DNA from: Oopsacas minuta
Taxonomy: Eukaryota > Animalia > Porifera
NCBI GenBank assembly: GCA_024704765.1
Contig: JAKMXF010000188.1
Coordinates: 615,015 to 679,014 of the forward strand
Reading direction: 5' to 3'
Length of the DNA stretch: 64,000 nt
Below, in pieces: positions 1 to 64,000 of this stretch. Positions within the stretch are counted from its first letter, which is position 1. The number at the start of each line of letters is the position of its first letter. The notes beneath the pieces were generated by a model, which saw only the letters and a program-made list of their open reading frames with translations, made no database searches and had not been told where the DNA came from. A program made the position numbers and the translations under genes.

Positions 1-143
1 GGTGAGGGTGTACGCTCCATTGGAAAAATTTAGACGAAAAGCTGGCGCGTGCTCTGTTTTGAGACATGAAATGTAGAACGAAAGCCCCCTCCAAGAATTG
101 AGGAGCGTAACCTAACCAGCCATAATTCCATGCCCCTCACCCT
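1..143. repeat. Small palindromic MITE-like element truncated by the window edge
   Basis: GGTGAGGG (1-8) pairs with CCCTCACC near 135-142, and TACGCTCC (11-18) pairs with GGAGCGTA (about 102-109). Confidence 0.45.
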
Positions 144-626
144 AATATTGTGTTTACTAAATAGGTATATTTCTCAATCTAAAGTGACAATATACTACCC
201 GAATGGCAAAAAGTGATTTCGTATAAACTATAAAATTTCGGCTGTTTACTATTTACAAAAGTTAGAGTTTGTCTGATGAATGTAACAATTAAATAATTCG
301 TTAGTTAACTACTTATATAGTTAGTCAATCAACATAATACATTGAGCATATGTATAGCTGTAGTCGCTTTTCTTATATTGGAGGAATAAAAAATGCTTAT
401 AGCCAAAATTTACAGTAAGCTGTAGCTACTACGTATTTTAGTACGTAACCTCATCACTAGTCAAATTTGCTCAAATCATTATACAAGGCCGTCTATGATC
501 CTGTTATGTTATTAAACATAAGCAATGGATCATAATATGTTCATAAAGGCCGAACAGTTATATTTATTTTAGTCCCAGAATATCACCGAATATTTCCGAA
601 TCGCTGGATTTTATCTTACCAAAGCA

Positions 627-2740
627 GTTTGCAGAAATCCATCCCCCGTTGCAAAATCGGTCCGGGGGGATCGATTTCTGCAAATAACTCAATGCAGAAA
701 TCTATCCCCCCTTATATGTATTGTTTGTAAGTTTCAGGAGTGATTATATAATTGTTTTAGATTAATAAGCATGACTATCATTATACACTTAGCTGAAATA
801 CTTCCTTCCATTAACAACAATATATTTATTATGTAATATATGTTACTACGTAAACAGTCAAATTACGTACTTTCGCAGGCTAATTATAGCCTCAGAGAAA
901 GTCTAAGAGCAATACTTACAATTTTCGAAAAGTTTTATATTATTTCACATAAATGGATCTAAATGAGTATGTTGTTATTGAAGATTCCTTGAATCTGCGA
1001 AGGTATCCGCTCAATTCAACCAAAAATATCAAAAGAGGATTTTTAATTTTCTACTCTTTGGGGTAATAAAAAGTACAAATTATTCAATAAAAGTTCTACT
1101 CCCAGTGATACAACAACTATTAACTATTTCAAATGCTCCAAACCGTTCTGGAATGCAAATCCTGGATGTGGGAACTGAATCATTTTCGTCATTACAATCA
1201 CTAGAAGATATCTGCGTTGAATGAGGTGGGGAATACAGCGGAGTAAAGCTTGTCAACACTTGTCCCTTTGATAACATCATCACTATCCTAAGTATCCATC
1301 TGAAAACTATCTTGACTTCATTTGAGTTAGACTGCACTTCCGTTTCAGAAGATTTGGAAACGACTATGATTAAGGCTCGAAGTTTCAACCAATTAAGATG
1401 TTGGTTTGCACCTATACTAAATATCAAACTAGTTGATTCTCGTTACGATTTTATTGGGTACTAGAGATGTGTAACAAAACTATTGAAAGATCTACACTTG
1501 TGTTGTAATTTTTACCAAATTGAATTCCAGTGCTGGAGCTGTTCTTGTTGTTTTTCTGAAAGGAAAATTGACATATCTTCAATATACAACTTTACAAAAG
1601 GTTATCAGATGAGTATAGACACTCAAATCTCTTTAGCCTATCACTGCCTGAAATGTAGAGATGTTAGTGCAAACATTGAAGATATTTCTCATGTATTTAT
1701 AAGGATACCAACTGTCTTAATTGTTGAAGTTGGACACCTCAATGCGAAGCAACCTATCCAACCAATTCAAATCGATGATATTTTATCCCTAAAGCACAAA
1801 AACTACCGTCTATAATATAGTGTGATTGGCTACACTATCCATGCTAGACTACACTTTAACATGCGGATAACTTATGATGATATATGGTATAGTTATGATG
1901 GAATGGAACATCCTAAGATAGTTAAAACGAACAAATGTAGCGACATAACTTTAGGACTTATTTACTGTATCTTTTGTGTACTAACATCTATATACCCAAT
2001 TAGTTCTCAAATAGGTAGTTAACATCTGTATTATTGATGCTATTGTTTTTGTTCAAATATTTACCAGAACAGTTATTGACTCTTGATACGTAAGTTTTGA
2101 GGCAAATAAGCTAATATTAGTATACAATTACACAAAGATATACTAGTGATATGCAGTAGATACCGGTTATAAGGACATATTTTCATACACCGAGGGTGTT
2201 TTGTAAAGCGCTTTCCACTAGAGATTAATTTCTAATTTGATTAAAGTATACATTTATAAAAATACATAACTCTACCACAATTCTTCGTCTATTCTCCCGT
2301 TCGGATTAGCAAGGGTTATTATATATATATCTTAATAGCTTGAGAAACTTTTTGATTCAAAGTTTACTATTTTGAGTCAAAGTATCAAGTGAGAACCCAA
2401 ACATACATAAACTATAGCTGAACACAGATAAGATAACCTACGGGAAACAAAATTACTATGTATTATCCAAATACAACTATACTATCTATATACGTACAAT
2501 GTTTCTTGATTATCTATATCGTTATTATATTTATACTCATCACGTAATGCTAAGTGTATTATGATAGTCATGCTTATTAATCTAAAACAATTGTATAATC
2601 ACTCCTGAAACCTTACAAACAATACATGTAAGGAGGGATAGATTTCTGCATTGAGATATTTGCCGATATAAAACATTAACCTTATATTCAAGTCTGCTTA
2701 CCCCCTGATCGATTGTGTAGGGGATGGATCTCTGCAAAAC
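627..2740. mobile_element. Long-TIR DNA element (Mutator/foldback-like) enclosing a USP-like pseudogene
   Basis: Inverted arms 680-793 and 2549-2663 (about 115 bp, about 6 differences by eye). A subterminal motif GCAGAAATCNATCCCCC is repeated at both ends. True termini and TSD not resolved. Confidence 0.65.
1081..2022 (+). pseudogene. Degenerate ubiquitin-specific-protease-like (peptidase C19-like) cysteine protease
   Basis: One frame reads VE*GGEYSGVKLVNTCPFDN (Cys box, 1255-1263) ... DFIGY*R ... CWSC ... CLKC ... PTVLIVEV ... YRL*YSVIGYTIHARLHF ... WYSYDG (His and Asp boxes). In-frame stops at 1222, 1462 and 1813. Joins ORFs 1483-1815 and 1822-2022. Confidence 0.6.
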
Positions 2741-2980
2741 AAAGCCCTGTAATTTGCATTTGTTATAGAATTTGTCCTAAAGTAAAATTAAGTTATGGAA
2801 TTTATCCTACATGTAATCTCTCTATTTTGAAAACTTACATTTTATCTCCGCGAATAAGATACTCATCCTCATCAAGCGATCTGTACAATGTTTTACGAAA
2901 GCGATAGTGCACTTAACAATCACAAAGATTAAGATTCCGAAATTTCACTACTAGGGGTAAGCAGACTTGAATATAAGGTT
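2678..2980. mobile_element. MITE-like element with perfect 27-bp inverted repeats
   Basis: AACCTTATATTCAAGTCTGCTTACCCC (2678-2704) and its exact reverse complement (2954-2980). No clear TSD. Confidence 0.65.
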
Positions 2981-4444
2981 GTATACTCCTGATTTGCATC
3001 AGATTGTACTAGTAATCAAAACAATTTATATAGAATATTGAAATAAAGTAATCTTTCCAACCTTTACTATGCTGACTATAGTATATGTATTCTATTGATC
3101 TCAATGGAATGTTTGCTTTTAGTTCCGTATGCCCTCTATAGATAAACGTTTACTTGATTAAGAGCTAAAAATTGGTCAAAGGGTTCGTTGTGAACTCTAA
3201 ATTTGCACCTTGGTATACTACTTTTGATCTGACACAATATGCCACTTTGTGCCACTTTAATATTTTCACATTGAAATTATACTAGTTTATGTACTATTAA
3301 GTACAAGGAGCAAAATTGCAGTATGAGGTTGTCTACACTATAGGATGGTACTAAAATAAATTTAGCTTAGTATACATTGAGTTTATTATGAAACAATAAT
3401 TATAATTATCAACACATTAGACATAATTTGCGCGTCATTAATCACTTTAACTTGAAACGCAAAGAACTTTATAACGATAGCAGCTAGAGAAATACTTACA
3501 TTTGATGAAGTGTAGTAGATATTAGGAGGGACGCATTGGCCACCATAACCATGACGTCACCATAGTGGAGGTGATGATGACAAAGCAATTTTTCAAATTT
3601 TGAGATTTCAAAAATTGGACAAAACTTAAGTGTTTGCACATATTCACAAAAATATTATGCTAAGTAGTCATGACGTCACGGAATACTAAAATGTTAATAA
3701 CTCCTTTTGTAACAGATAGAATAATACTTATAATTAATGGAATGTAGTAGAGGTTGGGCAGCATACATTGGAGAATATAATAATGACGTCATAGTGCCCT
3801 GAGATCTAGCGGAGCCCCTACTTATACCCCTATACGACAATAATACATCTTTTGTGTGAATTGTGTCTATCATTAGCGGATTACGGGAGATCAATAAGTA
3901 CACAATATTGTTCTGTTTTCGGGGTACTCTAAATTTTCCCTTAAACGAATTTGAAAGTCGGTGAGATATTTCAAAAATTTGACCCTGGACCAACTTTAGC
4001 CGACCAAAAGTGGCCCCAGACTAGTTATAGCTGGCAAAAACTGGCCCAAGGGACCTATCTCAACTATAGGGAACATTTTTGGCGACCAAATTTGGTCAGC
4101 TAAATGAGGTCAGGGGGGACCATATAATTTTTGGTTGGCGTGACAATACCAAAACAAGCACAAATAATTAACAATTATCTTAATTATCTATCTGATAAGG
4201 ATCAGTTCGTTGGATTGTTTTTCATTTTGCCCCCACCCATCCCATGATTCTCCCCAATGCCTCTAATGGCTGTCATTAAATTAATAAGCATACTAAATTA
4301 TAATTAATATAAGTAAGGGCCGTGTATTTCATGTCAATAGACCTCCTATTAAGAGTACTAGATGCTCTGGGCATAGACTACTTGAATAAAGGACTGTAGG
4401 CTGCCAGACTCATCTTTAATTCCTTATCAAACTAAAATATTTAT

Positions 4445-4910
4445 AAAAATGTCCAGCCGACAGACTGGTAATGCAGCTCAGGGTTATTTGTTTTGTTCTT
4501 TTCAGGGAGGGCACGCCCCCTGACCTCCCATGTATATGCCGCAATGCACCAGAATCCGACTAATTTTAGGTAGACTCATATAAGTGTACCAATGTTCATG
4601 TGAATCGGACTGCTAGATTTCGTATTTTACATATTAACTGCCTATAAAAATAAAAATCCCAAATCACAGTCTATGCGGACTTAAATTTATCAAATTTTTT
4701 AGTGGAGTATTGAAACTATACATTATTTATCAAATATCTATTTTAGCAAAGAGAAAGATAAAATTGAATTTTACTAATCTTATTAGACATTTAATATTGT
4801 CTCGAATTCCACGTCACTGTTTACCCCTATTTAACAGGTGAAGCTGATCTTTAGGATAATTTTGAAATGTTCACCAAAATCGTGAAAATATGATTAATCA
4901 TATGATAAAT
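4445..4910 (+). repeat. Dispersed repeat family B copy (AAAAATGTCCAGCNGACAGACTGGTA end)
   Basis: Near-identical start to the copy at 18464. Shares the GAAAATATGATTAATCA subrepeat with the other copies. Confidence 0.7.
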
Positions 4911-5614
4911 CAAAGGATATATATTTAATAGAGTGTATTGACCAATAGAATTACAGTCTACATGAATACAAATACATTACAGTGTTAAAATTCGCATACG
5001 CCTAGATGAAATCCTGGACCAAGGTTTGATCCAAGTTGGCCAACTGCAAAAACGTTAATGCACACCAATGGTAAGCCACTGTATTTATGAAAGGGGGTAA
5101 GAATCGGACGCAACAGGTCAGCTTTATAGAACTTGACTGGGACGTTGAATGTTCCCATTTAGGTTAGACCGTTTGAGTGAACAGGATAAATATATTCCAT
5201 TAGCTTTGTATTATCTGAACCAATAGAATTAACTCTGAATTCAATAGAAATCCTTTAATCCTTGGCTCAGGAAATAATTGGGTATATAGGCATTATATCA
5301 CTTAGGTAACAGTTAGATATATATTTAAAGGAATATTAGAATTACATAATAATCACCTTAGCACGAACACATATTATGAGAATATTGTTAAAGTTTGACG
5401 CCATTTACACCAAGTCATTGATGCAATATGTTTAGTTGTGTTGTGTTGTGTTGTATTTTGTTTCGTAATGGTTCATGTTGAATTTCTGCTTGCTAGGTGC
5501 TGTTGTTCTACCGCCTAATATAATGATAATACTCTATTTTTAGTTTCCGTAACCTAATTTAGCTCAGTAGATTGTACACATAACTACATAATAAGGAAAG
5601 GCGCAATAAAATCA

Positions 5615-8600
5615 ATGGTCCTACAGCAGATTCTAATTCTGCTTCTGGTATTCAGTCCCACTCTAACCGTCAGCACAGATATTGCTACTCCATTCTGTGT
5701 AGGTTCGCAGTATGAATACTCATATTCTTCTGAGGTAAGCATAAACAGACTATAGATTTCATTGCTATGTAATTATCACACTTTTTACCAAACGTCTCGT
5801 ACGAAAATAAATTGAAATCCAAGATAACAAATGTGTTAAATAGTCTGAATACATATTCAATTACATCCTCATACCTGGAAATTCTTTATTTTAAACCGGC
5901 TAGGTTGGATAAAGTGTGAACAACAGTTGATAATGTACTGTTAATAACATAGTATTAATTGACAGATTGTCATTTACAGATAACGTTGAATCAAGTGGAT
6001 AAATTCAACTTCAATGCAAAAGCTTTCCTCTTCGCATATGGAATGAGTCAGTGTGAAGAGACAGAAGGAGTTCTGATGAGAGTAGATCTATTTGGAGTTC
6101 TTAACTGCACAGCTGTACAAGTTATACTAACTGATGCTAAATTAGTTAGTGTAGAGGCTAAACAACATGGTCATGATATAATTGAACATCAAATGAACTT
6201 AACTCAATGGTTTTCTTTTTATCAGAGACAAGATGGACTTATCAGGTTTGTAATATTAACTGACATTATAATTACATAAATTAGAATAGTTAGTTCTAAA
6301 TTGAGTTTCTATAGCAAGGTACGCTATCCAGAAGAAGAAGAGAGAGCAGTATTGCAGCTTAAGAAAGCAGTGACAAGCTCTTTCTCTCTCAGATTGCATG
6401 AATATGTTAGGAAAAAGGGAACTGACAAATATGGAGGATGGGCATACCGTGTACCTGACTTGGATCACTCAGGGACTCACTCTGCTAGGTAAGTAACCCT
6501 ACAATACTCGTATACGTGTACGACTGTACGTATATTCGAAATGAAAAGCAAGAGCATAGAGAGACAGAGGTAGTGAACCCTCAAGATCACTGAATCATGT
6601 CCATTATGCATATAGTGACTTCTCAAAGCAATCGAATAAATAGTAACTCACTATATTAGCTATATTTTATTGGGTAAATTCTACTGAAACTGTTCATAAC
6701 TATAATCTATCATCTTTCAACTAAATTATCATTAAATGTCCTAATTTCAACTCTCTACACCAAATTAGAGCTGGATCAAAGTGATATTAGTCCCAGTACG
6801 CTTAATAAATCATTATTCACTTATTCATCAATTGCTTTTATACTAGTGAGGCGGATATGTCGACTAAATTACTTTTAACATACGTATTAGTACGTTTTTT
6901 AGTATTTATTATGATGAATGATGAATATAATACAATGGAACTCGTTATTAGCAACTCGTATTTTGCATGAATTTCTGTTGCTAATAGGGTAACATAATCA
7001 ATACAAAATCTATACTTGGAACCTGAAAGTAGGTTGCTAATATGCGAATATAGTCGAAATCCGAGTTTTCTTACTATGTTTTTATGCTCAGAGGTCAAGA
7101 ATGTGGTATTTACATACATTTTCTATCGGTTTATTCTTACTACTGTTTTTTTTACCTAATTTTCCTGCAAAATAGTAAGAAAAACGGTTTCGACTGTATT
7201 GCAATTAACCGAGTTGCTAATAAGCAAACTCTATTGTAGATGGATTTCATTCGGTTGTCTAGTCGAGATGAAATACTTCCTTAAATCTCTTCTTTAAGTG
7301 ATAAACTATGACAATAAATTTCACTGCCGCCAATGAAGATTTTGCCTGTAGTATGAAAATTCAATAAAGAATATTCTAAATGTACAAAATTGAACTGATC
7401 CGGAAATATTAGATACATTGTACAGGACTCCAAGCCTAGAATAATTTTATGCACATAAAGCCCTAGATCTTATCTTGCGATATAAATATTTATATACAAT
7501 TCGTTTCCATTGGAATACTGTGCAGTTGTTAGTTCTTATAGATATATTCTTGCTGTTCACTTTTTACTAAAATGGGGGCGTCTAAAGTAGATATAGCTTA
7601 GGGCCAGGGCCACAGTATGAGTCTAACCTAGACAAATACAATTATCCCTAGAGAATAGGTATAATTTCTAAGTTACATGAAAGAATTGAGAAAATATAAG
7701 ATTTAGAAATAGGTCTATCATAATTGAAGAGCATAATTGTTAGAGATAATTAGCTGGTACAGTATTGCATTTATTAATTAAAACATTATCGGTCTTAATT
7801 ATATAGTGTTAGATTATTACGCTAATACAATGCTACAGTAATGTCTAATTCTTATCATAACTATTAGAGAAGTACCATATTTTTCACCTTTTCACTGCAT
7901 CTTTATACTGAGTACTAAGTCGATATTAACATGTAATCACTATATTGAATATCAAGATTAACAATATCAAGCAGACAATAATTGAGTAACAACATACCTA
8001 TTCCTTTTGTAGTCATTTCATATGGATCCAACAGACTTACCCACATGACCACTGAATTAATTAAATTTTAAACAGAATGAGAAACCATTGAACTCAAATT
8101 GTTCCTTGTAAGTGAATAATATAAAGATATAATAAATATTGATTAAGTTATGTAAAGTAATATTCAGTGTAACTTCGATTAATCTGACTGGTTGGGACCT
8201 GTCAAAGCGTCCGGATAATCAAGGTCGTTTATACACAGTAAAATAGGACTTGGGGGTCAGGGGGCATGTCCGGATAATCAAGGTTGCACTGTAATTGTTT
8301 CTCATCTCCGCCAATCCCAAATTTTATTCCACGTCAGAAAAAACAAATATTTTATAAGCTGTATATAGCTATCGCAACTAGTGGCGTAGCCAGCCTTGGT
8401 ATAGTGCTGACGCAGAGGTAGCGCAAATACAGTACTTGCCACTGAGATCAACTATATTATAGTAAAGTTTTCTTAATTAGCTTTTCTATCTTGGAGGGAA
8501 GGTCTTATTGGATTAATTAAAACTCACTTAAATTTCTAATGAGGGTAGTGCAGTAACTACCCCCCGCGAGACTGCTATCGGGGGATGGGCAAGGTGTTTT

Positions 8601-11600
8601 CACCGGTTTAACAGGAGCATGCTCAGTGGTGGATCTATAAATTTTAGTTGGGTATAACGATCCAACTTGGAAATGGCGTCGTGTGGCTTTGATACCTGGG
8701 GAGAAAATATCCAGGGAAACAGATACAAAGGTTTGGTAAGTATGAGTATGTCATGTTTTAAACGTTTGCCTCTTTTATGAGAAACATTTTTAGTGTGTTA
8801 AATCTAAACTATGAAATCTCCAGAGAACCCCTGAAAGGTTAAAATTATGGAAAAATAAGAACTAGGGCATAGAATAGATTCAATAATGCTTAATTGTTGT
8901 TTTATGATCCTGAAACACAATAGCCCTGCTCCAAATAAATCCCTGAACTCATAGCAGGTATGGTATCTATTTATAATAGAGTAATTGACCATTGACTGAG
9001 GGTAGAATATCGCCCTCCTACATTTCTGGGCATATGCGATTATCCTACGCCTGTGTTCTAGAGTAATCTAAATTTAGTAAAAATTATACTTGTAGATATG
9101 ACGTAAAAGAAGACAGTAAGATGGTTACCTACAGCAAGATACATAATGATTTTGAGAATGATCACACTCGCAGAAAAGACATACATATCATGAAAGAAAC
9201 TGGTATATACATAATCGTATTTCTTGCATAGTTGTCAACTTTGTAAAAATCTATCTGAGATTCGTTTAAGATGAATTGGATTTAACTAGCTATTGTAACG
9301 AAATAAATAGTTAGTAGGATATCTTCCCACCATAATGGCATAATATTGTTCATTTAGTTATGAATCATTGTAAAAATTTCATTACATAATTATCCCTAGA
9401 ATAATTTTAGTGAGAAGGTTAATTTGAAAGTGAGATTATGTTTAAATACTTGAGTCTCACTTTGGATCTGTGAGACAACTATGTTTTGACAAATTTCTCG
9501 TTGTATATTTATGTAGATATCTTCTTGGTCAAAATATATATTAGATAACTGAATTTGGAATAGGTCCCAGCGCCCCTCAATAAACCAAGGGTCCCGATGA
9601 CATGATTTTGACCAAATACAAACTGATTATATTATTATTATTATTAGTCCCGCAGAACTTGAGCTAGGGTATGCATTGTAGTCCATAGTTTATTTTACGA
9701 TAGTCCGACCCGTATTGAACCCATTTCCACTTGATAGCCCTTTGTAAGAAATGGGCATTTCACAATAATGTGTCACATTTGGATGCATTTCAAGTTATTA
9801 AATGCATATAACTCCCTCAGTTTAAACCGAAATGAATTCTTATGTCTATATTCGTAATCAGCCAAAGATTTCACGATTGAGTGGTCTCGAATATGTTTGG
9901 GAATAATTTCCCAAACAACGCAGGAATCTATCAAAATTGCATTTTCAAAATTTGTCCAAACTCTATCGAGTGACCCCTTGTTTGACTCATGTAGGCTAAT
10001 TGAGTCTACTCATATACATATCGACCCTCCAAATGAGCTTTAAACATCATTTTATTAGACCAACCTCCGCGATCACTCAATTCTACTTTGGTCGAACCAT
10101 ATTGGAGCAATAATTACAGTAGAACGTCAGTTATCTAAACATGATGTGACTGAAGGGGGTTCGGATAATTGATATTCTATTACATTATATGCAAGATGTG
10201 ACTAGATGACTTACAATGTAAATATTACTAGTTCACTTCGCTTGGTCGCGCTGCGCATGGGGCTCGGCACTTCGTGTCTCGCATTGAACAAAGTATAAAA
10301 GTAGCAACATAATCACAATACGTGGGTGATAAATTCATATTTGTAATCAGCATTACCCTATTATAACGGTTGTAAGCAAGTTTCTAGGATTAATTAAAAA
10401 ATTGTTTACTTTATACACCTAAAAAACAACAAACATTCACAATACGTAGTTGAAAATATCATATTCAGATTCAGTGTACTTGATAACCCCTATGTATCTG
10501 TTGAGAGCAAGTCTCTAAGTATATTTCGAGATTCAACTTTTTGTTTACTCTACGTATAATCATAAAAACAACAATAAATATTAACTTGAAAATGCGAAAT
10601 TCGGAATCAACATGTTCGATTATCCTAATGTATTGTTTACTTTTCCTATATCGTTAACAGAAGGATATGTTATTCCCTATAAAATATATACGCAGATCTT
10701 CTTCCCTTATCACTATAATACAAAGTGGACAAACACACAACCCCACAATAATTGAGTTTTAATAATATCGATTGGTCTTTTCACCAGGTCACATCAATTC
10801 AATTCAAGTATTGGATAAAGCTGATATAACGAATTCAGCTCAGAAATATCGCTCCAAAGAAGATCCTCCTCCTATAAAAGCTTCTGGAATCGCACACATT
10901 AATCTGATAACTAAAACTAGCTTCGACCCTGCTTCTATCACTGAGCCATCTGGTCTAATTCTAGACAGTATCATAGCTCAGAGAGTGATCAAGGATCCTT
11001 TATCTTACAGCAAAGCTAGTTCAAAGGTATAACTTAATACAATGATGTAGTATATTATCGTCTATGTTATAAACAAATTTACTCTCCAAGTGCCATACTA
11101 AGAGTTCCTAATTCACCACAACACAATTTGCTATGAAACGCACAGTACACATTTGCACATCATTATTCGAAACCAACAAATTCGTCAATGTTTGTTAAAA
11201 TATCAACAAATTTGACATATTTCTATTTTCATTCAGGTTTATTCAAAGCTCTCTCTGACAGAGAACTGCTACCCTAATATCAAAGATACAGATTGTGTTA
11301 AGACAATTAGAGAGATTGTTAACATAATAGAGTTGATGAGAGATGAAGATATTGAGCGGTTAGCAACTAGGTTTCTGTCTTGTCCTCTAACGAGCAGACT
11401 GGAATATGTGTTTGCTATAATTGATGCATTCGGTATGTGTAGCAGGGCCTCCTGTCATGTCGCTCTTGTTACATTCCTTAATACCAGCTGTATCGAGAGA
11501 GAGATGGCAATCAGTATACTACCACACCTCGCTACTTTTAAATTACCATCTCTATTTGCTATTGATATTCTGGACCAGTTAGCATTCCATCCCACCCATT

Positions 11601-14600
11601 TTCCAATACAACTACATAACCACACACTCTCTAACATGGCTGTTCTAGCTCTAGGCTCAATGAGTGCTACTCTGAAAGAATCTGATCCTCTGCTCTCTAA
11701 TAAGATAATAAATAAGTTACACAGAATGACACTACCACATGACCATGACAGGTTAGATGTTATCATTTGCATATATGAATATAAACATTCGTTAATAATA
11801 ACAATTGCCCCCACCCCCTTTGTAGGAATAGTATCCAAAAATTCTTTGGAATTCTGTGGTTTTTGCTTATAATGGTTTTACATTATACAGTGAAACCCTG
11901 CTAACGCCCACCCTGAAATAGCAGCCATAAATTCGGTCCCAAGGTGACCATAATTCTGAGCTTCCACTGTCGTATATTCTTATACACTATTGCTATTCTA
12001 ATGTGCTACTAAGTATACAATTGACTTCGCTTAATCGGGGAGACCGGTTAATGAATTGGGTACTCTGATTAAAAGCGACCAAAATCTTGAATACATTAGT
12101 CACTTTTATGCGGAGTCAACAATACCCTGCCTGAATAAATGTATTCAGCCACTGGTAAAATTCCCATACAAATACGTAGTACTAATCTCGTCTATCCTTG
12201 AGGGGCAATACAGTAAAACTGTAAGATATAGAGAATATCAATGTCAATCCGATTGTTCAAGTTTTCAAACAAACAACCATGGCTATGGACCACATTTGGA
12301 TTGGTAATTTGCCAACCGGACTAACTTCATTGGCTGATAATTATCTAGGTTAAAAGTCAGCTGACAAATTGAAAACTGCTTACCGTCTGTATCTAAGTTA
12401 AATTAACTAAATTGAGAGTTCACATTGGTTGTTAGCGGTTTGAATTATCTGTTACTGCAATATTTCGGTTTTAAGCTCAAATAACTGCAAAGCTAAACAA
12501 TTAATTGCTTAGAAAATTGTAGCTGTTAATAGCATTTTCACCATCCCCGTATATTAGAGCTAAATTTGTTATTGCAGACGTGATAAAATAGCACTGTTGT
12601 ATGAAATTCATAGTACCATGAGATTTCCCTACCTTAGGGAGCATTAGGAATGTATTTGTTGCAGGCCAAATACGTTTGGCCTAGCTGAAGCATTCTCTAA
12701 TTCTCATGGGTGACTATTTATATACGTATATTTGGGGCTAATTAATCAACAAATGACTTTTCCTTTTAATGTGGGCTTCTCTATCTACCGAACGAAAAGA
12801 AGGAGATTGGCTTGATGAATGTTTAACATACTGTATTACCATCTTGTAAGCCTTGAAAATTTCAAATTTTTAGAGTTCTTGAAATACATTTCAACTTTGT
12901 TATGAATGTCTACATTTCCGTATTCCAATAATATCTATTGTCATTTGCCAAATTGCAGCTTGCATCTCTGGGCTATATTAGGTGATACATTTATTTCTGC
13001 AAAAGGGAGGTAGCCATGGTAACATGACTAATATCCAATTCGGCTGACATTTGAACATAAGGGTTGACTCCCCTGACCGTCGACATTTAATGATCATTCG
13101 ATTAATAGAATTCATTAATTACAGATACAGAAGAGAGAATTCTGTCGACTCTGAAAACAAGCTCTCGAGTAAGAGTACTGGCCTGAGGAGACAATCTAGC
13201 TTGATAGACTCATTGGGTAATGCAGCTAATGAAAATAGTTTCAACTTCCTAAAGAGTTATATAGAGTCAGAACACGCTCCATCTATTCTACGGAGATCTG
13301 CGATTCACTCAATGAGGCAATATGACACCGATGAGGTTCGAACAAATTGATGTATAAATTGTATTCATAAATGAGGTCATTTCCACCAAATGTTATATGT
13401 GGTATGGTTGAATCCTTACTACAATGCTTCCATTGAGTTGTCTTTTTTTCAATACTAATGGATATTATTCATCGATATATTAGTACTAGGGATTACAATC
13501 CTGGGATTTCGGGATTGATATTTGGGATTCAGAATATTTCCAATCCCTGGATTTTCGGGATTGTATCTAGCGAACAAATTTTGTAAATGTCAATTAGGAA
13601 AATTTGGAGAAGGAAGATACATATCTAATTTGAAACTTGGCAAACACAAACATAATATTCTGAATTTATGATGTAGTAATATGAATTTAAATAACTACTT
13701 TTTATTGTTCCTAATTAAGCAAAGGGTATTTAATGTTGTGTCGCTTAGTATCGTAACATTTGATTATTGGAGAAAACCTATTTATAGCTTAGTGATACAA
13801 GTACTTGTAATCGTCCTATATTCTTGTTGTTATTTAACACTCACTACTGTAAGTTACCATTGTAAATTGGTTATCGTTTTTCAAGCACGGACAGAGACAT
13901 CATAATAGGCCACAGGGTAAACTGACCGTGCTGCTATAAAACTATTGGTCTCTACAATTTTTTGGTAGAGCAAAATTGATCCTATTATTTTGCCAAATTA
14001 GGTACGAAAAAGATTTACCTTAAATAGAGCTAATTCATAAAATAAAATTCTCAACAACCCGAAAATGTGCAAAGAGATAGTGGTACAACATGTAGAGTGC
14101 GGCTATATTAACTCTGATCCAACTGTAATACTCGTGTGATATTATTATTTATCACAGGCAAGGACGTCGCCAGGATTTTTCAGCTAGGGGGGGCACGAAG
14201 TTTTCCAAGGGGCATGACAATGGGCAAGGTGTTTCACGAGTTTAGCAGGAGCATGCCCAGTGGCGGATCAATAAATTGCGTCGTGTGGCTTTGATATATG
14301 GGGGGCACAAATTTAATCTGGTTGTCAACAAGTTCTAGATGTTTCCTACCAGATTGAATTTGTGCACCCCAGATTTCAAAGCCTTTGGGCGCTGTAAACA
14401 ATCAGTAAGGTCCAAGAGCCAAACAATTGAAAGAGATAACGTTTGGTCTGCAATTGCCCCAGAAAGTTTTTTTTCTGGTCGAGTAATGTGCATCTCGGAG
14501 AATATTTAGGGGGCCCCAGTCACATATCACGACGCTACTGCAGCTGGGGGTCTGATGTGATGTAGGTCTTCCAGTCGTGACGGGGCGTAGCCCTTGGACA

Positions 14601-17600
14601 ATAAGTTATAATAGCTACCAGGCTTGGACCGGGTCATGATTTCCTGACCCGGTAGAAAAGGTTGAAACCTCTGACCCGGTGACCCGGTTTCGTTATTTGA
14701 CCCGGTTTTTCAAAACATTAATTTTCTATGTTCATGCGATTTGATAACGATTAGATTTTACTAAGTTTTAATATCCAGGGATTTGGCAATTAAAATCCAG
14801 GGAAATTTGTAGAAGGGGTTGATAAGTCTGAACAAGGCATAGTGTTTTAAAACTCGCCTAGGGTCCTAATAGTTAAAGTTGGGTTATATAGCAGCTGGGG
14901 CCCTAGTGTTTTCTGTTAGCACCATATTTTTGTTCCAGAAGTCCTGAAAATATGTTCTGATTTTGATATATGAAATTTACTATATTTAAGTAACGCTAAG
15001 AACAAATTATAATTATGATTAATGGAGATAAAGATTAGAAATATAATTGGAGATATACTAAGTGAAGTCTGTCATATTATCTTCTTTTTCAATGCATCAT
15101 TAAGAAGAACTAACCCTTCCACTGTATCTGGATTCAATTTTGCCCGATCTTTCCTCGTACCGCGACCGGCAGAACTAAAGTGGCGTTCCGATTCAGCCGA
15201 ACTAGCCTGAATTACTAAAAATGACTGTGACAGGAAACTGGGAATTGGGAATCTGCAACTGTGTTCCCCCCGCCACTTTATAGGATCAAAGATATCTTCA
15301 TCATATTGGATGGAAATGATCTTTTCATAGTCTGTTAATTCTGATCTCAAATTTTCTTCATTCCAATTCGTATAATTATTAGTTGAAACTGTAGTACTAA
15401 AGTTCCTAAAGCATAAAAGTGGATCTAATCTGTTACTTTTAGGAGCTGATGGCAGAAGAGGTTCATCTACCTGATTTTCCTGAATTTGGAATTGTGGGGG
15501 AGGAATTAATTTCTCTTTAAATGCAAGTATAATACCTTCTCTTGCAGTTTTAATGAAAATGATGCGATCTTGTTTATTCTTCACGAATAGAAATGATTTT
15601 AGTGTAGGATAGAGGTAAGTTGCAATAAAATGGATAGAATTTAGAGATGTCTACACCTTTTGTACAAGTTCTTCTGTCATTATTCGTTTCAGAATACGTG
15701 TTAATGGATCATCATCTGTTTCTATTTCCCAAGCATTTTGAAGAGCATAATATGAAGGTGCCACATTCTGAATACTAGCTATAGATCCAAATTCGAGGAT
15801 ATCAAATATACGATTAAGTTTTTCAAAAAACTTCGTGACGATAGCCAAAAGATTCAAGTCTATTCCTGCAACAATGTAAACCTTATTCTTCTCTGTTAAT
15901 ATGTCTGATAACTTTCCATATGACTGCAAAATCGAGTTAAACATTGAGTAAAGACTTCTCCATGGCCTTGTCTTACCACCTCTTTTCAGTGATATAGGTA
16001 GTTCCGATTGAATTCCAGATGATTTTTTGCAAATGTAACTGCCTTATTAACGTCTTCATGAAGCTGGTCGAGTTCCTCATTTTCCATCATAGCTCGTTCC
16101 CATCCAGTTTTAATCGCGGTATTAATTCTGTGACAGGCACAATCTATCCTAATCTTTTGTGCAGTAGCAGCCACCATATTTGCTCCCTTGTCTGTTGTAA
16201 CAGGAGTATTAACAGGATCACAATATACTTCTGTTAAAATTTGATCTAGTTCCAACTCAATATTTTCAGAGGTTTTTAATTTGGAAAAAACTTTGCAAGC
16301 ATACATAGCGCGTTTGAGGGTCCATAATTCTTTACCAATATCACTCTCATCCGTACCCTGTGAAATCCAGAAAAAGGAAACATCTAGGTAACTTCGATTC
16401 ATAACATTATCTGTCCAAAGATCTGTTGTGAAAGCAACAGCATCCCTCTGTATTGGATCTTGGAGTCTAGAACAAATATCTTGTTTGATAGTAATGATCT
16501 GTTCAACTGTTGATTTTGATATAGCCTTTCGTCCAGGAAGTATATTAGAAGCACTCACATTACCATATTTAGCACCAATTCTGATCATTTCTTGAGAGAA
16601 AAGGATGAATTGTGGATTTCCAATGGTATTAAATGACAAAAATGCCCCCGCAACGAAATTCTACTAGAGATAAGAATTTTTGAGCATCCTGTTTATTTAT
16701 AATCCTTAGAACTTCTATTAAGAAGAGACGTGATTCTAACCTGTGAGGATGATGATACATCTGGACTACAATGTCGTGTGTGATCATTCAAATTCTTTGT
16801 TCCATAATCAATAATCTTACCACTGTCCATTTTCATTTTATCAATAATGCATTTGAGACAATGGTTACAGCATGATACTCCAAAAATAATGTTTCCGTTA
16901 TCGTTCAAAACTTCTGAAAAATATTTCCAACAAGTACTTATGTTCAAACGTGTGGAAGATTTTACTTTTAAGGTATAAATCTCATTTTCAACTTTCTTAC
17001 TAATACCAGCACAATCCATCTCTAAACATACAAAAGTATATTACATATCTATATACGTACATAAGAGTATATATGTATATAAGTATACAGTAGTAATGAT
17101 ACCAAACAAGTTAGTAAAATACTAATGATTCATGAAAATGAAACGTGTAACTAGTATTGACTGAATCTTTATGATTTACAAACCGTTATAATTTAATTAT
17201 CTATAAAGATATAAACCGGGTCAAGTCAAAATCAGTGACCCGGTTCAGACCCGGTAATTTATTTAAAATAGTGACCCGGTTGACCCGATGACCCGGTTTA
17301 TTCGTGACCCGGTCCAAGCCTGAGTGACACACATTATACTTCTTACATTTAGTATATTCAGAAAAATTATGATTTCGGAAGAATATGGCAAAAGGACTCA
17401 AACCCATATTACGATGGTTTGGGGCATGTACTTAAACTTTTAAAGGGCTTAACCCCTTGCCTGGAATAAATAATTAAATAAATAAATAATATTATACGGG
17501 TATTACAGTTGAAGCAGACTAAGTAGTAAGGGCTTGTAGAATAAACTGGGAACAAATGAGATACGTACATTTATCTGTAAAAATTAATTGCTAAACTTTA

Positions 17601-20600
17601 ATAATATAATTTCATTAGAATTTACCTAAATTTAGATAAAATTTTACAACTGCCCGAAACAGAACTTTTTGCTCTCATTCATCAACTTCGATCCAGGTAG
17701 TAAGATTGGGGGGTAGCCCCCAATTCAAATAGTATCTTCAGGGAAAATGGGGGAACTCCCCCTAAATAGAGCCCTACAATACTTACATACCAACTCCTTG
17801 TAACTGTTTGACTGGATATTTTTCTCAAATCCCTGAATTTTCAAGATATTCCCTAGATTTATAATTTAATATGCAAATAATATGGATTTCCCCCTTTTAT
17901 GAGAAAATATGCCAGATATTTCCAATATTTTCCCTAGATTTAGTAATTTCCCCCTTAATCCTGAGTCAAATAATCCTTGGATAATCCAGGGATCACTGGA
18001 TGGTTGGCAAGAATGAAATGTTATGTCGATTTTGTCAAATAAATGGATGGCATATTTTGATCAATCTTTCCCAATAACTTGACGACATTTTAGAGGAGTA
18101 GCAGCAAAAAAAGATTTTTGATGGTAGCCTCTCAAAATACATTCAGTTTTCTACTAATTCGAAATATAATAGATATTTTCAATATTATTGGAGGGGTCAG
18201 GCCCACCAGCGCTACGCCCACGGGTGTACCGGATGTTACATTTCCGTTGTTCGGAGGCAAAGACTAGTACTTAAAATAGGATCAATAACGGTCTACTATT
18301 GACTTTCAGAGTAGTTCGATACGTAGAAGCTGCATTTCTATTAGACATATGCTCAATCTAGTCCGTGTGACGAGGTATCCCATAGTTCAGGGGTTGCCCT
18401 CTATTTGGAAGGGCTTTTAGGAAGGTTTCACTGTATTCCTGTACAAATCACATTGGAAAAGTTAAAAATGTCCAGCAGACAGACTGGTAGTGGAGCTCAG
18501 GTTTGTGTATTTTTGTTCTTTTCAGGGCGGCAAGCACCCCCTGACCTCCCGTGCTGATGTCGACATGCACCAGATCCCGACTGATTTTGGGATGCTGGAT
18601 CTGATAAATATTTCAGGATATTCAATATTATTCATCCCCTACTGAACTTCATGTTCCATCCTCAAATCCTATGGATAAAATTCTAAATAATTATACTACA
18701 ATTACCACCTATCTAACTTTTGAAAAGAAATCTCTAGCATCAATTTGAAATGTGCAAAAAGGTGTGAAAATATAATTAATCATATAGATATAAATTTGAA
18801 AATGTTAATTTTGTAACCTAATGCTCGATTACCCCTAACTAGCAGTTAAAACGAAATCTCAAGCATGATTTTGAATAATATGCAAAAAGGTATGAAAATG
18901 TGATTAATCATAAGACAGATCTGTGAATTTGTAACTTTCAGACTCTCAAAATCTCAAAATCGGACTACGCTCCCAATTACCCTGACTAAATGTTGAAACC
19001 TAATCTCTAGCTTGCTTTTGAATTTTCATGCAAAGGTGTCAAAATATGATTAATCACCAAAAGGTGTGAAATATTCACTTTAGAAAAATTCATATCCGAG
19101 TGCCGATCTCAGACCCGAAATGCATATATATACCAATTTTCACGTAAATCTGAGTGTTGGATTTGCACGACAGTGCAGACGAACTGACTTACGGACGTCG
19201 CACATCGTCTATGCCATTAGGCCATCTTCCTAATGGAGCTTCACAAAAAATTGATCCTGCCTAGAATTCTTTTAGAATTAGAGTTAATTCATCAAAAGTA
19301 CTATGGGGACCATTTTTGGCTGGCCAAATTTTGTCTCCCGGACCAATTGTGGCGTGACAGAGCTACATAAACTTTATTTGATCTATGGGTGGGGATAGTG
19401 AGATCCGAGTATTTACAGCTAGATATATTTAACCGTATGTTCTATCTGGAATTGTTAATTGCGATCTCCGATTATGTGCAGGTTTTATGCTTGATAGCAT
19501 GTACTAGGCTAAGTGTCGCTTCCTCCCTTCCCATATTCATAAATATATGTGTTATAGTGGTGTATTTGTACAGGCAGCAGATGTCATATTATCCTCTGCA
19601 CTGATAGACAGAGAAGAGATAGTTCGCTATGAGGCAACATTACAATATATTAGACATCCCAAAGCCGATGAAATGTCAGATATCCTATCTGACTATTATA
19701 ACTACACAAAGGTCCAGCAATCTCCAGCCGGAGCAACAAATCGTAGAATCAGGAGGTTTAACATATTCAATGCTTTATCGTTCCATCTACAATCTCCAAG
19801 TTTTAATTGGAGGAAACAAATTGGGAGCGATGAATTTGGTGCTTCAATGGGTCTCATTATACGTAATGTAGTGGAGCTTGATATCAAGCCATTGTCTGGA
19901 AAATTTGAGGTTGATGTTCATAATGAAGCCTATTTCGTTGCATACATTACCTATATTAATTTAAGATTTGATATCTTTCGTGCCAGGGTTTGCTTTAAGG
20001 GGTACATCGCATATAATTTTAATATTCTGCAAGAATTTGGCATTAACTCATTTAGTGATCTAGCGAACATCTACGATAGAACAATAGGCGCTGTGGTAAC
20101 ACCAATTAAACAAGCAGTGGAGAGTTTTCGAGGAGCTTATGGCGACGTAGATGTTAGTTACATATTTGATAGACTTGTGGATGCTGTTTCTGAATTACCA
20201 TTTATCATTGATAATCTCGTGGTTTCTCCAACATTACGTAGAATCCTCCAGCAGTTACAACAACTACCGTTTATCCAGAAAGGTCTCATGTTAATAGATG
20301 ATGTCAACTCATTGTATGAGGATGTAAGGAGCGATGTTTTGATGTTTTACCAAGAGATTTCTGATTGTGTAACGGTTACATTGCCTTGGGTCGGGGAAAC
20401 AGTAAAAAAATCGATCGAAACTATTGGCAAATCGATAAAAGAGTTCTTTAGAAATCCACTCACTGCAATACGTGATGTGATTGTATCTGTATTTCAGTTA
20501 AGAACTGCAATTGATGCTGTTATTGACTGTAAAGATGTTTTGATAAAATCGGCTAAATTTGAGGGAGCTCACATACGAGGTTGGATGGAGTTATTGAACC

Positions 20601-23600
20601 ACTTGGGTGAAATATACACTTCAACAATTGAGGCTAAAGAGCTAATTATGATGCAGGCACAAATATTTTCTGAAGCTAGAGATGCTTCTACTTTCGAACA
20701 AGCCACGGGACTCAATCTGACCATTTTACGAATCAAAGTCTATGAAGATCTGAGGGTTGCCCTTGATGAATTCATTCAGCCACTTTCATCCCTCCGAAAT
20801 ATAATAGATCCCTTTATTGTCGCTTTTGCAAACGCTATTCAATTAATCAAAAACACAATAAGTGCTTATGAGACCCTGAAAAACGCATTTGAGTTGGCTA
20901 GGAATCTTATTGAACAACTTTTCGGGCTTAAATTCGATCGAAGATTTCCAAGAAAGCTAAGAGGAGATGATGGATGTGAAGTGTCAAATTGCCAGTGCGG
21001 ATTTTACCCAACAACCTCTGGAAATCCAGATACATATAAGATACATACATATAAGCCAGGCATACAGCTTGAAGTTGTAGTTTTAAAAAGTTTGGTCGCA
21101 CCAACCAATGGGTTATATTTGCGAATCCCAGATGATCGAGTACTGATTTTTCCGTCTGGCTCACTTAAAAGATACGTTATAATGATACATCATGTAGCCT
21201 TGATGGATAATATCACATATGAAGGAATCAATGTGCAGAGTGGAGAAAAGATAGGTACTGTTACGGATACAGGATGTTACCCTAACTTTATCCATGTCAC
21301 TGTAATGACGAGATCTGGAAAACCCCTCGACCCATCTAGGTTTTTAAAACCACGTTCGTTAGTATTTCCGGAATGGATAGAAGAATGTAATGACTATAAG
21401 TTAGTTGTCCTAGGCGATGTGATTCGGGAAGGAGAGGTGATTGGAAAACCTGAAAAAGAGAAGAAGAAAGAACGTGGTAGTTGCACAGATGGAGAGGAGT
21501 GTACCGACGCGAATATAGCAAAAGGAGTCCGTCCTCCAAGAAAGAGAACCTCATATACACCAAAGCATCAACAATCCATTTCTAAGAATTCTAAAGCCAA
21601 AAGCAAGTTACTAGCAAATGCTACATCGAATGGACCGAATGGGCCCATGAACCACGAGATAGATACCGATCTGAAAGAATTCCTTACAAGGGAAGATATT
21701 GAAGAGTATTCCAACTCTGGAGATTTTAGTTTGGTCGTTGGTGGTGGAAGAGGGAAAGATTATAATTTTTCTGTAAACTCAATTATACTGGGAACACTCA
21801 TCGATGCTCTATCGGATTTAGACGATCCAGAGATAAATGAGGTAATAACAACTTTGGAAAATACCATTGACTGCATACGGGAGGCAGTTGAGTGTTCAAA
21901 TGACCAGTTAATTGATCCTTCCCTACTCGATCTCACTTCTATTAAGAGCTCCCTTAAAGTTAGAGGGTTATCCGCTGAGGGAGACAAGGAACAACTTTTG
22001 GCACGACTAATAGAGTTACCTACAGATCTCTGTCCTGATATTCAAGCTGCAATCCCAAGGAATCGTTGGTGCTCAATAAGCGACGATTGCTTGACATTGA
22101 AGTGTGCTGCAGCTCTCAAATTAGACTTCCTGTCCTATTCTGTAACATTCCAAATTACATTAGATCCATGTACTTCCTCCATCATGCTGAAATTTCAAGA
22201 CTTTGAGAGAGTTATTGATCTTCCTGCAATTTCTGGTGGTTTAGAGCTGAACATACCAATTGAGTCAGTTGATTTATTAGACATTGCTACTCTTAATTTG
22301 GGTGTGAAAATAGTACGAGATGACTTAAATATCTTTCTAAACTTCAAAGCTTATCTCTGTGCTCCAGATACGACTTCTGAAGATTATTCACATTGCTTCT
22401 TTGATATTGAACTTCTAGCTAGAGCTGTATTCAAGATTCCTAGCCCGTTCAATTGTAACTCGAATGAGAGGAAAAGAGAGACTAGAGAGATTGAAACAAG
22501 TGATGTGACTTCATGTGGCATACATATCCCAGATTTTAGTAATATGACCCTTGCTGAGTTTGTTACCTACATCAAAGATCTTGGGGATATAGGATCAGCT
22601 GGTGCCTCAACTACTAACATCAACCAACTTATGCAAGACCTGAGGAATGTGTTTCTGACTGATTTGTTGGATTCAATAATTAGTGGTGAGAGTACAATTT
22701 CAGGTGAAGAGACTGATTTCCCGACTACCTTTGATATTTGTGTTATGGGATCTTTTGGAGTCCAAAAAGTCAGAAACTTTTTCACCAAAGGTCGGATTGT
22801 AATTATCGGATTTGTTCCAGTGAGTTTCCTAATTAGTCTGGATGGATTTTATGGTGTTGACTTAAACCTGAAATTGTGTTTTATAACCATGGCTGCTTCT
22901 GCGGAGGTAATACCAAGAACTGGTCTAATTTTAACGGGAAGTGTTGGACTTTCGATTGCCATAGCTGAGGTTGGAGTAAAGTTAGTTGGAAGGATCCTTG
23001 ATACAAGTCTACCAATTCAGCCCACCATTGGGTTTAAAAAGTTTCCTCTAGCACTAAGAATTCGTATTGACTTGAAAATAATACCTCTGAGCATTTCTAT
23101 ACGTTTCTTTCTAAAAATCGAATTCACTTTATTATTTATTACGGTCTCGGAGACTCTTTTCGATCACGAAGTTTTTCACTGGAGCGCACCTGCCATCCTA
23201 ATCAATCTCTTAGATGTTACTAATGCTGAACAAGATGATTCTCCTCCCCTATTTTCACCAATTGCCGACTCGACGAGATCACGGCGCTCCCTAGCGACAC
23301 CTTGTGATGTGAGTCAGATTGTAGGAAGAGACTACACAGACCCAGCATTTTTTCTTCAGATAAACGTAGCAGATGACAAGAGTCAAGTAGAACTCACTTA
23401 CTCTGTGGGTACATATCCAGGAGGAAATGACGTAGTTAGAGATGATAGAATGAATGGCAATACTGTATTAATTGCTAGGCAATTACTATCCAGTATTCCT
23501 CTCTATTGGACAGCAAAGGCCTCCAACTCTCAGGGAGTGTCTGCCGCCAGTGAATGTAGTCTCCCAACTTATGATACTACTCTTCCAATTGGTCGAGTAG

Positions 23601-26600
23601 ATTTCATGGAGTACATATATTCCAGTCACCCGTCAATACTCATTGGAGAGACTACTATTATCGACGATACAAACTTAAAGAGACACTTACAAGCTATTGG
23701 TTATGGACTTGGTCCTTTTGGTGACCAGACAGTTGGATTCATTTCATTTGACTTCGAACCTAATACTCCCATCAGTGTGAGTGGCACGATTGAGAATTTT
23801 ATCGCAGTGTTAAACAAACGGTTAGGTGTAATACCATTCAAAGTTTCCAGTGGTAAAGAGCTCGAGGAATGTGCAACAGACTGTCTGCAATTCCCTACTA
23901 AATGCTTCTCCTTCAACTATGCACCAGTTTCTCATATATGCGAGCTACTCAATGATATTGGCGGAGATTCTAGTCTGGAATTCGCATACGATCTTCAATA
24001 CAGTTACTATGAGAAGAGGGGAGTAGGGTATCGTGCAAGTTTGAAGCATGATAACCTCCCATTAGTACACAACACACTGTACTTTCTAAATATATATCTC
24101 ATGAATGAGCTCTTGTATGAGAGGTACCTCCACTCACCAGGAATTCTCATCGACTTTACTCCACCTGAACCTGGAATGATTGTGAATGCTAGCATGAACG
24201 AGACAAGACATGATGGTTGTTCAGCTGCATTTAATCAGAGATGTGAACCTCCTCAGTATGTAACTCCACTGAAGTATCATCATGTTTTACAAGATGGCGC
24301 TGGATCTGAATGTGTGTATAATGGTCCTGTAATAGGTACTGATAAGATGTATACCAGACAGAATTCTTTCTTGAGCATAGTATTCCATGGATTTCATGAT
24401 TTAGAAAGTGGTGAGTTTGCTTGTTATTATATTACTAATAGTATACCAAAAACAGTGGAACTTGCATAATCCGATACTCGTCGGGACATGAAAATAACGT
24501 CGGATTAGTAAATTGTCGGGTTACAGTGGATACCGCTTATAAGAAATTTCTATATAGCAGTATTAACAGGCTTGCCGTGGAGATGAAATATCCCAGCCAT
24601 ACTCCATATCCATATGCATTTCTGAGCCATTTTAAGTGGATATCCATAGATATTGTTAAAACCCGAGGACTGTTAGCGTTGGGTATCCGTAGATGCCCTG
24701 TTGCTTAGACTCCTTCTTGGTACAGGTTTCCTGGTGGACTTCCACTACGGTTATGCCATTCGTTTTTATCCATTTTCTGTAGGTCAAATCGTACCACACG
24801 AATGTTTTGGAACAATATCCACATTAGAGATACATCCCGTACATGTAGAATTATAGATGTAGACTTGTCCCAGAATCTTTCGATGATCACATCGCGACTG
24901 ATCTTTGGAATTCCATATATAATTTTGTAAAGTTAATCGTCAGAACTTACGATAGGAAACTACATGACTTTGTCATGATTACTCAATTAGTATAAGTTTT
25001 CAACGATTAGGTGAAAAGAAATAGTATTACAGGCGACAACCCTTAAGGAAAACATTTGTTCGAATTAGTGAAAGTTCGAACTATTACGGGTATTCGTATT
25101 CACTGCTGTTGACTGTATAATGCATATTGCCAATTATTTGCCAATTATCGTAAATATTTGGAAGTATGGACATCTACAATATCCATGGATATGACCAAAG
25201 CTCGTTTGGCTAAAATATTTTCGGATTTTAAAGGTATCCCGGATTATTTGTGACAAAAACAAATACTTCAATGTTTGTACAGGTAAACCTCTTTTTACGC
25301 GGTAGATGCGTTCAATGATGAAAAGTCCGCTTAAAAAAATATGACAATTCTCATAGAAACACATATGAATCTTTTATAGATGCTTTTCCAAATAGATATC
25401 AAAATCATTTGTTCGAGGAACTTTAAATTGGATATACAGTCGAAATCGGGGTATTTCGCCTCCCTGGGTATTATTGCAATTGCTTGTTTCTCCTTAATAC
25501 TATTTAATTACAAAACGAATTTAGTATATTTGCTACCGGTTTTTTGCGTATCGGGGTTTTTTTGCTGCCTTGATCATGTAAAAAATTGCCTCTCTGTTTC
25601 TTGCCCTCTTACAAGTGTCAAGTGATCCAAAACTCCCGATTTCGATTGCAGTTTCATTGGTCAACATTATTGAACATTGATAATTGAGTTACTATACTTA
25701 AATTATTATTTTTGTTGTCTCTGTACTACATACATTAATTCGACGGACGTAAAGACTAAGAAATTTCACCTTCTAAGCAACTATTGCTTTAGTGGTTGAA
25801 AAGGCGGTTTTTTGCCTCATTTTCCGTGCATTTTGGGGAAAAAACCGATTTCGACTGTATTTGAGAATAATGTTTGAATTCAGAATCTGGAAATAGGAAT
25901 CGTATAATTATATACGTATAATCATTTCTAGATGTTCTCATATTGTATTTATTATATCAGATAGCTTAATATTCGAATTCGTCCTTATCTTAGAGCTCAA
26001 CGAACACGTTACTTTCGAATACGAACAGTTCGTACTTCGTAACCAAGGAAAAGTTTGTCATTGATTTTTGTGTCATCAACAATATTTATGTGAATTGTTC
26101 CCTTCCAGATGCATTATTTCGTTTTTTCGATTTGAGTGTTGAAAATATTCCAAATGCTAAATCGGTTGATGCATAGTAGAAATGTTTAGCTTTGTAGCAT
26201 TTTGTGAATTAATTAATTAATGAAATTTGCAAGGCCGCGGAAAATGGAATTGTACTATAACCCAGCTGCTAAGACCTTAATATTAGGCGAATTGTTCATT
26301 TTTTGAAGAAAGTGACATTTTTGGTCCAGATATAGCTTATGGCATCTTAATTTGATAGGAAAGGGGACCCACTCTGGATCTTCCCTATTTCGGGAAAAAT
26401 TTCCCCAAATGTTGACATAATGGCCGCAGGGCGACAAATTTGCACTTGAATTATTCCAAAACGATTTGATGGATCGAATAGGTCAAAAAAGCAAAATTCT
26501 ATTACATTGTGCTATCTTACCAGAAAAACAGCTTTCGTGATGACTAGAAATCATTTGAGAAAGTTATACAGATATTTGAATATTCCCCCAGTGTCTGGAC

Positions 26601-29600
26601 ATACGGACCTTGTGGGACAATTTTTCACGAAATAGGGAAGATCCGGAGAGGGCCCCCTTTCTATGGAGTTAGGATAAAATACGCTATACCTGGACCAAAA
26701 ATGGCACTTTCATCAAATAAATGAATAATTTTAAGCTTAAGCAGCTGGACTACAAGTATAATAATGTGAATTGAGAATTTAAATAGGTATCTACGCCTAC
26801 ACATGGTACATGGATTATGAGATTTGTGAGGATAATGTGATTACGCCTAGAGATCCCAATGAACACTCCACGACACCTCTCTCTGATATAAATCAGGGTA
26901 GAATATTTCAACATTTTGATGACGGGACATATTACGTGACAGTTCAGGCACTGAACAAGGTGATACTTGGTGGATCTGGTGTTCTCACTGTCTGTCATTC
27001 TACACCTTATACTATTGATACATCTCCGCCAGTCATTAGCAGAGTCATTCTCATTTCATACAATTCTAACACAAATCTATCTATCTTCGTGTATCAAGCT
27101 TGGTAAGTATAATAGTGTAATATAATTGAAGCTTAACTGTCTGGCTTTACCAACGGGCCAAGCAAAAACTATTGTGTCGACAATTGATCCTGCAATAGCC
27201 GGACGGACCGAACTGAATCCTCCAGCCTTGGACTTGCAGATTGCTGAGTATCATTGTTTGTCCTTTTGAGGTATTGGAATACCAAGAATATTATTTCGGA
27301 TTACTTGTCCAATATTTTGTATGGCAATGAAAATTAGATTCATAGTAAAGTGTCAAATTTGTATCTATTTTTTACAAAATTTCATGTATACCCTCAAGAG
27401 TTGTGACATACAACTAGAGGTGAAATGTCCTTAAATTTGTTCAAATTATTTCGTCGTTTCTATTTACACTACGTATATGTTCATGATTTTATACCTTACT
27501 TCTCCTTGAGGGATGTTGAGTCAGGTTTGAAGGCTATTGAGTTGGGAGCAGGTCTTACACCTAATGACATTTCTATACTCCTTTGGACTCCAATATTCGT
27601 CAATCAGACAGCTACAATCACTTATCGTATTGATGTAGCAGATGGACAGAGGGCCTTCATTCGTATTAAAGCAACTAATAATGGTAATAATGGTATAGTA
27701 CTAATTAAATCAACATCCGGTTACTCGAATGCTCGTTAACTCGAACGAATATTCACTCCCCATTGTTGTATATTTAATACTTATCGCACCGTTAACTCGA
27801 ATGGATTTTGACTTCCCCTGAGGTTCGAGTTACCGAATGTTGACTGCATACAGTAATTATATTCTACATTTAGTTGATCTCGAAAGTGCCTCCTACGCTC
27901 CAGAACCGATCATTGTTGATCGTAGCCCTCCCATTCCAGGAGTCGTGCTTGACGGAGATGGGTTCGGATTATCAGACTTCAAATACCAATCTTCTGCCTC
28001 AAAGATTTGTGCAAAATGGAAAAACTTCTTTGATCCTCAATCAGGAGTCTCTGCTTATCGTTGGGGAGTAGGCACTGCTCCTGGGATGTCAAACATTGTA
28101 GCTTTTACAGAAGATCTTCCCTCTGACCAGAATGATATCTGTAGAGATGGTTTGACACTCCAACATAACACCACGTACTACTCAACTATAATAGCATTCA
28201 ATGCTGATACTCATCAGCCTAAAAACTCATCTGCTTCTTCCAATGGTGTCCTTGTAGATCTAACAAATCCAATTGGTGGCTATGTTCTTGATGGTCTAGA
28301 AATTACCAACACTATACACTACACTTCCAATCCTACCTTAGTGCAAGCAGTGTGGGGAAACTTCTCAGATCCGGAGTCTGGTATTTCTCAGTATAACGTT
28401 ACTATTTACGTTGCCAATGTATTGCAGTTTTTGCCAGCTACCAATCTTGAACCAGATCAAGAATGTCAGATTACATCTACCAACACAATAGTCCCTACAA
28501 GACAGCATTTTATACCCCCCAGTGATGTAAGTAATATCTATTATGCTGTAAACAGGGCCGTCGTGGGGTGGTTGGGGGTGTGTGTCAGGGTATATACTTG
28601 GATGCCGCTTCGTAATGGTGCAAACATGTTGTAGGCGCCTCTGTTCGAGCTATCGATGCGCATTGATGACACTTTCATTCATACGACGGTCTTGATGTTA
28701 GGTTATAATCTTAGTGGGTTAACTCATGGGCGTAAACGAGCAAATCGGGCCGCGATTTGACACCAAAAGACATTATTTTGAGTCTAAGAGTTGGAATCTG
28801 TTCAATGTTGAATGTTAGATATAATACAGCAAAAATTTCAAATTTAATTCCGAGTAGGCCTCTGGGCCGCCCGAACATTTTCGGGTGCCCGGGTCGTTTA
28901 CGACTAAGGGTTAACTATCAGTATACTGAAATGAATCGTAGAATACTTGTGTTTTCGTGTTTTTATCTTCAGAAGGATATAAATTGGATTAAATACCACC
29001 AATCTCGTCCGTAAAGAAATTTCTGCTCGATTTTATCTAATGTCTCCACACATAGGCTTGATAGAGCCATTTTGGGTGGGCGGCTGCCCACTCTGACTCG
29101 GGAGCTTAGTTGCGCTAATGTTTCCACAGACTTAAACATTTCAATACATATTTAGGTTGAGTTTAGGATAGCACAAGAATCATTGTCTGTTGGCTTAGAA
29201 CATCAAATCCACTACAAACACTTTCATTTCTCTCACGGTGAATACATAAGGACAAGAGTTACAGGACAGGATGGTGCCACAAGATTAACTGAAGTCACTA
29301 GTCAAGGTATATTATATTACCATATTTCCTTGAATAGTAGCCTGGTCGATTAGTAATTTCAACCCTCTTATGAGGGAAGTTATGATCTTTCTATACACGT
29401 AATGTCTTTATCATCATCCCTATGTAATACGAACCAACCGCTTGTAACTGTTTCCCTGGATTTTTAAAAAATTTTGGATTTCTAATATTTTTCAGAGGAT
29501 GCAGTGTTTATATGATTCGTACTAGTATTTAACTAATGAATTATGGCTTTTAGGTGTTTTAGTCGACTTAACACCACCTAAGATAGTCCAGCTCTACGAT

Positions 29601-32600
29601 GGTGCTAATTTCGGGATAGACGAGTCATACCAAACATCCATTACAGTACTACATGCATCTTGGATAATGGTGGACAAGGAATCTGGAATTTCAGAATATC
29701 AACTATCAATATATGCCAGGAGTCAAGGCTCAACCTCTAAATTCTATCCAGAGGATGCTCCCTACATTACTTTGCAGCCACAAGAAATTGGAGAATCAGG
29801 TATTCTTAACTGCTGGACTGGTAGAGACATTCCGTTGAGCATTGGTACACTCTATACTGTGAGAATTGTCCCAGTGAACCGAGCCAAACTCTCTACTATC
29901 TACACGTCAAACGGGATAATTCCAGACAATACACCACCTGTAATTGATTTTGTACACATTGGTACATATGGTGATGAGTCTGAAGAAATAACTCCTCAAG
30001 AAAATGCGGTAAGTAAGAAAAGTACTACATATTACGAGATTTGTCTCTGGCAGCAAACTGACCGTCCGAACTGTAGTAAAGATCGGGTTAACTGGCATAA
30101 CTTTAATATTACGTACTTCTAGGTTGAGATTGGTAACTCTGGTAAAATTCCAGTACAGTGGTCAGCAAGCGATTCTCAAAGCGGGATTATTGGATTTGTA
30201 GCAGCAATAGGAACCAGTCCTGAAGGAATTGACACATCAGACTACACAGAATACTCTGCTTCAATCAATGTTGGTATACCTGTACAGCTACAATTGTTCG
30301 AAGTTACTGGAAACTACTACTATGTGACAGTGCGAGCTAAGAACGGAGCAGGGCTTCTCTCCGAACCAACAGTATCCAGTAAAATTAAGGTTCTACGAGC
30401 AAATGTAGCTGGGGTAGTGACTGTAGGACACTCTGGTATCGGAATAGATGGAGGATTCCAAGCAGAAAGTGACACAATAACTCTGAAATTTGATGGTTTT
30501 TCTAGTGAATTGTGTGGCATACAATATTTTGAGTGGTCTATAGGGACAAGTTTCGCGGGCGATCAAATTCAGGAATTTACCACTGCTGGACTTGTAATGG
30601 GAGAAGATGGGTCAGGAGTGTCACAGGCACTTGTACCATTGCATTTAGGGAGATTAACGTATACTGAAGTGAGAGCAATAACAGCATGTTCCTCTGGAGA
30701 TGGACAAGCAACTATCAATAGTTTTGGACAAGGTTAGATCTATTACAGTTACAAATAATACTCTCTTGAATCTTGATATTTTGCGAGCATACACGATTCA
30801 ACATTATTGAATGGTATTAGACAAATTCCACGGTAAAAGTATACAGGATTGAAATAAATTCAATAATACATATTGCACAGCTTTATTGCATCATATATGT
30901 TTGGTATTAGAGTTAGAATGTGCTAATTTGTAATTGCATTAGACTCGAGCTACAAATATACATAATTTATGAAACGCTCTATTCGCACTATTTTACGATT
31001 TAGTATAGCAATGAAAATATATTAAGAGATCTATTTTTTGTTACAATAATATCTTAATTAAATGTACATTGCTGTTAGCGAGTAGATACAAGTACAGTAA
31101 AATTTGGATATTACAGGACATAGAATACTATATCATACAGATAGGAAAGTAGACAAGTAACGAATAAATAGAATGGTCATGTGAATAAATCTCATAAAAG
31201 TTAAATTAAGCCTTCAAAGTTTGTGAACTGAACTTTTCAAGGTAGAAAGATGTAAGGAATCAGTTAAGACTACTAAAAAGACATTAATTAATCGATATAC
31301 AAGAATTTCAAAAGTAAAAAATTCAATTTTTGATGAGCATTTATGTGAATGTTGATGATGTCATGATTTGAATGCGCCTAAACGAGGATGAAGGATGGCC
31401 GTTAGAACCTTTTGAGAAGTCTTAACTGATTCTTTACATTTTCAAGTCACAAACTTTGGAGGCTTGATTGAACTTTTATGAGATTTATAAAAGTAGCCTC
31501 TCTTTTATATTCGTTGCTCGGTTACTTTCCTATCTGTGTTATGTAGTAGTCTATTTATGGGATAATCCAAGGAGTTGTGGTCTCCGATTGAATGGACAAT
31601 TATTGACAGGTTGCATTATATTATATTACTTGTAATTGTTTCTAGCAATACTGGTGGACTGGACTAAACCTAATCTGATACTAACAGAGTTAGGACAGCA
31701 AATTGATGGAGTAACTTATAAGTATCCTCAATCTGATGACAAGATATATCAATACGACCCATCTACACTTGTAGCTAGATGGAGTGCTACAGATCCTCAA
31801 AGTGGTATTAACAACATACAATATCACGTGGGCACTTATCCCTATACTGCTAATATACAGCTGCCAAAACTTACTCGTGGAACTAGTCTAGCCTCAAATG
31901 ATGTGGAACCAGAAAACACAGGAGAGCCGAACATACTCCATCTCATAGCATTCAACAAGGCAGGTGTATCCACATTCCTTATCGCCCCTGGTATCACTAT
32001 AGATACACTTATCCCCAATACTGACCAATTACGATTCACATGTACCCAGTACGCTGTCACCACCACTAGTTCATTGGTATGTAATTGGTATGGAGCATTT
32101 GATGAATACAGTGAGGTCAATGGCTATGAAATAATGTTGGGAGAGGAGGAAATAGATACAACCTTCTATTACGAATACTTGGATAGAAATGCCATTACGG
32201 TGACCATCAGGAATTTCACCAAACCACTAGAAGTAGGTGATCAGGTGTACACACTGAATGTTATTAACAGTGTACGACTGAGTAATCATGCGTTTGCTCC
32301 TTTAACAATTGATGATTCTCCTCCCATTCCTCAGTCTGTATTCGTATTGACTGATCAAACACAAGTTGCCTTCTTTCCTACTGGTGAAGTTAACTCTACG
32401 TTCAATTACGAGAATGCAACGTCATCTGGAGTTCAGTGTAAGATTATCGTCACAGATATTCATATTAGATGGGAGGATTTCGTTGACCACGAGACTCCTA
32501 TGGATTTTTATGAGATTGGGATTGGAGAAAAGCGAGGACAAATGAACATTGTGAGCTTCTTCAACGTGGGTTTAGTGAACGAGTACTTTATTGAAGGGTT

Positions 32601-35600
32601 AGACCTGACGCGTTATAAAGTCATATATGCAATTATTCGAGGAACCAATCGAGTCGGCCTGATCCAAGCGGCGAATTCCAATCCTATCTATTTGTCGTTA
32701 CGATACCCCGATCCTGGATACGTGTATGACGGCTCTGAATTCCAAGACTTAGAGGCTCAGGCTGGTATCACCTTTCTAGAAGGTTATTGGAATTTCAATG
32801 ACCCTTGCCCTGCAGTGCACTATGACTGGGCAATATTCTATATGAACCAAACAACCATTCAGAACTTTACACGTGTTGAAACTAGCCACTCCTCGAACGA
32901 TAACCTTGCAATGCAACAAGATACCAAGGTTTATATCAGCGTAACAGTTTACAGTTCTATTGGTTATGTGAGATCTTCTCGGTCTAATGGTATCACTATT
33001 CAAGTTGATCCTCTTATCCCAGGAGTAGTGTATGATGGTCCTGTCCCTGGATATGATTTTGACAGTCAAGCATCCTTGACTTCCATAATTGCCAATTGGA
33101 ATTCATTTGGAGGTACTGATCCAGAGAGACTCTCAGAAATGGTTATTCAATATGAAATAGCAGTAGGGACGGGGTGGAGAGGTGAGGACAGATTCAACGT
33201 TGTGGAGTATGAGAATATGTATCTGAACACTTCTGCAACGCTAAGAGGACTTGAACTGCAAAGAAATACCTCTTATTACGTCACAATTAGAGGTACAAGT
33301 GGCACCTTCCAACAGGCAGAGGCAACTTCTAATGGAATACAACCGATAGAATTCAATAATATTGCTGAACCAGGTTCTGTAGAGATCCCTTCATTCCAAT
33401 CTGCCACAACACTGCTTGACATCACTTGGAAAGATTTCACCTCATTACTTCCTATTGCATTCTATGAATACGCAATCAGTACTGATGGAAATCTCGCCGA
33501 GTTTTCTTGTGAGACTGTGGAGAACGCTGCTGACCCTCTCGACGAGTACTTCACTGTTAGACAGTACACTAGAGCTGTATTACAAGCTTCAGTGGTTGCG
33601 GATAATTTGCATCTAGTAGGAGCTACCAAATACTACGCTTATGTGCGTGCAATTGATAATTCATTTCAGTGTACAGCTGCTGTCTCCCATCCAATAGTTA
33701 TAGACACTACACCGCCTATTCAGGGCAAATTCAATATAGGATTCAATGTTACTAGTGTACGACCTGAATTAACTGAAACTCAGATCTATTATATAACCGG
33801 AAATGATACTCTAGCTGTTCATTGGGAAGGTTTCTTCGATCCAGAGAGTTATATATCCAACTACCAGATCGCAATCATTGAACAAGATAACTGCAATATT
33901 CACAATTGTGATGAGATAAGTGATTTGACAGAATTTACTACGATTAACAATGTGAACAATTATACATTCTATGTCATCCAACTTGTGACAAGTAAATTCT
34001 ACTTTGTGGCTTTACGTTCTATCAACCAAGCAGCACTCACATCATGTAGCGTGTCACAGCCTATCAAACTGGTAAAATACTCTCTCAATCCAGCAGTAGT
34101 TAAGTACGGAACAATCTGGAAATTTTCTCCTCCTTACCAAGGGAGTACCTCTAGGGTTGAAGGTGTTCTAGCTCTTGTGAGGACAAAGCATGATGCTGTG
34201 TGTATGGAACGTATGTATAATCAAAGTTCCACGACAGAAGATTGGGACACAATCACTCAGTCAATCACTTCTACAATCCCAGTAGGACCTAGCAATCCAA
34301 CAGGCAGAACTCTAATGTATCACCCTCAACAGATAGAATTCACTACTGACAGTGCATTTTTAAAGGTCAGCATGACGCGAGACATCCAACGTGAGAGGAT
34401 GCTCTCTGGTGCTGCTGTCACACAGATGTCAGTAGTAGACCTGAATGAAATGAGTGTTAGCATCAAGGCTGCCCCTGAATTCCAGGCCGTCACTTCTGTG
34501 TTATTCTGGGACGGACCTGCTTCAATGGTTCAGGAATATGAGATGCTTTATGAACTGGAAAACGTCACACAAACTAACTTCGGCCAAAATCTACCAACAC
34601 AAACACCCAGTACATGTCAATACATGCCTCCTCCCAACCCCAACCCAGTACCCTACAAAGCGTTTGGTCTCCAACTACACCCCTCTTACAATTCCAGCCC
34701 TGCGAGAGCTTTATTCTGGTACAGAGGTCAGACTCCTGAAGACACTGGGTACACATGGATAGATCTAGACTATGATCCTAGTGCTGCCTTCTACACGTAT
34801 GACTTTAAACTCTACAGAACCAGTTCAACTACTCCTAGTACAGCTACACTTGGCACCTGGACTGTGGATTTAGTGGTAGACGGCCAGTTCTTAGGCAATC
34901 TTGTTGATCTGCCTCAACTGAGATCTAGTATCTACCTTGTATTACATGTCCGGAACTTTAACGGAGGAGTAGAGTCGTTCTCAAATCCCTTCTTTCCTCC
35001 TACTACCTCGGCCTATTTCACTGATGTCAATCTTCCAGCTGATAGCAGTCGGGTTTGCAAATTTGGAGCACCATTCTATAGCCCAAAGGCACCATTTGTG
35101 AAGTTTGAGGTTGGAGTAGGACGAGAGTATGGTTCTACTGAGGTATCTCTTGCAGCGGGTCGAGAATATCAGTCTATACCCTCACCATGTATTCCTTGTG
35201 TTGAAGGCTGCAACAACTCACTACCCAATCTGTGTAACTCTACATGCAATTCCAACGTCTACTATATACAGTTTGTAGCCAGTGGGCTCAGTTTGCAATC
35301 AGGTTGTACTCATCCGTTTAACCTTACTAACGTGACATGTACTCCCTACAACTATACTGACACAGGTATTCCAGAGGATCAACTATACCAATACAATATC
35401 ACATTTGTACCATATGTGTACTATATGAAGGTGAGAGGATACACGGCTACAGGAGAGATAGCTTACGGCTACTCAGATGGTATTCAGCTAGATACAACAC
35501 CTCCTAACTGTACACTTATACAACATGTACAAAGAGATCTGAGAAGTGATCAGTTAATACAAACGAGTGCTCAGGATAGTGACAATTCACTGGCTGTGGA

Positions 35601-38600
35601 ATATCAGTGTGAAGACACCAAAAGTGACATATATGACTATGAAATAGCTTACTCGGATAATGTAACTGATATTGATTCTCTCCAATTCACTTCAGTGGGC
35701 ACAATCAAAACCGCGAATATAACCAATCTCGAGCTGATACCACAACTCAAGTACTATGTGATTGTTAGAGCCATCAATGGTGCTGGTTTGAGTACAATAC
35801 TGGTAAGTCAGGGAGTGAGGATTATGAACCAGGAGCCGGACATTTCTAAATCTGTCATAGAACCTTTGTATTCAACAAAGATCGATACAATAATTCCAAA
35901 TACTTTCCTATCTACACAACTTACTTCTCTCGGTTTGCATTGGACTGGTTTCTATCCTACTCATTATGAAGATAATTACCTTGTAAAGAATCAAACTATT
36001 TTCTGGAAAGTAGGCACAGAACCTTACAAGGATGACATCATGCCCATTTTCGAGATAACATTCGGCAATGCTTCCTCCATTCGTATTGAAGGATCTCAAT
36101 TAATTGGTAATGGTAACTCAAACGATCAAGTTATTGCAAATACTCCTGATATAATAATGTTGGCGAATAAATCAGCAGGTATTTATACCGGGAGTGAAAA
36201 TATCTTACAAGCAGAACCTGGAATGATTTTGTATCAAACTCTCGTACTCTGTGCTATTCAACCTAAATGCAAAGATGCTGGCACACCATCAGTTACTTAT
36301 TATAGAGATACTACTGATACATATGCTGTGTACCAACGTAATAGTGAATATTACCTTTCTATTGAGGAAGGCTTTGCTGAATATTCTTCTGGATTTTCTG
36401 GCCAATTCATCCCTCAACTAATCTATCCAACCAACTGTAAAGTTTACTTCTCTGAAGACCTGCAAGATTTATCTGGATTTGTCATTGGACCCCTCTCACT
36501 CAGTGATATGAAGGTTAATTATGACATCCTCTCTGTCCCTTTCAGCTCTCCGTATACGCGTTACATTGTGGATCCTGGCTCCACCCTCACCCAAGTGGAC
36601 AGATTTCTCTTCACCCGTATACAAGAGTTCCACGGTCCCTCTTTCTACATAAGTCCTATAGGCGGAGTTAACTTCCCTTCTTGGTTGAAGATTGAAATAA
36701 AATTTAATGCATCTCGAATTGTTGAAACAAATCAACCATTTCTTGTTGGTTGGAACCCTGAGCAACAGCAATGGGTATCTTCTCGTAGCAGTTGTAACTT
36801 CGATAAAGAGGATACTATAACTGGTGATACACTGACAACGTATTTCTGTCCTTGTCTGCTATCTAATGAGGTTTGTTTTTCTAATAAATATAATTGTTGG
36901 TTGTCTGTTTGTCAGTTGTCAAGGACAGGGTTTATGGTATGTTAGTCAAGATCAGATTTTTGCATTTTCAAATAAATTGTGCCATACGTAAATATATTGT
37001 TACTGTATTAATTAATGATATGAATATGGTGCAAACAATATCGCAATTCCTCAAACTTTACTAAGAGACTTTAAATTATGGGTTACATTGGGGTAACAAG
37101 GTACGCTGGATCAAATTTTTAGTGCAGCTCCTATAGGGAGATGCCCTAATGGCATGGACGATGTACGGAGGCAGTGCGAAATCTAGCGGTCCCATTAAAT
37201 GAAAATTAGTGTACATATAGATACATTTGGATCGGATATTTTGCCCTTTTGGGGATGAACTTTTCTAAAGTGATTTTTTCCCATCTTTTTGGTGATTAAT
37301 CATATTTTCACACCTTTTTACACATATAGTAGTCTCATTAATACGAACACGGTTAAGACATAAATCCAGTTAAGGAGTACGAATTTAGCAGTCCCCTGGT
37401 GAAAGTATTAACAAGACTCTACTGTATTTCAAAATGATGCTAGAACTTTCGTTTCAACTTCCAGTTAGGGGTACAATACATCCTCACTAATCCAGACAGC
37501 ACTGTTCCTATTACTAGATTAGCGAAATGCTCGGAAACGATACTATAGGATATAGGGGACATTTTTTCGAAAGTTATACAAACGATGAAGGCTGCAAACA
37601 TGTGTAATATAACAATATGTATTTGTCCACACTACAATTGGATACAATTAGTTATTTTTGAACATTTTAAGACATTTTCCAGGAGATAAATAATTATCCC
37701 TTCGGATCTATTCGGATTAATGATGATTCGGCTTAACGAGAGTCTACTGTAAGAGAGCATGTTTTTTCTATTATGATATTTTCATGTTCATACTTTTAGC
37801 ATATTACTAAAAATAATGCTAGAAATTCGTTTGAACGGGTAGTTAGGTGTTCAAACGAATTTATAGCATCATTTTTGAGTAATATGCTATATTGAAATCC
37901 AATTTTGATTTTTTCAAATCTCAATCTACACGATTTATCATACAATTAGTCTTATTTCTACCAATTTACAACAAATATTTTGTATTGGGTAGGGATGTGA
38001 CAAGGGCGGCGGAAGGTGTTAGGTGGCGGTCAGGCTTGATCTATATTAAAGTGGTCAGGCCCGTGCCATAGAATTGAGTAGGACAAGGCAAAAGTAGTCA
38101 ATACAATATCTATTATTCATTTATTGTTGTTTTTATGGACTCTTACTCAGAAGTATTACAATATTAGCATGATTCCGGTTGCGTCACCTATACCGAGATT
38201 CGGTCTAATCAATTTTGTCGTTCGCTAATGTTAGTCAATTCAAATTTCATAAAAGTATTTATACTTTGCATATACGTATTATGCTATACGCATTAATACT
38301 TGTACAGCGGAAACCCCTATTAGAAATTCGTCTAATAGCAAAATCCGCCTATTAACAAATTTTTCATGGACAAAGAGTCCAGTTTTGTATCGTAATTAGT
38401 ATGTATAATAGCTAAATTCGGGTATTAGTTGGAAAATTCTTGCAAAATTCGATTGCTATTAGGTGATTGCAATTGTATGTAATATGTATCCAATATTCTA
38501 TAGCGTTGTAACAAGCCCTGGCAGTTTATATTAGTAGTGGGGAGTGCTACATTTGATGATACTCCTCCCATACCAGATCAAGTCCCGTGTATCAGCATTG

Positions 38601-41600
38601 GAGAAGGTTCGGTAACCATTCAGCATCTCATCACCTACACAGACATAGAACATGACACTGTGAATATCAGTCTGACATCTGTCACATTCACACGAGCTTC
38701 TTCTGAGTACTCTCTTGCTGAAGATGGGACAAGTTTATTGAATGCTGAAATAAATGGAAACATATTTTACTTCACTCCTTGTAGTGGTTGTTATGGCAAC
38801 CTATCCGTGCAGTACTCACTAACAGAGACAGGTAATCCAATGTATATGTTGCTTGTACAGGAATATATACCTCGAACGATCTGTATCACTTTTGTCTATT
38901 AGCTAAATTAAATATATTTCAGAGTTGGAAAAAATCAAACAAAATCAGATTATTTCGAGTGGGTTTACACACCCTTATTTTGCCAATTATTTAAACCAAT
39001 CTACAGTAAACTCTCGTTGTACTGAAGTGCTGGGAGCCTCGGTTTCATTTCATTATGATCGGAGTTTGTTGTAACCTGAGTACGTTAATGCACAATTGTT
39101 TGTAAAATAATGTCAATAATAGCGGAAGTCTTTTATCTAAGTTCGTTAAATCCGGAGTTTATGTAATAAAATATCAATTTGAGCGGTATTAGTTCAACTG
39201 GGGTTGTTATCAGCGGATTTCGTTATAACGAGATGAAATTCAATAGCTTTTGACATAAAGGGGATAACAAATAACTTGGTTATAAGCAGAATTTCGTTGT
39301 ATCCTTCCATGTATTTGTTATAAACGAAGTTTTATAATGTAATTAGATGGAAGGATTTAGGACCATTAGACCACTTCGTGATAACGGGAGTTTACTGTAT
39401 ATTATCAAATTGCCATTTTTGCCTGTTTGTTTGTTTGTCTATTTGTCCGTTGTCAAAGAAAGGATTTATGGAATGTTGTATCGAATTCGAATTTCTCAAT
39501 ATGAGATGTTGCATAACTATGTATTTATCGTTTATACCAAAAGTAAACAGAATTCAATATAACTTAACTAAATAAATCGAATGTGCTGAATCTGATTTCC
39601 ACACTTTTGAATTAGTCATATGTAAATTTATTGTTATTTTATGAATAGAAAGAAAATAATTTCTTGAGATGCCACAATAATAGTAGAGACTTGCTCTTAA
39701 CTGCTACAATGGCTTAACAAAGTACGCTGAATCCGAATTTCGCATTTTCAAGTTTTCATATTTGTGATCTAGGAAATTCTTTGATTCTATATACATATAT
39801 TCCCATCAGGTACTCCTTCATTACTTGGCACTCCATTGTATGCAGATAATGAATTCCTCATCGAGATACTATCAGTTAATGAAAATCCTAAACTAATGAT
39901 AGACCAGGAAAATGTCAATTCCCTCATTACTCTATACAGGACAGATAATACCTCAGTAGTTACCCTACAACTCACAGGATATAGTTATGATGTGGATGAT
40001 GGAGATTATGTGTATTTCAGGTAAGATAATTCAGCATTTGAAATATGAAATCAAATTAATATTGCATACCAGAATGAGTATTGTCATTTAATACTTCCTC
40101 AGGTATCTAAACTGTTCATACTGTAAACTAGTAGTGAGCGAGATTTCTCCCTCTTCCAACCCAAACATATCTGCTCAATACACAACTTCAAGTAGAAATT
40201 TCTCTCTTAACTACACAGCTCTAGCGTACTACTATGGGACAGACCAATTTGGAATTGTATCATTGGACAGATTTGGTGCATTCTCTCTAGCTTACATTAT
40301 AGTAATCTCTATAAGATTTAAACCCTGTCTTAATGACGCAACTTGTAAGGTATGTGAGGGAGGCATCGAATTGTAGTATTTGAATATTTGCTGAGTGTAA
40401 AGAACTGTGAAATTAGAATTTAGAAAATCATGTTGTATCTTCATAAAATTTTCTTTTCATTTAGGGCCCAAATAATGATCCTGATTGTAGCAAAATTATT
40501 GAAATCGAAGACTTCTCCAGTGAGTATTCATGTGAGTGTACGGAAGAATGGGCACTGAGGAGATGTGATAAACCCAATCTCTGTCTCTCTCAGCCCTGTC
40601 ACTATAACGCCACCTGTCAGATTAAAGAGAATGGAGATTATGAGTGTTTATGTGAACCTGGATGGCGTTGTTCTCAGATCTTAACTCCAGGAGAAATATC
40701 TGCTGTCGTATTATCAATTGTGATTATTCTGCTAATTATAGCAGTTGTGAGTCTTATAGTGTGCGTCTATCTTATGCAGAAAAGGAAGGGAGTGTACAAT
40801 ATCGGGATTGCGTAAGTACTTAAACAGTAATTACATTATCTTCATAGACAGTATATATGTCTATGAAAATAATGTAATTACATAATTTATCACATGATTA
40901 TTTATATTTACTGTGCCGACTATACTTTAGTATAGTCAGCACAGTATTGAAATGGTTCCCTTTTTGTATTGCTTTTAGTATAGCATTTTTGCTGAAAATA
41001 AATGAAAATATTCATTATATAGCATTATGTCATCGGTAATAATTCAATTGTTCTTAGATGTTAAATCTAAATTTAACGGTAGCTTTAATTATTTATATTA
41101 TATTTATGAATAAAATATTTTTAAAATTAACCATGGATAATTTATAAACATGTATTTCTCCGATTATATAACCTTGGAATAATCGTAGGAGATTGTTCTA
41201 AACAGCAAAAGGGGGTAATTCAATACGCTGATTCCGAATCTGACACTCTTGAATTTGTACCGATCAAATCTTCTCCAGTATTCCCTTCTATTAATATTAT
41301 TTAGTCAACTGATAATTATTGCAAACAAATTGAACATTATATGAATTGGATATTCATAGTAAATTGTAAATATATTGTATGGTGGATTTCCCCCCGCGAA
41401 AAGAACAAAAAAATTACAACCTGTGCAGACAGCTTAGTCTATTAAATTCAATTTGTTTAAAAAGTGGCACTATTAATTGAAGGCACCAAGTGTAATGAGA
41501 TTAAACCTAACCTTTCATAGTGCCTCCAATTAATAGTGCCACTTTTTAAACAGATTGAATTTAATAGACTAAGTGGCACTTGGCGTCCGATTTGATTAGT

Positions 41601-42751
41601 AAAGGGGAGAAGCACTCCCGACGAATATCTTCAATATTTCTCACATCATATATCACCTTAATTCTATCCAGTTTTCGCTGCAGGGCTTTCACGGAGAAAA
41701 AAAATATAGGCACCCATTTCAATACTGAGCCACTATACTAAAGTATAGTTGGCACAATATCAATAACCCTGAGCTGCACTGCTAGTCTGTCGACTGGACA
41801 TTTTTATTTTAATTCTGTCTATTAACCAATAACTTTCGACTACTAGCCATTACTCTAAAGTCTAAAAACAGAGACTAATTATGTCATGTACGTATTTAGT
41901 TTGTTAAATGAAAATATATACAGTGGAAACCGGCTAATAGCAAATCGTATTTTTGTAAGAATTTTCCTTTACTAATATAACGCGAATTTTGCTATTATGC
42001 ACACTAATAACTATACAAATCTGCACTCTATGTCCATGAAAAAAGTTGCTAATATGCGGATTTTGCTATCAGACGAATTGTTGATAGGCGGTTTCGAATG
42101 TAATTGTCTCACTAGCAACACAATTCACATCTGAGAGAGAATTACCATTTCTATCATACAAAAAATACATTTTTGTACTAACTTAAATAAATGTGTTATA
42201 TGCGTGTCATGGCCAGCAGTAGTAATCATATATTATGTATCCACTATTTGAGCGTATATACGAATACAGTCGACCCTCTGACATCCGGTCACCTACTTAA
42301 ATCGGGTAGGATTTATTGAATCGTTTCAAACTGTTTGATCATTTTCTGGTAAATTTCCTCATAATATAGTTGATTTTAGCTGTGCGTATTATTACTATTT
42401 TCAAGTCAAGTACGTTTTCAGCCTTCACAAACTCTGAAAATATCATATCTATATCTATTCCATTCCGTAATGAAACCCATCTCAAATTTGGGATAATAAA
42501 CTATTTCTGAGATTCAGTCAAATTCTAAACTCCGGACACCTCTGGAAGACACTGCCCGAATTTCGGAGGTTCGGCTATTTTACCAAGACTACGTATACAT
42601 GTTTTGATCTAATGTCTCTTTTAGGCAAAGAAATAATATAATAATTGCAAACCCTGCAATTGTACAATTAGAAGAGGTTCGAGCTCGAGTGGATGTAACT
42701 GAAGATGCCTTAGTTATCGAGTCCCCATTCATAGAAGAAACGATTCTCTGA
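5615..42751 (+). CDS. Giant (about 5,103 aa) type I membrane protein: LLTP/vitellogenin-like N-terminus, M23-like, SAP-like, FN3-like repeats, PAN, GH16-like, cadherin-like, EGF, TM
   Basis: 20 GT-AG exons with matching phases: 5615-5734, 5980-6245, 6315-6488, 9096-9202, 10788-11026, 11237-11751, 13125-13335, 19574-24410, 26787-27102, 27511-27683, 27874-28526, 29156-29306, 29554-30008, 30123-30732, 31646-36870, 38504-38831, 39810-40020, 40103-40349, 40465-40811, 42625-42751. Sum is 15,312 nt = 5,104 codons including TGA. Starts with a signal peptide MVLQQILILLLVFSPTLTVS. Repeat motifs continue across junctions (HDLES|GIY, QAW|DVESG, TSQ|GVLVDLTPP). The exon 11-12 junction is the least certain. 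Confidence 0.85.
6933..7236. mobile_element. Tc1/mariner-type MITE (TA TSD) with a second MITE nested at 7051-7196
   Basis: TA|CAATGGAACTCG ... CAAACTCTATTG|TA. The inner TA|TAGTCGAAATCCG ... CGGTTTCGACTG|TA matches the family at 25437-25857. Confidence 0.65.
8586..8695 (+). repeat. Dispersed repeat shared between intron 3 and intron 7 (second copy about 14221-14296)
   Basis: GGGCAAGGTGTTT(T)CAC ... AGGAGCATGC(T/C)CAGTGG(T/C)GGATC ... GCGTCGTGTGGCTTTGATA occurs at both loci. Confidence 0.7.
10228..10290 (-). repeat. Helitron-like 3' terminus (GC-rich hairpin then CTAG|T)
   Basis: Minus strand reads GCGAGACACGAAGTGCCGAGCCCCATGCGCAGCGCGACCAAGCGAAGTGAACTAG|T. Related GC-rich segments occur near 44038 and 56702. 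Confidence 0.5.
14619..17322 (-). mobile_element. hAT-superfamily DNA transposon (Hermes/Ac-like), 2.7 kb, antisense in intron 7 of the giant gene
   Basis: Perfect 18-bp TIR CAGGCTTGGACCGGGTCA (14619-14636 and 17305-17322). Multiple subterminal TGACCCGG repeats at both ends. Encloses transposase fragments. Confidence 0.92.
15072..17019 (-). pseudogene. Disrupted hAT transposase (BED zinc finger, DDE core, dimerization domain)
   Basis: BED finger CWKYF...CNHC...GTKNLNDH; FTTDLWTD and VTTDKGANM (catalytic Asp); CACH; TRPWRSLYSM; SSAESERHFS (catalytic Glu). Frameshifts near 16690, 16660 and 16025, plus an in-frame TAG at 15651-15653. Confidence 0.9.
18464..19253 (+). repeat. Dispersed repeat family B, longest copy, with internal tandem subrepeats
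   Basis: Starts AAAAATGTCCAGCAGACAGACTGG and has repeated AAGGTGTGAAAATAT(A/G)ATTAATCA units. Matches reverse copies at about 37115-37470 and 52585-52928. Confidence 0.7.
19574..24410 (+). CDS. Exon 8 (4,837 nt) of the giant membrane protein
   Basis: Acceptor TTGTACAG|GCA, donor AGTG|GTGAGT. Lies within the 1640-aa ORF. Carries the end of the LLT module, amphipathic helices, M23-like, SAP-like, FN3-like and PAN domains. Confidence 0.9.
20940..21352 (+). other. LECT2/peptidase M23 (LytM)-like domain, zinc ligands degenerate
   Basis: RKLRGDDGC...CGFY...KPGIQL...LVAPTNG...VQSGEKIGTV..TG..PNFIHV...LDPSRFL follows the LECT2/M23 pattern. HxxxD appears as KPGIQ and HxH as FIH. Confidence 0.65.
21914..22016 (+). 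other. SAP-like helix-extended-loop-helix motif
   Basis: LDLTSIKSSLKVRGLSAEGDKEQLLARL fits the SAP consensus L..Lk..Lk.RGL...G.K..L..RL. Confidence 0.55.
23790..23960 (+). other. PAN/apple domain
   Basis: ELEECATDCLQFPTKCFSFNYAPVSHICELL fits the PAN pattern C...C....C.SF.Y......C.L. Confidence 0.75.
25437..25857. mobile_element. Tc1/mariner-type MITE, 421 bp, TA TSD
   Basis: TA|CAGTCGAAATCGG ... CCGATTTCGACTG|TA. Confidence 0.8.
26255..26757. repeat. Foldback element with about 160-bp imperfect inverted arms (intron 8)
   Basis: CCAGCTGCT...AAGTGACATTTTTGGTCCAG...GGATCTTCCCTATTTCG is mirrored by CGAAATAGGGAAGATCC...CTGGACCAAAAATGGCACTT...AGCAGCTGG. Confidence 0.7.
28723..28910. mobile_element. 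piggyBac-like MITE, 188 bp, TTAA TSD (intron 11)
   Basis: TTAA|CTCATGGGCGTAAACGA ... TCGTTTACGACTAAGGG|TTAA: imperfect TIR with TTAA on both sides. Confidence 0.65.
31110..31572. repeat. Degenerate foldback element (intron 14)
   Basis: AGATAGGAAAGTA...ATCTCATAAAAGTT...AAGCCTTCAAAGTTTGTGA...GAATCAGTTAAGACT is mirrored by AGTCTTAACTGATTC...TCACAAACTTTGGAGGCTT...TTTTATGAGAT...TACTTTCCTATCT. Confidence 0.65.
31646..36870 (+). CDS. Exon 15 (5,225 nt) of the giant membrane protein
   Basis: Acceptor TTTCTAG|CA, donor GAG|GTTTGT. Lies within the 1769-aa ORF. Carries tandem DxTPP...W..F.D.ESG FN3-like repeats and a GH16-like domain. Confidence 0.9.
34320..34990 (+). other. GH16/concanavalin-A-like jelly-roll domain (putative)
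   Basis: LKVSMTR...MLSGAAVT...MSVSIKAAP...AVTSVLFWDG...QEYEMLYE...DPSAAFYTYDFKL...WTVDLVVDGQ parallels GH16 motifs (SGei.s; ar.K.p; afwl; ExDxxE; FHtY..eW; fyvDG). Confidence 0.5.
37797..37889. repeat. Near-perfect 93-bp palindrome
   Basis: TAGCATATTACT...GAAATTCGTTTGAAC, a 12-nt loop, then GTTCAAACGAATTT...AGTAATATGCTA. Confidence 0.8.
39004..39397. mobile_element. Tc1/mariner-type MITE, 394 bp, TA TSD
   Basis: TA|CAGTAAACTCTCG ... CGGGAGTTTACTG|TA. Abuts a Helitron-like repeat copy. Confidence 0.8.
39398..39770 (+). repeat. Helitron-like repeat family C copy with (GTYT)n microsatellite
   Basis: Shares GTTGTCAA(G)GAAAGGATTTA...CATAACTATGTATTTATCGT...GCTGAATC with copies at about 46660-46960 and 56270-56570, and a worn copy at about 36895. 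Confidence 0.7.
40322..40811 (+). other. Two EGF-like domains, transmembrane helix (about 40696-40776) and juxtamembrane RKGVY
   Basis: CLNDATCK...CECTEEWALRRC; CLSQPCHYNATC...YECLCEPGWRC; ISAVVLSIVIILLIIAVVSLIVCVYLM then QKRKGVY. Confidence 0.88.
41433..41573. repeat. 141-bp palindromic MITE-like element (intron 19)
   Basis: CTTAGTCTATTAAATTCAAT..TTTAAAAAGTGGCACTATTAATTG..GGCAC is mirrored with few mismatches on the other side. Confidence 0.8.
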
Positions 42752-44099
42752 ATTGTCAGCAGTACTTTTATGCTAAGATGGGCCTACGTAATTGTATCTT
42801 TTAGCAGCGGATTTTTGATGTTTCAATTTTATTGTATCTTTCTGTTGAATATTGTTGAATTTTGTATATTTTCTTGCAGTTAGATTTGAGGTATAGATAA
42901 ATTACTTTTACTGTGCCGAGTATACAATCGCATAGTCATAGCAGTCCCGCTCCGCGCACCTGGCCTTAAAAAGGAGCGGCGCTCGGCATTCCCACCTCCG
43001 CTCATTACACGGACAATGAGTGCACTCCAACTCGTGCTCCTGCATAAAGGAGCGCGTTCCAATTGGCTCTTTTCATTCTTCCAGAGTTACATTAAATTTT
43101 TTATTATAGATACGTAATAAGTAAAGAATTTGACCAATACATATCCAGGAAATTGCTAATGTGCAACGTCAAAACAGTACCAACAAATACATACATATGT
43201 AATGTAAAATCGTCCCAGCAACGATGTTGAAATTTATGCAGAACAACGATTAAAGTTTATTTGCAATCATATAGTAGTGCCGCATGCTAGGTTTTAACTG
43301 TCGTGAGTATGATTTTGAGATTTTCAAAGCCTGAAAGTAACAATTTCACAGATTTATGATATGATTAATCATATTTACATACCTTTGGTATATATATTAA
43401 TACGATCTAGAATTTCGTTTTACTGTTTGACAGGAGTAATCGAGCATGGAGATTCCGATGTTTATTTAATATTTCAAATCTCTATCTACATGATTTATCA
43501 TATGATTAATCATATTGTCACCACTTCACGAAAATTAATTTGTATTGGTCAGAAATATGATTCAGATGACTGAACTGCACTCCCAGCCTGTCGTCTGGAC
43601 ATTTTTACTACGATTCGGCAGCATGTATTAGTCCCGGAGGGAGACATTTGTGTTCACTGTACACATATATCTGTATAAACTTTGCACCAGCTTTTTACCT
43701 TGGATTAGTGTCAATATTTTCCTGGTTGTCAAATTGGGTATTTTAAATGGATATCTACTTGGTGAATAGGTTTTGATTGAATTAGTTAAGAATATTGGTT
43801 AATGGAACTTATAATTGGTGATTATGTGTATTTTAGCTCACTATTCCACTAATTGCATACTTGTACAAAGCTAGTGCATATTTGCCAACATAGCTTCTCA
43901 AGAATCCGTTAGAAACCGTCTGAAAAGTCTTGAGTCCGTGAGAAATCGTGAGATTACCCTTGAGAAACGTGAGACCGTATTGATTTGGAATTACATTTAT
44001 ATGGAGCCCAAAAAATTTCATGCGAATACTGTGTTCGCAAGCCGCGCAGCGCGTGCAAGCGAAGCTGCTTACAGAATGAATTATTCTACTTATTATATA

Positions 44100-45004
44100 C
44101 AGTCAAGGGACAAAAGTATTCAACCACACAATTATATTGTCATAAAATGTATACTCTTTCCCGCTCCTATATATTGTGTAGTCTATATTCGTAGCTGCAA
44201 TCTAGTAAATTGCATAGAGTAACATATGTTTTCCAAGAATTTCAAAAAATATTTTCGATTTACACTTTTTGAAGGTGTTAATTATTAATAATTATTAGAT
44301 TATTATTGATAATCAAAATATGTGGTAATTCAAAACCTATTAAGAATCTATAATTTCTGACTTGATATTTGAATTCTACGTAGGCGAGTTACCCTAGATT
44401 TAAATTTCCAATGAGATTGAACAATTTTTACCAAAGTTAAAGAAGAATTTCAATTTGTGTCATTTGTGCCACCTTTTGCCCAAGGTGGCACAAGTGGCCG
44501 CTACCAAGAGATTATTTTATAATTCAAGGGTTAGCATAGTCATATCATTCGAAAATACAACTTTGACTTATACCTCCTAACCATAGTTGATTTCCTTGTA
44601 GTGGCGCTTATTCCTGCCACCTGTGCCACTTTTTCAAAAAGTGGCACAAATTGAAATTCTTTTATAACTTTGGTAAAATTGTTCAATCCGATTGGAAATT
44701 TCATTCTGGGGTAACTCGCCTATGTAGAATTCAAATATCAAGTCAGAAATTATAGATTCTTAATAGGTTTTGAATTACCACATATTTTGATTATCAATAA
44801 TTATCTAATAATTATTAATAATTAACACCTTCAAAAAGTGTAAATCGAAAATATTTTTTTGAAATTCTTGAAAAACATGTGTTACTCTATGCAATTTACT
44901 AGATTGCAGATACGAATATAGACTACACAATTTATAGGGGCGGGAAGGAGTATACAATTTATGACAATATATTTATGTGGTCGAATACTTTTGTCCCTTA
45001 ACTG
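44100..45004. mobile_element. 905-bp Tc1-like foldback element (arms about 415 bp), TA TSD
   Basis: TA|CAGTCAAGGGACAAAAGTATTC ... GAATACTTTTGTCCCTTAACTG|TA. Arms are complementary almost to the centre, with internal GTGCCAC/GTGGCAC hairpins. Confidence 0.88.
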
Positions 45005-45395
45005 TATGTCTAATCAGTATAGAGCACTATGATGAATTAATAATTAATATTTTCAAATTCCTTCAAAAGTACTCAATGATTTAGCCTATTTTAGACAGAA
45101 TCAAGTTGTCAGAGTTTGATTAATAGATATACTATTATATATTTGCAAATTAAAATTCAAACATTTGCTATAAATTATGATATTATAATTACTCATTTTA
45201 AGTAAAATATTTAATTCAAAGAATATGATCTACACATTCTAATAATTTGACTGATTAGTATAGTGAAACGATTTACAAGTCAATTTATTCGTGGATAAAC
45301 GGAGTTGTAGTTGTGTAAATTTTACAATGCTTACATTTAAGGCGGTATAAATAGGAATGTAAGCATATACAAAACAGATACAAATAACATATATT

Positions 45396-46562
45396 ATGAA
45401 CAGTACAAACATATAGAAAGGGATTGTAACTTCAAATGAGATAATAAATATATTTTGTCTCCCAATAGTATACATTAACATATTGTGTCTACTTATTCTC
45501 TCAATTTCTTGGGTAATATACCTGTCTGTGCGTTTGATCAAAGATCATAGAAATTATAAATTGACACTGAAAACACAAAGCAGCCGAGCAAGGCACTCTT
45601 TCGGGAACGATTTGAAAAACTTTGACTCGAATAAAACAAAAAATATTCCTCTGATTGTCACATGTGTGTGTGAATGTGTGTTGGTCATATCTTATCTTCT
45701 TTATCACGGAAGAATTGAAACCTTGAATGATGAAAATACTTCACATGAGAGGCAATTCTATTATTTTCATTTCTTCCTTGCTAATGCTAGATACTTTCAT
45801 TCACTAACACATATGGTAGTTCGCATTTCTAATACACTTACTGCAATGGCTACTTACGCGTTATTAATGTTTGTTCGCACTCTTACACAATTTTTGATTC
45901 ACAAATACGAATATTTTCGATCTGCCCCGAAGTTAAAATCTAAGCTTGTCGTATCAATGTCAATGCTTATAATTCTGTCGCTCTTGGGACTACTAAGGAT
46001 CTTTATACTGTTTCACTACATCCTGATTCTGCTTGTTGTAAGTTATGAATTCTTTCTTATAATAAACGAAACCAAATCTCTGTTACGGTTACTCAAACCA
46101 CGTCTCGAAGATTCAATAAATCATGAAAATCAGAACAGACATGTCATTCGCTATTACAGAATAGCTTATAAAGACTATTTAATAGGTTCTAATGTTCTAT
46201 TGGTTGCTTTCCTCTTCCAAACTATTGGTATCTCTATCAGCCTTATTCATCCCATTATCTTATCAATAATAGTATTACATAAGGACTTGAGGTGGGATTA
46301 TCTTATCTCCTTACCTATGGATATCACGCACCAATTCTCATCTTATGCGCTAGCATATAATTTGATAGTCTCCTCTTTGGAAGAAATAATAATGTCGGTT
46401 GGATTTAGTTTGCTGAATATTCCGTACTTATTAGTGTCGTTGAGATGTGTTATTCGACACATCAAGAAGAGAATTACATCGCATGCCATAAACCAAATTC
46501 ACAATCCAATGTTTACAAAGCTACTAGAAAACAATCATAGAGCCTATGCATTCAAATACTGA
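45396..46562 (+). CDS. Intronless seven-TM-like membrane protein; upstream in-frame ATG followed by TAG at codon 7 (possible pseudogene)
   Basis: The 359-aa ORF from 45483 extends in frame to ATG 45396 (MNSTNI*KGIV...), with TAG at 45414-45416. About seven hydrophobic segments. No family motif recognised. Confidence 0.65.
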
Positions 46563-46659
46563 TGTTTAAACTATTGAGGATAACATATTCAATATGTCAA
46601 TTAATTTGTGATTTTGTAATTTGAATATTGAGTAATAAGAATTATTGGAAATATGTCGG

Positions 46660-46960
46660 CAATATGTATGTGTGTATGTTCGTCTGTTGTTAAGGAAATG
46701 ATTTATGGAATGTTGTGTTTGAATTCAAATTTCTCAATTCTGAGATATCGCATAACTATGTATTTATCGTGTTTACCAATTAAGTAAACAGAACTTGACT
46801 AAATATATCGAATATGCTGAATCCGATATTCACACTTTTGAAACTTACATATATTTGTTGTTTTTATGAATAAAAAGTAAACAAATTCTCAAAATACTAA
46901 TATAGAGACTTGCATAATGGAATAGCAAAGTACACTGAATCCAAATTTGTCAATTTCAAG
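46660..46960 (+). repeat. Helitron-like repeat family C copy
   Basis: Similar to the 39398 and 56270 copies. Confidence 0.7.
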
Positions 46961-47136
46961 TTTCTCTTATGTATATTTACTGTTGTATTTATGAATCTAT
47001 GTAAACAAATAATTGAAATCTCAAATTATGCGTAGAAACTCGCTCTAAACGATATTCATTGGTAGATAATCCTCTGATCCCCAGATTGTTTGGATTCCTG
47101 AATTTTCTCTGCCATCTTGACAATTACGAGAAAAAG

Positions 47137-47430
47137 CAGAGATGCAGCAGTCCAGACTGGACCGGGAAACACATACGTATTTATGATAAAGTAGTGAATA
47201 TTGAGATAAGAATGAAGATAGATTGGACAGTCATGCTATGTTATTATCGAATCCATATTATAGCATTTCTAGAAATAAGTCAATAAATGCATGGACAGTG
47301 GGGGTTATACCCCTGGACACCCATTCTCAATCAGACCGGACTGGAACGGGACGGACGATGGTCCAAAAGGTTTGAAAAAAATAACCCGGTCCTGTCAGAT
47401 CCGTAATTTTGCTGGAGCGGTGCATCTCTG
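47137..47430. mobile_element. hAT-like MITE
   Basis: 10-bp TIR CAGAGATGCA / TGCATCTCTG with internal GACCGG repeats. No TSD seen. Confidence 0.5.
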
Positions 47431-47909
47431 GTACATAGACAAAGGAATTAGTTTGAATCAATTTTCGAGCCTCCTCTTACTTGAAATACTTGTATAAACA
47501 ACGAAACTAACAACTAAAATTATCCCATTTGTTTCTTAGTACATTATAATGGATCTTTAACACGGTTTTCCAGCTCACTTTTCAGGATTTGAAAGCAGAA
47601 TACTAGTAAAATAGGTGTTTTCACCTAGTACTAGATTTTGACCCCTATAATACTAGGTTTTGATACCACTCATACATTTGACTATTCACCATTGTGCATG
47701 TACAATTGGGATTCTGCACACCTATAATGCTACTAAAGTCAATAACAAATCCACTTCGCTCTGCGGTGGATCAGACGTCCTCGACAAATAATTTGAATGT
47801 CCTGATAAATAAGACACTTGAATACATTAGTTAAATCTGGATAAATAAATTCAGGAAGATCTTACCACATATTTTGGCATTATATGTCAATAACTAATAA
47901 ATACAAATA

Positions 47910-48572
47910 TCAGAAAGGGTATAGGAAAGGGAATAAACGTTTAACAACGATATTTACACAAGTTAATACGAATACAACCATAGCCAGGGTTACTTTAACT
48001 TTTGCCTTAAATCTTTGGTCTCTAAGCATATTAACTAAATACCGCCCTGCATCAACTGAACCACCTATCTCCTCCAACTCTGTATTTACTCCCTCTAGTG
48101 TGCTTGAAGACTCTACTAATGCTTCAAAGGTATCTTCTGAATGCCTCAATTGTGTAGCTAGCATTCTTCTAGTCTCTTCTAAACTGTGAATAAGTTCACT
48201 CTCTGAGTTCAAATTGTTCTTTTTCCTTCTTCTCACGAAAGAGACTTCTGTTTGCTCTTCGCTTCTCTTCATAGTCAGTCTTCTTAATGTAGCACGTATA
48301 TGTTGTATCTGTTGCTCGTGCCATTCGACTTTACTAAGAGTAACTTCTTGCTTAATTTTAGGTTGTGATATTGCCAGCAGAGAAAGTTGAGAAGAGAGAT
48401 TAGTTAGTTTGTCTAAATTAGAATTTATCTCATTTGAAAGAGGTTCATATACACTATCTGGTATTGATTTATCCGTACTAGTCTCTATATGTGACGTAAT
48501 CTTGTCCAGACATTTTACTTCCATAGCTACCATTTCTCTATGGTAGCTTTCTGTGTCTTTTGAACTTAGCAT
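47910..48572 (-). CDS. BNIP1: Vesicle transport protein SEC20 / BNIP1 (Qb-SNARE), single exon
   Basis: SLEETRRMLATQLRHSEDTFEALVESSSTL (Sec20 domain), a C-terminal TM helix, and the ending KRLFPFL as in vertebrate BNIP1. Confidence 0.88.
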   Translation of the reverse strand: MLSSKDTESYHREMVAMEVKCLDKITSHIETSTDKSIPDSVYEPLSNEINSNLDKLTNLSSQLSLLAISQPKIKQEVTLSKVEWHEQQIQHIRATLRRLTMKRSEEQTEVSFVRRRKKNNLNSESELIHSLEETRRMLATQLRHSEDTFEALVESSSTLEGVNTELEEIGGSVDAGRYLVNMLRDQRFKAKVKVTLAMVVFVLTCVNIVVKRLFPFLYPF

Positions 48573-49041
48573 TTATACCTAATTACTGCTGTTGAAAATG
48601 TAAAGTTATTATTCAAATTATGAAATTACGACTATTTTGATATTTCTTTGTTTGTCTGGAAGATTCAGGCCTCGAAATCTCCCTCAATCTTACAGTACAT
48701 ACAGTGTCAAGTTATGTCGATACGCGGTACAGTTACAAATGATACAATATAGAATAATTCATACATACATAGTATGATATTTGAAAGTTTGTATTGGAAA
48801 CAACAAACCTGAAATCTGAAAATGTTCAATTATTCCCTAACAAGCAACAACCATGTGTAATGTCAAAAATAGACAAATCCTTTACGCCCCCAAACAAGAA
48901 TTATTAAATATATTTAGATTTCAGTGCCTTGTTTGGTATGTTATTGTCTATGCTTCAATGATACAACTAGCCAATCTTTCGAATAATCGCTAATAACATA
49001 TCATATTCCTCCCGAATAATTCCATAATTGCAATATACTGA

Positions 49042-51921
49042 CTACTGTTGCGTAATTTTATTTGATAATCCCAAAGCTCCCACCAGATGTCCAACACTCT
49101 CTATATTCCTAATCACAACAATATTGATTAGTTCATAGAATTGCTGCATACACACAGCTCCATACTCTCGTACTATAATGTTGTTATCTCTTAATTTGTA
49201 TTCCTCCTTATCTGGAGGGTTTTTCTTAAGAAAATCTTGTACTTCCTCCATCAGCTGTCTGATTTCATTTGCCGGTAGAATTTCAAACATTTCCATCAAA
49301 CACAACATTTGTGAGTTAAGCCATTGTGCCCGACATAGAACACGAATCAGGTAGAGAGACAAGTTTAACTCAATTGGACAATCAGTCCCTTTCACAGCTT
49401 TAGACAAACTCCAGAAATTCACCAGCACATACACCATTGCTCTTATAATCGGATAGCAAGTTATGAGAGCTACGCCATCATTAGCAAGGAAGAGTAGGAG
49501 CTCTAAATTGAGATGAGTTTCTTCTAGAGATGCACGAATTTTCAAATGTCTCTCTATATTGTACTTCAATGTTTCTTCATCGAACCAATCCCTGTTACCT
49601 GGTACTTCGCTGGCAGCTACTGTATCTAAAACAATCTGCCCTAACTGTTGCATACTCAGTGGATTATAACTATCCGATCTGTGTGGTATACGAGAGTGTG
49701 TTTCAATCAAACAGCACCGAGCTAGTAACAATATTATCTGCTCGTTAGCTTGGTTAATAGCACGTTGTGTTTTCTGGCTTGATTTAGTTGCATTTGTTAC
49801 TGATTTCTGTTTGTGTACAAATTCTCTGCCTTCAATATGATTGTTGATTTTCAAAGTATTACAACTGTTATCATTTTGGACGGAAAATTCATTCATCCTT
49901 CTCACTAGTAAGCTAGTTTCATTTGAAATTACTTCCACTTTTGCTTCTATTGTCTGAATATCACCAGTTATAAGATGGTGATATGGTGAATCGCTTACTG
50001 CACACATATACACTATCTTTCTAAGTGAGAATACAAGACATTGTCTGTCATTAGAACAATAATCACCCAATATATCCCTCGTCCTAACTAAACACAGCTC
50101 ACAATGCACATCTAACTCACCCTCAAAACAAGCTGAAACAGATCTCTCTAACAAACCGAAGAACAGAGTTAACAGATGCATACAGACATTGATTTTCTTT
50201 ACCAAGCGAGCTTTCATTGGGAGTAATTGGAACTTCTCAATAAAATCGAGGATATTAAAAGTATGTGTGTACTGACTGGGGCTCAGCTGTTCACAAATCG
50301 TTAGTACTGAATTAAGTAGCTCATCGTGAATTTGTGAAGTTACACTCTTCCAAACTGCACCAGCCTCCATCTTTAATAAAATAGAAATGTTCTTGAATAG
50401 GTTTGTAGCTTTCCTTTCATCTTCCCCCATCTGTTGTTGCAATGTTAGGCATCTTTTGAAACTCTCCACCATTACCAAAGGGTGCATCAAACTTAGCTTT
50501 TCTTGCAACTGAGGTATCTGCAGTAATATATTATCACTAGGAGCATGGAGAATACAATGAACTAGAATACGAATAGCTATCGAATCAGAACAGAATAATC
50601 CTATGACAACCAACAACCTCGACAGTGCCTTCAGTAGTTTGTTCTCATTGCGTTGCTTACAATATTTGAGTAAGAGCCTATCCGTGTGTTGAGATAAGTC
50701 AACTACAAACAGATAAGTATTATGCTTCTCACTACTACCAGATAGTTTCGCCATCTTATCACGATTTAATACATGTCGTCTAGCATTATTCTCCATTTCA
50801 ATCAGCATATACTCTAACAATCTCTCTGCCATGCGCCACACCTCAGGAGATTCTTCTCTCAATTCCCCCTCCTCCATCCCATCCTCACCCACTTCTTGAC
50901 TCTCTCTCTGTCCCTCGCTACGCTCTGGGTAACTGGTATGCAGTAAACATTCAATCAATGCATACACTGATTCGCCGCGTAGGAACAGTACTACCTCGTG
51001 TAGGAACCTGTTCAACTGGTCTGTGTCATCAAGTGTACACACCTGTGCATCTCTCTCTTGACTCAATATTGCACGTAGTCTATTCACAGTCAATAACTTG
51101 ATTATACCTAATGCAACCAAGTTGAGTAGAATTGTACTTTGCGAGGCTAGCTCGTGGTAGAACTTAAACATTTCTCTCTGTGGTTCCCCGGTCATTTCAA
51201 GCACAGCAGAGAAAGAAGTGAGTATAGTGTTCCTGACAGAGTCAGGTGCTTGTATGCTCACATACTCCAGGCTCTGTATCAGTGGATTAGTGTACTCGTT
51301 ACTCTTGTTATTCTCTATCAGCTTGAATACTATTGGTATTGACGTGTCTATGTAGGACATGGACAGATGACAACATATCCAATTACAAGTCTTATTAGAA
51401 TCTTTAGTTTGCTCGAGTAGCTGTCTGATACACTTTTCAGGATTTTCTGTATAGAAATGGTCTATACAGTTGAAGGTTAAATTCAGGACAGGTCTAACCA
51501 CCTGGTTGCTAATCCAATACTTTATTTGTTCCTGTGTTGAGCTTCTACGAGTGTCTTGAATACTCATTTTAACCAGAAGACTCAGTCCCCAGTGAAATAT
51601 CACAGGAGACCATGCAGTCTTGTTATGCTCTAGTAGAGACTGTATTACATCGGAAGTTGTGAATAGGAATCTTTTCAGATTGTCAAGTTCTTTGGATGTA
51701 TCTCTGAGAGCAGCTAAGTAGCAACTAGCGATTGTTTCGAGTGCAGCACTCCTGGATACAGGAATGGTAGACAGGAGTTGTGTGGCTATCTCTCCTTTGT
51801 GAATGAGACCATCTAAGCTATCGGGTGGACTCTGCGATAGAGAAGCTTGCAGGATCTCCCTTATCTGTTTTACAGGTTCTGCTGGTTCTTCTTTTTCACT
51901 CTCTTTCTTATGAATATCCAT
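49042..51921 (-). CDS. INTS5: Integrator complex subunit 5, single exon
   Basis: LLSTIPVSRSAALE, AWSPVIFHWGLSLL, PEKCIRQLLE, NWICCHL and the C-terminal IVIRNIESVG align with INTS5 N- and C-terminal motifs. 959 aa. Confidence 0.85.
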   Translation of the reverse strand: MDIHKKESEKEEPAEPVKQIREILQASLSQSPPDSLDGLIHKGEIATQLLSTIPVSRSAALETIASCYLAALRDTSKELDNLKRFLFTTSDVIQSLLEHNKTAWSPVIFHWGLSLLVKMSIQDTRRSSTQEQIKYWISNQVVRPVLNLTFNCIDHFYTENPEKCIRQLLEQTKDSNKTCNWICCHLSMSYIDTSIPIVFKLIENNKSNEYTNPLIQSLEYVSIQAPDSVRNTILTSFSAVLEMTGEPQREMFKFYHELASQSTILLNLVALGIIKLLTVNRLRAILSQERDAQVCTLDDTDQLNRFLHEVVLFLRGESVYALIECLLHTSYPERSEGQRESQEVGEDGMEEGELREESPEVWRMAERLLEYMLIEMENNARRHVLNRDKMAKLSGSSEKHNTYLFVVDLSQHTDRLLLKYCKQRNENKLLKALSRLLVVIGLFCSDSIAIRILVHCILHAPSDNILLQIPQLQEKLSLMHPLVMVESFKRCLTLQQQMGEDERKATNLFKNISILLKMEAGAVWKSVTSQIHDELLNSVLTICEQLSPSQYTHTFNILDFIEKFQLLPMKARLVKKINVCMHLLTLFFGLLERSVSACFEGELDVHCELCLVRTRDILGDYCSNDRQCLVFSLRKIVYMCAVSDSPYHHLITGDIQTIEAKVEVISNETSLLVRRMNEFSVQNDNSCNTLKINNHIEGREFVHKQKSVTNATKSSQKTQRAINQANEQIILLLARCCLIETHSRIPHRSDSYNPLSMQQLGQIVLDTVAASEVPGNRDWFDEETLKYNIERHLKIRASLEETHLNLELLLFLANDGVALITCYPIIRAMVYVLVNFWSLSKAVKGTDCPIELNLSLYLIRVLCRAQWLNSQMLCLMEMFEILPANEIRQLMEEVQDFLKKNPPDKEEYKLRDNNIIVREYGAVCMQQFYELINIVVIRNIESVGHLVGALGLSNKITQQ

Positions 51922-52341
51922 TTATTAAATTTAAAATATCTACAAGAGAAAATTACAGTGTTGTTATGATTAATATATGACAAGGTTCGATCCAAATTTA
52001 TGTGGCTTGTATACCGCCATGAATTTTGGCTTTAAATATTTAAGAGGGCGAGAATTCGGTCAAAACGTGAAGGCTTGCAACAAATGAGGCTGCCATTTTT
52101 CGGAGAACCCAACCCATTACACACCTAATCAAACGCTGTTCATCACACCGGTTTTAAGGTATATTGCAAAATACAGACAATTAATGATAATAATGTTAAG
52201 AGCTAAGGCCACTGTTAGTTGGAAACTTGTTTCAGCTCTACCGCCCTTGAATATTGTCATTATTTACCATTTCACAGTGAAATTCAACAACACTATCATA
52301 ACGTCATAAATAATGAGATAATGATAATACTTGTATATGCA

Positions 52342-52556
52342 CATACTTGCCAACCTGTGTGACGGTAAAAGCGGGTCGGAAGGTACAGATTTAGCGGGAC
52401 ATGGCGGGATGTAGCATATTAGTTTTAGACTGGACTACAAAAAGCAGGACAATTAAGGTTTTCGGCAAGTCTTGGCGGGACAGTAGCCTCATTGGAACGC
52501 AACGCATGTCCGAAAACTTGGGAAATCCCGCCAAAACGGGACAGATGGCAAGTATG
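52342..52556. mobile_element. hAT-like MITE
   Basis: TIR CATACTTGCCA / TGGCAAGTATG with internal GCGGGA repeats. Flanks match only partly (TATATGCA vs TATACAGT). Confidence 0.6.
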
Positions 52557-52584
52557 TATACAGTCTCTTTTAAGGAATAACGAA

Positions 52585-52928
52585 CAATTTGGAGGGCAGC
52601 TCCTATAGGGAGGTGCCCTATTGGGATGGACGATGTGCCACGTCCGTCCACACGGCCTTGCGAAATCTAGTAGTCTAAATAACATGAAAATTGGCATTCA
52701 TATACATTTTGGGTCGGAGATTTGCACCTCGGATATGAATTTTTTCTAAAGTGAATATTTCACATCTTTTTGGTGATTAATCATATTATCACAACTTTCT
52801 ATGTAAAATTAAAAATTAAGCTAGAGGTTAGGTTTCAACATGTCAGAGGTAATTGGGTGCGTAGAGTCCGATTTTGAGAATTTACATAACCCTGAGCTAC
52901 ACTACCAGTCTATCGGCTGGACATTTTT
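52585..52928 (-). repeat. Dispersed repeat family B copy
   Basis: Reverse-complement similarity to 18940-19253 and to the 18464 terminus. Confidence 0.7.
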
Positions 52929-53088
52929 GTATTACTCAATATAGAGTGTTATTCAGCTTATTTTATGCACAATTTGAGTTGTTTCAGTGATAATTCTTTC
53001 CATTAGTGTTTCAATACATTCACATGTAAACTGTTCACAATTATGTAATCTCCTCTGCCATTCGTGTCGGCCAAAGAATAATTATACG

Positions 53089-53942
53089 CAGGGGCGGATC
53101 CAGGGCATCATGTCAGGGGGGGAAAAATATATCTAGGAGCATAGTATACCAAATAAATACATAGATAAGTGATTACTAATAATTAGAAAACTCTACGTAT
53201 CTACAACAACTTCCTTCTTATCTTCATCCTAGCAATTGTGTCTATTACATTAGAAAAGCTGACAATTCAGTAAAATCATTTTACTGACATCGAATGTGAA
53301 TCGTGATTCAATAGAATAACCTAGCATAGGCTGTATAGCTATAATTCGAAACTCGTGACATTAAATAGCATTCATGATACATACATGATATTGTAGTTTT
53401 CATCTAATACATTAGGGAATTTCTAACCAGCAACCTAGGTTGCTACATAGAAGAATTCTCAATTTGGGGTTGAAGTTGATCGTCTGATGTATATGGTGCG
53501 TACTTTCAAAAAATTCGTTATTATAGGGGATCGTGCATTGTTGAAGGGGAGGGGATTACACATACGGTCATATATTATGTGTTATATATTATATCCATGA
53601 GTTTACTACAACAATAGACAGTGTACTAACAAAAGAATAAGATATTAATTAGCTATAAGCTATCAGCAATCCAAGCAAATCCAGAGATTTTCAGTGGAAT
53701 CTACTTCGAAATCAGATAGATTTCAAAGGACTTCTATACTATGTGTTAGAGTGAAACCAATTATCTAATATTGCATATACTTACTTAGGGCATATATAGC
53801 TACAAATAAAATACTGATAATTCTAATTGATCGATTCTGCGATTTTTGCGTATTCCCCTTACATTATCCTTAATTGGATCGTATCGTGAAAAGATTGTCA
53901 GAAGGCAAGTTGCCCCCCTGCCCCCCTATAGATCCGTCACTG
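53089..53942. mobile_element. Non-autonomous hAT element, 854 bp, perfect 8-bp TSD ATTATACG
   Basis: ATTATACG|CAGGGGCGGATC ... GATCCGTCACTG|ATTATACG (TSD at 53081-53088 and 53943-53950). Confidence 0.9.
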
Positions 53943-54208
53943 ATTATACGTATATATGTATGTCCTTAGGGGCAATTATTTAGCACATGGTACGTAGTTA
54001 GGGGGGCCTAGATACAATTTACACATATACATCGTAAAGCTGTAAATTATGCAAATAGCCCTCGAAATTCGCTACAATCTGACAAGTGGCATAATTTCAT
54101 AGATATAATCCTTAACCTCTAGCTTCTACATGTATAAAATATGAACACTAAGGAAATAATGTATATAATCCATTTCTTCTTTCACAAGTCCTATCAATCA
54201 ATAAATTA

Positions 54209-55444
54209 TTAGAATACGATTAGATGATTGTTCCCTGCAACAATAATTCTACCTTTAGCGTCAAGCGCCACTCCTCTAGGACCAGTAATAACACTAGTAA
54301 TCTTATGAAGAATATTAGCTTGTATATCAATAATGAGTATAGATTTTATTCCATGATCAGAAATGATAAAATTACCAGAGCTATCTATGAGGAATCCAAA
54401 AGGACAATCCAGATGTTTATGAACAGAATTAGAAATTGTATTACTAACTTGAGAGAGATTATAATTGAAACAAAATAGAAATGGATGTTGATGAGACAAT
54501 ACGTATATTTCGTCATTAGTCAGTTTGATATCGCTTGGATAACGGTATAAAGCAATCTTAGATTTGTATGAATATTTTTCTGAGAATATTTGAATTCTTT
54601 TATTACCATAATCAGAAACAAAAATATCACCATTTGTATCATTGACAGCGATACCCCTAGGAAAGCTGAACTGTCCCTTTTCAATGCCTTTATTCCCAAT
54701 TTGTTTGATAAATTTCCCATTCAGATCAAATACCATCAAACAGCCAGCTTCTGTCTGACTAACAAATACTTTCTGATTAGTAATAGCTATACCAAGCGGA
54801 GAGTTCATCTTACATTCTTCAGCTTCATCTCCGAATTTGAACAGATACTTACCATATTCATTAAATGTCTGTACTCGGTTGTTAGATTTATCAGCTACAT
54901 AGATGTTATTAGTTCTGTAGTCAACTGCTACACCCCATGGACTACGAAATTGTCCTTCCTCACCACCTGATACACCTCCTACACTCACCACAGGTTCAGC
55001 CTTACCCACATAATCTACAACTGGTTGACAACAGATATTTGAGTTTACCACACTAATCTTACCGATACATTTAATGCTATCCAACAATGTATTATCAAAC
55101 TCAATTGAGATATTTAGTTTCGAAATATATTCTAACTCTATTTCTCTTAGTTCTTCCTCTAACAGTTTGATAGTTCTAGTTTGAGTTTTCTCTAATCTCA
55201 AGGTGGTAAAATGTTCCCGATTAAATTTCAATGCTTTTTCAATTTCAGAGATAGATCGTCTTTGTTTCTCATTTTCTAGTTTGTATTTGTTGTGAATATC
55301 TTCCAATTCTTTCAAGAGTTCTCTCTCCCTCTCTTTCACAAAATTTGACATCTCTAGAAAGTAAGTTTCAATCTGAGTTTTGATTTGAGCTGTTTGAAGT
55401 TCAAAACTTAATTCTTCTCCTGAAGGGATATAGTTTGTTGCCAT
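54209..55444 (-). CDS. Coiled-coil plus six NHL-repeat beta-propeller protein (TRIM-NHL-like, no RING or B-box), single exon
   Basis: N-terminal coiled coil. NHL blades PWGVAV, PLGIAI, PRGIAV, PSDIKL, PFGFLI, PRGVAL, with GQF.xP and D..N.R+Q.F motifs. Confidence 0.9.
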   Translation of the reverse strand: MATNYIPSGEELSFELQTAQIKTQIETYFLEMSNFVKERERELLKELEDIHNKYKLENEKQRRSISEIEKALKFNREHFTTLRLEKTQTRTIKLLEEELREIELEYISKLNISIEFDNTLLDSIKCIGKISVVNSNICCQPVVDYVGKAEPVVSVGGVSGGEEGQFRSPWGVAVDYRTNNIYVADKSNNRVQTFNEYGKYLFKFGDEAEECKMNSPLGIAITNQKVFVSQTEAGCLMVFDLNGKFIKQIGNKGIEKGQFSFPRGIAVNDTNGDIFVSDYGNKRIQIFSEKYSYKSKIALYRYPSDIKLTNDEIYVLSHQHPFLFCFNYNLSQVSNTISNSVHKHLDCPFGFLIDSSGNFIISDHGIKSILIIDIQANILHKITSVITGPRGVALDAKGRIIVAGNNHLIVF

Positions 55445-56269
55445 GCTACTAGTGAAAACAATATCCCATTAACTAAACTCCAAAATTTGAAATGTTGAGA
55501 GCAAGCCTCTACGACTGAAGATTACGTATGTGAAAATATGGATATGATTATATGGATGAGCTGAAGGATAAGATTATTTGAAAACAAGAGCGCGAGCGGA
55601 AGCGCAAAACTAGAGCTCTTGGTCAACACTGTAAGAGGCCAATTCCAATTCATAGAAATTTTCAGAAACTCTAATTCAAAATATGTTACTCCAGCGTGTT
55701 AATTGAGGTCTCAGTAAAGAGATAACCACTACTATTCATCCATTAGTTAGTAATAATATTAGGTACGGGGAATTGGACCCGAAACTTTCACGCGATATTG
55801 TGAGAGGTGAAGGAATTTTTATCGAGTTAGTTACTAGCATGGCGTTACGTGTTGTATGAGTGCATTTACATACTTTATTATACTAGAGGGTGAGAATTTT
55901 TCTTCGAATTAGTGTCAATATTGATCTGCTCTTTTGCGGGGAGCTTTTTGCTACCCCTGATTGTTGGATGGTGTATTTGAAGCGATCTTCTGGCAATGGA
56001 AATAATTTTGATCGAATTAGTTAAGGTTCATGTTTACGAATTTGGGTCTAAATATTTAATTTTGGGTCTAATTCCTACATTACGTACTTTGGGGTCAAAT
56101 TCCGATATTTTCTGAGTCTAACTCCAGCGTCTCAATATATTGTGTAGTTGAATTTCATTTGATAAAATGGAGAAATCCCAATAATGACAATATATTAATA
56201 CAGCAGAGCAGGTAAACTTGATACGGGCGGTGGAGTTGGAAAAGCAAGTTCCAACTAACAGTGCCGTAA

Positions 56270-56760
56270 TCTATATTATTAAATCTCAATTGTTGTTAGT
56301 CTGTCTGTTTGTTTGTATGTTTGTCTGTTGTCAAGGAAAGGATTTACGGTATGTAATTTTGAAATTGTCGCATAACTATGTATTTATCGTGTTTATCAAG
56401 GAAGTAAATAGAATTCAATAAAACTTCACTAAATATATCGAACATGCTGAATCCGAATTTCGCATTTTCAAGGTTCCCATATGTAAATTTATTGGGGGTT
56501 TTTATGAATATTAAGTAAACATATTTGCAAAATCTCAAAATTTACGTAGATACTTGCTCTTAACGGCTACCCAGGGGGTTGAACTTACAAAATAATTCAA
56601 TAATATATTTGCAATATATGTATATTTGTGAATTACATTGTTCTAAATATATCTATATTATAATACTCAAAGGGGTCGTCAATTAGGAGGATAATGGATA
56701 CCTCGAGGCACAATGCGCCGAGTTCATCGCGAAGCGACGAGCCAAAGGCTCGTATTTCTA
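56270..56760 (+). mobile_element. Non-autonomous Helitron-like element (family C)
   Basis: 5' A|TCTATATTATTAAA then (GTYT)n. 3' hairpin ACGAGCC-AAA-GGCTCGT followed by ATTTCTAT (CTAG-like, imperfect). Confidence 0.55.
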
Positions 56761-57147
56761 TAATTCTACATTTTTAGGAACAATGAACAATCATTCAGAA
56801 AAACAAAATCAACAAAAAGTATTGAGTATCAAGTTAAGTTTCTGTGATTATCAATACAATTCTCCCATTGACTAATACAACATTGTTGCCTGGACAAGCG
56901 AAAAAAATTTACAAATATAATTCATTATCATATAAATCCACTACAGCCAAGCAGGAACTTACATAATAATGAATTGTATTTCTAAATAGTGTCCACTTGT
57001 CCGGGTTAATAATGTTACGTTAGTCAAAAGGAGAATTGTAATAATAAATTCAAAAAAATTTCTACCAAATTTGTTGAAACACTGGTTAATTTTGTCTCAA
57101 TTAGATATCACAGTAACTGACGTCTCATGCAATATATATATATACAG

Positions 57148-57290
57148 TTAAACCTGCCTAACGGCCACCTATGTATAACGGTCACCTGCACATAACTGCC
57201 GCCTAAAACAGTCCCCTCCGATTTCCATTATAATGACCTCAGTGTAGCGGCATAAACATAGCCTCTCGGCCACCTGGTCATTGAAATTTT
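57148..57290 (+). repeat. Tc1/pogo-like MITE fragment; related reverse copy at about 61445-61643
   Basis: TA|CAGTTAAACCTG..TAACGGCCACC...ATAACGGTCACCTGCAC versus GTGCAGGTGACCGTTAAG..CGTTTGACTG|TA. Confidence 0.55.
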
Positions 57291-59154
57291 GGAATATGAA
57301 GCTAAAATGTAACATAATTACATAACATAAATACCTAGCAAAATTTGCTAATATTTCACTTTAAACCTCTCAAAACCCTAGGAGGAGTAATGAATAAATC
57401 GGTGAAAACGAATCTATTCTGTTAACCGAAATTTGTATATTCAGTTAGAAAGAGCACATTATGTGATTAGGGCATTAGCCCTTCTTCTAAAAATAAAGTC
57501 ATTCATTTTACTAATAACTGCACTCTCTGACATCTGATTCGTTATGTTCAAATTATCCAAGCTTACGAAATATAAAGATCGCAAATATTCATTCAATCTA
57601 TTCACCCAATTCCAATAATATTTATTCAGTGCTTCTAAATCAGTGAGACTCAGCACCGGTTCACTCACTAACTCTCAGCTCACTGCGGCTGTGGTCCGGT
57701 TGGGAACTGCTTGGTGCCTCAGAACGTGATTCAGAGGGACAATGTGTCATTGGCATATAACAAATTGAATTGATTTCATGGACTTAATTTATGACCTTCT
57801 GGTAGTTCTGGAAATGAAAATATTAAAAGTAAAGAAAAGACTGCTCCATAATTAACACCAATATTATATATATTATATGGCTAAGTCATAGGAATCCGTG
57901 GTTTTAATAAAGTAACCCTTTCCAAATGTTCATGAAATTTTCGATGAGATTAGTGTGGCGGAGTTCGAAAAAGGTTAACAAACACTGATTTAATCTATAC
58001 AAGGTTTACTATACTTCCTAACATTTATCCAATATACAAGATGCAAAATACAAAGAATTAGATCTTCATAAGATAGCATTCAAATTTCCGAGACTTGGTC
58101 GCACGCTTTTCGTATAAATGCAATTTTCCTATTAATACAAGTAGGATTGAATTTCTATTCTTTCACTTCAACTAAATCACGGTTATTAGTACAAGACGCA
58201 AACTGTGAAAACATTCGATTCGCTAATATAATGCATATCGACATTGCATTATGGAAGTACCTTTGAGCCGAGTTATTTCTAATATCAAGGCAATTTATAA
58301 ATTATGGCACCCTCTGGAGTCCTTAGGGTGCTGTCTTGTGAGCAGTCCCTGTATATATCACATGATTAATAATATTTTCACAAATTTGGGTAAAATTAAG
58401 TTCCAACGTTGATTAAGTCAGCCTAAAACAGCACCCCGGCACCCTGTACTCCAAACCCATAAAGAGTATGGTGAACATTGTCCAGGATTTTAATACACAA
58501 GTACAGGATTCTCGAGATTCTGAATAGAAGGATATACAATTATTTGATTAGAGATCAACGCCCACCCAAAGTACGATTGCTACACATCATAATTCATTTT
58601 AGCACCTGCATGCAGATAATACAACATTTGCTTTTTACCTTTCACTTTTTTAAAATATCCAGGAATTTCGTAAGCTGTCTATTAATACAAGCGGCAACCA
58701 TAATAAATGATGTTTCAAGCTATTTCTAATACAAAATTTAACATCCATTTATAGTGATATACATATAGTTGTCAAATAATATTGTGTCCAGGAAAATCAA
58801 GGACTTTTCGATAAAAAGTGATTCATTGACCAGGATAATTTGGACCAAAACAACGATTTTAACTTGCAACACATAAGAAGAAAAACAATATAAGGTAACT
58901 TCAATAAGTTATATTTATCTATAACAAACATAAACACCAATATAATATCACTAATATAATAAAGTCAGAAGCATCAACACAAACTACACATAGAAGTATA
59001 TAACTCATACAGTTTGGCCTAAACAGTCTCTTTAGTATAGAGCTACTATATATTTTTAGTGATTATTCACATTAGTAAAAATGCATACAAGTCAGGCCTA
59101 GAACAGCTACAGTACTAATTATATTGAGTATGTTTGAATTCAGACACATAGTGG

Positions 59155-62100
59155 TTATTGGGGGGGAGGCTGGTACCCGTAAGGAGGGTAATAGGCTCCG
59201 TACATTGGGTAGTAGGGCATTGGCTGAGCTCCGGGTTGTTGTGGTGGGTGTTGTCCGGGCATTACTCCTGGCTGTGGGGGACCCTGTTGAGGCTGAGCAT
59301 AGGGGTAATTAGGGGGAGGAGCTCCGTACACGGGATAGCCAGGGTAGTAGGGGGTAGGATTTGAAGGATGCGGTGTCACTATTGAGCTTGGAGCAGGCTG
59401 TTGAGGGGGAGGAGCTACAGCACGGGGAGGCATAGGCATCTGTTGAGGGGGAGGAGCAGTCGTTGCACCGGCTGGGACGTATGCAGCTGGACGACCTGGA
59501 CCAGAAGGTTTCTTAGAGCTCGACAAAACTTTATCTAAATCTTTACAGAGATCATCTTTCTCTGTCCGTCTGGCAAATGTCAGGTCCCCTACCCTCTGTT
59601 GACACTTGAGTAGCAGATTAGTCAGATCTCCGTAGAACTTAGCTCCCTCCTCTAGGTTTCCGATAAGCTCATTGAACGCTTCGTATCCACTCTGTAGATC
59701 TTTCAGAACCTTCTCTCTGGCAGCTGCACCATCTCCTTGCTGACACTCATTGACAAACTGAGCGTTGACCTGTTTGATCTGCTCAGTGAGAGCTGATCCT
59801 TTCGTCACAGACTCTTGTACTTGCTGTTGTAGCGAGGAATATGTCTCTTGTAGGTGAGTCATAGAGATAGTCTCTTCGTCTACTGAACCCTCAGTCTTGA
59901 GACACTCTAGGAATTTGTTCGCTGGACTAGGTAAGTTGTCTCTGAGAGAAGATTCGATTACCTCTCTCTCTGCCTTCAAGGTTTCAGACTATATAAGAGA
60001 TATTATGAAATATATACTAAGCATAAATACTAAAAAATAATATATTACCTGTTCATATAGCTGCTTTAAGTTTTGTACAACTTGAGCTGAAGAGCCAGAT
60101 CTGCTCGCCGCTCCGCTAGTAGGAATAGAAGCTACTACAGAAGCTTGATCTTGGCTGAGAATTCCAATAGCTTCTCGATTGGCTTGAAACTTGCTATTCA
60201 CAACCTATTACATTGTGACGTCATAAAATATTGGATAAAACATTCATGTGACGTTATGGAGGGATTTGAAATTTTTGGAACTTAAGAAATACATCCAACA
60301 GTACTCGCCGACTACTCGACATTGGAGAAATTTATAGTTGGTGCTTTCTAACGTCGCTTATCTAAACATTAACTAGCATCAAGGTGGATAACATCACAAA
60401 TATACTACTTGTAGATGCAACTCTAATAAGCTTAACCGATTACGACAGAAGTATTACGTTCGTAATGAAAAGGAACACTAAATTTTTACCACCATCTTCA
60501 TCCAATTCCAATACCAAAAACGATATTACAGCACTTTTTTTGGCGTCATAAAATCACACATTTTCCCGGCAGTATTCGGTTAATCCTAATTCAGTAAATC
60601 ACATTGAGTTAAACTTTAAGTAAAGTTAGCTAGGCACATGATATAACCATGGATGGTCCAGATCACGCGAGAATATATAGTATAATAGACAATTAATACA
60701 ATTATCTTGCCTTATCAGCTCCAGTCGCACTTGATAGAATGCCTTGATACTTAGAAATATCAGCTCTGACGTTAACTGTTAACTGAGCTGAGGGCATACG
60801 CGTCCATCTGTCTCCATACTTAGCTCTAACAATAAACAAATTAAAAGATTATGTACAGTAGTATATATCAACTCATATAATGACGTCACTGACCTACATT
60901 CCCCATCCTCTCTGTCTTCCTCGTTCAGAACTCTAACCGTCTCATCCAGGATCTCTTTGTTCCTAATCAGTAGCTCAGGTAGATTCAGTATCATTTCTTC
61001 TAACCTCACCAATCCTCCTTTGCCCCTGACCTCAGCTGATTTGTCTAGCACGGAGGGTGGGGCTCCAGTACCTGAGGTGTCCTCTAAAGCAGCTGGTAGA
61101 TTATATGACGTCAGCAGTGTAGTGAGTTCCTGTGTATTTGCACGCAGTCTTCCTATCTCAGAGTTTACAAGTCCCATCTTCCTCTGCTCATATATCAGTA
61201 GAGCTTCATTCACTTTCAATGGCATCAGCTGAGAGAATAGGTCTACGAAGTTGGATTGAGGGGCGTTGAATGGGAGAGGCTACAATAATGTTATATATCA
61301 AAATATGATATAGTCAAACTTGTCTATATCGAACAAGAAAAGGACTGACCAAAAGTGGCAATTATAGACAAATGTAGTAGTAATTTGAATATAATGGCAG
61401 TTACTATATTCCCTGCAGGATATTTAAGATAATATAGTGTGAGTAGTTAATGATGGGAACCTAACGGACTTGTCAAAGGTGGACTTAATAGAAAGTGACC
61501 GTTATAGACAGGTTTAACGCCATTTATGGACCAAAAAAATTGTGCCCACTGGCCGCGATAAAGAGGTAAATATAATGGGAGAACGGAGGGATTGCTTTTA
61601 AGTGGCCGATAAGTGCAGGTGACCGTTAAGCACGTTTGACTGTAGTAATATTAAATACTAATAAAATTATAGCCTATAAAGATACCTTAGCTAGTGCTGC
61701 CTTTCCTACTGGTTCTATTGTAGCATACTCAGGAACAGGATCACTATATATCATCTTATTATCCTTCAATTCCTTCTCTAGCTTAGTCTTAACTTTAGCC
61801 AGAACACCCTTGATATCATAGAAGCCCTCGCTTCGCTTGACAGCATCTTCTAGACAAGACACTGATTTCTTGAGTCTGGAAATGCTCTCTCCATAATTCT
61901 GATTCTCCAGTGCTACTTTAGCCTGGCTCTCTTCTGCTAGAGCAAGGAATAAACTCTGTTTTGCAGACACAATAGGAATCCATTCTTTCTCCCATTGAGC
62001 TTTGACTGAGCCCTGTTGGAAAGAGGAGAGAGTATCTGCGTAGAGATCACTGGCCTGGTGAGCTAGCTTAGCAATTATCTTCTCCTGCATCTTATCTTTA

Positions 62101-63697
62101 GTAGCCTGTAGGTATATTCAATATAATTTAGTTGTGTAAATTCACTTCCTTGGTCTCATGGTCTGGTGAATGTAAAACTAGTTCCCAAGTAACAATGGCC
62201 ATAATATCGAGATACAGCTGTGTTGGCCTACTAATGCGCCTATTAGCAAGTTCTTTCAAGGACTTATAGACCATTTTGAATAGGAAATAATTCCTCTCTG
62301 ATAGCAAGTTCGCGTATTAGCAGAGAAATTCGTGTAAATACGAATTGTTAGTAGACGAACTCCACTGTATCATTACCCGACAGATAATATACAGAGGAGG
62401 TGGAAGGTGCAAACCTATCATAAAGTATTTACCTTTAGAAAGAAAGCTTCCTGTGCTTGAGCTAACATAAGGTTACACATAGCAGTGGTAGATTCAGCAC
62501 CTAAGTCTGGAGTAGGAGCAATACTCAGGTGTTGATACACGTCATCTCTCAGACGAGTGAAAGTACCAGCTGCTCCCTGGAAGTGTTTACAGGCAGCTTT
62601 CAATCCCTCGTCAGAATCAAAGTTCTGAGCTTTAGCAATCTGGCACTGAAGAGCTCCAATATTGAATAGGAGGCAGCATCTCTCGAATGCTATGTCAACT
62701 GCTGCATGCTTCTTAGCTCCGGATAGAAACCCACCGATGTTGAAGGAATCTTGCCAAGTAAACTTTATTCGAATCTAAAAAATAGAATATAGAGAGTAAT
62801 GCATTAACATATTATAGATAAGTGTTGTTGCTCGTTTTTGAGTTAACTCAGTTAAGCTTGCCAATTAAGAATTGTTACGTAGAATTGGCTCGGCGGTATC
62901 AATCTAGCTGGGAAAATTTGGACCTATCTTCTACGTTTGGGAGTTTTTAAGAAAGACATTTGATGGATTAGCTCTATTTCTAATGAATATCTACGCCAGA
63001 GACTAGGTAGGACACGTTCTTAACCTGACCAAATCTATCCTTACATAACCAAGTTTACTACCGGATAGTTCGTTCTTCCATTCAACCGGATGTTATCAGT
63101 ATTTGACTATCCGCAGAGATGCCAACTCTCACGCCTTACCAGTGAGTCTCTCGCTTTTCAGAGGTCAAAAATGAATTTTCGCGGCATTTTATGATTCTTC
63201 ACTCCACATTTTGAAGCTAAAATGCCAAATCACACGGCTTGACGAGACGCCTGGTTGGCATCTATGTATTCGGTATTGCAGCTATTATCGGTTCGAGCGG
63301 TATAAAACATCATCCTAGCTGACCCCACATGTTGAAACTAATAATGAACAAAAAACTGTTGCATATGTCTAAAAGGACCCTCAGATATAGGTATACCTAT
63401 CCTGGTAAGTCATTAAGTATGGTCGTATATTACCTGACTCTCAGAAATTGGAAGTTTCGTATCTACCACTGTCAGTTGGTCAAAATAGCGAAGTAACACG
63501 TCTAAGCTAGCTTCGTGTTTGTCGGGTACTAGTACACAAGAAGCCTCTCGCAGCTGGTTGAACTCTTTGATCGCGTCTTTGAACTTTCCTGGCGCTTCAT
63601 CGTAGCTGTTGCGAATGAATTTGTTGAAATCTGAAGTGAAGTCAACAGAAGTAGACTTTTTCAGGATTGGAGAAAGGAACTGAAAACCTGTCGCCAT
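59155..63697 (-). CDS. PDCD6IP: Programmed cell death 6-interacting protein (ALIX): BRO1, V domain, proline-rich tail; 7 exons, 838 aa
   Basis: Exons 63434-63697, 62433-62774, 61686-62105, 60894-61279, 60711-60825, 60049-60204, 59155-59988 (2,517 nt, phases match). Motifs LLRYFDQL, FERCCLLFNIGAL, AQAQEAFFLKA, IIAKLA, EGAKFYGDL match ALIX. Confidence 0.95.
63114..63266. mobile_element. hAT-like MITE in ALIX intron 1
   Basis: TIR CAGAGATGCCAAC / GTTGGCATCTATG. No clean 8-bp TSD. Confidence 0.6.
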
Positions 63698-64000
63698 TCT
63701 GTAATTCGGGAAAATAAATATCTAACTGGTATCATAACATAAATATATCAAATTGTACAAATCGAAGTCTCACAAGATCTTTATTATTACATTAATTAAA
63801 GGTAAACCCCCGATATGCGGCACTTTGGGAGCAGGGCTTGTGTCAGGTTGTCGTATTTCGGAGGCGCCGCTTTTATAGGTTTACTTGTGTTGATTAATCA
63901 ACGCATTCCTTTAGAATACCGATTCCTTCTTTGGATAAATTTATTTTATTTCCAAAAAAGTTTCAGAGTTATCTTTCTTCATTTTAGATCAATATAAAGG

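Follow-up and report, generated by a model that had tools for sequence, protein, structure and literature searches.

A single sponge gene for a predicted giant type I membrane glycoprotein with a vitellogenin-type head and degenerate M23-like and GH16-like domains

To our knowledge, all characterised large lipid transfer proteins are soluble, being either secreted or ER-lumenal, and those of the vitellogenin/apoB type are, as far as we know, treated as soluble, animal-specific carriers. Insect vitellogenin and apolipophorin undergo proprotein-convertase processing. M23 domains of the LECT2 type have both proteins and bacterial products as ligands, and in C. elegans the LECT2 homologue acts in a cell-surface adhesion complex. 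In the invertebrate beta-1,3-glucan recognition proteins, GNBP and LGBP, a non-catalytic GH16 fold serves as a glucan- or LPS-binding module. LPS, lipoteichoic acid, peptidoglycan and glucan are all ligands of fish vitellogenin, which also acts as an opsonin for microbes (PMC2277463).

Here we report on a locus within a stretch of 64,000 nucleotides of sponge DNA (from here: the window). The locus is one gene and its product a 5,103-aa type I membrane glycoprotein, so that a vitellogenin/apoB-type head is found on a membrane-anchored giant protein. No description of this combination of domains, or of lipid-transfer proteins in Capsaspora or chytrids, was found in the literature, and the Oopsacas genome paper does not mention the genes LOD99_10427 and LOD99_10426.

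Gene model and transcript evidence

The exons were rebuilt without the exon list of an earlier note on this DNA, which had joined 20 exons in frame as one gene. Open frames and tblastn of two Oopsacas proteins were used, and exon edges were set by frame-preserving GT/AG enumeration scored against these two proteins, plus the RNA joints. The independent rebuild returned the same span and the same length: 20 exons, all flanked by AG...GT and with 0 internal stops, yield a joined coding sequence of 15,312 nt (5,103 aa) from the ATG at 5615 to the stop codon at 42749-42751. The signal peptide that had been proposed at the start, as well as the TM helix and short tail at the end, were both seen in the rebuilt model. 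Two exons contain open frames of 1,612 and 1,741 codons, which far exceeds chance in a genome of 35% G+C.

5615..42751, + strand: whole coding span (evidence: model, RNA joints of introns 9-14, intron 8 link, orthologue colinearity)
5615-5734, 5980-6245, 6315-6488, 9096-9202, 10788-11026, + strand: exons 1-5
11237-11751, 13125-13335, 19574-24410, 26787-27102, 27511-27683, + strand: exons 6-10
27874-28526, 29156-29306, 29554-30008, 30123-30732, 31646-36870, + strand: exons 11-15
38504-38831, 39810-40020, 40103-40349, 40465-40811, 42625-42751, + strand: exons 16-20

Word depth in the RNA run X1 was 157-299 over exons versus 3.5-6.7 over introns. The spliced contigs of this run provided six GT..AG joints, removing 27103-27510, 27684-27873, 28527-29155, 29307-29553, 30009-30122 and 30733-31645 (introns 9-14), and one contig of 1,095 nt covers 29156-29304, 29552-30007 and 30122-30611. 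Intron 8 is linked by a read: the 30 letters of a loose end at 26786 equal 24380-24409 exactly, joining exon 8 to exon 9. RNA junctions, which the note had suggested as a check, are available for introns 8-14, and a single transcript over exons 8-15 is established. Introns 1-7 and 15-19 of the model are based on orthologue colinearity. Locus L001 was also considered as a transcript and was dismissed as a genomic contig with introns.

The annotation of Oopsacas minuta places two models side by side here (LOD99_10427 and LOD99_10426, of 2,527 and 2,464 aa), which would suit two or more separate genes, with the long model as an artificial fusion. This is extremely improbable and already largely refuted, as the spliced RNA contig links 29304 to 29552 in frame at a depth equal to that of the neighbouring exons. 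Moreover, the first Oopsacas model reads past a conserved donor into the intron, the second begins at a methionine within a repeat unit, and predicted single proteins of 4,600-5,360 aa from four other phyla are colinear over the split point. The single-gene result corrects the public Oopsacas annotation, in which the gene was cut in two.

Domains from the lipid-transfer head to the tail

For Pfam and structure searches, exon-level sequences and orthologues were used in place of the joined 5,103-aa protein. A direct Pfam scan of the large open reading frames in the window returned PAN and fn3 only, while a relaxed scan added EGF as well as weak M23 and Vitellogenin_N matches; GH16 was recovered in neither of the two scans. 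FN3-like units were located by jackhmmer self-search, a motif scan and repeat matches to Oscarella and Acanthaster proteins. The following order of features resulted.

5615..5674, + strand: signal peptide, aa 1 to ~20 (hydrophobic N-terminus; the Oopsacas orthologue begins alike)
5615..19621, + strand: Vitellogenin_N module, aa 1 to ~560 (exons 1-7 and first codons of exon 8)
19622..20956, + strand: conserved region of ~445 aa between head and M23-like domain (beta-rich start, then long helices)
20957..21355, + strand: M23/LECT2-like domain, aa 1006-1138, with degenerate zinc site
21356..23842, + strand: basic linker, then conserved Cys-containing region of ~700 aa (colinear with Mytilus, Haliotis, amphioxus and chytrids)
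23843..24016, + strand: PAN/apple domain, aa 1968-2025 (Pfam PAN_1, 27.2 bits, cut-off 21.4)
24293..34062, + strand: first FN3-like array, ~14 units, aa 2118-3748, exons 8-15
34312..35049, + strand: GH16-like beta-jelly-roll, aa 3832-4077, with degenerate catalytic strand
35050..36870, + strand: Cys-rich segment (aa 4078-4221), FN3-like pair (aa 4222-4454), then 230 aa
38504..40349, + strand: exons 16-18, aa 4685-4946, probably Ig/cadherin-like beta domains
40465..40677, + strand: two EGF-like modules, aa 4947-5017 (Pfam EGF, 29.4 bits, cut-off 21.5, two stretches)
40696..40773, + strand: single TM helix, aa 5024-5049 (Kyte-Doolittle mean up to 3.56 over 19 residues)
40774..42751, + strand: cytoplasmic tail, aa 5050-5103 (54 aa), end of exon 19 and exon 20, terminus ETIL

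The modules named in the earlier note were recovered by different routes. Its lipid-transfer module stands because Vitellogenin_N lies above the Pfam cut-off in orthologues, and its M23-like domain was borne out by Foldseek, a LECT2 profile match and Swiss-Prot matches. The GH16-like fold was recovered by VIA and Foldseek, and the FN3-like stalk with EGF modules was confirmed by fn3 and EGF scores above the Pfam cut-offs together with the ~16 FN3-like units found in total by jackhmmer and motif scan.

Window exon 6 alone reached 19.9 bits (E 3e-4) against Vitellogenin_N (PF01347; cut-off 24 bits). The head of the window protein is 63% identical to that of the Oopsacas orthologue, which scored 30.6 bits; values for Patiria, Capsaspora and Spizellomyces were 62.7, 59.6 and 46.7 bits, respectively, and the cut-off was also passed in Mytilus and amphioxus. 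A profile of the N-terminus from five sequences, probably too shallow, matched designed HEAT-like repeats only when searched against PDB, and no lipovitellin or MTP. Lipid binding by the head is an assumption, because the open beta-sheet (C-/A-sheet) domains of the lipid cavity gave no Pfam match in exon 8, downstream of Vitellogenin_N, even at E<=5. The region of ~445 aa that follows is conserved as far as Mytilus, Patiria and amphioxus, and its AF2 model has a single long helix at aa 926-994; an Atlas feature search with aa 545-998 returned nothing usable.

For exon 8, the Atlas feature search pointed correctly to M23. All 53 Foldseek matches of the M23-like domain in PDB at E<=1e-3 were M23/LytM proteins, with EnvC, DipM, NlpD and SpoIIQ among the top fold matches, and the core of the model had a pLDDT of 80-94. 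The best match in the PDB profile search was LECT2, with which the domain has a Cys-x-Cys-Gly-x-Tyr lead-in in common, and the Swiss-Prot matches were NlpD, YgeR and the C. elegans LECT2 homologue. In all sponge sequences, the columns of the HxxxD and HxH motifs of active M23 enzymes read K/R-x-G-x-Q and F-I-H, so of the three zinc ligands only the last His is left, and the catalytic histidine is lost too; a freshwater mussel relative retains the complete HxxxD plus HxH set. The region at 21356..23842 matched no Pfam family, and the Atlas search (aa 1250-1960) yielded nothing usable beyond weak Ig/FN3-like leads.

The GH16-like domain was aligned by VIA with GH16 at Z 15.7 (rmsd 3.2 Å, 177 of 214 residues), GH16 structures making up 50 of the 50 top matches, and Foldseek gave E 2.6e-8. 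The best structural matches were bacterial lichenases and plant xyloglucan transglycosylases. Confidence of the model was moderate, with a mean pLDDT of 50 and 70-89 in the core. The sole sequence match in PDB was the GH16 glucanase 3wvj, at motifs flanking the catalytic strand, whereas Pfam PF00722 matched 2 of 14 orthologues at a best E of 0.05, not above the cut-off. In place of the catalytic E-x-D-x(x)-E strand, sponges have (E/D)-Y-E-x-L, as placed by sequence motifs and not by superposition, and the acid/base Glu is absent from this strand in every aligned family member, deuterostome relatives included.

Many FN3-like units of the first array start with a (V/I)D-x-(T/S)-P-P motif, and within aa 4222-4454 Pfam fn3 scored 41.3 bits (cut-off 25). 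Exons 16-18 have 60-79% identity in another sponge; their match to Cadherin_4 in the window is faint, and the colinear site in scallop and acorn worm matches Cadherin_5 and Big_9. The hydropathy scan detected two hydrophobic segments only, the signal peptide and the TM helix, as in a type I single-pass protein, from which we infer the topology in vivo. The helix is kept in Oopsacas, scallop and acorn worm. The intron in the tail has its donor GTAAGT at 40812 and its acceptor at 42624, leaving 42625-42748 as coding exon 20. The splice signals of this exon are good and its match to the Oopsacas tail (terminus ETVF) is faint; it is the weakest part of the model and is provisional, because relaxed tblastn and regex searches of the related sponge contig L003 did not recover it.

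Relatives in animals, Capsaspora and chytrid fungi

Colinear relatives of ~5,000 aa, all labelled "uncharacterized", were found in abalone, scallop, acorn worm, amphioxus, Capsaspora and chytrid fungi, and shorter ones in echinoderms and one choanoflagellate. The earlier note had recognised no named or characterised protein of the same architecture and had expected that uncharacterised relatives may exist; their spread is far wider than it guessed, reaching Capsaspora and chytrids.

Sponge: Oopsacas minuta LOD99_10427 plus LOD99_10426 (split in two models)
Molluscs: Haliotis asinina XP_067664253.1; Ylistrum XP_060074374.1
Deuterostomes: Branchiostoma XP_078620548.1; Saccoglossus XP_006820036.1
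Non-animals: Capsaspora KJE92161.1; Spizellomyces SPPG_08216

Identity to the window protein was 59-63% for Oopsacas, ~27% for molluscs and deuterostomes and 21-25%, in pieces, for chytrids. Bilaterian relatives are colinear over nearly the full length: blastp gave one HSP between window aa 1-4768 and Haliotis 1-4490 (1,458 bits) and matched window aa 145-4980 in amphioxus. Chytrid relatives match in pieces along the protein, and the Capsaspora match covers chiefly aa 400-1138, from the head to the M23-like domain, with two further short pieces. In the contig of another sponge, exon boundaries were unchanged at 60-83% identity. The M23-like domain is kept in all listed predicted orthologues and the GH16-like domain in four of the five relatives with a match that far (abalone, scallop, acorn worm and amphioxus). 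At the C-terminus the relatives differ: some carry a TM helix, others an end resembling a C-type lectin or somatomedin B. Since no C-terminal TM helix shows in abalone, amphioxus, Capsaspora and chytrids, the family is not uniformly membrane-anchored.

The window gene is thus a sponge member of an ancient, uncharacterised family and not a sponge invention. A large conserved family with roughly 200 members is thereby defined, two domains of which have enzyme folds that presumably came to serve for binding; none of the relatives described here is named. The occurrence of the architecture from sponges to amphioxus and in a choanoflagellate, Capsaspora and chytrids places the origin of the lipid-transfer module before the split of animals and fungi. 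A further-reaching idea, which we regard as quite unlikely, is that the lipid-transfer module, and possibly the LECT2 domain too, had its ancestral, pre-animal home in this family, the opisthokont ancestor having had a giant sensor or capturer of lipid particles. If true, vitellogenin, apoB and MTP would descend from the head of a giant surface or secreted ancestral protein, and the Capsaspora member would be a candidate sensor for aggregation induced by lipids or lipoproteins. With genetic tools reported for both Capsaspora and Spizellomyces, the family's function could be tested outside sponges.

Proposed role and comparison with known systems

With moderate confidence, we consider the product of this single gene best explained as a non-enzymatic receptor or adhesin at the cell surface that would bind in a multivalent manner. 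From the outside in, the predicted order would be the lipid-transfer head, the helix-rich region, the M23-like domain, ~830 aa, the PAN domain, ~14 FN3-like units and the GH16-like domain, followed by two FN3-like units, the Ig/cadherin-like domains, two EGF modules, the TM helix and the 54-aa tail. The M23-like and GH16-like folds may be binding modules rather than enzymes, and together with a lipid-binding head they would be carried at the end of a stalk, or spaced along it, the stalk measuring tens of nanometres. Arrayed in this way, the binding modules would let the protein engage lipidic and glycan or peptide ligands multivalently, as a receptor or adhesin at the surface, with particles, microbes or neighbouring surfaces as candidates, while the short tail would connect the protein to cortical scaffolds. 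Ligand specificity is not readable from the fold because both the M23 and the GH16 active sites are degenerate. Capture of microbes would be plausible, but the inference in the earlier note of a filter feeder that captures microbes or lipid particles is weakened by this and by the age and spread of the family, which is older than sponges and filter feeding and has members in abalone (a grazer), amoebae and walled fungi.

A less probable but serious reading is that of a structural adhesion or matrix protein whose giant FN3/Ig/EGF ectodomain would mediate attachment between cells or to a substrate. In that case, the LECT2-like and jelly-roll domains would be protein-protein interfaces, and the protein would have no role in the recognition of microbes or lipids. 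The ~16 FN3-like units and the cadherin/Ig-like, EGF and PAN domains are what adhesion proteins typically contain, one of the fold matches is the LECT2 homologue of C. elegans, and the family is present in chytrids and in Capsaspora, which aggregates (PMC11399711). Nevertheless, this reading leaves unexplained why the Vitellogenin_N head has been kept N-terminally from chytrids to amphioxus, and the protein has no homology to the known aggregation factors of sponges. A precursor that is cut after the M23-like domain, freeing the head and M23-like domain as a soluble, lipoprotein-like carrier of ~1,200 aa while the stalk stays on the membrane, much as insect vitellogenin and apolipophorin are processed, appears improbable. 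Stand-alone proteins of Patiria (1,217 aa) and amphioxus (1,194 aa) stop just past the M23-like domain, a 1,180-aa protein from a choanoflagellate aligns with the region ahead of it, and in the window it is followed by a Lys/Arg-rich linker with an R-K-R triplet; but this triplet is not conserved in other sponge orthologues, and the proposed proprotein-convertase site was dropped for that reason.

That the M23 domain, the GH16 domain or both are active, so that the protein would attack bacterial or fungal walls as a lytic enzyme bound to the surface, is very improbable. Both folds are confirmed and the freshwater mussel relative has an intact M23 motif set, yet in the window sponge and its near relatives the first zinc His is replaced by K/R, the Asp by Q and the first His of HxH by F, and the loss of the acid/base glutamate from the GH16 strand extends to every aligned family member.

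With beta-1,3-glucan recognition proteins, GNBP and LGBP, the window protein has in common a GH16 jelly-roll from which the catalytic residues have been lost, without significant sequence similarity between its GH16-like domain and proteins of this type. In contrast to them, it carries this domain in the middle of an FN3 stalk, and glucan binding is only putative. LECT2 and the degenerate LytM factors EnvC, NlpD, DipM and SpoIIQ likewise have an M23 fold without a working active site, and bind their partners instead of cleaving them. However, LECT2 keeps all three zinc ligands (His-Asp-His) and lacks the catalytic His, whereas the window domain keeps the last His only; and LECT2 is a small, secreted single-domain protein, while the window domain is embedded in 5,103 aa and falls outside the LECT2 family. 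Finally, the window protein resembles the large lipid transfer proteins (vitellogenin, apoB, apolipophorin-II/I, MTP) in having an N-terminal Vitellogenin_N module, composed of a beta-barrel and a helical HEAT-like domain, right after the signal peptide, but differs from them by ~4,500 extra residues, by a TM anchor and by a family that extends beyond animals.

Gene model and genomic context

The window has a G+C content of 30-43% and intron-rich genes. On the plus strand, two ORFs, of 1,640 and 1,769 codons, dominate the region. The nearest named relatives of its proteins are those of the glass sponge Oopsacas minuta (59-63% protein identity). For the gene model, every plus-strand stop-free frame was considered, the adjacent annotated Oopsacas proteins LOD99_10427 (2,527 aa) and LOD99_10426 (2,464 aa) were mapped onto the window, and in each gap the frame-preserving GT/AG pairs were enumerated and then scored against the Oopsacas orthologue. 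The rebuilt model has 20 exons with AG...GT borders throughout and a CDS of 15,312 nt encoding 5,103 aa, thereby reproducing the span (5615-42751, plus strand), exon count and length of the in-frame gene proposed in the earlier note. In a hydropathy scan, the signal peptide at the N-terminus and a single helix at aa 5024-5049 were the only hydrophobic segments, which fits the proposed order of signal peptide, TM helix and short tail.

The locus is present in four sequencing runs of one sample, and their reads were mapped to positions 26700-32699. Runs X2-X4 showed flat depth and unspliced contigs and are therefore DNA; run X1, with a depth of 157-299 in exons and 3.5-6.7 in introns, is therefore RNA. 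RNA junctions, which the earlier note had named as a check, were obtained in this way: the GT..AG joints of X1 coincide exactly with the modelled borders of introns 9-14, a single 1,095-nt contig consists of 29156-29304, 29552-30007 and 30122-30611, and the loose end before 26786 is identical to 24380-24409 and so connects exons 8 and 9. Introns 1-7 and 15-19 are supported by identical exon borders on a contig from a further sponge (loci L002 and L003), in which exons 5-19 share 47-83% identity with the window, and by single colinear proteins of other phyla that cross them uninterrupted in blastp.

In the Oopsacas annotation a gene boundary falls at the join 29306>29554. Because LOD99_10427 diverges right after the conserved donor into intron-like sequence, and LOD99_10426 starts at a methionine within a repeat unit whose beginning lies upstream in the window, this split is most likely an annotation artefact. 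At the 3′ end, the in-frame stop after exon 19 sits within a consensus donor GTAAGT (40812-40817), an arrangement also present in L003; the acceptor of exon 20 at 42624 is good, and the tail ends in ETIL in the window model versus ETVF in Oopsacas. A counterpart of exon 20 was not found in L003, and its assignment is provisional. Retention of intron 19 would yield an isoform with a tail 11 residues shorter and lacking the ETIL end.

Several introns contain further elements. Within the 6.2-kb intron 7, a minus-strand ORF at 15075-15584 encodes the C-terminal dimerisation domain of the hAT family (46 bits) and probably derives from a transposon of which it is a remnant; the adjacent minus-strand ORFs at 15989-17019 matched no Pfam family. 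At 28737 in non-coding intron 11, one extra G follows in the contigs of all four runs, RNA and DNA, reflecting either a reference assembly error or an allele. In intron 14, the segment ~31100-31560 looks like a high-copy repeat (DNA-run depth 875-1,107x versus 73-557x nearby; frequent loose ends at positions 31356 and 31554), which explains its raised RNA depth. Downstream, the following ORFs were recognized:

47913-48572, minus strand, Sec20 match (Pfam), ordinary neighbour gene
49045-51921, minus strand, Integrator subunit 5 match, intronless, 959 aa, N- and C-terminal domains at 64 and 101 bits
54212-55444, minus strand, NHL-repeat beta-propeller match (Pfam), ordinary neighbour gene
59158-59979, minus strand, ALIX V-domain match (Pfam), ordinary neighbour gene

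Modules of the predicted protein

The lipid-transfer, M23-like, GH16-like and FN3-like modules named in the earlier note were all recovered. Relatives from Oopsacas, Mytilus, Patiria, amphioxus and Mytilus edulis scored above the Pfam cut-off for Vitellogenin_N, as did those from Capsaspora (59.6 bits) and Spizellomyces (46.7 bits); exon 6 of the window alone scored 19.9 bits, and the first 544 aa share 63% identity with Oopsacas. The following 445 aa are beta-rich at first and then form long helices in the AlphaFold model. The open beta-sheets that would line a lipid cavity had no Pfam match in the window exons scanned. Two enzyme-like folds lie further downstream:

20957-21355, plus strand, M23/LECT2-like domain (profile, AlphaFold model, Foldseek)
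34312-35049, plus strand, GH16-like domain (AlphaFold model, Foldseek, VIA)

Pfam M23 matched weakly in 5 of 10 orthologues. The PDB matches to the region profile were headed by LECT2, the alignment including its Cys-x-Cys-Gly-x-Tyr lead-in, followed by LytM, PrgK and DipM. In the AlphaFold model (core pLDDT 80-94), all 53 PDB chains found by Foldseek at E<=1e-3 were M23/LytM, inactive EnvC, DipM and SpoIIQ among them, and Swiss-Prot fold matches were led by NlpD, YgeR and the C. elegans LECT2 homologue. In every sponge sequence, K/R...Q stands in place of HxxxD and F-I-H in place of HxH; zinc binding and catalysis are very unlikely there. The amphioxus domain retains HxxxD and the last His, and the freshwater mussel protein KAK3589057.1 (Potamilus streckersoni) is the sole aligned family member with both motifs complete; it may be an active peptidase, and since these motifs are kept partly in one and fully in the other, the ancestral domain may have been active as well.

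Sequence evidence for the GH16-like domain was marginal: the glucanase 3wvj was the only PDB match to its profile (E 0.17; two colinear pieces on either side of the catalytic strand), and Pfam GH16 matched 2 of 14 orthologues (E 0.05). Fold searches were unambiguous, with a model of moderate confidence (mean pLDDT 50; strands 70-89). Foldseek against PDB reached E 2.6e-8, nearly all of the best 50 entries being GH16, and Swiss-Prot fold matches were xyloglucan transglycosylases and Bacillus glucanases; VIA gave Z 15.7, with 177 of 214 lichenase residues aligned at 3.2 A and GH16 in all best 50 entries. Whereas lichenases carry an E-I-D-I-E strand, the sponge family members have (E/D)-Y-E-x-L at that place, and the deuterostome relatives likewise lack the acid/base glutamate. 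Judged from sequence and model, the GH16 fold appears to be retained and its chemistry lost.

PAN_1, two EGF domains and fn3 also exceeded the Pfam cut-off. A jackhmmer self-search yielded ~14 FN3-like units at aa 2118-3748 and two further ones at aa 4222-4454; as an FN3 domain is ~3.5 nm long, the stalk would measure roughly 50-60 nm. Exons 16-18 are Ig/cadherin-like in appearance.

Taxonomic distribution of the family

Searching 1.84 billion representatives with a profile built on the N-terminal 1,000 aa of exon 8 yielded 690 proteins with E<=1e-3, of which 204 reached E<=1e-10. Long animal relatives occur in Haliotis (5,123 aa), Branchiostoma (5,244 and 5,363 aa), Ylistrum (4,640 aa), Saccoglossus (4,932 aa), Argopecten and Potamilus, and long non-animal ones in Capsaspora owczarzaki (4,741 aa) and the chytrids Spizellomyces punctatus (5,053 aa) and Geranomyces (5,052 aa); shorter relatives come from crinoids, further molluscs and the choanoflagellate Salpingoeca urceolata. 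Names from vertebrates, arthropods, nematodes or cnidarians did not occur in the sample of 30 named clusters. The long matches are predictions labelled "uncharacterized" or "hypothetical", so that the relatives whose existence had been considered possible are in public databases, like the gene itself, solely as unnamed predictions.

The abalone and amphioxus proteins each align to the sponge model in one HSP (sponge aa 1-4768 and 145-4980, respectively), the chytrid protein in colinear pieces. The M23-like domain is kept by every family protein compared (Haliotis, Branchiostoma, Ylistrum, Saccoglossus, Capsaspora, Spizellomyces), and the GH16-like domain was found in the four full-length bilaterian proteins (abalone, scallop, acorn worm, amphioxus). 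Sponges, scallop and acorn worm have a TM helix near the C-terminus, which the abalone, amphioxus, Capsaspora and chytrid models lack. Literature searches yielded no account of this architecture, nor of lipid-transfer modules in organisms other than animals. On sequence grounds, we class the gene as a putative member of the lipid-transfer superfamily whose membrane-anchored, multi-module form is without precedent and has an origin predating animals.

Possible functions

We prefer to read the protein as a putative non-enzymatic multivalent receptor for binding or adhesion. Within this reading, capture of lipidic or microbial material as ligands is the likelier, though tentative, option, and plain adhesion a less likely one; the taxonomic spread counts against a function specific to filter feeding. 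Release of a soluble head-plus-M23 particle from the sponge protein by processing is suggested by stand-alone starfish and amphioxus proteins of ~1,200 aa that end just past the M23-like domain, and by a choanoflagellate protein of similar size matching the region preceding it, although the basic linker after this domain is not conserved. Aggregation of Capsaspora is triggered by lipoproteins and host lipids, and the word "receptor" is absent from the main text of that report (PMC11399711); the Capsaspora family member is a speculative candidate for such a receptor.

One support for the preferred binding or adhesion receptor comes from vitellogenin, for which binding of LPS, lipoteichoic acid, peptidoglycan and glucan is documented (PMC2277463). 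The stalk-plus-anchor design argues in the same direction. So do the two enzyme folds apparently devoid of chemistry, as in LECT2, EnvC/NlpD and the invertebrate glucan-recognition proteins, which are likewise enzyme folds that have lost theirs.

Follow-up and report, generated by a model that had tools for sequence, protein, structure and literature searches.

The 5' part of a gene on the forward strand of the window (the whole stretch of 64,000 nucleotides of Oopsacas minuta DNA analysed here) encodes a protein head whose residues ~25-600 adopt the genuine N-terminal fold of vitellogenin, apoB and MTP, a beta-barrel with a two-layer helical superhelix behind it. Positions 5615-20930 comprise the signal peptide and the first ~1,000 residues of this single gene, which extends from 5615 to ~42748 and whose product is a type I membrane glycoprotein of ~5,200 residues. 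The explanation that we favour, and hold to be moderately probable, is that this LLT-fold head of a giant membrane protein is cut by a convertase and functions in binding or sensing rather than as a lipid-loaded particle.

Gene structure and membrane anchor

The eight exons of this interval (Table 1) are bordered by canonical GT..AG signals and agree in phase, the frames of all exons examined are open, and the order of the exons is colinear with P0010, an O. minuta paralogue with 55-60% identity. A 1,250-nt contig of run X1, the kind of which is not on record and which is RNA-like in its depth (~206 over exons vs. 0-6 over introns), links exons 2 to 6 precisely at the predicted borders; exon 1 is connected to exon 2 by a separate joint. 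Thereby, five of the seven junctions were confirmed in the region examined with X1 (5600-11599). Junctions 6 to 7 and 7 to 8, as well as all those downstream, are based on splice signals and colinearity. Intron 7, 6.2 kb in length, contains a hAT relic.

Table 1. Features of the head-encoding region and of the membrane anchor (positions in the window; residues of exon 8 are counted from the start of this exon).
Feature	Position	Strand	Content and evidence
Exon 1	5615..5734	+	Start codon, signal peptide, first barrel strand with F-x-x-G-x-x-Y-x-Y-x-Y; ORF and motif; GT donor at 5735; X1 joint 5734->5980; tblastn to P0010 residues 29-50
Exon 2	5980..6245	+	Beta-barrel strands; tblastn to P0010 (57% identity); AG/GT borders; X1 spliced contig; family profile positions 40-113
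Exon 3	6315..6488	+	Barrel helix VLQLKKAVTS and strands with W-x-Y (W176 and Y178, invariant in alignment A1); tblastn, borders, X1 contig; family profile positions 111-167
Exon 4	9096..9202	+	Barrel strands; tblastn to P0010 residues 186-228; borders; X1 joints 6488->9096 and 9202->10788
Exon 5	10788..11026	+	Final barrel strands and linker into the helical domain; tblastn to P0010 residues 211-309; borders; X1 joint 11026->11237
Exon 6	11237..11751	+	Initial two thirds of the alpha-helical domain, AVLALGSM; tblastn (54% identity); borders; X1 contig unbroken across 11235-11599; family profile positions 293-470
Exon 7	13125..13335	+	Helical repeats with the LGNA motif (LIDSLGNA; L-G-N-A invariant in A1); tblastn (62% identity); borders
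Exon 8, start	19574..19741	+	Closing helices of the LLT helical domain with a conserved H-P (H550 and P551, invariant in A1), then the beginning of the disordered loop; AG acceptor 19572-19573
RRIRR, furin-type R-x-K/R-R site	19742..19756	+	Disordered loop between helical domain and subsequent sheet
Short sheet, 4-5 long strands	19781..20017	+	Exon-8 residues 70-148
Long amphipathic helices, ~290 residues	20051..20923	+	Exon-8 residues 160-450; elongated bundle predicted
Linker F-G-x-K-x-x-x-x-F-P	20921..20962	+	Conserved; family alignment columns
Second site RKLR	20951-20962	+	Beside the 3' end of 5615-20930; kept in glass sponges only (alignment)
Degenerate LytM/M23/LECT2-like barrel	21059..21409	+	Just past the 3' end of 5615-20930; pLDDT 85-91
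EGF-like domain, single TM helix, basic stop-transfer stretch	40465..40812	+	Membrane anchor of the same gene; translation

Membrane anchoring, as put forward in the original prediction, is borne out by an exon of the same gene that carries an EGF-like domain (Pfam EGF, 29.4 bits) together with a single TM helix. The hemichordate protein P0039 of Saccoglossus (4,932 residues) is colinear with the window from 19538 to 40674, the colinearity stopping just short of that protein's own TM helix. The anchor varies within the family: a C-terminal TM helix was seen in some members and is absent in several relatives, where its lack may be either genuine or due to the gene models.

That exons 1-7 belong to a separate small gene or to a decaying copy, detached from the membrane-anchored giant, is highly improbable in our view. 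Read support for the junctions ends at exon 6, intron 7 houses the transposon relic mentioned above, and one paralogue, on C35, carries in-frame stops within its large exon. These points are opposed by the open frames and canonical splice signals, by the expression and splicing of exons 1-6 in X1, and by the occurrence of the same head on ~5,000-residue proteins of Haliotis, Branchiostoma and Saccoglossus, which are colinear with the window up to the EGF exon before the TM helix.

Fold of the head

All LLT-type motifs that the original prediction had quoted from exons 1-8 were found on the forward strand, in exons 1, 3, 6 and 7; the FxxGxxYxYxY motif reads F-C-V-G-S-Q-Y-E-Y-S-Y (exon 1, ~5690-5734). 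The LLT module proposed on this basis was recovered by profile search in the paralogue and in other members of the family. Vitellogenin_N (PF01347, gathering cut-off 24 bits) scores above cut-off in P0010 (30.6-35 bits) and in 35 of the 56 aligned family rows, with values of 62.7 bits for Patiria and 44.5 bits for the chytrid protein SPPG_08216. The exons of the window gene, scanned singly, reached at best 12.2 bits, below the cut-off; exon 7 was the sole single exon with a Vitellogenin_N signal (E 0.065, profile positions 482-522). P0015 of Branchiostoma matches positions 1-164 of the same profile. A profile search of the PDB by sequence found no LLTP.

The structural evidence was obtained with the paralogue P0010 (residues 1-1100), 55-60% identical to the window protein, whose AlphaFold2 model has a pLDDT of ~90 across residues 30-560. 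In this model, barrel strands at residues 35-289 (pLDDT ~90) surround a helix at 143-155, and the alpha-helical domain consists of 17 helices at residues 302-569. Exon 6 of the window contains 26 residues absent from the P0010 gene model. The best 11 Foldseek matches are all LLTPs (E 1e-12 to 1e-7), and so are the seven top structures of VIA-align (Z 17-21.5), among them the apoB barrel 9bd8 (Z 21.5 over 297 residues), lipovitellin residues 17-614 (Z 21.1, aligned to model residues 30-564), MTP (Z 19.1) and bee vitellogenin (Z 18.4-18.7). The suggested comparison with lipovitellin and MTP was positive for both proteins. The AlphaFold2 model of exon 8 of the window places helices at residues 2-47, and its pLDDT falls below 50 from residue 48 onwards. 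The pTM of both models is 0.39-0.41, so that the packing between domains is uncertain.

With the large lipid transfer proteins (LLTPs; vitellogenin/lipovitellin 1LSH and 9ENR, apoB-100 9BD1, 9BD8 and 9E9R, large subunit of MTP 6I7S) the family shares a signal peptide directly in front of the F-x-x-G-x-x-Y-x-Y-x-Y strand, a beta-barrel that surrounds a helix, a two-layer superhelix of ~17 helices with L-G-N-A, PF01347 scores above cut-off, and structural Z values of 17-21.5 over 297-478 residues. In contrast to them, it lacks the open C- and A-sheets (PF09172), DUF1081 and the von Willebrand D domain. Moreover, LLTPs are soluble carriers, whereas here the module heads a ~5,200-residue protein with fn3-like repeats, EGF domains and a TM helix, and the family reaches beyond animals.

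Furin-type sites

The original prediction had considered release of the module by furin. A furin-type site does exist, but the one kept throughout the family is RRIRR in the loop after the helical domain; RKLR, near the 3' end of the interval, occurs in glass sponges only. In nearly every animal member the loop site reads R-x-K/R-R, in most of the chytrid ones R-A-L-R; R580 and R583 are invariant in A1, and the pLDDT of the loop is below 50 in the models of both the window and P0010. A proprotein-convertase P domain is encoded in the O. minuta genome.

In insect apolipophorin II/I and decapod apolipocrustacein, both of the APO branch of the LLTPs, furin cleaves an RX(R/K)R site near residue 725 (PMC1783640). 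The family resembles them in carrying such a motif soon after the helical domain, here predicted from the sequence and situated at about residues 580-630. Unlike in these two proteins, the site is followed by a short sheet, helices and a LytM domain and not by lipid-binding sheets.

Sheet and amphipathic helices

The short sheet behind the loop site is composed, in the AlphaFold2 model, of strands at exon-8 residues 70-73, 77-84, 88-105, 108-127 and 130-148; the beta-type hydrophobic moment of this part is 0.3-0.41. Amphipathic helices had been announced for about 350 residues; they are real, but cover ~290 residues. Their helical hydrophobic moment is 0.361 compared to 0.222 +/- 0.022 in shuffles (z 6.2), and long helices of up to 69 residues are predicted, with a pLDDT mostly of 65-81 (AlphaFold2, exon 8). 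The 38-residue helix quoted as an example lies at 20810-20923 in exon 8.

The helices had further been called apolipoprotein-like, and this part of the original prediction was not upheld. At period 11 the power of their hydrophobicity is 5.7, at period 22 it is 0.8, versus 45-59 at periods 3.4-3.5, and the spacings between prolines are irregular (32, 10, 13, 39, 24, 108, 10). Apolipoprotein families of Pfam gave no match, neither to exon 8 at E <=1 nor to 56 relatives at E <=0.001, and an exhaustive fold search of 48,161 chains gave no apolipoprotein in its top 50. An identity as exchangeable apolipoprotein was thus rejected, as the 11/22-residue period, a regular proline punctuation and a Pfam or fold match are all missing. 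The prediction of a closed bundle alone would account for the amphipathicity.

These results bear on a lipid-carrying role, in which barrel, helical domain, sheet and apolipoprotein-like helices would enclose lipid and form a tethered or furin-shed lipoprotein. The LLT fold is genuine, the strands past the furin-type site lie at the position where the lipovitellin C-sheet starts and have beta-type amphipathicity, the helices are strongly amphipathic, and the uncertain packing between domains leaves room for a cavity or pocket between sheet and helices. However, the open sheet itself was not detected: PF09172 has no match among 56 family members (A3) at E <=0.001 and none in the O. minuta genome at E <=0.1, and only 4-5 strands precede the helices in the models of window exon 8 and P0010. 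ApoB cut back near the end of this N-terminal region binds almost no lipid (PMC1783640). Since open lipid-holding beta-sheets were not found, the lipoprotein design once suggested for this protein is unsupported, and with a closed bundle predicted for helices of non-apolipoprotein character we consider a lipid-carrying head unlikely.

LytM/LECT2-like domain

The barrel behind the linker superposes on LECT2 5b0h, with 115 of 133 residues aligned at Z 13.7 and an rmsd of 2.7 A. LytM domains match it at Z 12-14, e.g. that of PrgK (Z 14.2, rmsd 1.9 A). Its sequence profile matches M23 and LECT2 structures in the PDB, and Foldseek TM values to LytM and StM23 are 0.6-0.68. Of the zinc ligands, neither the first H nor the second H of H-x-H has been retained in the profile alignment to 5kqb. 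The window protein reads G-I-Q-L-E where G-x-D-x is expected, the aspartate of H-x-x-x-D is replaced by Q, and one H of H-x-H remains in I-H-V-T-V. The barrel is thus degenerate and has lost zinc ligands.

A long helical region in front of a LytM domain without catalytic residues is also known from EnvC, a resemblance of layout only (rmsd 35 A). Unlike LECT2, LytM and EnvC, the domain sits downstream of an LLT head in an extracellular eukaryotic protein. With its very long helices, the elongated bundle further recalls ClyA-family toxins (MakA, AhlB, Hbl-B, NheA, ClyA). Together with designed bundles these toxins are the closest fold matches of the helices, at Z 10-12.7, which is in the chance range for helical bundles; they share 5-11% sequence identity with the bundle, in which neither a hydrophobic head nor a beta-tongue was seen. 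On the basis of these models, we take the resemblance to ClyA as a lead and not as membership.

A microbe-directed head would combine both observations: the LLT barrel would recognise microbial surfaces in the way of vitellogenin, the degenerate LytM domain bind peptidoglycan and the bundle be membrane-active like ClyA-family toxins, helping filter feeders and phagotrophs to catch prey or to defend themselves. Eleven members of the ClyA superfamily (MakA/B/E, AhlB, Hbl-B, HblL1, NheA, SmhA, Cry6Aa, YaxB, ClyA) can be aligned along 206-242 residues, the LytM/LECT2 fold is well supported, and EnvC, with its coiled coil and degenerate LytM, is the top Foldseek match of the window's own model. The family is found in bacterivores and suspension feeders, and pathogen binding by vitellogenin is reported in PMC8727950. 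Nevertheless, unrelated helical bundles commonly reach Z values below ~13, a hydrophobic beta-tongue or head is not evident in the model, and the EnvC match has a TM of only 0.15-0.26. A microbe-directed function is thus improbable to us.

Proposed mode of action

According to the favoured explanation, a binding or sensing head on a giant membrane protein, a furin-type convertase would cut the disordered loop within the secretory pathway, by analogy with apolipophorin II/I and apolipocrustacein, at a position equivalent to that in these proteins. As with their subunits, the N-terminal piece would most likely remain attached to the tethered remainder. As the open sheets are missing and truncated apoB is almost free of lipid, the head is likely a binding or sensing module, probably situated at the tip of a long stalk. 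Its target may be a protein ligand or a surface, either microbial or lipid.

Family spread and origin

The O. minuta genome carries four paralogues of this family, the gene of the window among them. The family was also found in molluscs, echinoderms, a hemichordate, amphioxus, an octocoral, Capsaspora, a choanoflagellate and chytrids, and we found no paper on it in the literature. A head of ~1,100 residues with fn3-like repeats and EGF domains behind it is kept from chytrid fungi, Capsaspora and the choanoflagellate to amphioxus. The layout, first regarded as an unusual one, is the conserved design of an old family and not peculiar to sponges.

A canonical LLTP exon was not detected in the O. 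minuta genome. It is conceivable, although we give it only a limited chance, that the Vitellogenin_N fold predates the lipoproteins of animals. The ancestor of fungi and animals would then have possessed it at the head of a giant fn3/EGF surface protein that was processed by furin, and vitellogenin, apoB and MTP would be derived from such a head by the gain of open lipid-binding sheets. If this is true, the four paralogues could be the only LLT-fold genes of the O. minuta genome, and the Capsaspora orthologue would qualify as a candidate sensor at the surface for the lipoprotein and lipid cue that triggers aggregation.

Gene structure and transcript support

The sequence motifs quoted in the original prediction were all found on the plus strand of the window, which has a G+C content of 32-40% and whose coding sequence is interrupted by introns. 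In a tblastn search with the O. minuta protein P0010 (LOD99_10427), seven short exons were placed colinearly with one giant exon. All introns between them (7/7) have canonical GT..AG borders, read directly, and consistent phases; exons 1-7 together encode 544 residues.

Positions of the gene features, neighbouring elements and paralogues (window positions unless a contig or exon-8 residues are named)
Feature	Position	Strand	Basis or remark
Exon 1	5615-5734	+	tblastn with P0010, border reading
Exon 2	5980-6245	+	tblastn with P0010, border reading
Exon 3	6315-6488	+	tblastn with P0010, border reading
Exon 4	9096-9202	+	tblastn with P0010, border reading
Exon 5	10788-11026	+	tblastn with P0010, border reading
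Exon 6	11237-11751	+	tblastn with P0010, border reading
Exon 7	13125-13335	+	tblastn with P0010, border reading
Exon 8	19574 to about 24421	+	tblastn with P0010, border reading
Furin-type site RRIRR	19742-19756	+	conserved site
Four to five long strands	exon-8 residues 70-148	+	exon-8 model
Helices, up to 69 residues each	exon-8 residues 160-450	+	exon-8 model
Conserved linker F-G-x-K-x-x-x-x-F-P	after the helices	+	family alignment
Barrel	exon-8 residues 496-612	+	exon-8 model, pLDDT 85-91
RKLR	20951-20962		rejected as a family feature
Strand-rich hydrophobic stretch	22715-23728		in exon 8
Transmembrane exon	40465-40812	+	EGF-like domain and hydrophobic helix
Repeat in intron 4	about 10400-10800		high copy number
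hAT transposase relic in intron 7	15072-17019	-	four broken frames
Downstream open frame	45483-46562	+	359 residues
Paralogue	C188:592155-603524	-	head-to-head with the window gene, about 17 kb upstream
Paralogue	C341:105579-111887	-	
Paralogue LOD99_10427	C35:40905-54578	-	

Four public sequencing runs (X1-X4) from one sample were compared with positions 5600-11599, a stretch that ends before the junctions between exons 6 and 7 and exons 7 and 8. The depth of run X1 was about 206 over exons versus 0-6 over introns. A 1,250-nt contig of this run joins exons 2-3-4-5-6 precisely at the predicted borders and is continuous across 26 exon-6 residues skipped by the P0010 gene model; a separate joint connects exon 1 to exon 2. 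We term X1 RNA-like, the kind of run not being on record. Runs X2-X4 cover the introns in a DNA-like pattern.

The window and the DNA-like contigs of the same sample differ by single bases and a 1-base insertion (11031, 11404, 11464, 11503 and 8644), three of these differences lying in exon 6. They look like allelic variants. Over the intron-4 repeat, the contig depth in the DNA-like runs rises to 1,000-3,300 compared to about 50-140 nearby, and the repeat contigs show many loose ends and rearranged joints. In the hAT relic of intron 7, the hAT dimerisation domain is recognised in a frame of 170 residues (46.2 bits).

Within the O. minuta genome (61.5 Mb, 365 contigs), P0010 maps to contig C35 with 92-100% identity. 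It is therefore paralogous rather than orthologous to the window gene, with which it shares 55-60% identity. The genome contains four paralogues including the window gene, and a genome scan with PF01347 gave no further locus. The large exon of the C35 copy has in-frame stops, which the LOD99_10427 gene model skips.

A single giant membrane-anchored protein

The exon with the EGF-like domain further encodes a hydrophobic helix, about 24 residues long, followed by a basic stop-transfer stretch, and the final coding frame of the gene ends ...ETIL at 42748. Summing up the colinear frames gives a product of about 5,200 residues. The Saccoglossus relative P0039 (4,932 residues) is colinear with window positions 19538-40674, the alignment stopping just short of a transmembrane helix located 185 residues before the C-terminus of P0039. 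Giant proteins of Haliotis, Ylistrum and Branchiostoma are colinear with the window up to about 36800. The predicted membrane anchoring is supported by the transmembrane exon as well as by the colinear Saccoglossus protein. The open frame downstream of the giant gene contains several hydrophobic segments and possibly encodes a multi-pass membrane protein.

Fold of the N-terminal head

The window exons were scanned singly; the fold and the Pfam evidence for the full head come from the paralogue P0010 and the family rather than from the joined product of the window gene. In the single-exon scans only exon 7 showed a Vitellogenin_N (PF01347) signal, a weak one (E 0.065, profile positions 482-522). 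P0010 matches this hallmark profile of the large lipid transfer proteins (LLTPs) with 30.6-35 bits at a cut-off of 24, the Patiria protein P0014 with 62.7 bits and the chytrid protein SPPG_08216 with 44.5 bits, and the Branchiostoma protein P0015 matches profile positions 1-164, corresponding to the barrel. At E <=0.001 the profile is matched by 35 of the 56 rows in the family alignment (best 8e-20). A search of the PDB sequences with the family profile found M23 and LECT2 proteins only and no LLTP.

The AlphaFold2 model of P0010 residues 1-1100, calculated from the 56-row alignment, has a mean pLDDT of 77, reaching about 90 across residues 30-560. It shows a strand barrel (35-289) enclosing a helix (143-155), followed by 17 helices (302-569). 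All of the best 11 Foldseek matches of this model in the PDB (11/11) are LLTPs, with MTP (6i7s, E 1.2e-12) and lipovitellin (1lsh, 3.2e-12) at the top and bee vitellogenin and apoB-100 also present. VIA-align gave Z values of 21.5 and 21.4 for apoB (barrel 9bd8 and 9bd1), 21.1 for lipovitellin 1lsh (model 30-564 on chain 17-614), 19.1 and 17.1 for MTP (6i7s and 8eoj) and 18.7 and 18.4 for bee vitellogenin (9ens and 9enr); below these LLTPs followed generic HEAT-like repeats with Z <=14.6. Since both profile and structural matches to LLTPs were obtained (PF01347; Z 17.1-21.5), the proposed LLT head stands. Judging from the model of P0010 and from the family, the head of the window gene is a genuine LLT-type module.

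The region behind the head

The AlphaFold2 model of exon 8 (residues 1-625, pLDDT 67.5) comprises a strand region, long helices and a barrel. The modelled barrel adopts a LytM/LECT2 fold (Z 13.7 and rmsd 2.7 A to LECT2, Z 14.2 to the LytM domain of PrgK) and has lost the zinc ligands.

The helices are amphipathic, with a helical moment of 0.361 versus 0.222 +/- 0.022 in shuffled sequences. Their original description as apolipoprotein-like was not borne out: there is no power at the apolipoprotein-type periods of 11 or 22, no apolipoprotein Pfam family matched exon 8 or the aligned family rows, and apolipoproteins are absent from the top 50 of an exhaustive fold comparison with 48,161 chains. 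The prolines of the helices are irregularly spaced. The best fold matches were ClyA-family toxins (MakE, AhlB, HblL1, MakA, Hbl-B, Cry6Aa, MakB, NheA, SmhA, ClyA, YaxB) together with designed bundles, aligned over 206-242 residues. Their Z of 10-12.7 is, according to the documentation of the tool, common among unrelated helical bundles. On the basis of the model, a closed bundle explains the amphipathicity. We keep the resemblance to ClyA-family toxins as a lead only, and likewise that to EnvC, which has a similar layout of helices and a degenerate LytM domain.

Further downstream in exon 8, the strand-rich and very hydrophobic stretch between a SAP-like motif and a PAN domain has no Pfam match. 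Relatives from Capsaspora and chytrids conserve it with 23-27% identity (E 1e-19 to 1e-23).

Furin-type site

In the family alignment A1, which comprises proteins from sponge, mussel, starfish and amphioxus, two arginines are invariant (P0010 positions R580 and R583). Among 41 rows, nearly all animal members have R-x-K/R-R at this site and most chytrid members R-A-L-R; the window version is RRIRR. The loop carrying it has a pLDDT below 50 in both models (exon 8 and P0010), and the genome has the P domain of a proprotein convertase (77.8 bits). In ApoLp-II/I and apolipocrustacein, furin cuts at RX(R/K)R around residue 725, and some vitellogenins have a potential furin site at the corresponding place (Avarre et al. 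2007, PMC1783640). As regards the suggested furin release, a conserved site within a disordered loop was confirmed, and cleavage itself is inferred. A convertase of the furin type would cut the loop inside the secretory pathway, and by analogy with apoLp-II/I the N-terminal piece probably stays on the tethered remainder. A complex prediction for the flanks of the site in Patiria P0014 (38-630 and 631-1030) scored 0.00, which counts neither way. The RKLR site by the 3' end of the originally described region is kept by glass sponges alone.

Lipid carrier or binding head

The original prediction of a tethered lipoprotein combined an LLT head and a membrane anchor, which were both found, with lipid carriage, which was not supported. 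PF09172, representing the open lipid-holding sheets, matched no member of the aligned family. A genome scan with PF09172 also gave no match, and as the control genomes were silent too, this does not prove absence. ApoB that is cut off close to where its N-terminal domain ends is almost free of lipid (PMC1783640). How the domains pack against each other is uncertain in the models (pTM 0.39-0.41), and a small lipid pocket may therefore exist. On balance the findings speak for a binding head rather than a particle loaded with lipid. Such a head probably serves as a binding or sensing module, carried at its far end by a long fn3 stalk.

Family distribution and significance

A word search with Patiria P0014 yielded five proteins, and an exhaustive profile search 1,178 at E <=0.001, 97 of them at <=1e-30 and many about 5,000 residues long. 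Members were found in Branchiostoma (5,244-5,363 residues) and Saccoglossus, in the molluscs Haliotis (5,123 residues), Ylistrum, Argopecten, Potamilus, Batillaria and Mytilus, in the echinoderms Patiria, Anneissia and Antedon and in the octocoral Paramuricea. Outside the animals they occur in Capsaspora (CAOG_009637, 4,741 residues), Salpingoeca urceolata and the chytrids Spizellomyces, Geranomyces and Phlyctochytrium. The chytrid protein P0068 aligns with residues 121-1083 of P0010, i.e. the entire head.

All members recovered by name are "uncharacterized" or auto-named, and we found no paper on a giant vitellogenin-headed family. The Paramuricea clavata protein P0207 (CAB3990220.1, 5,019 residues), which falls into a 90%-identity cluster with the family member P0151, is titled "DNA double-strand break repair Rad50 ATPase, partial", probably a misannotation. 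The profile search also returned metagenome proteins (P0145, P0161 and P0167) with other unusual Vitellogenin_N architectures. These combine Vitellogenin_N (87 bits) with a ricin-B lectin or Vitellogenin_N with Ig-like and fn3 domains, or, in a protein of 847 residues on contigs up to 129 kb, consist of Vitellogenin_N only.

The literature consulted on LLTPs regards them as a set of animal proteins that transport yolk and lipoproteins. Their hallmark N-terminal fold here tops a giant membrane-tethered protein without the lipid-holding sheets, and chytrid fungi, one filasterean and one choanoflagellate also possess this head, which spans about 1,100 residues. An LLT-fold head lacking lipid sheets sits on a giant surface protein that is apparently older than animals. 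Proteins of about 5,000 residues so far filed as uncharacterized, or in one coral as a Rad50 ATPase, now have a name and a domain map. Because the head lacks lipid sheets and has non-animal members, two questions become testable: the origin of the lipoprotein fold and the role of the barrel-plus-superhelix without lipid.
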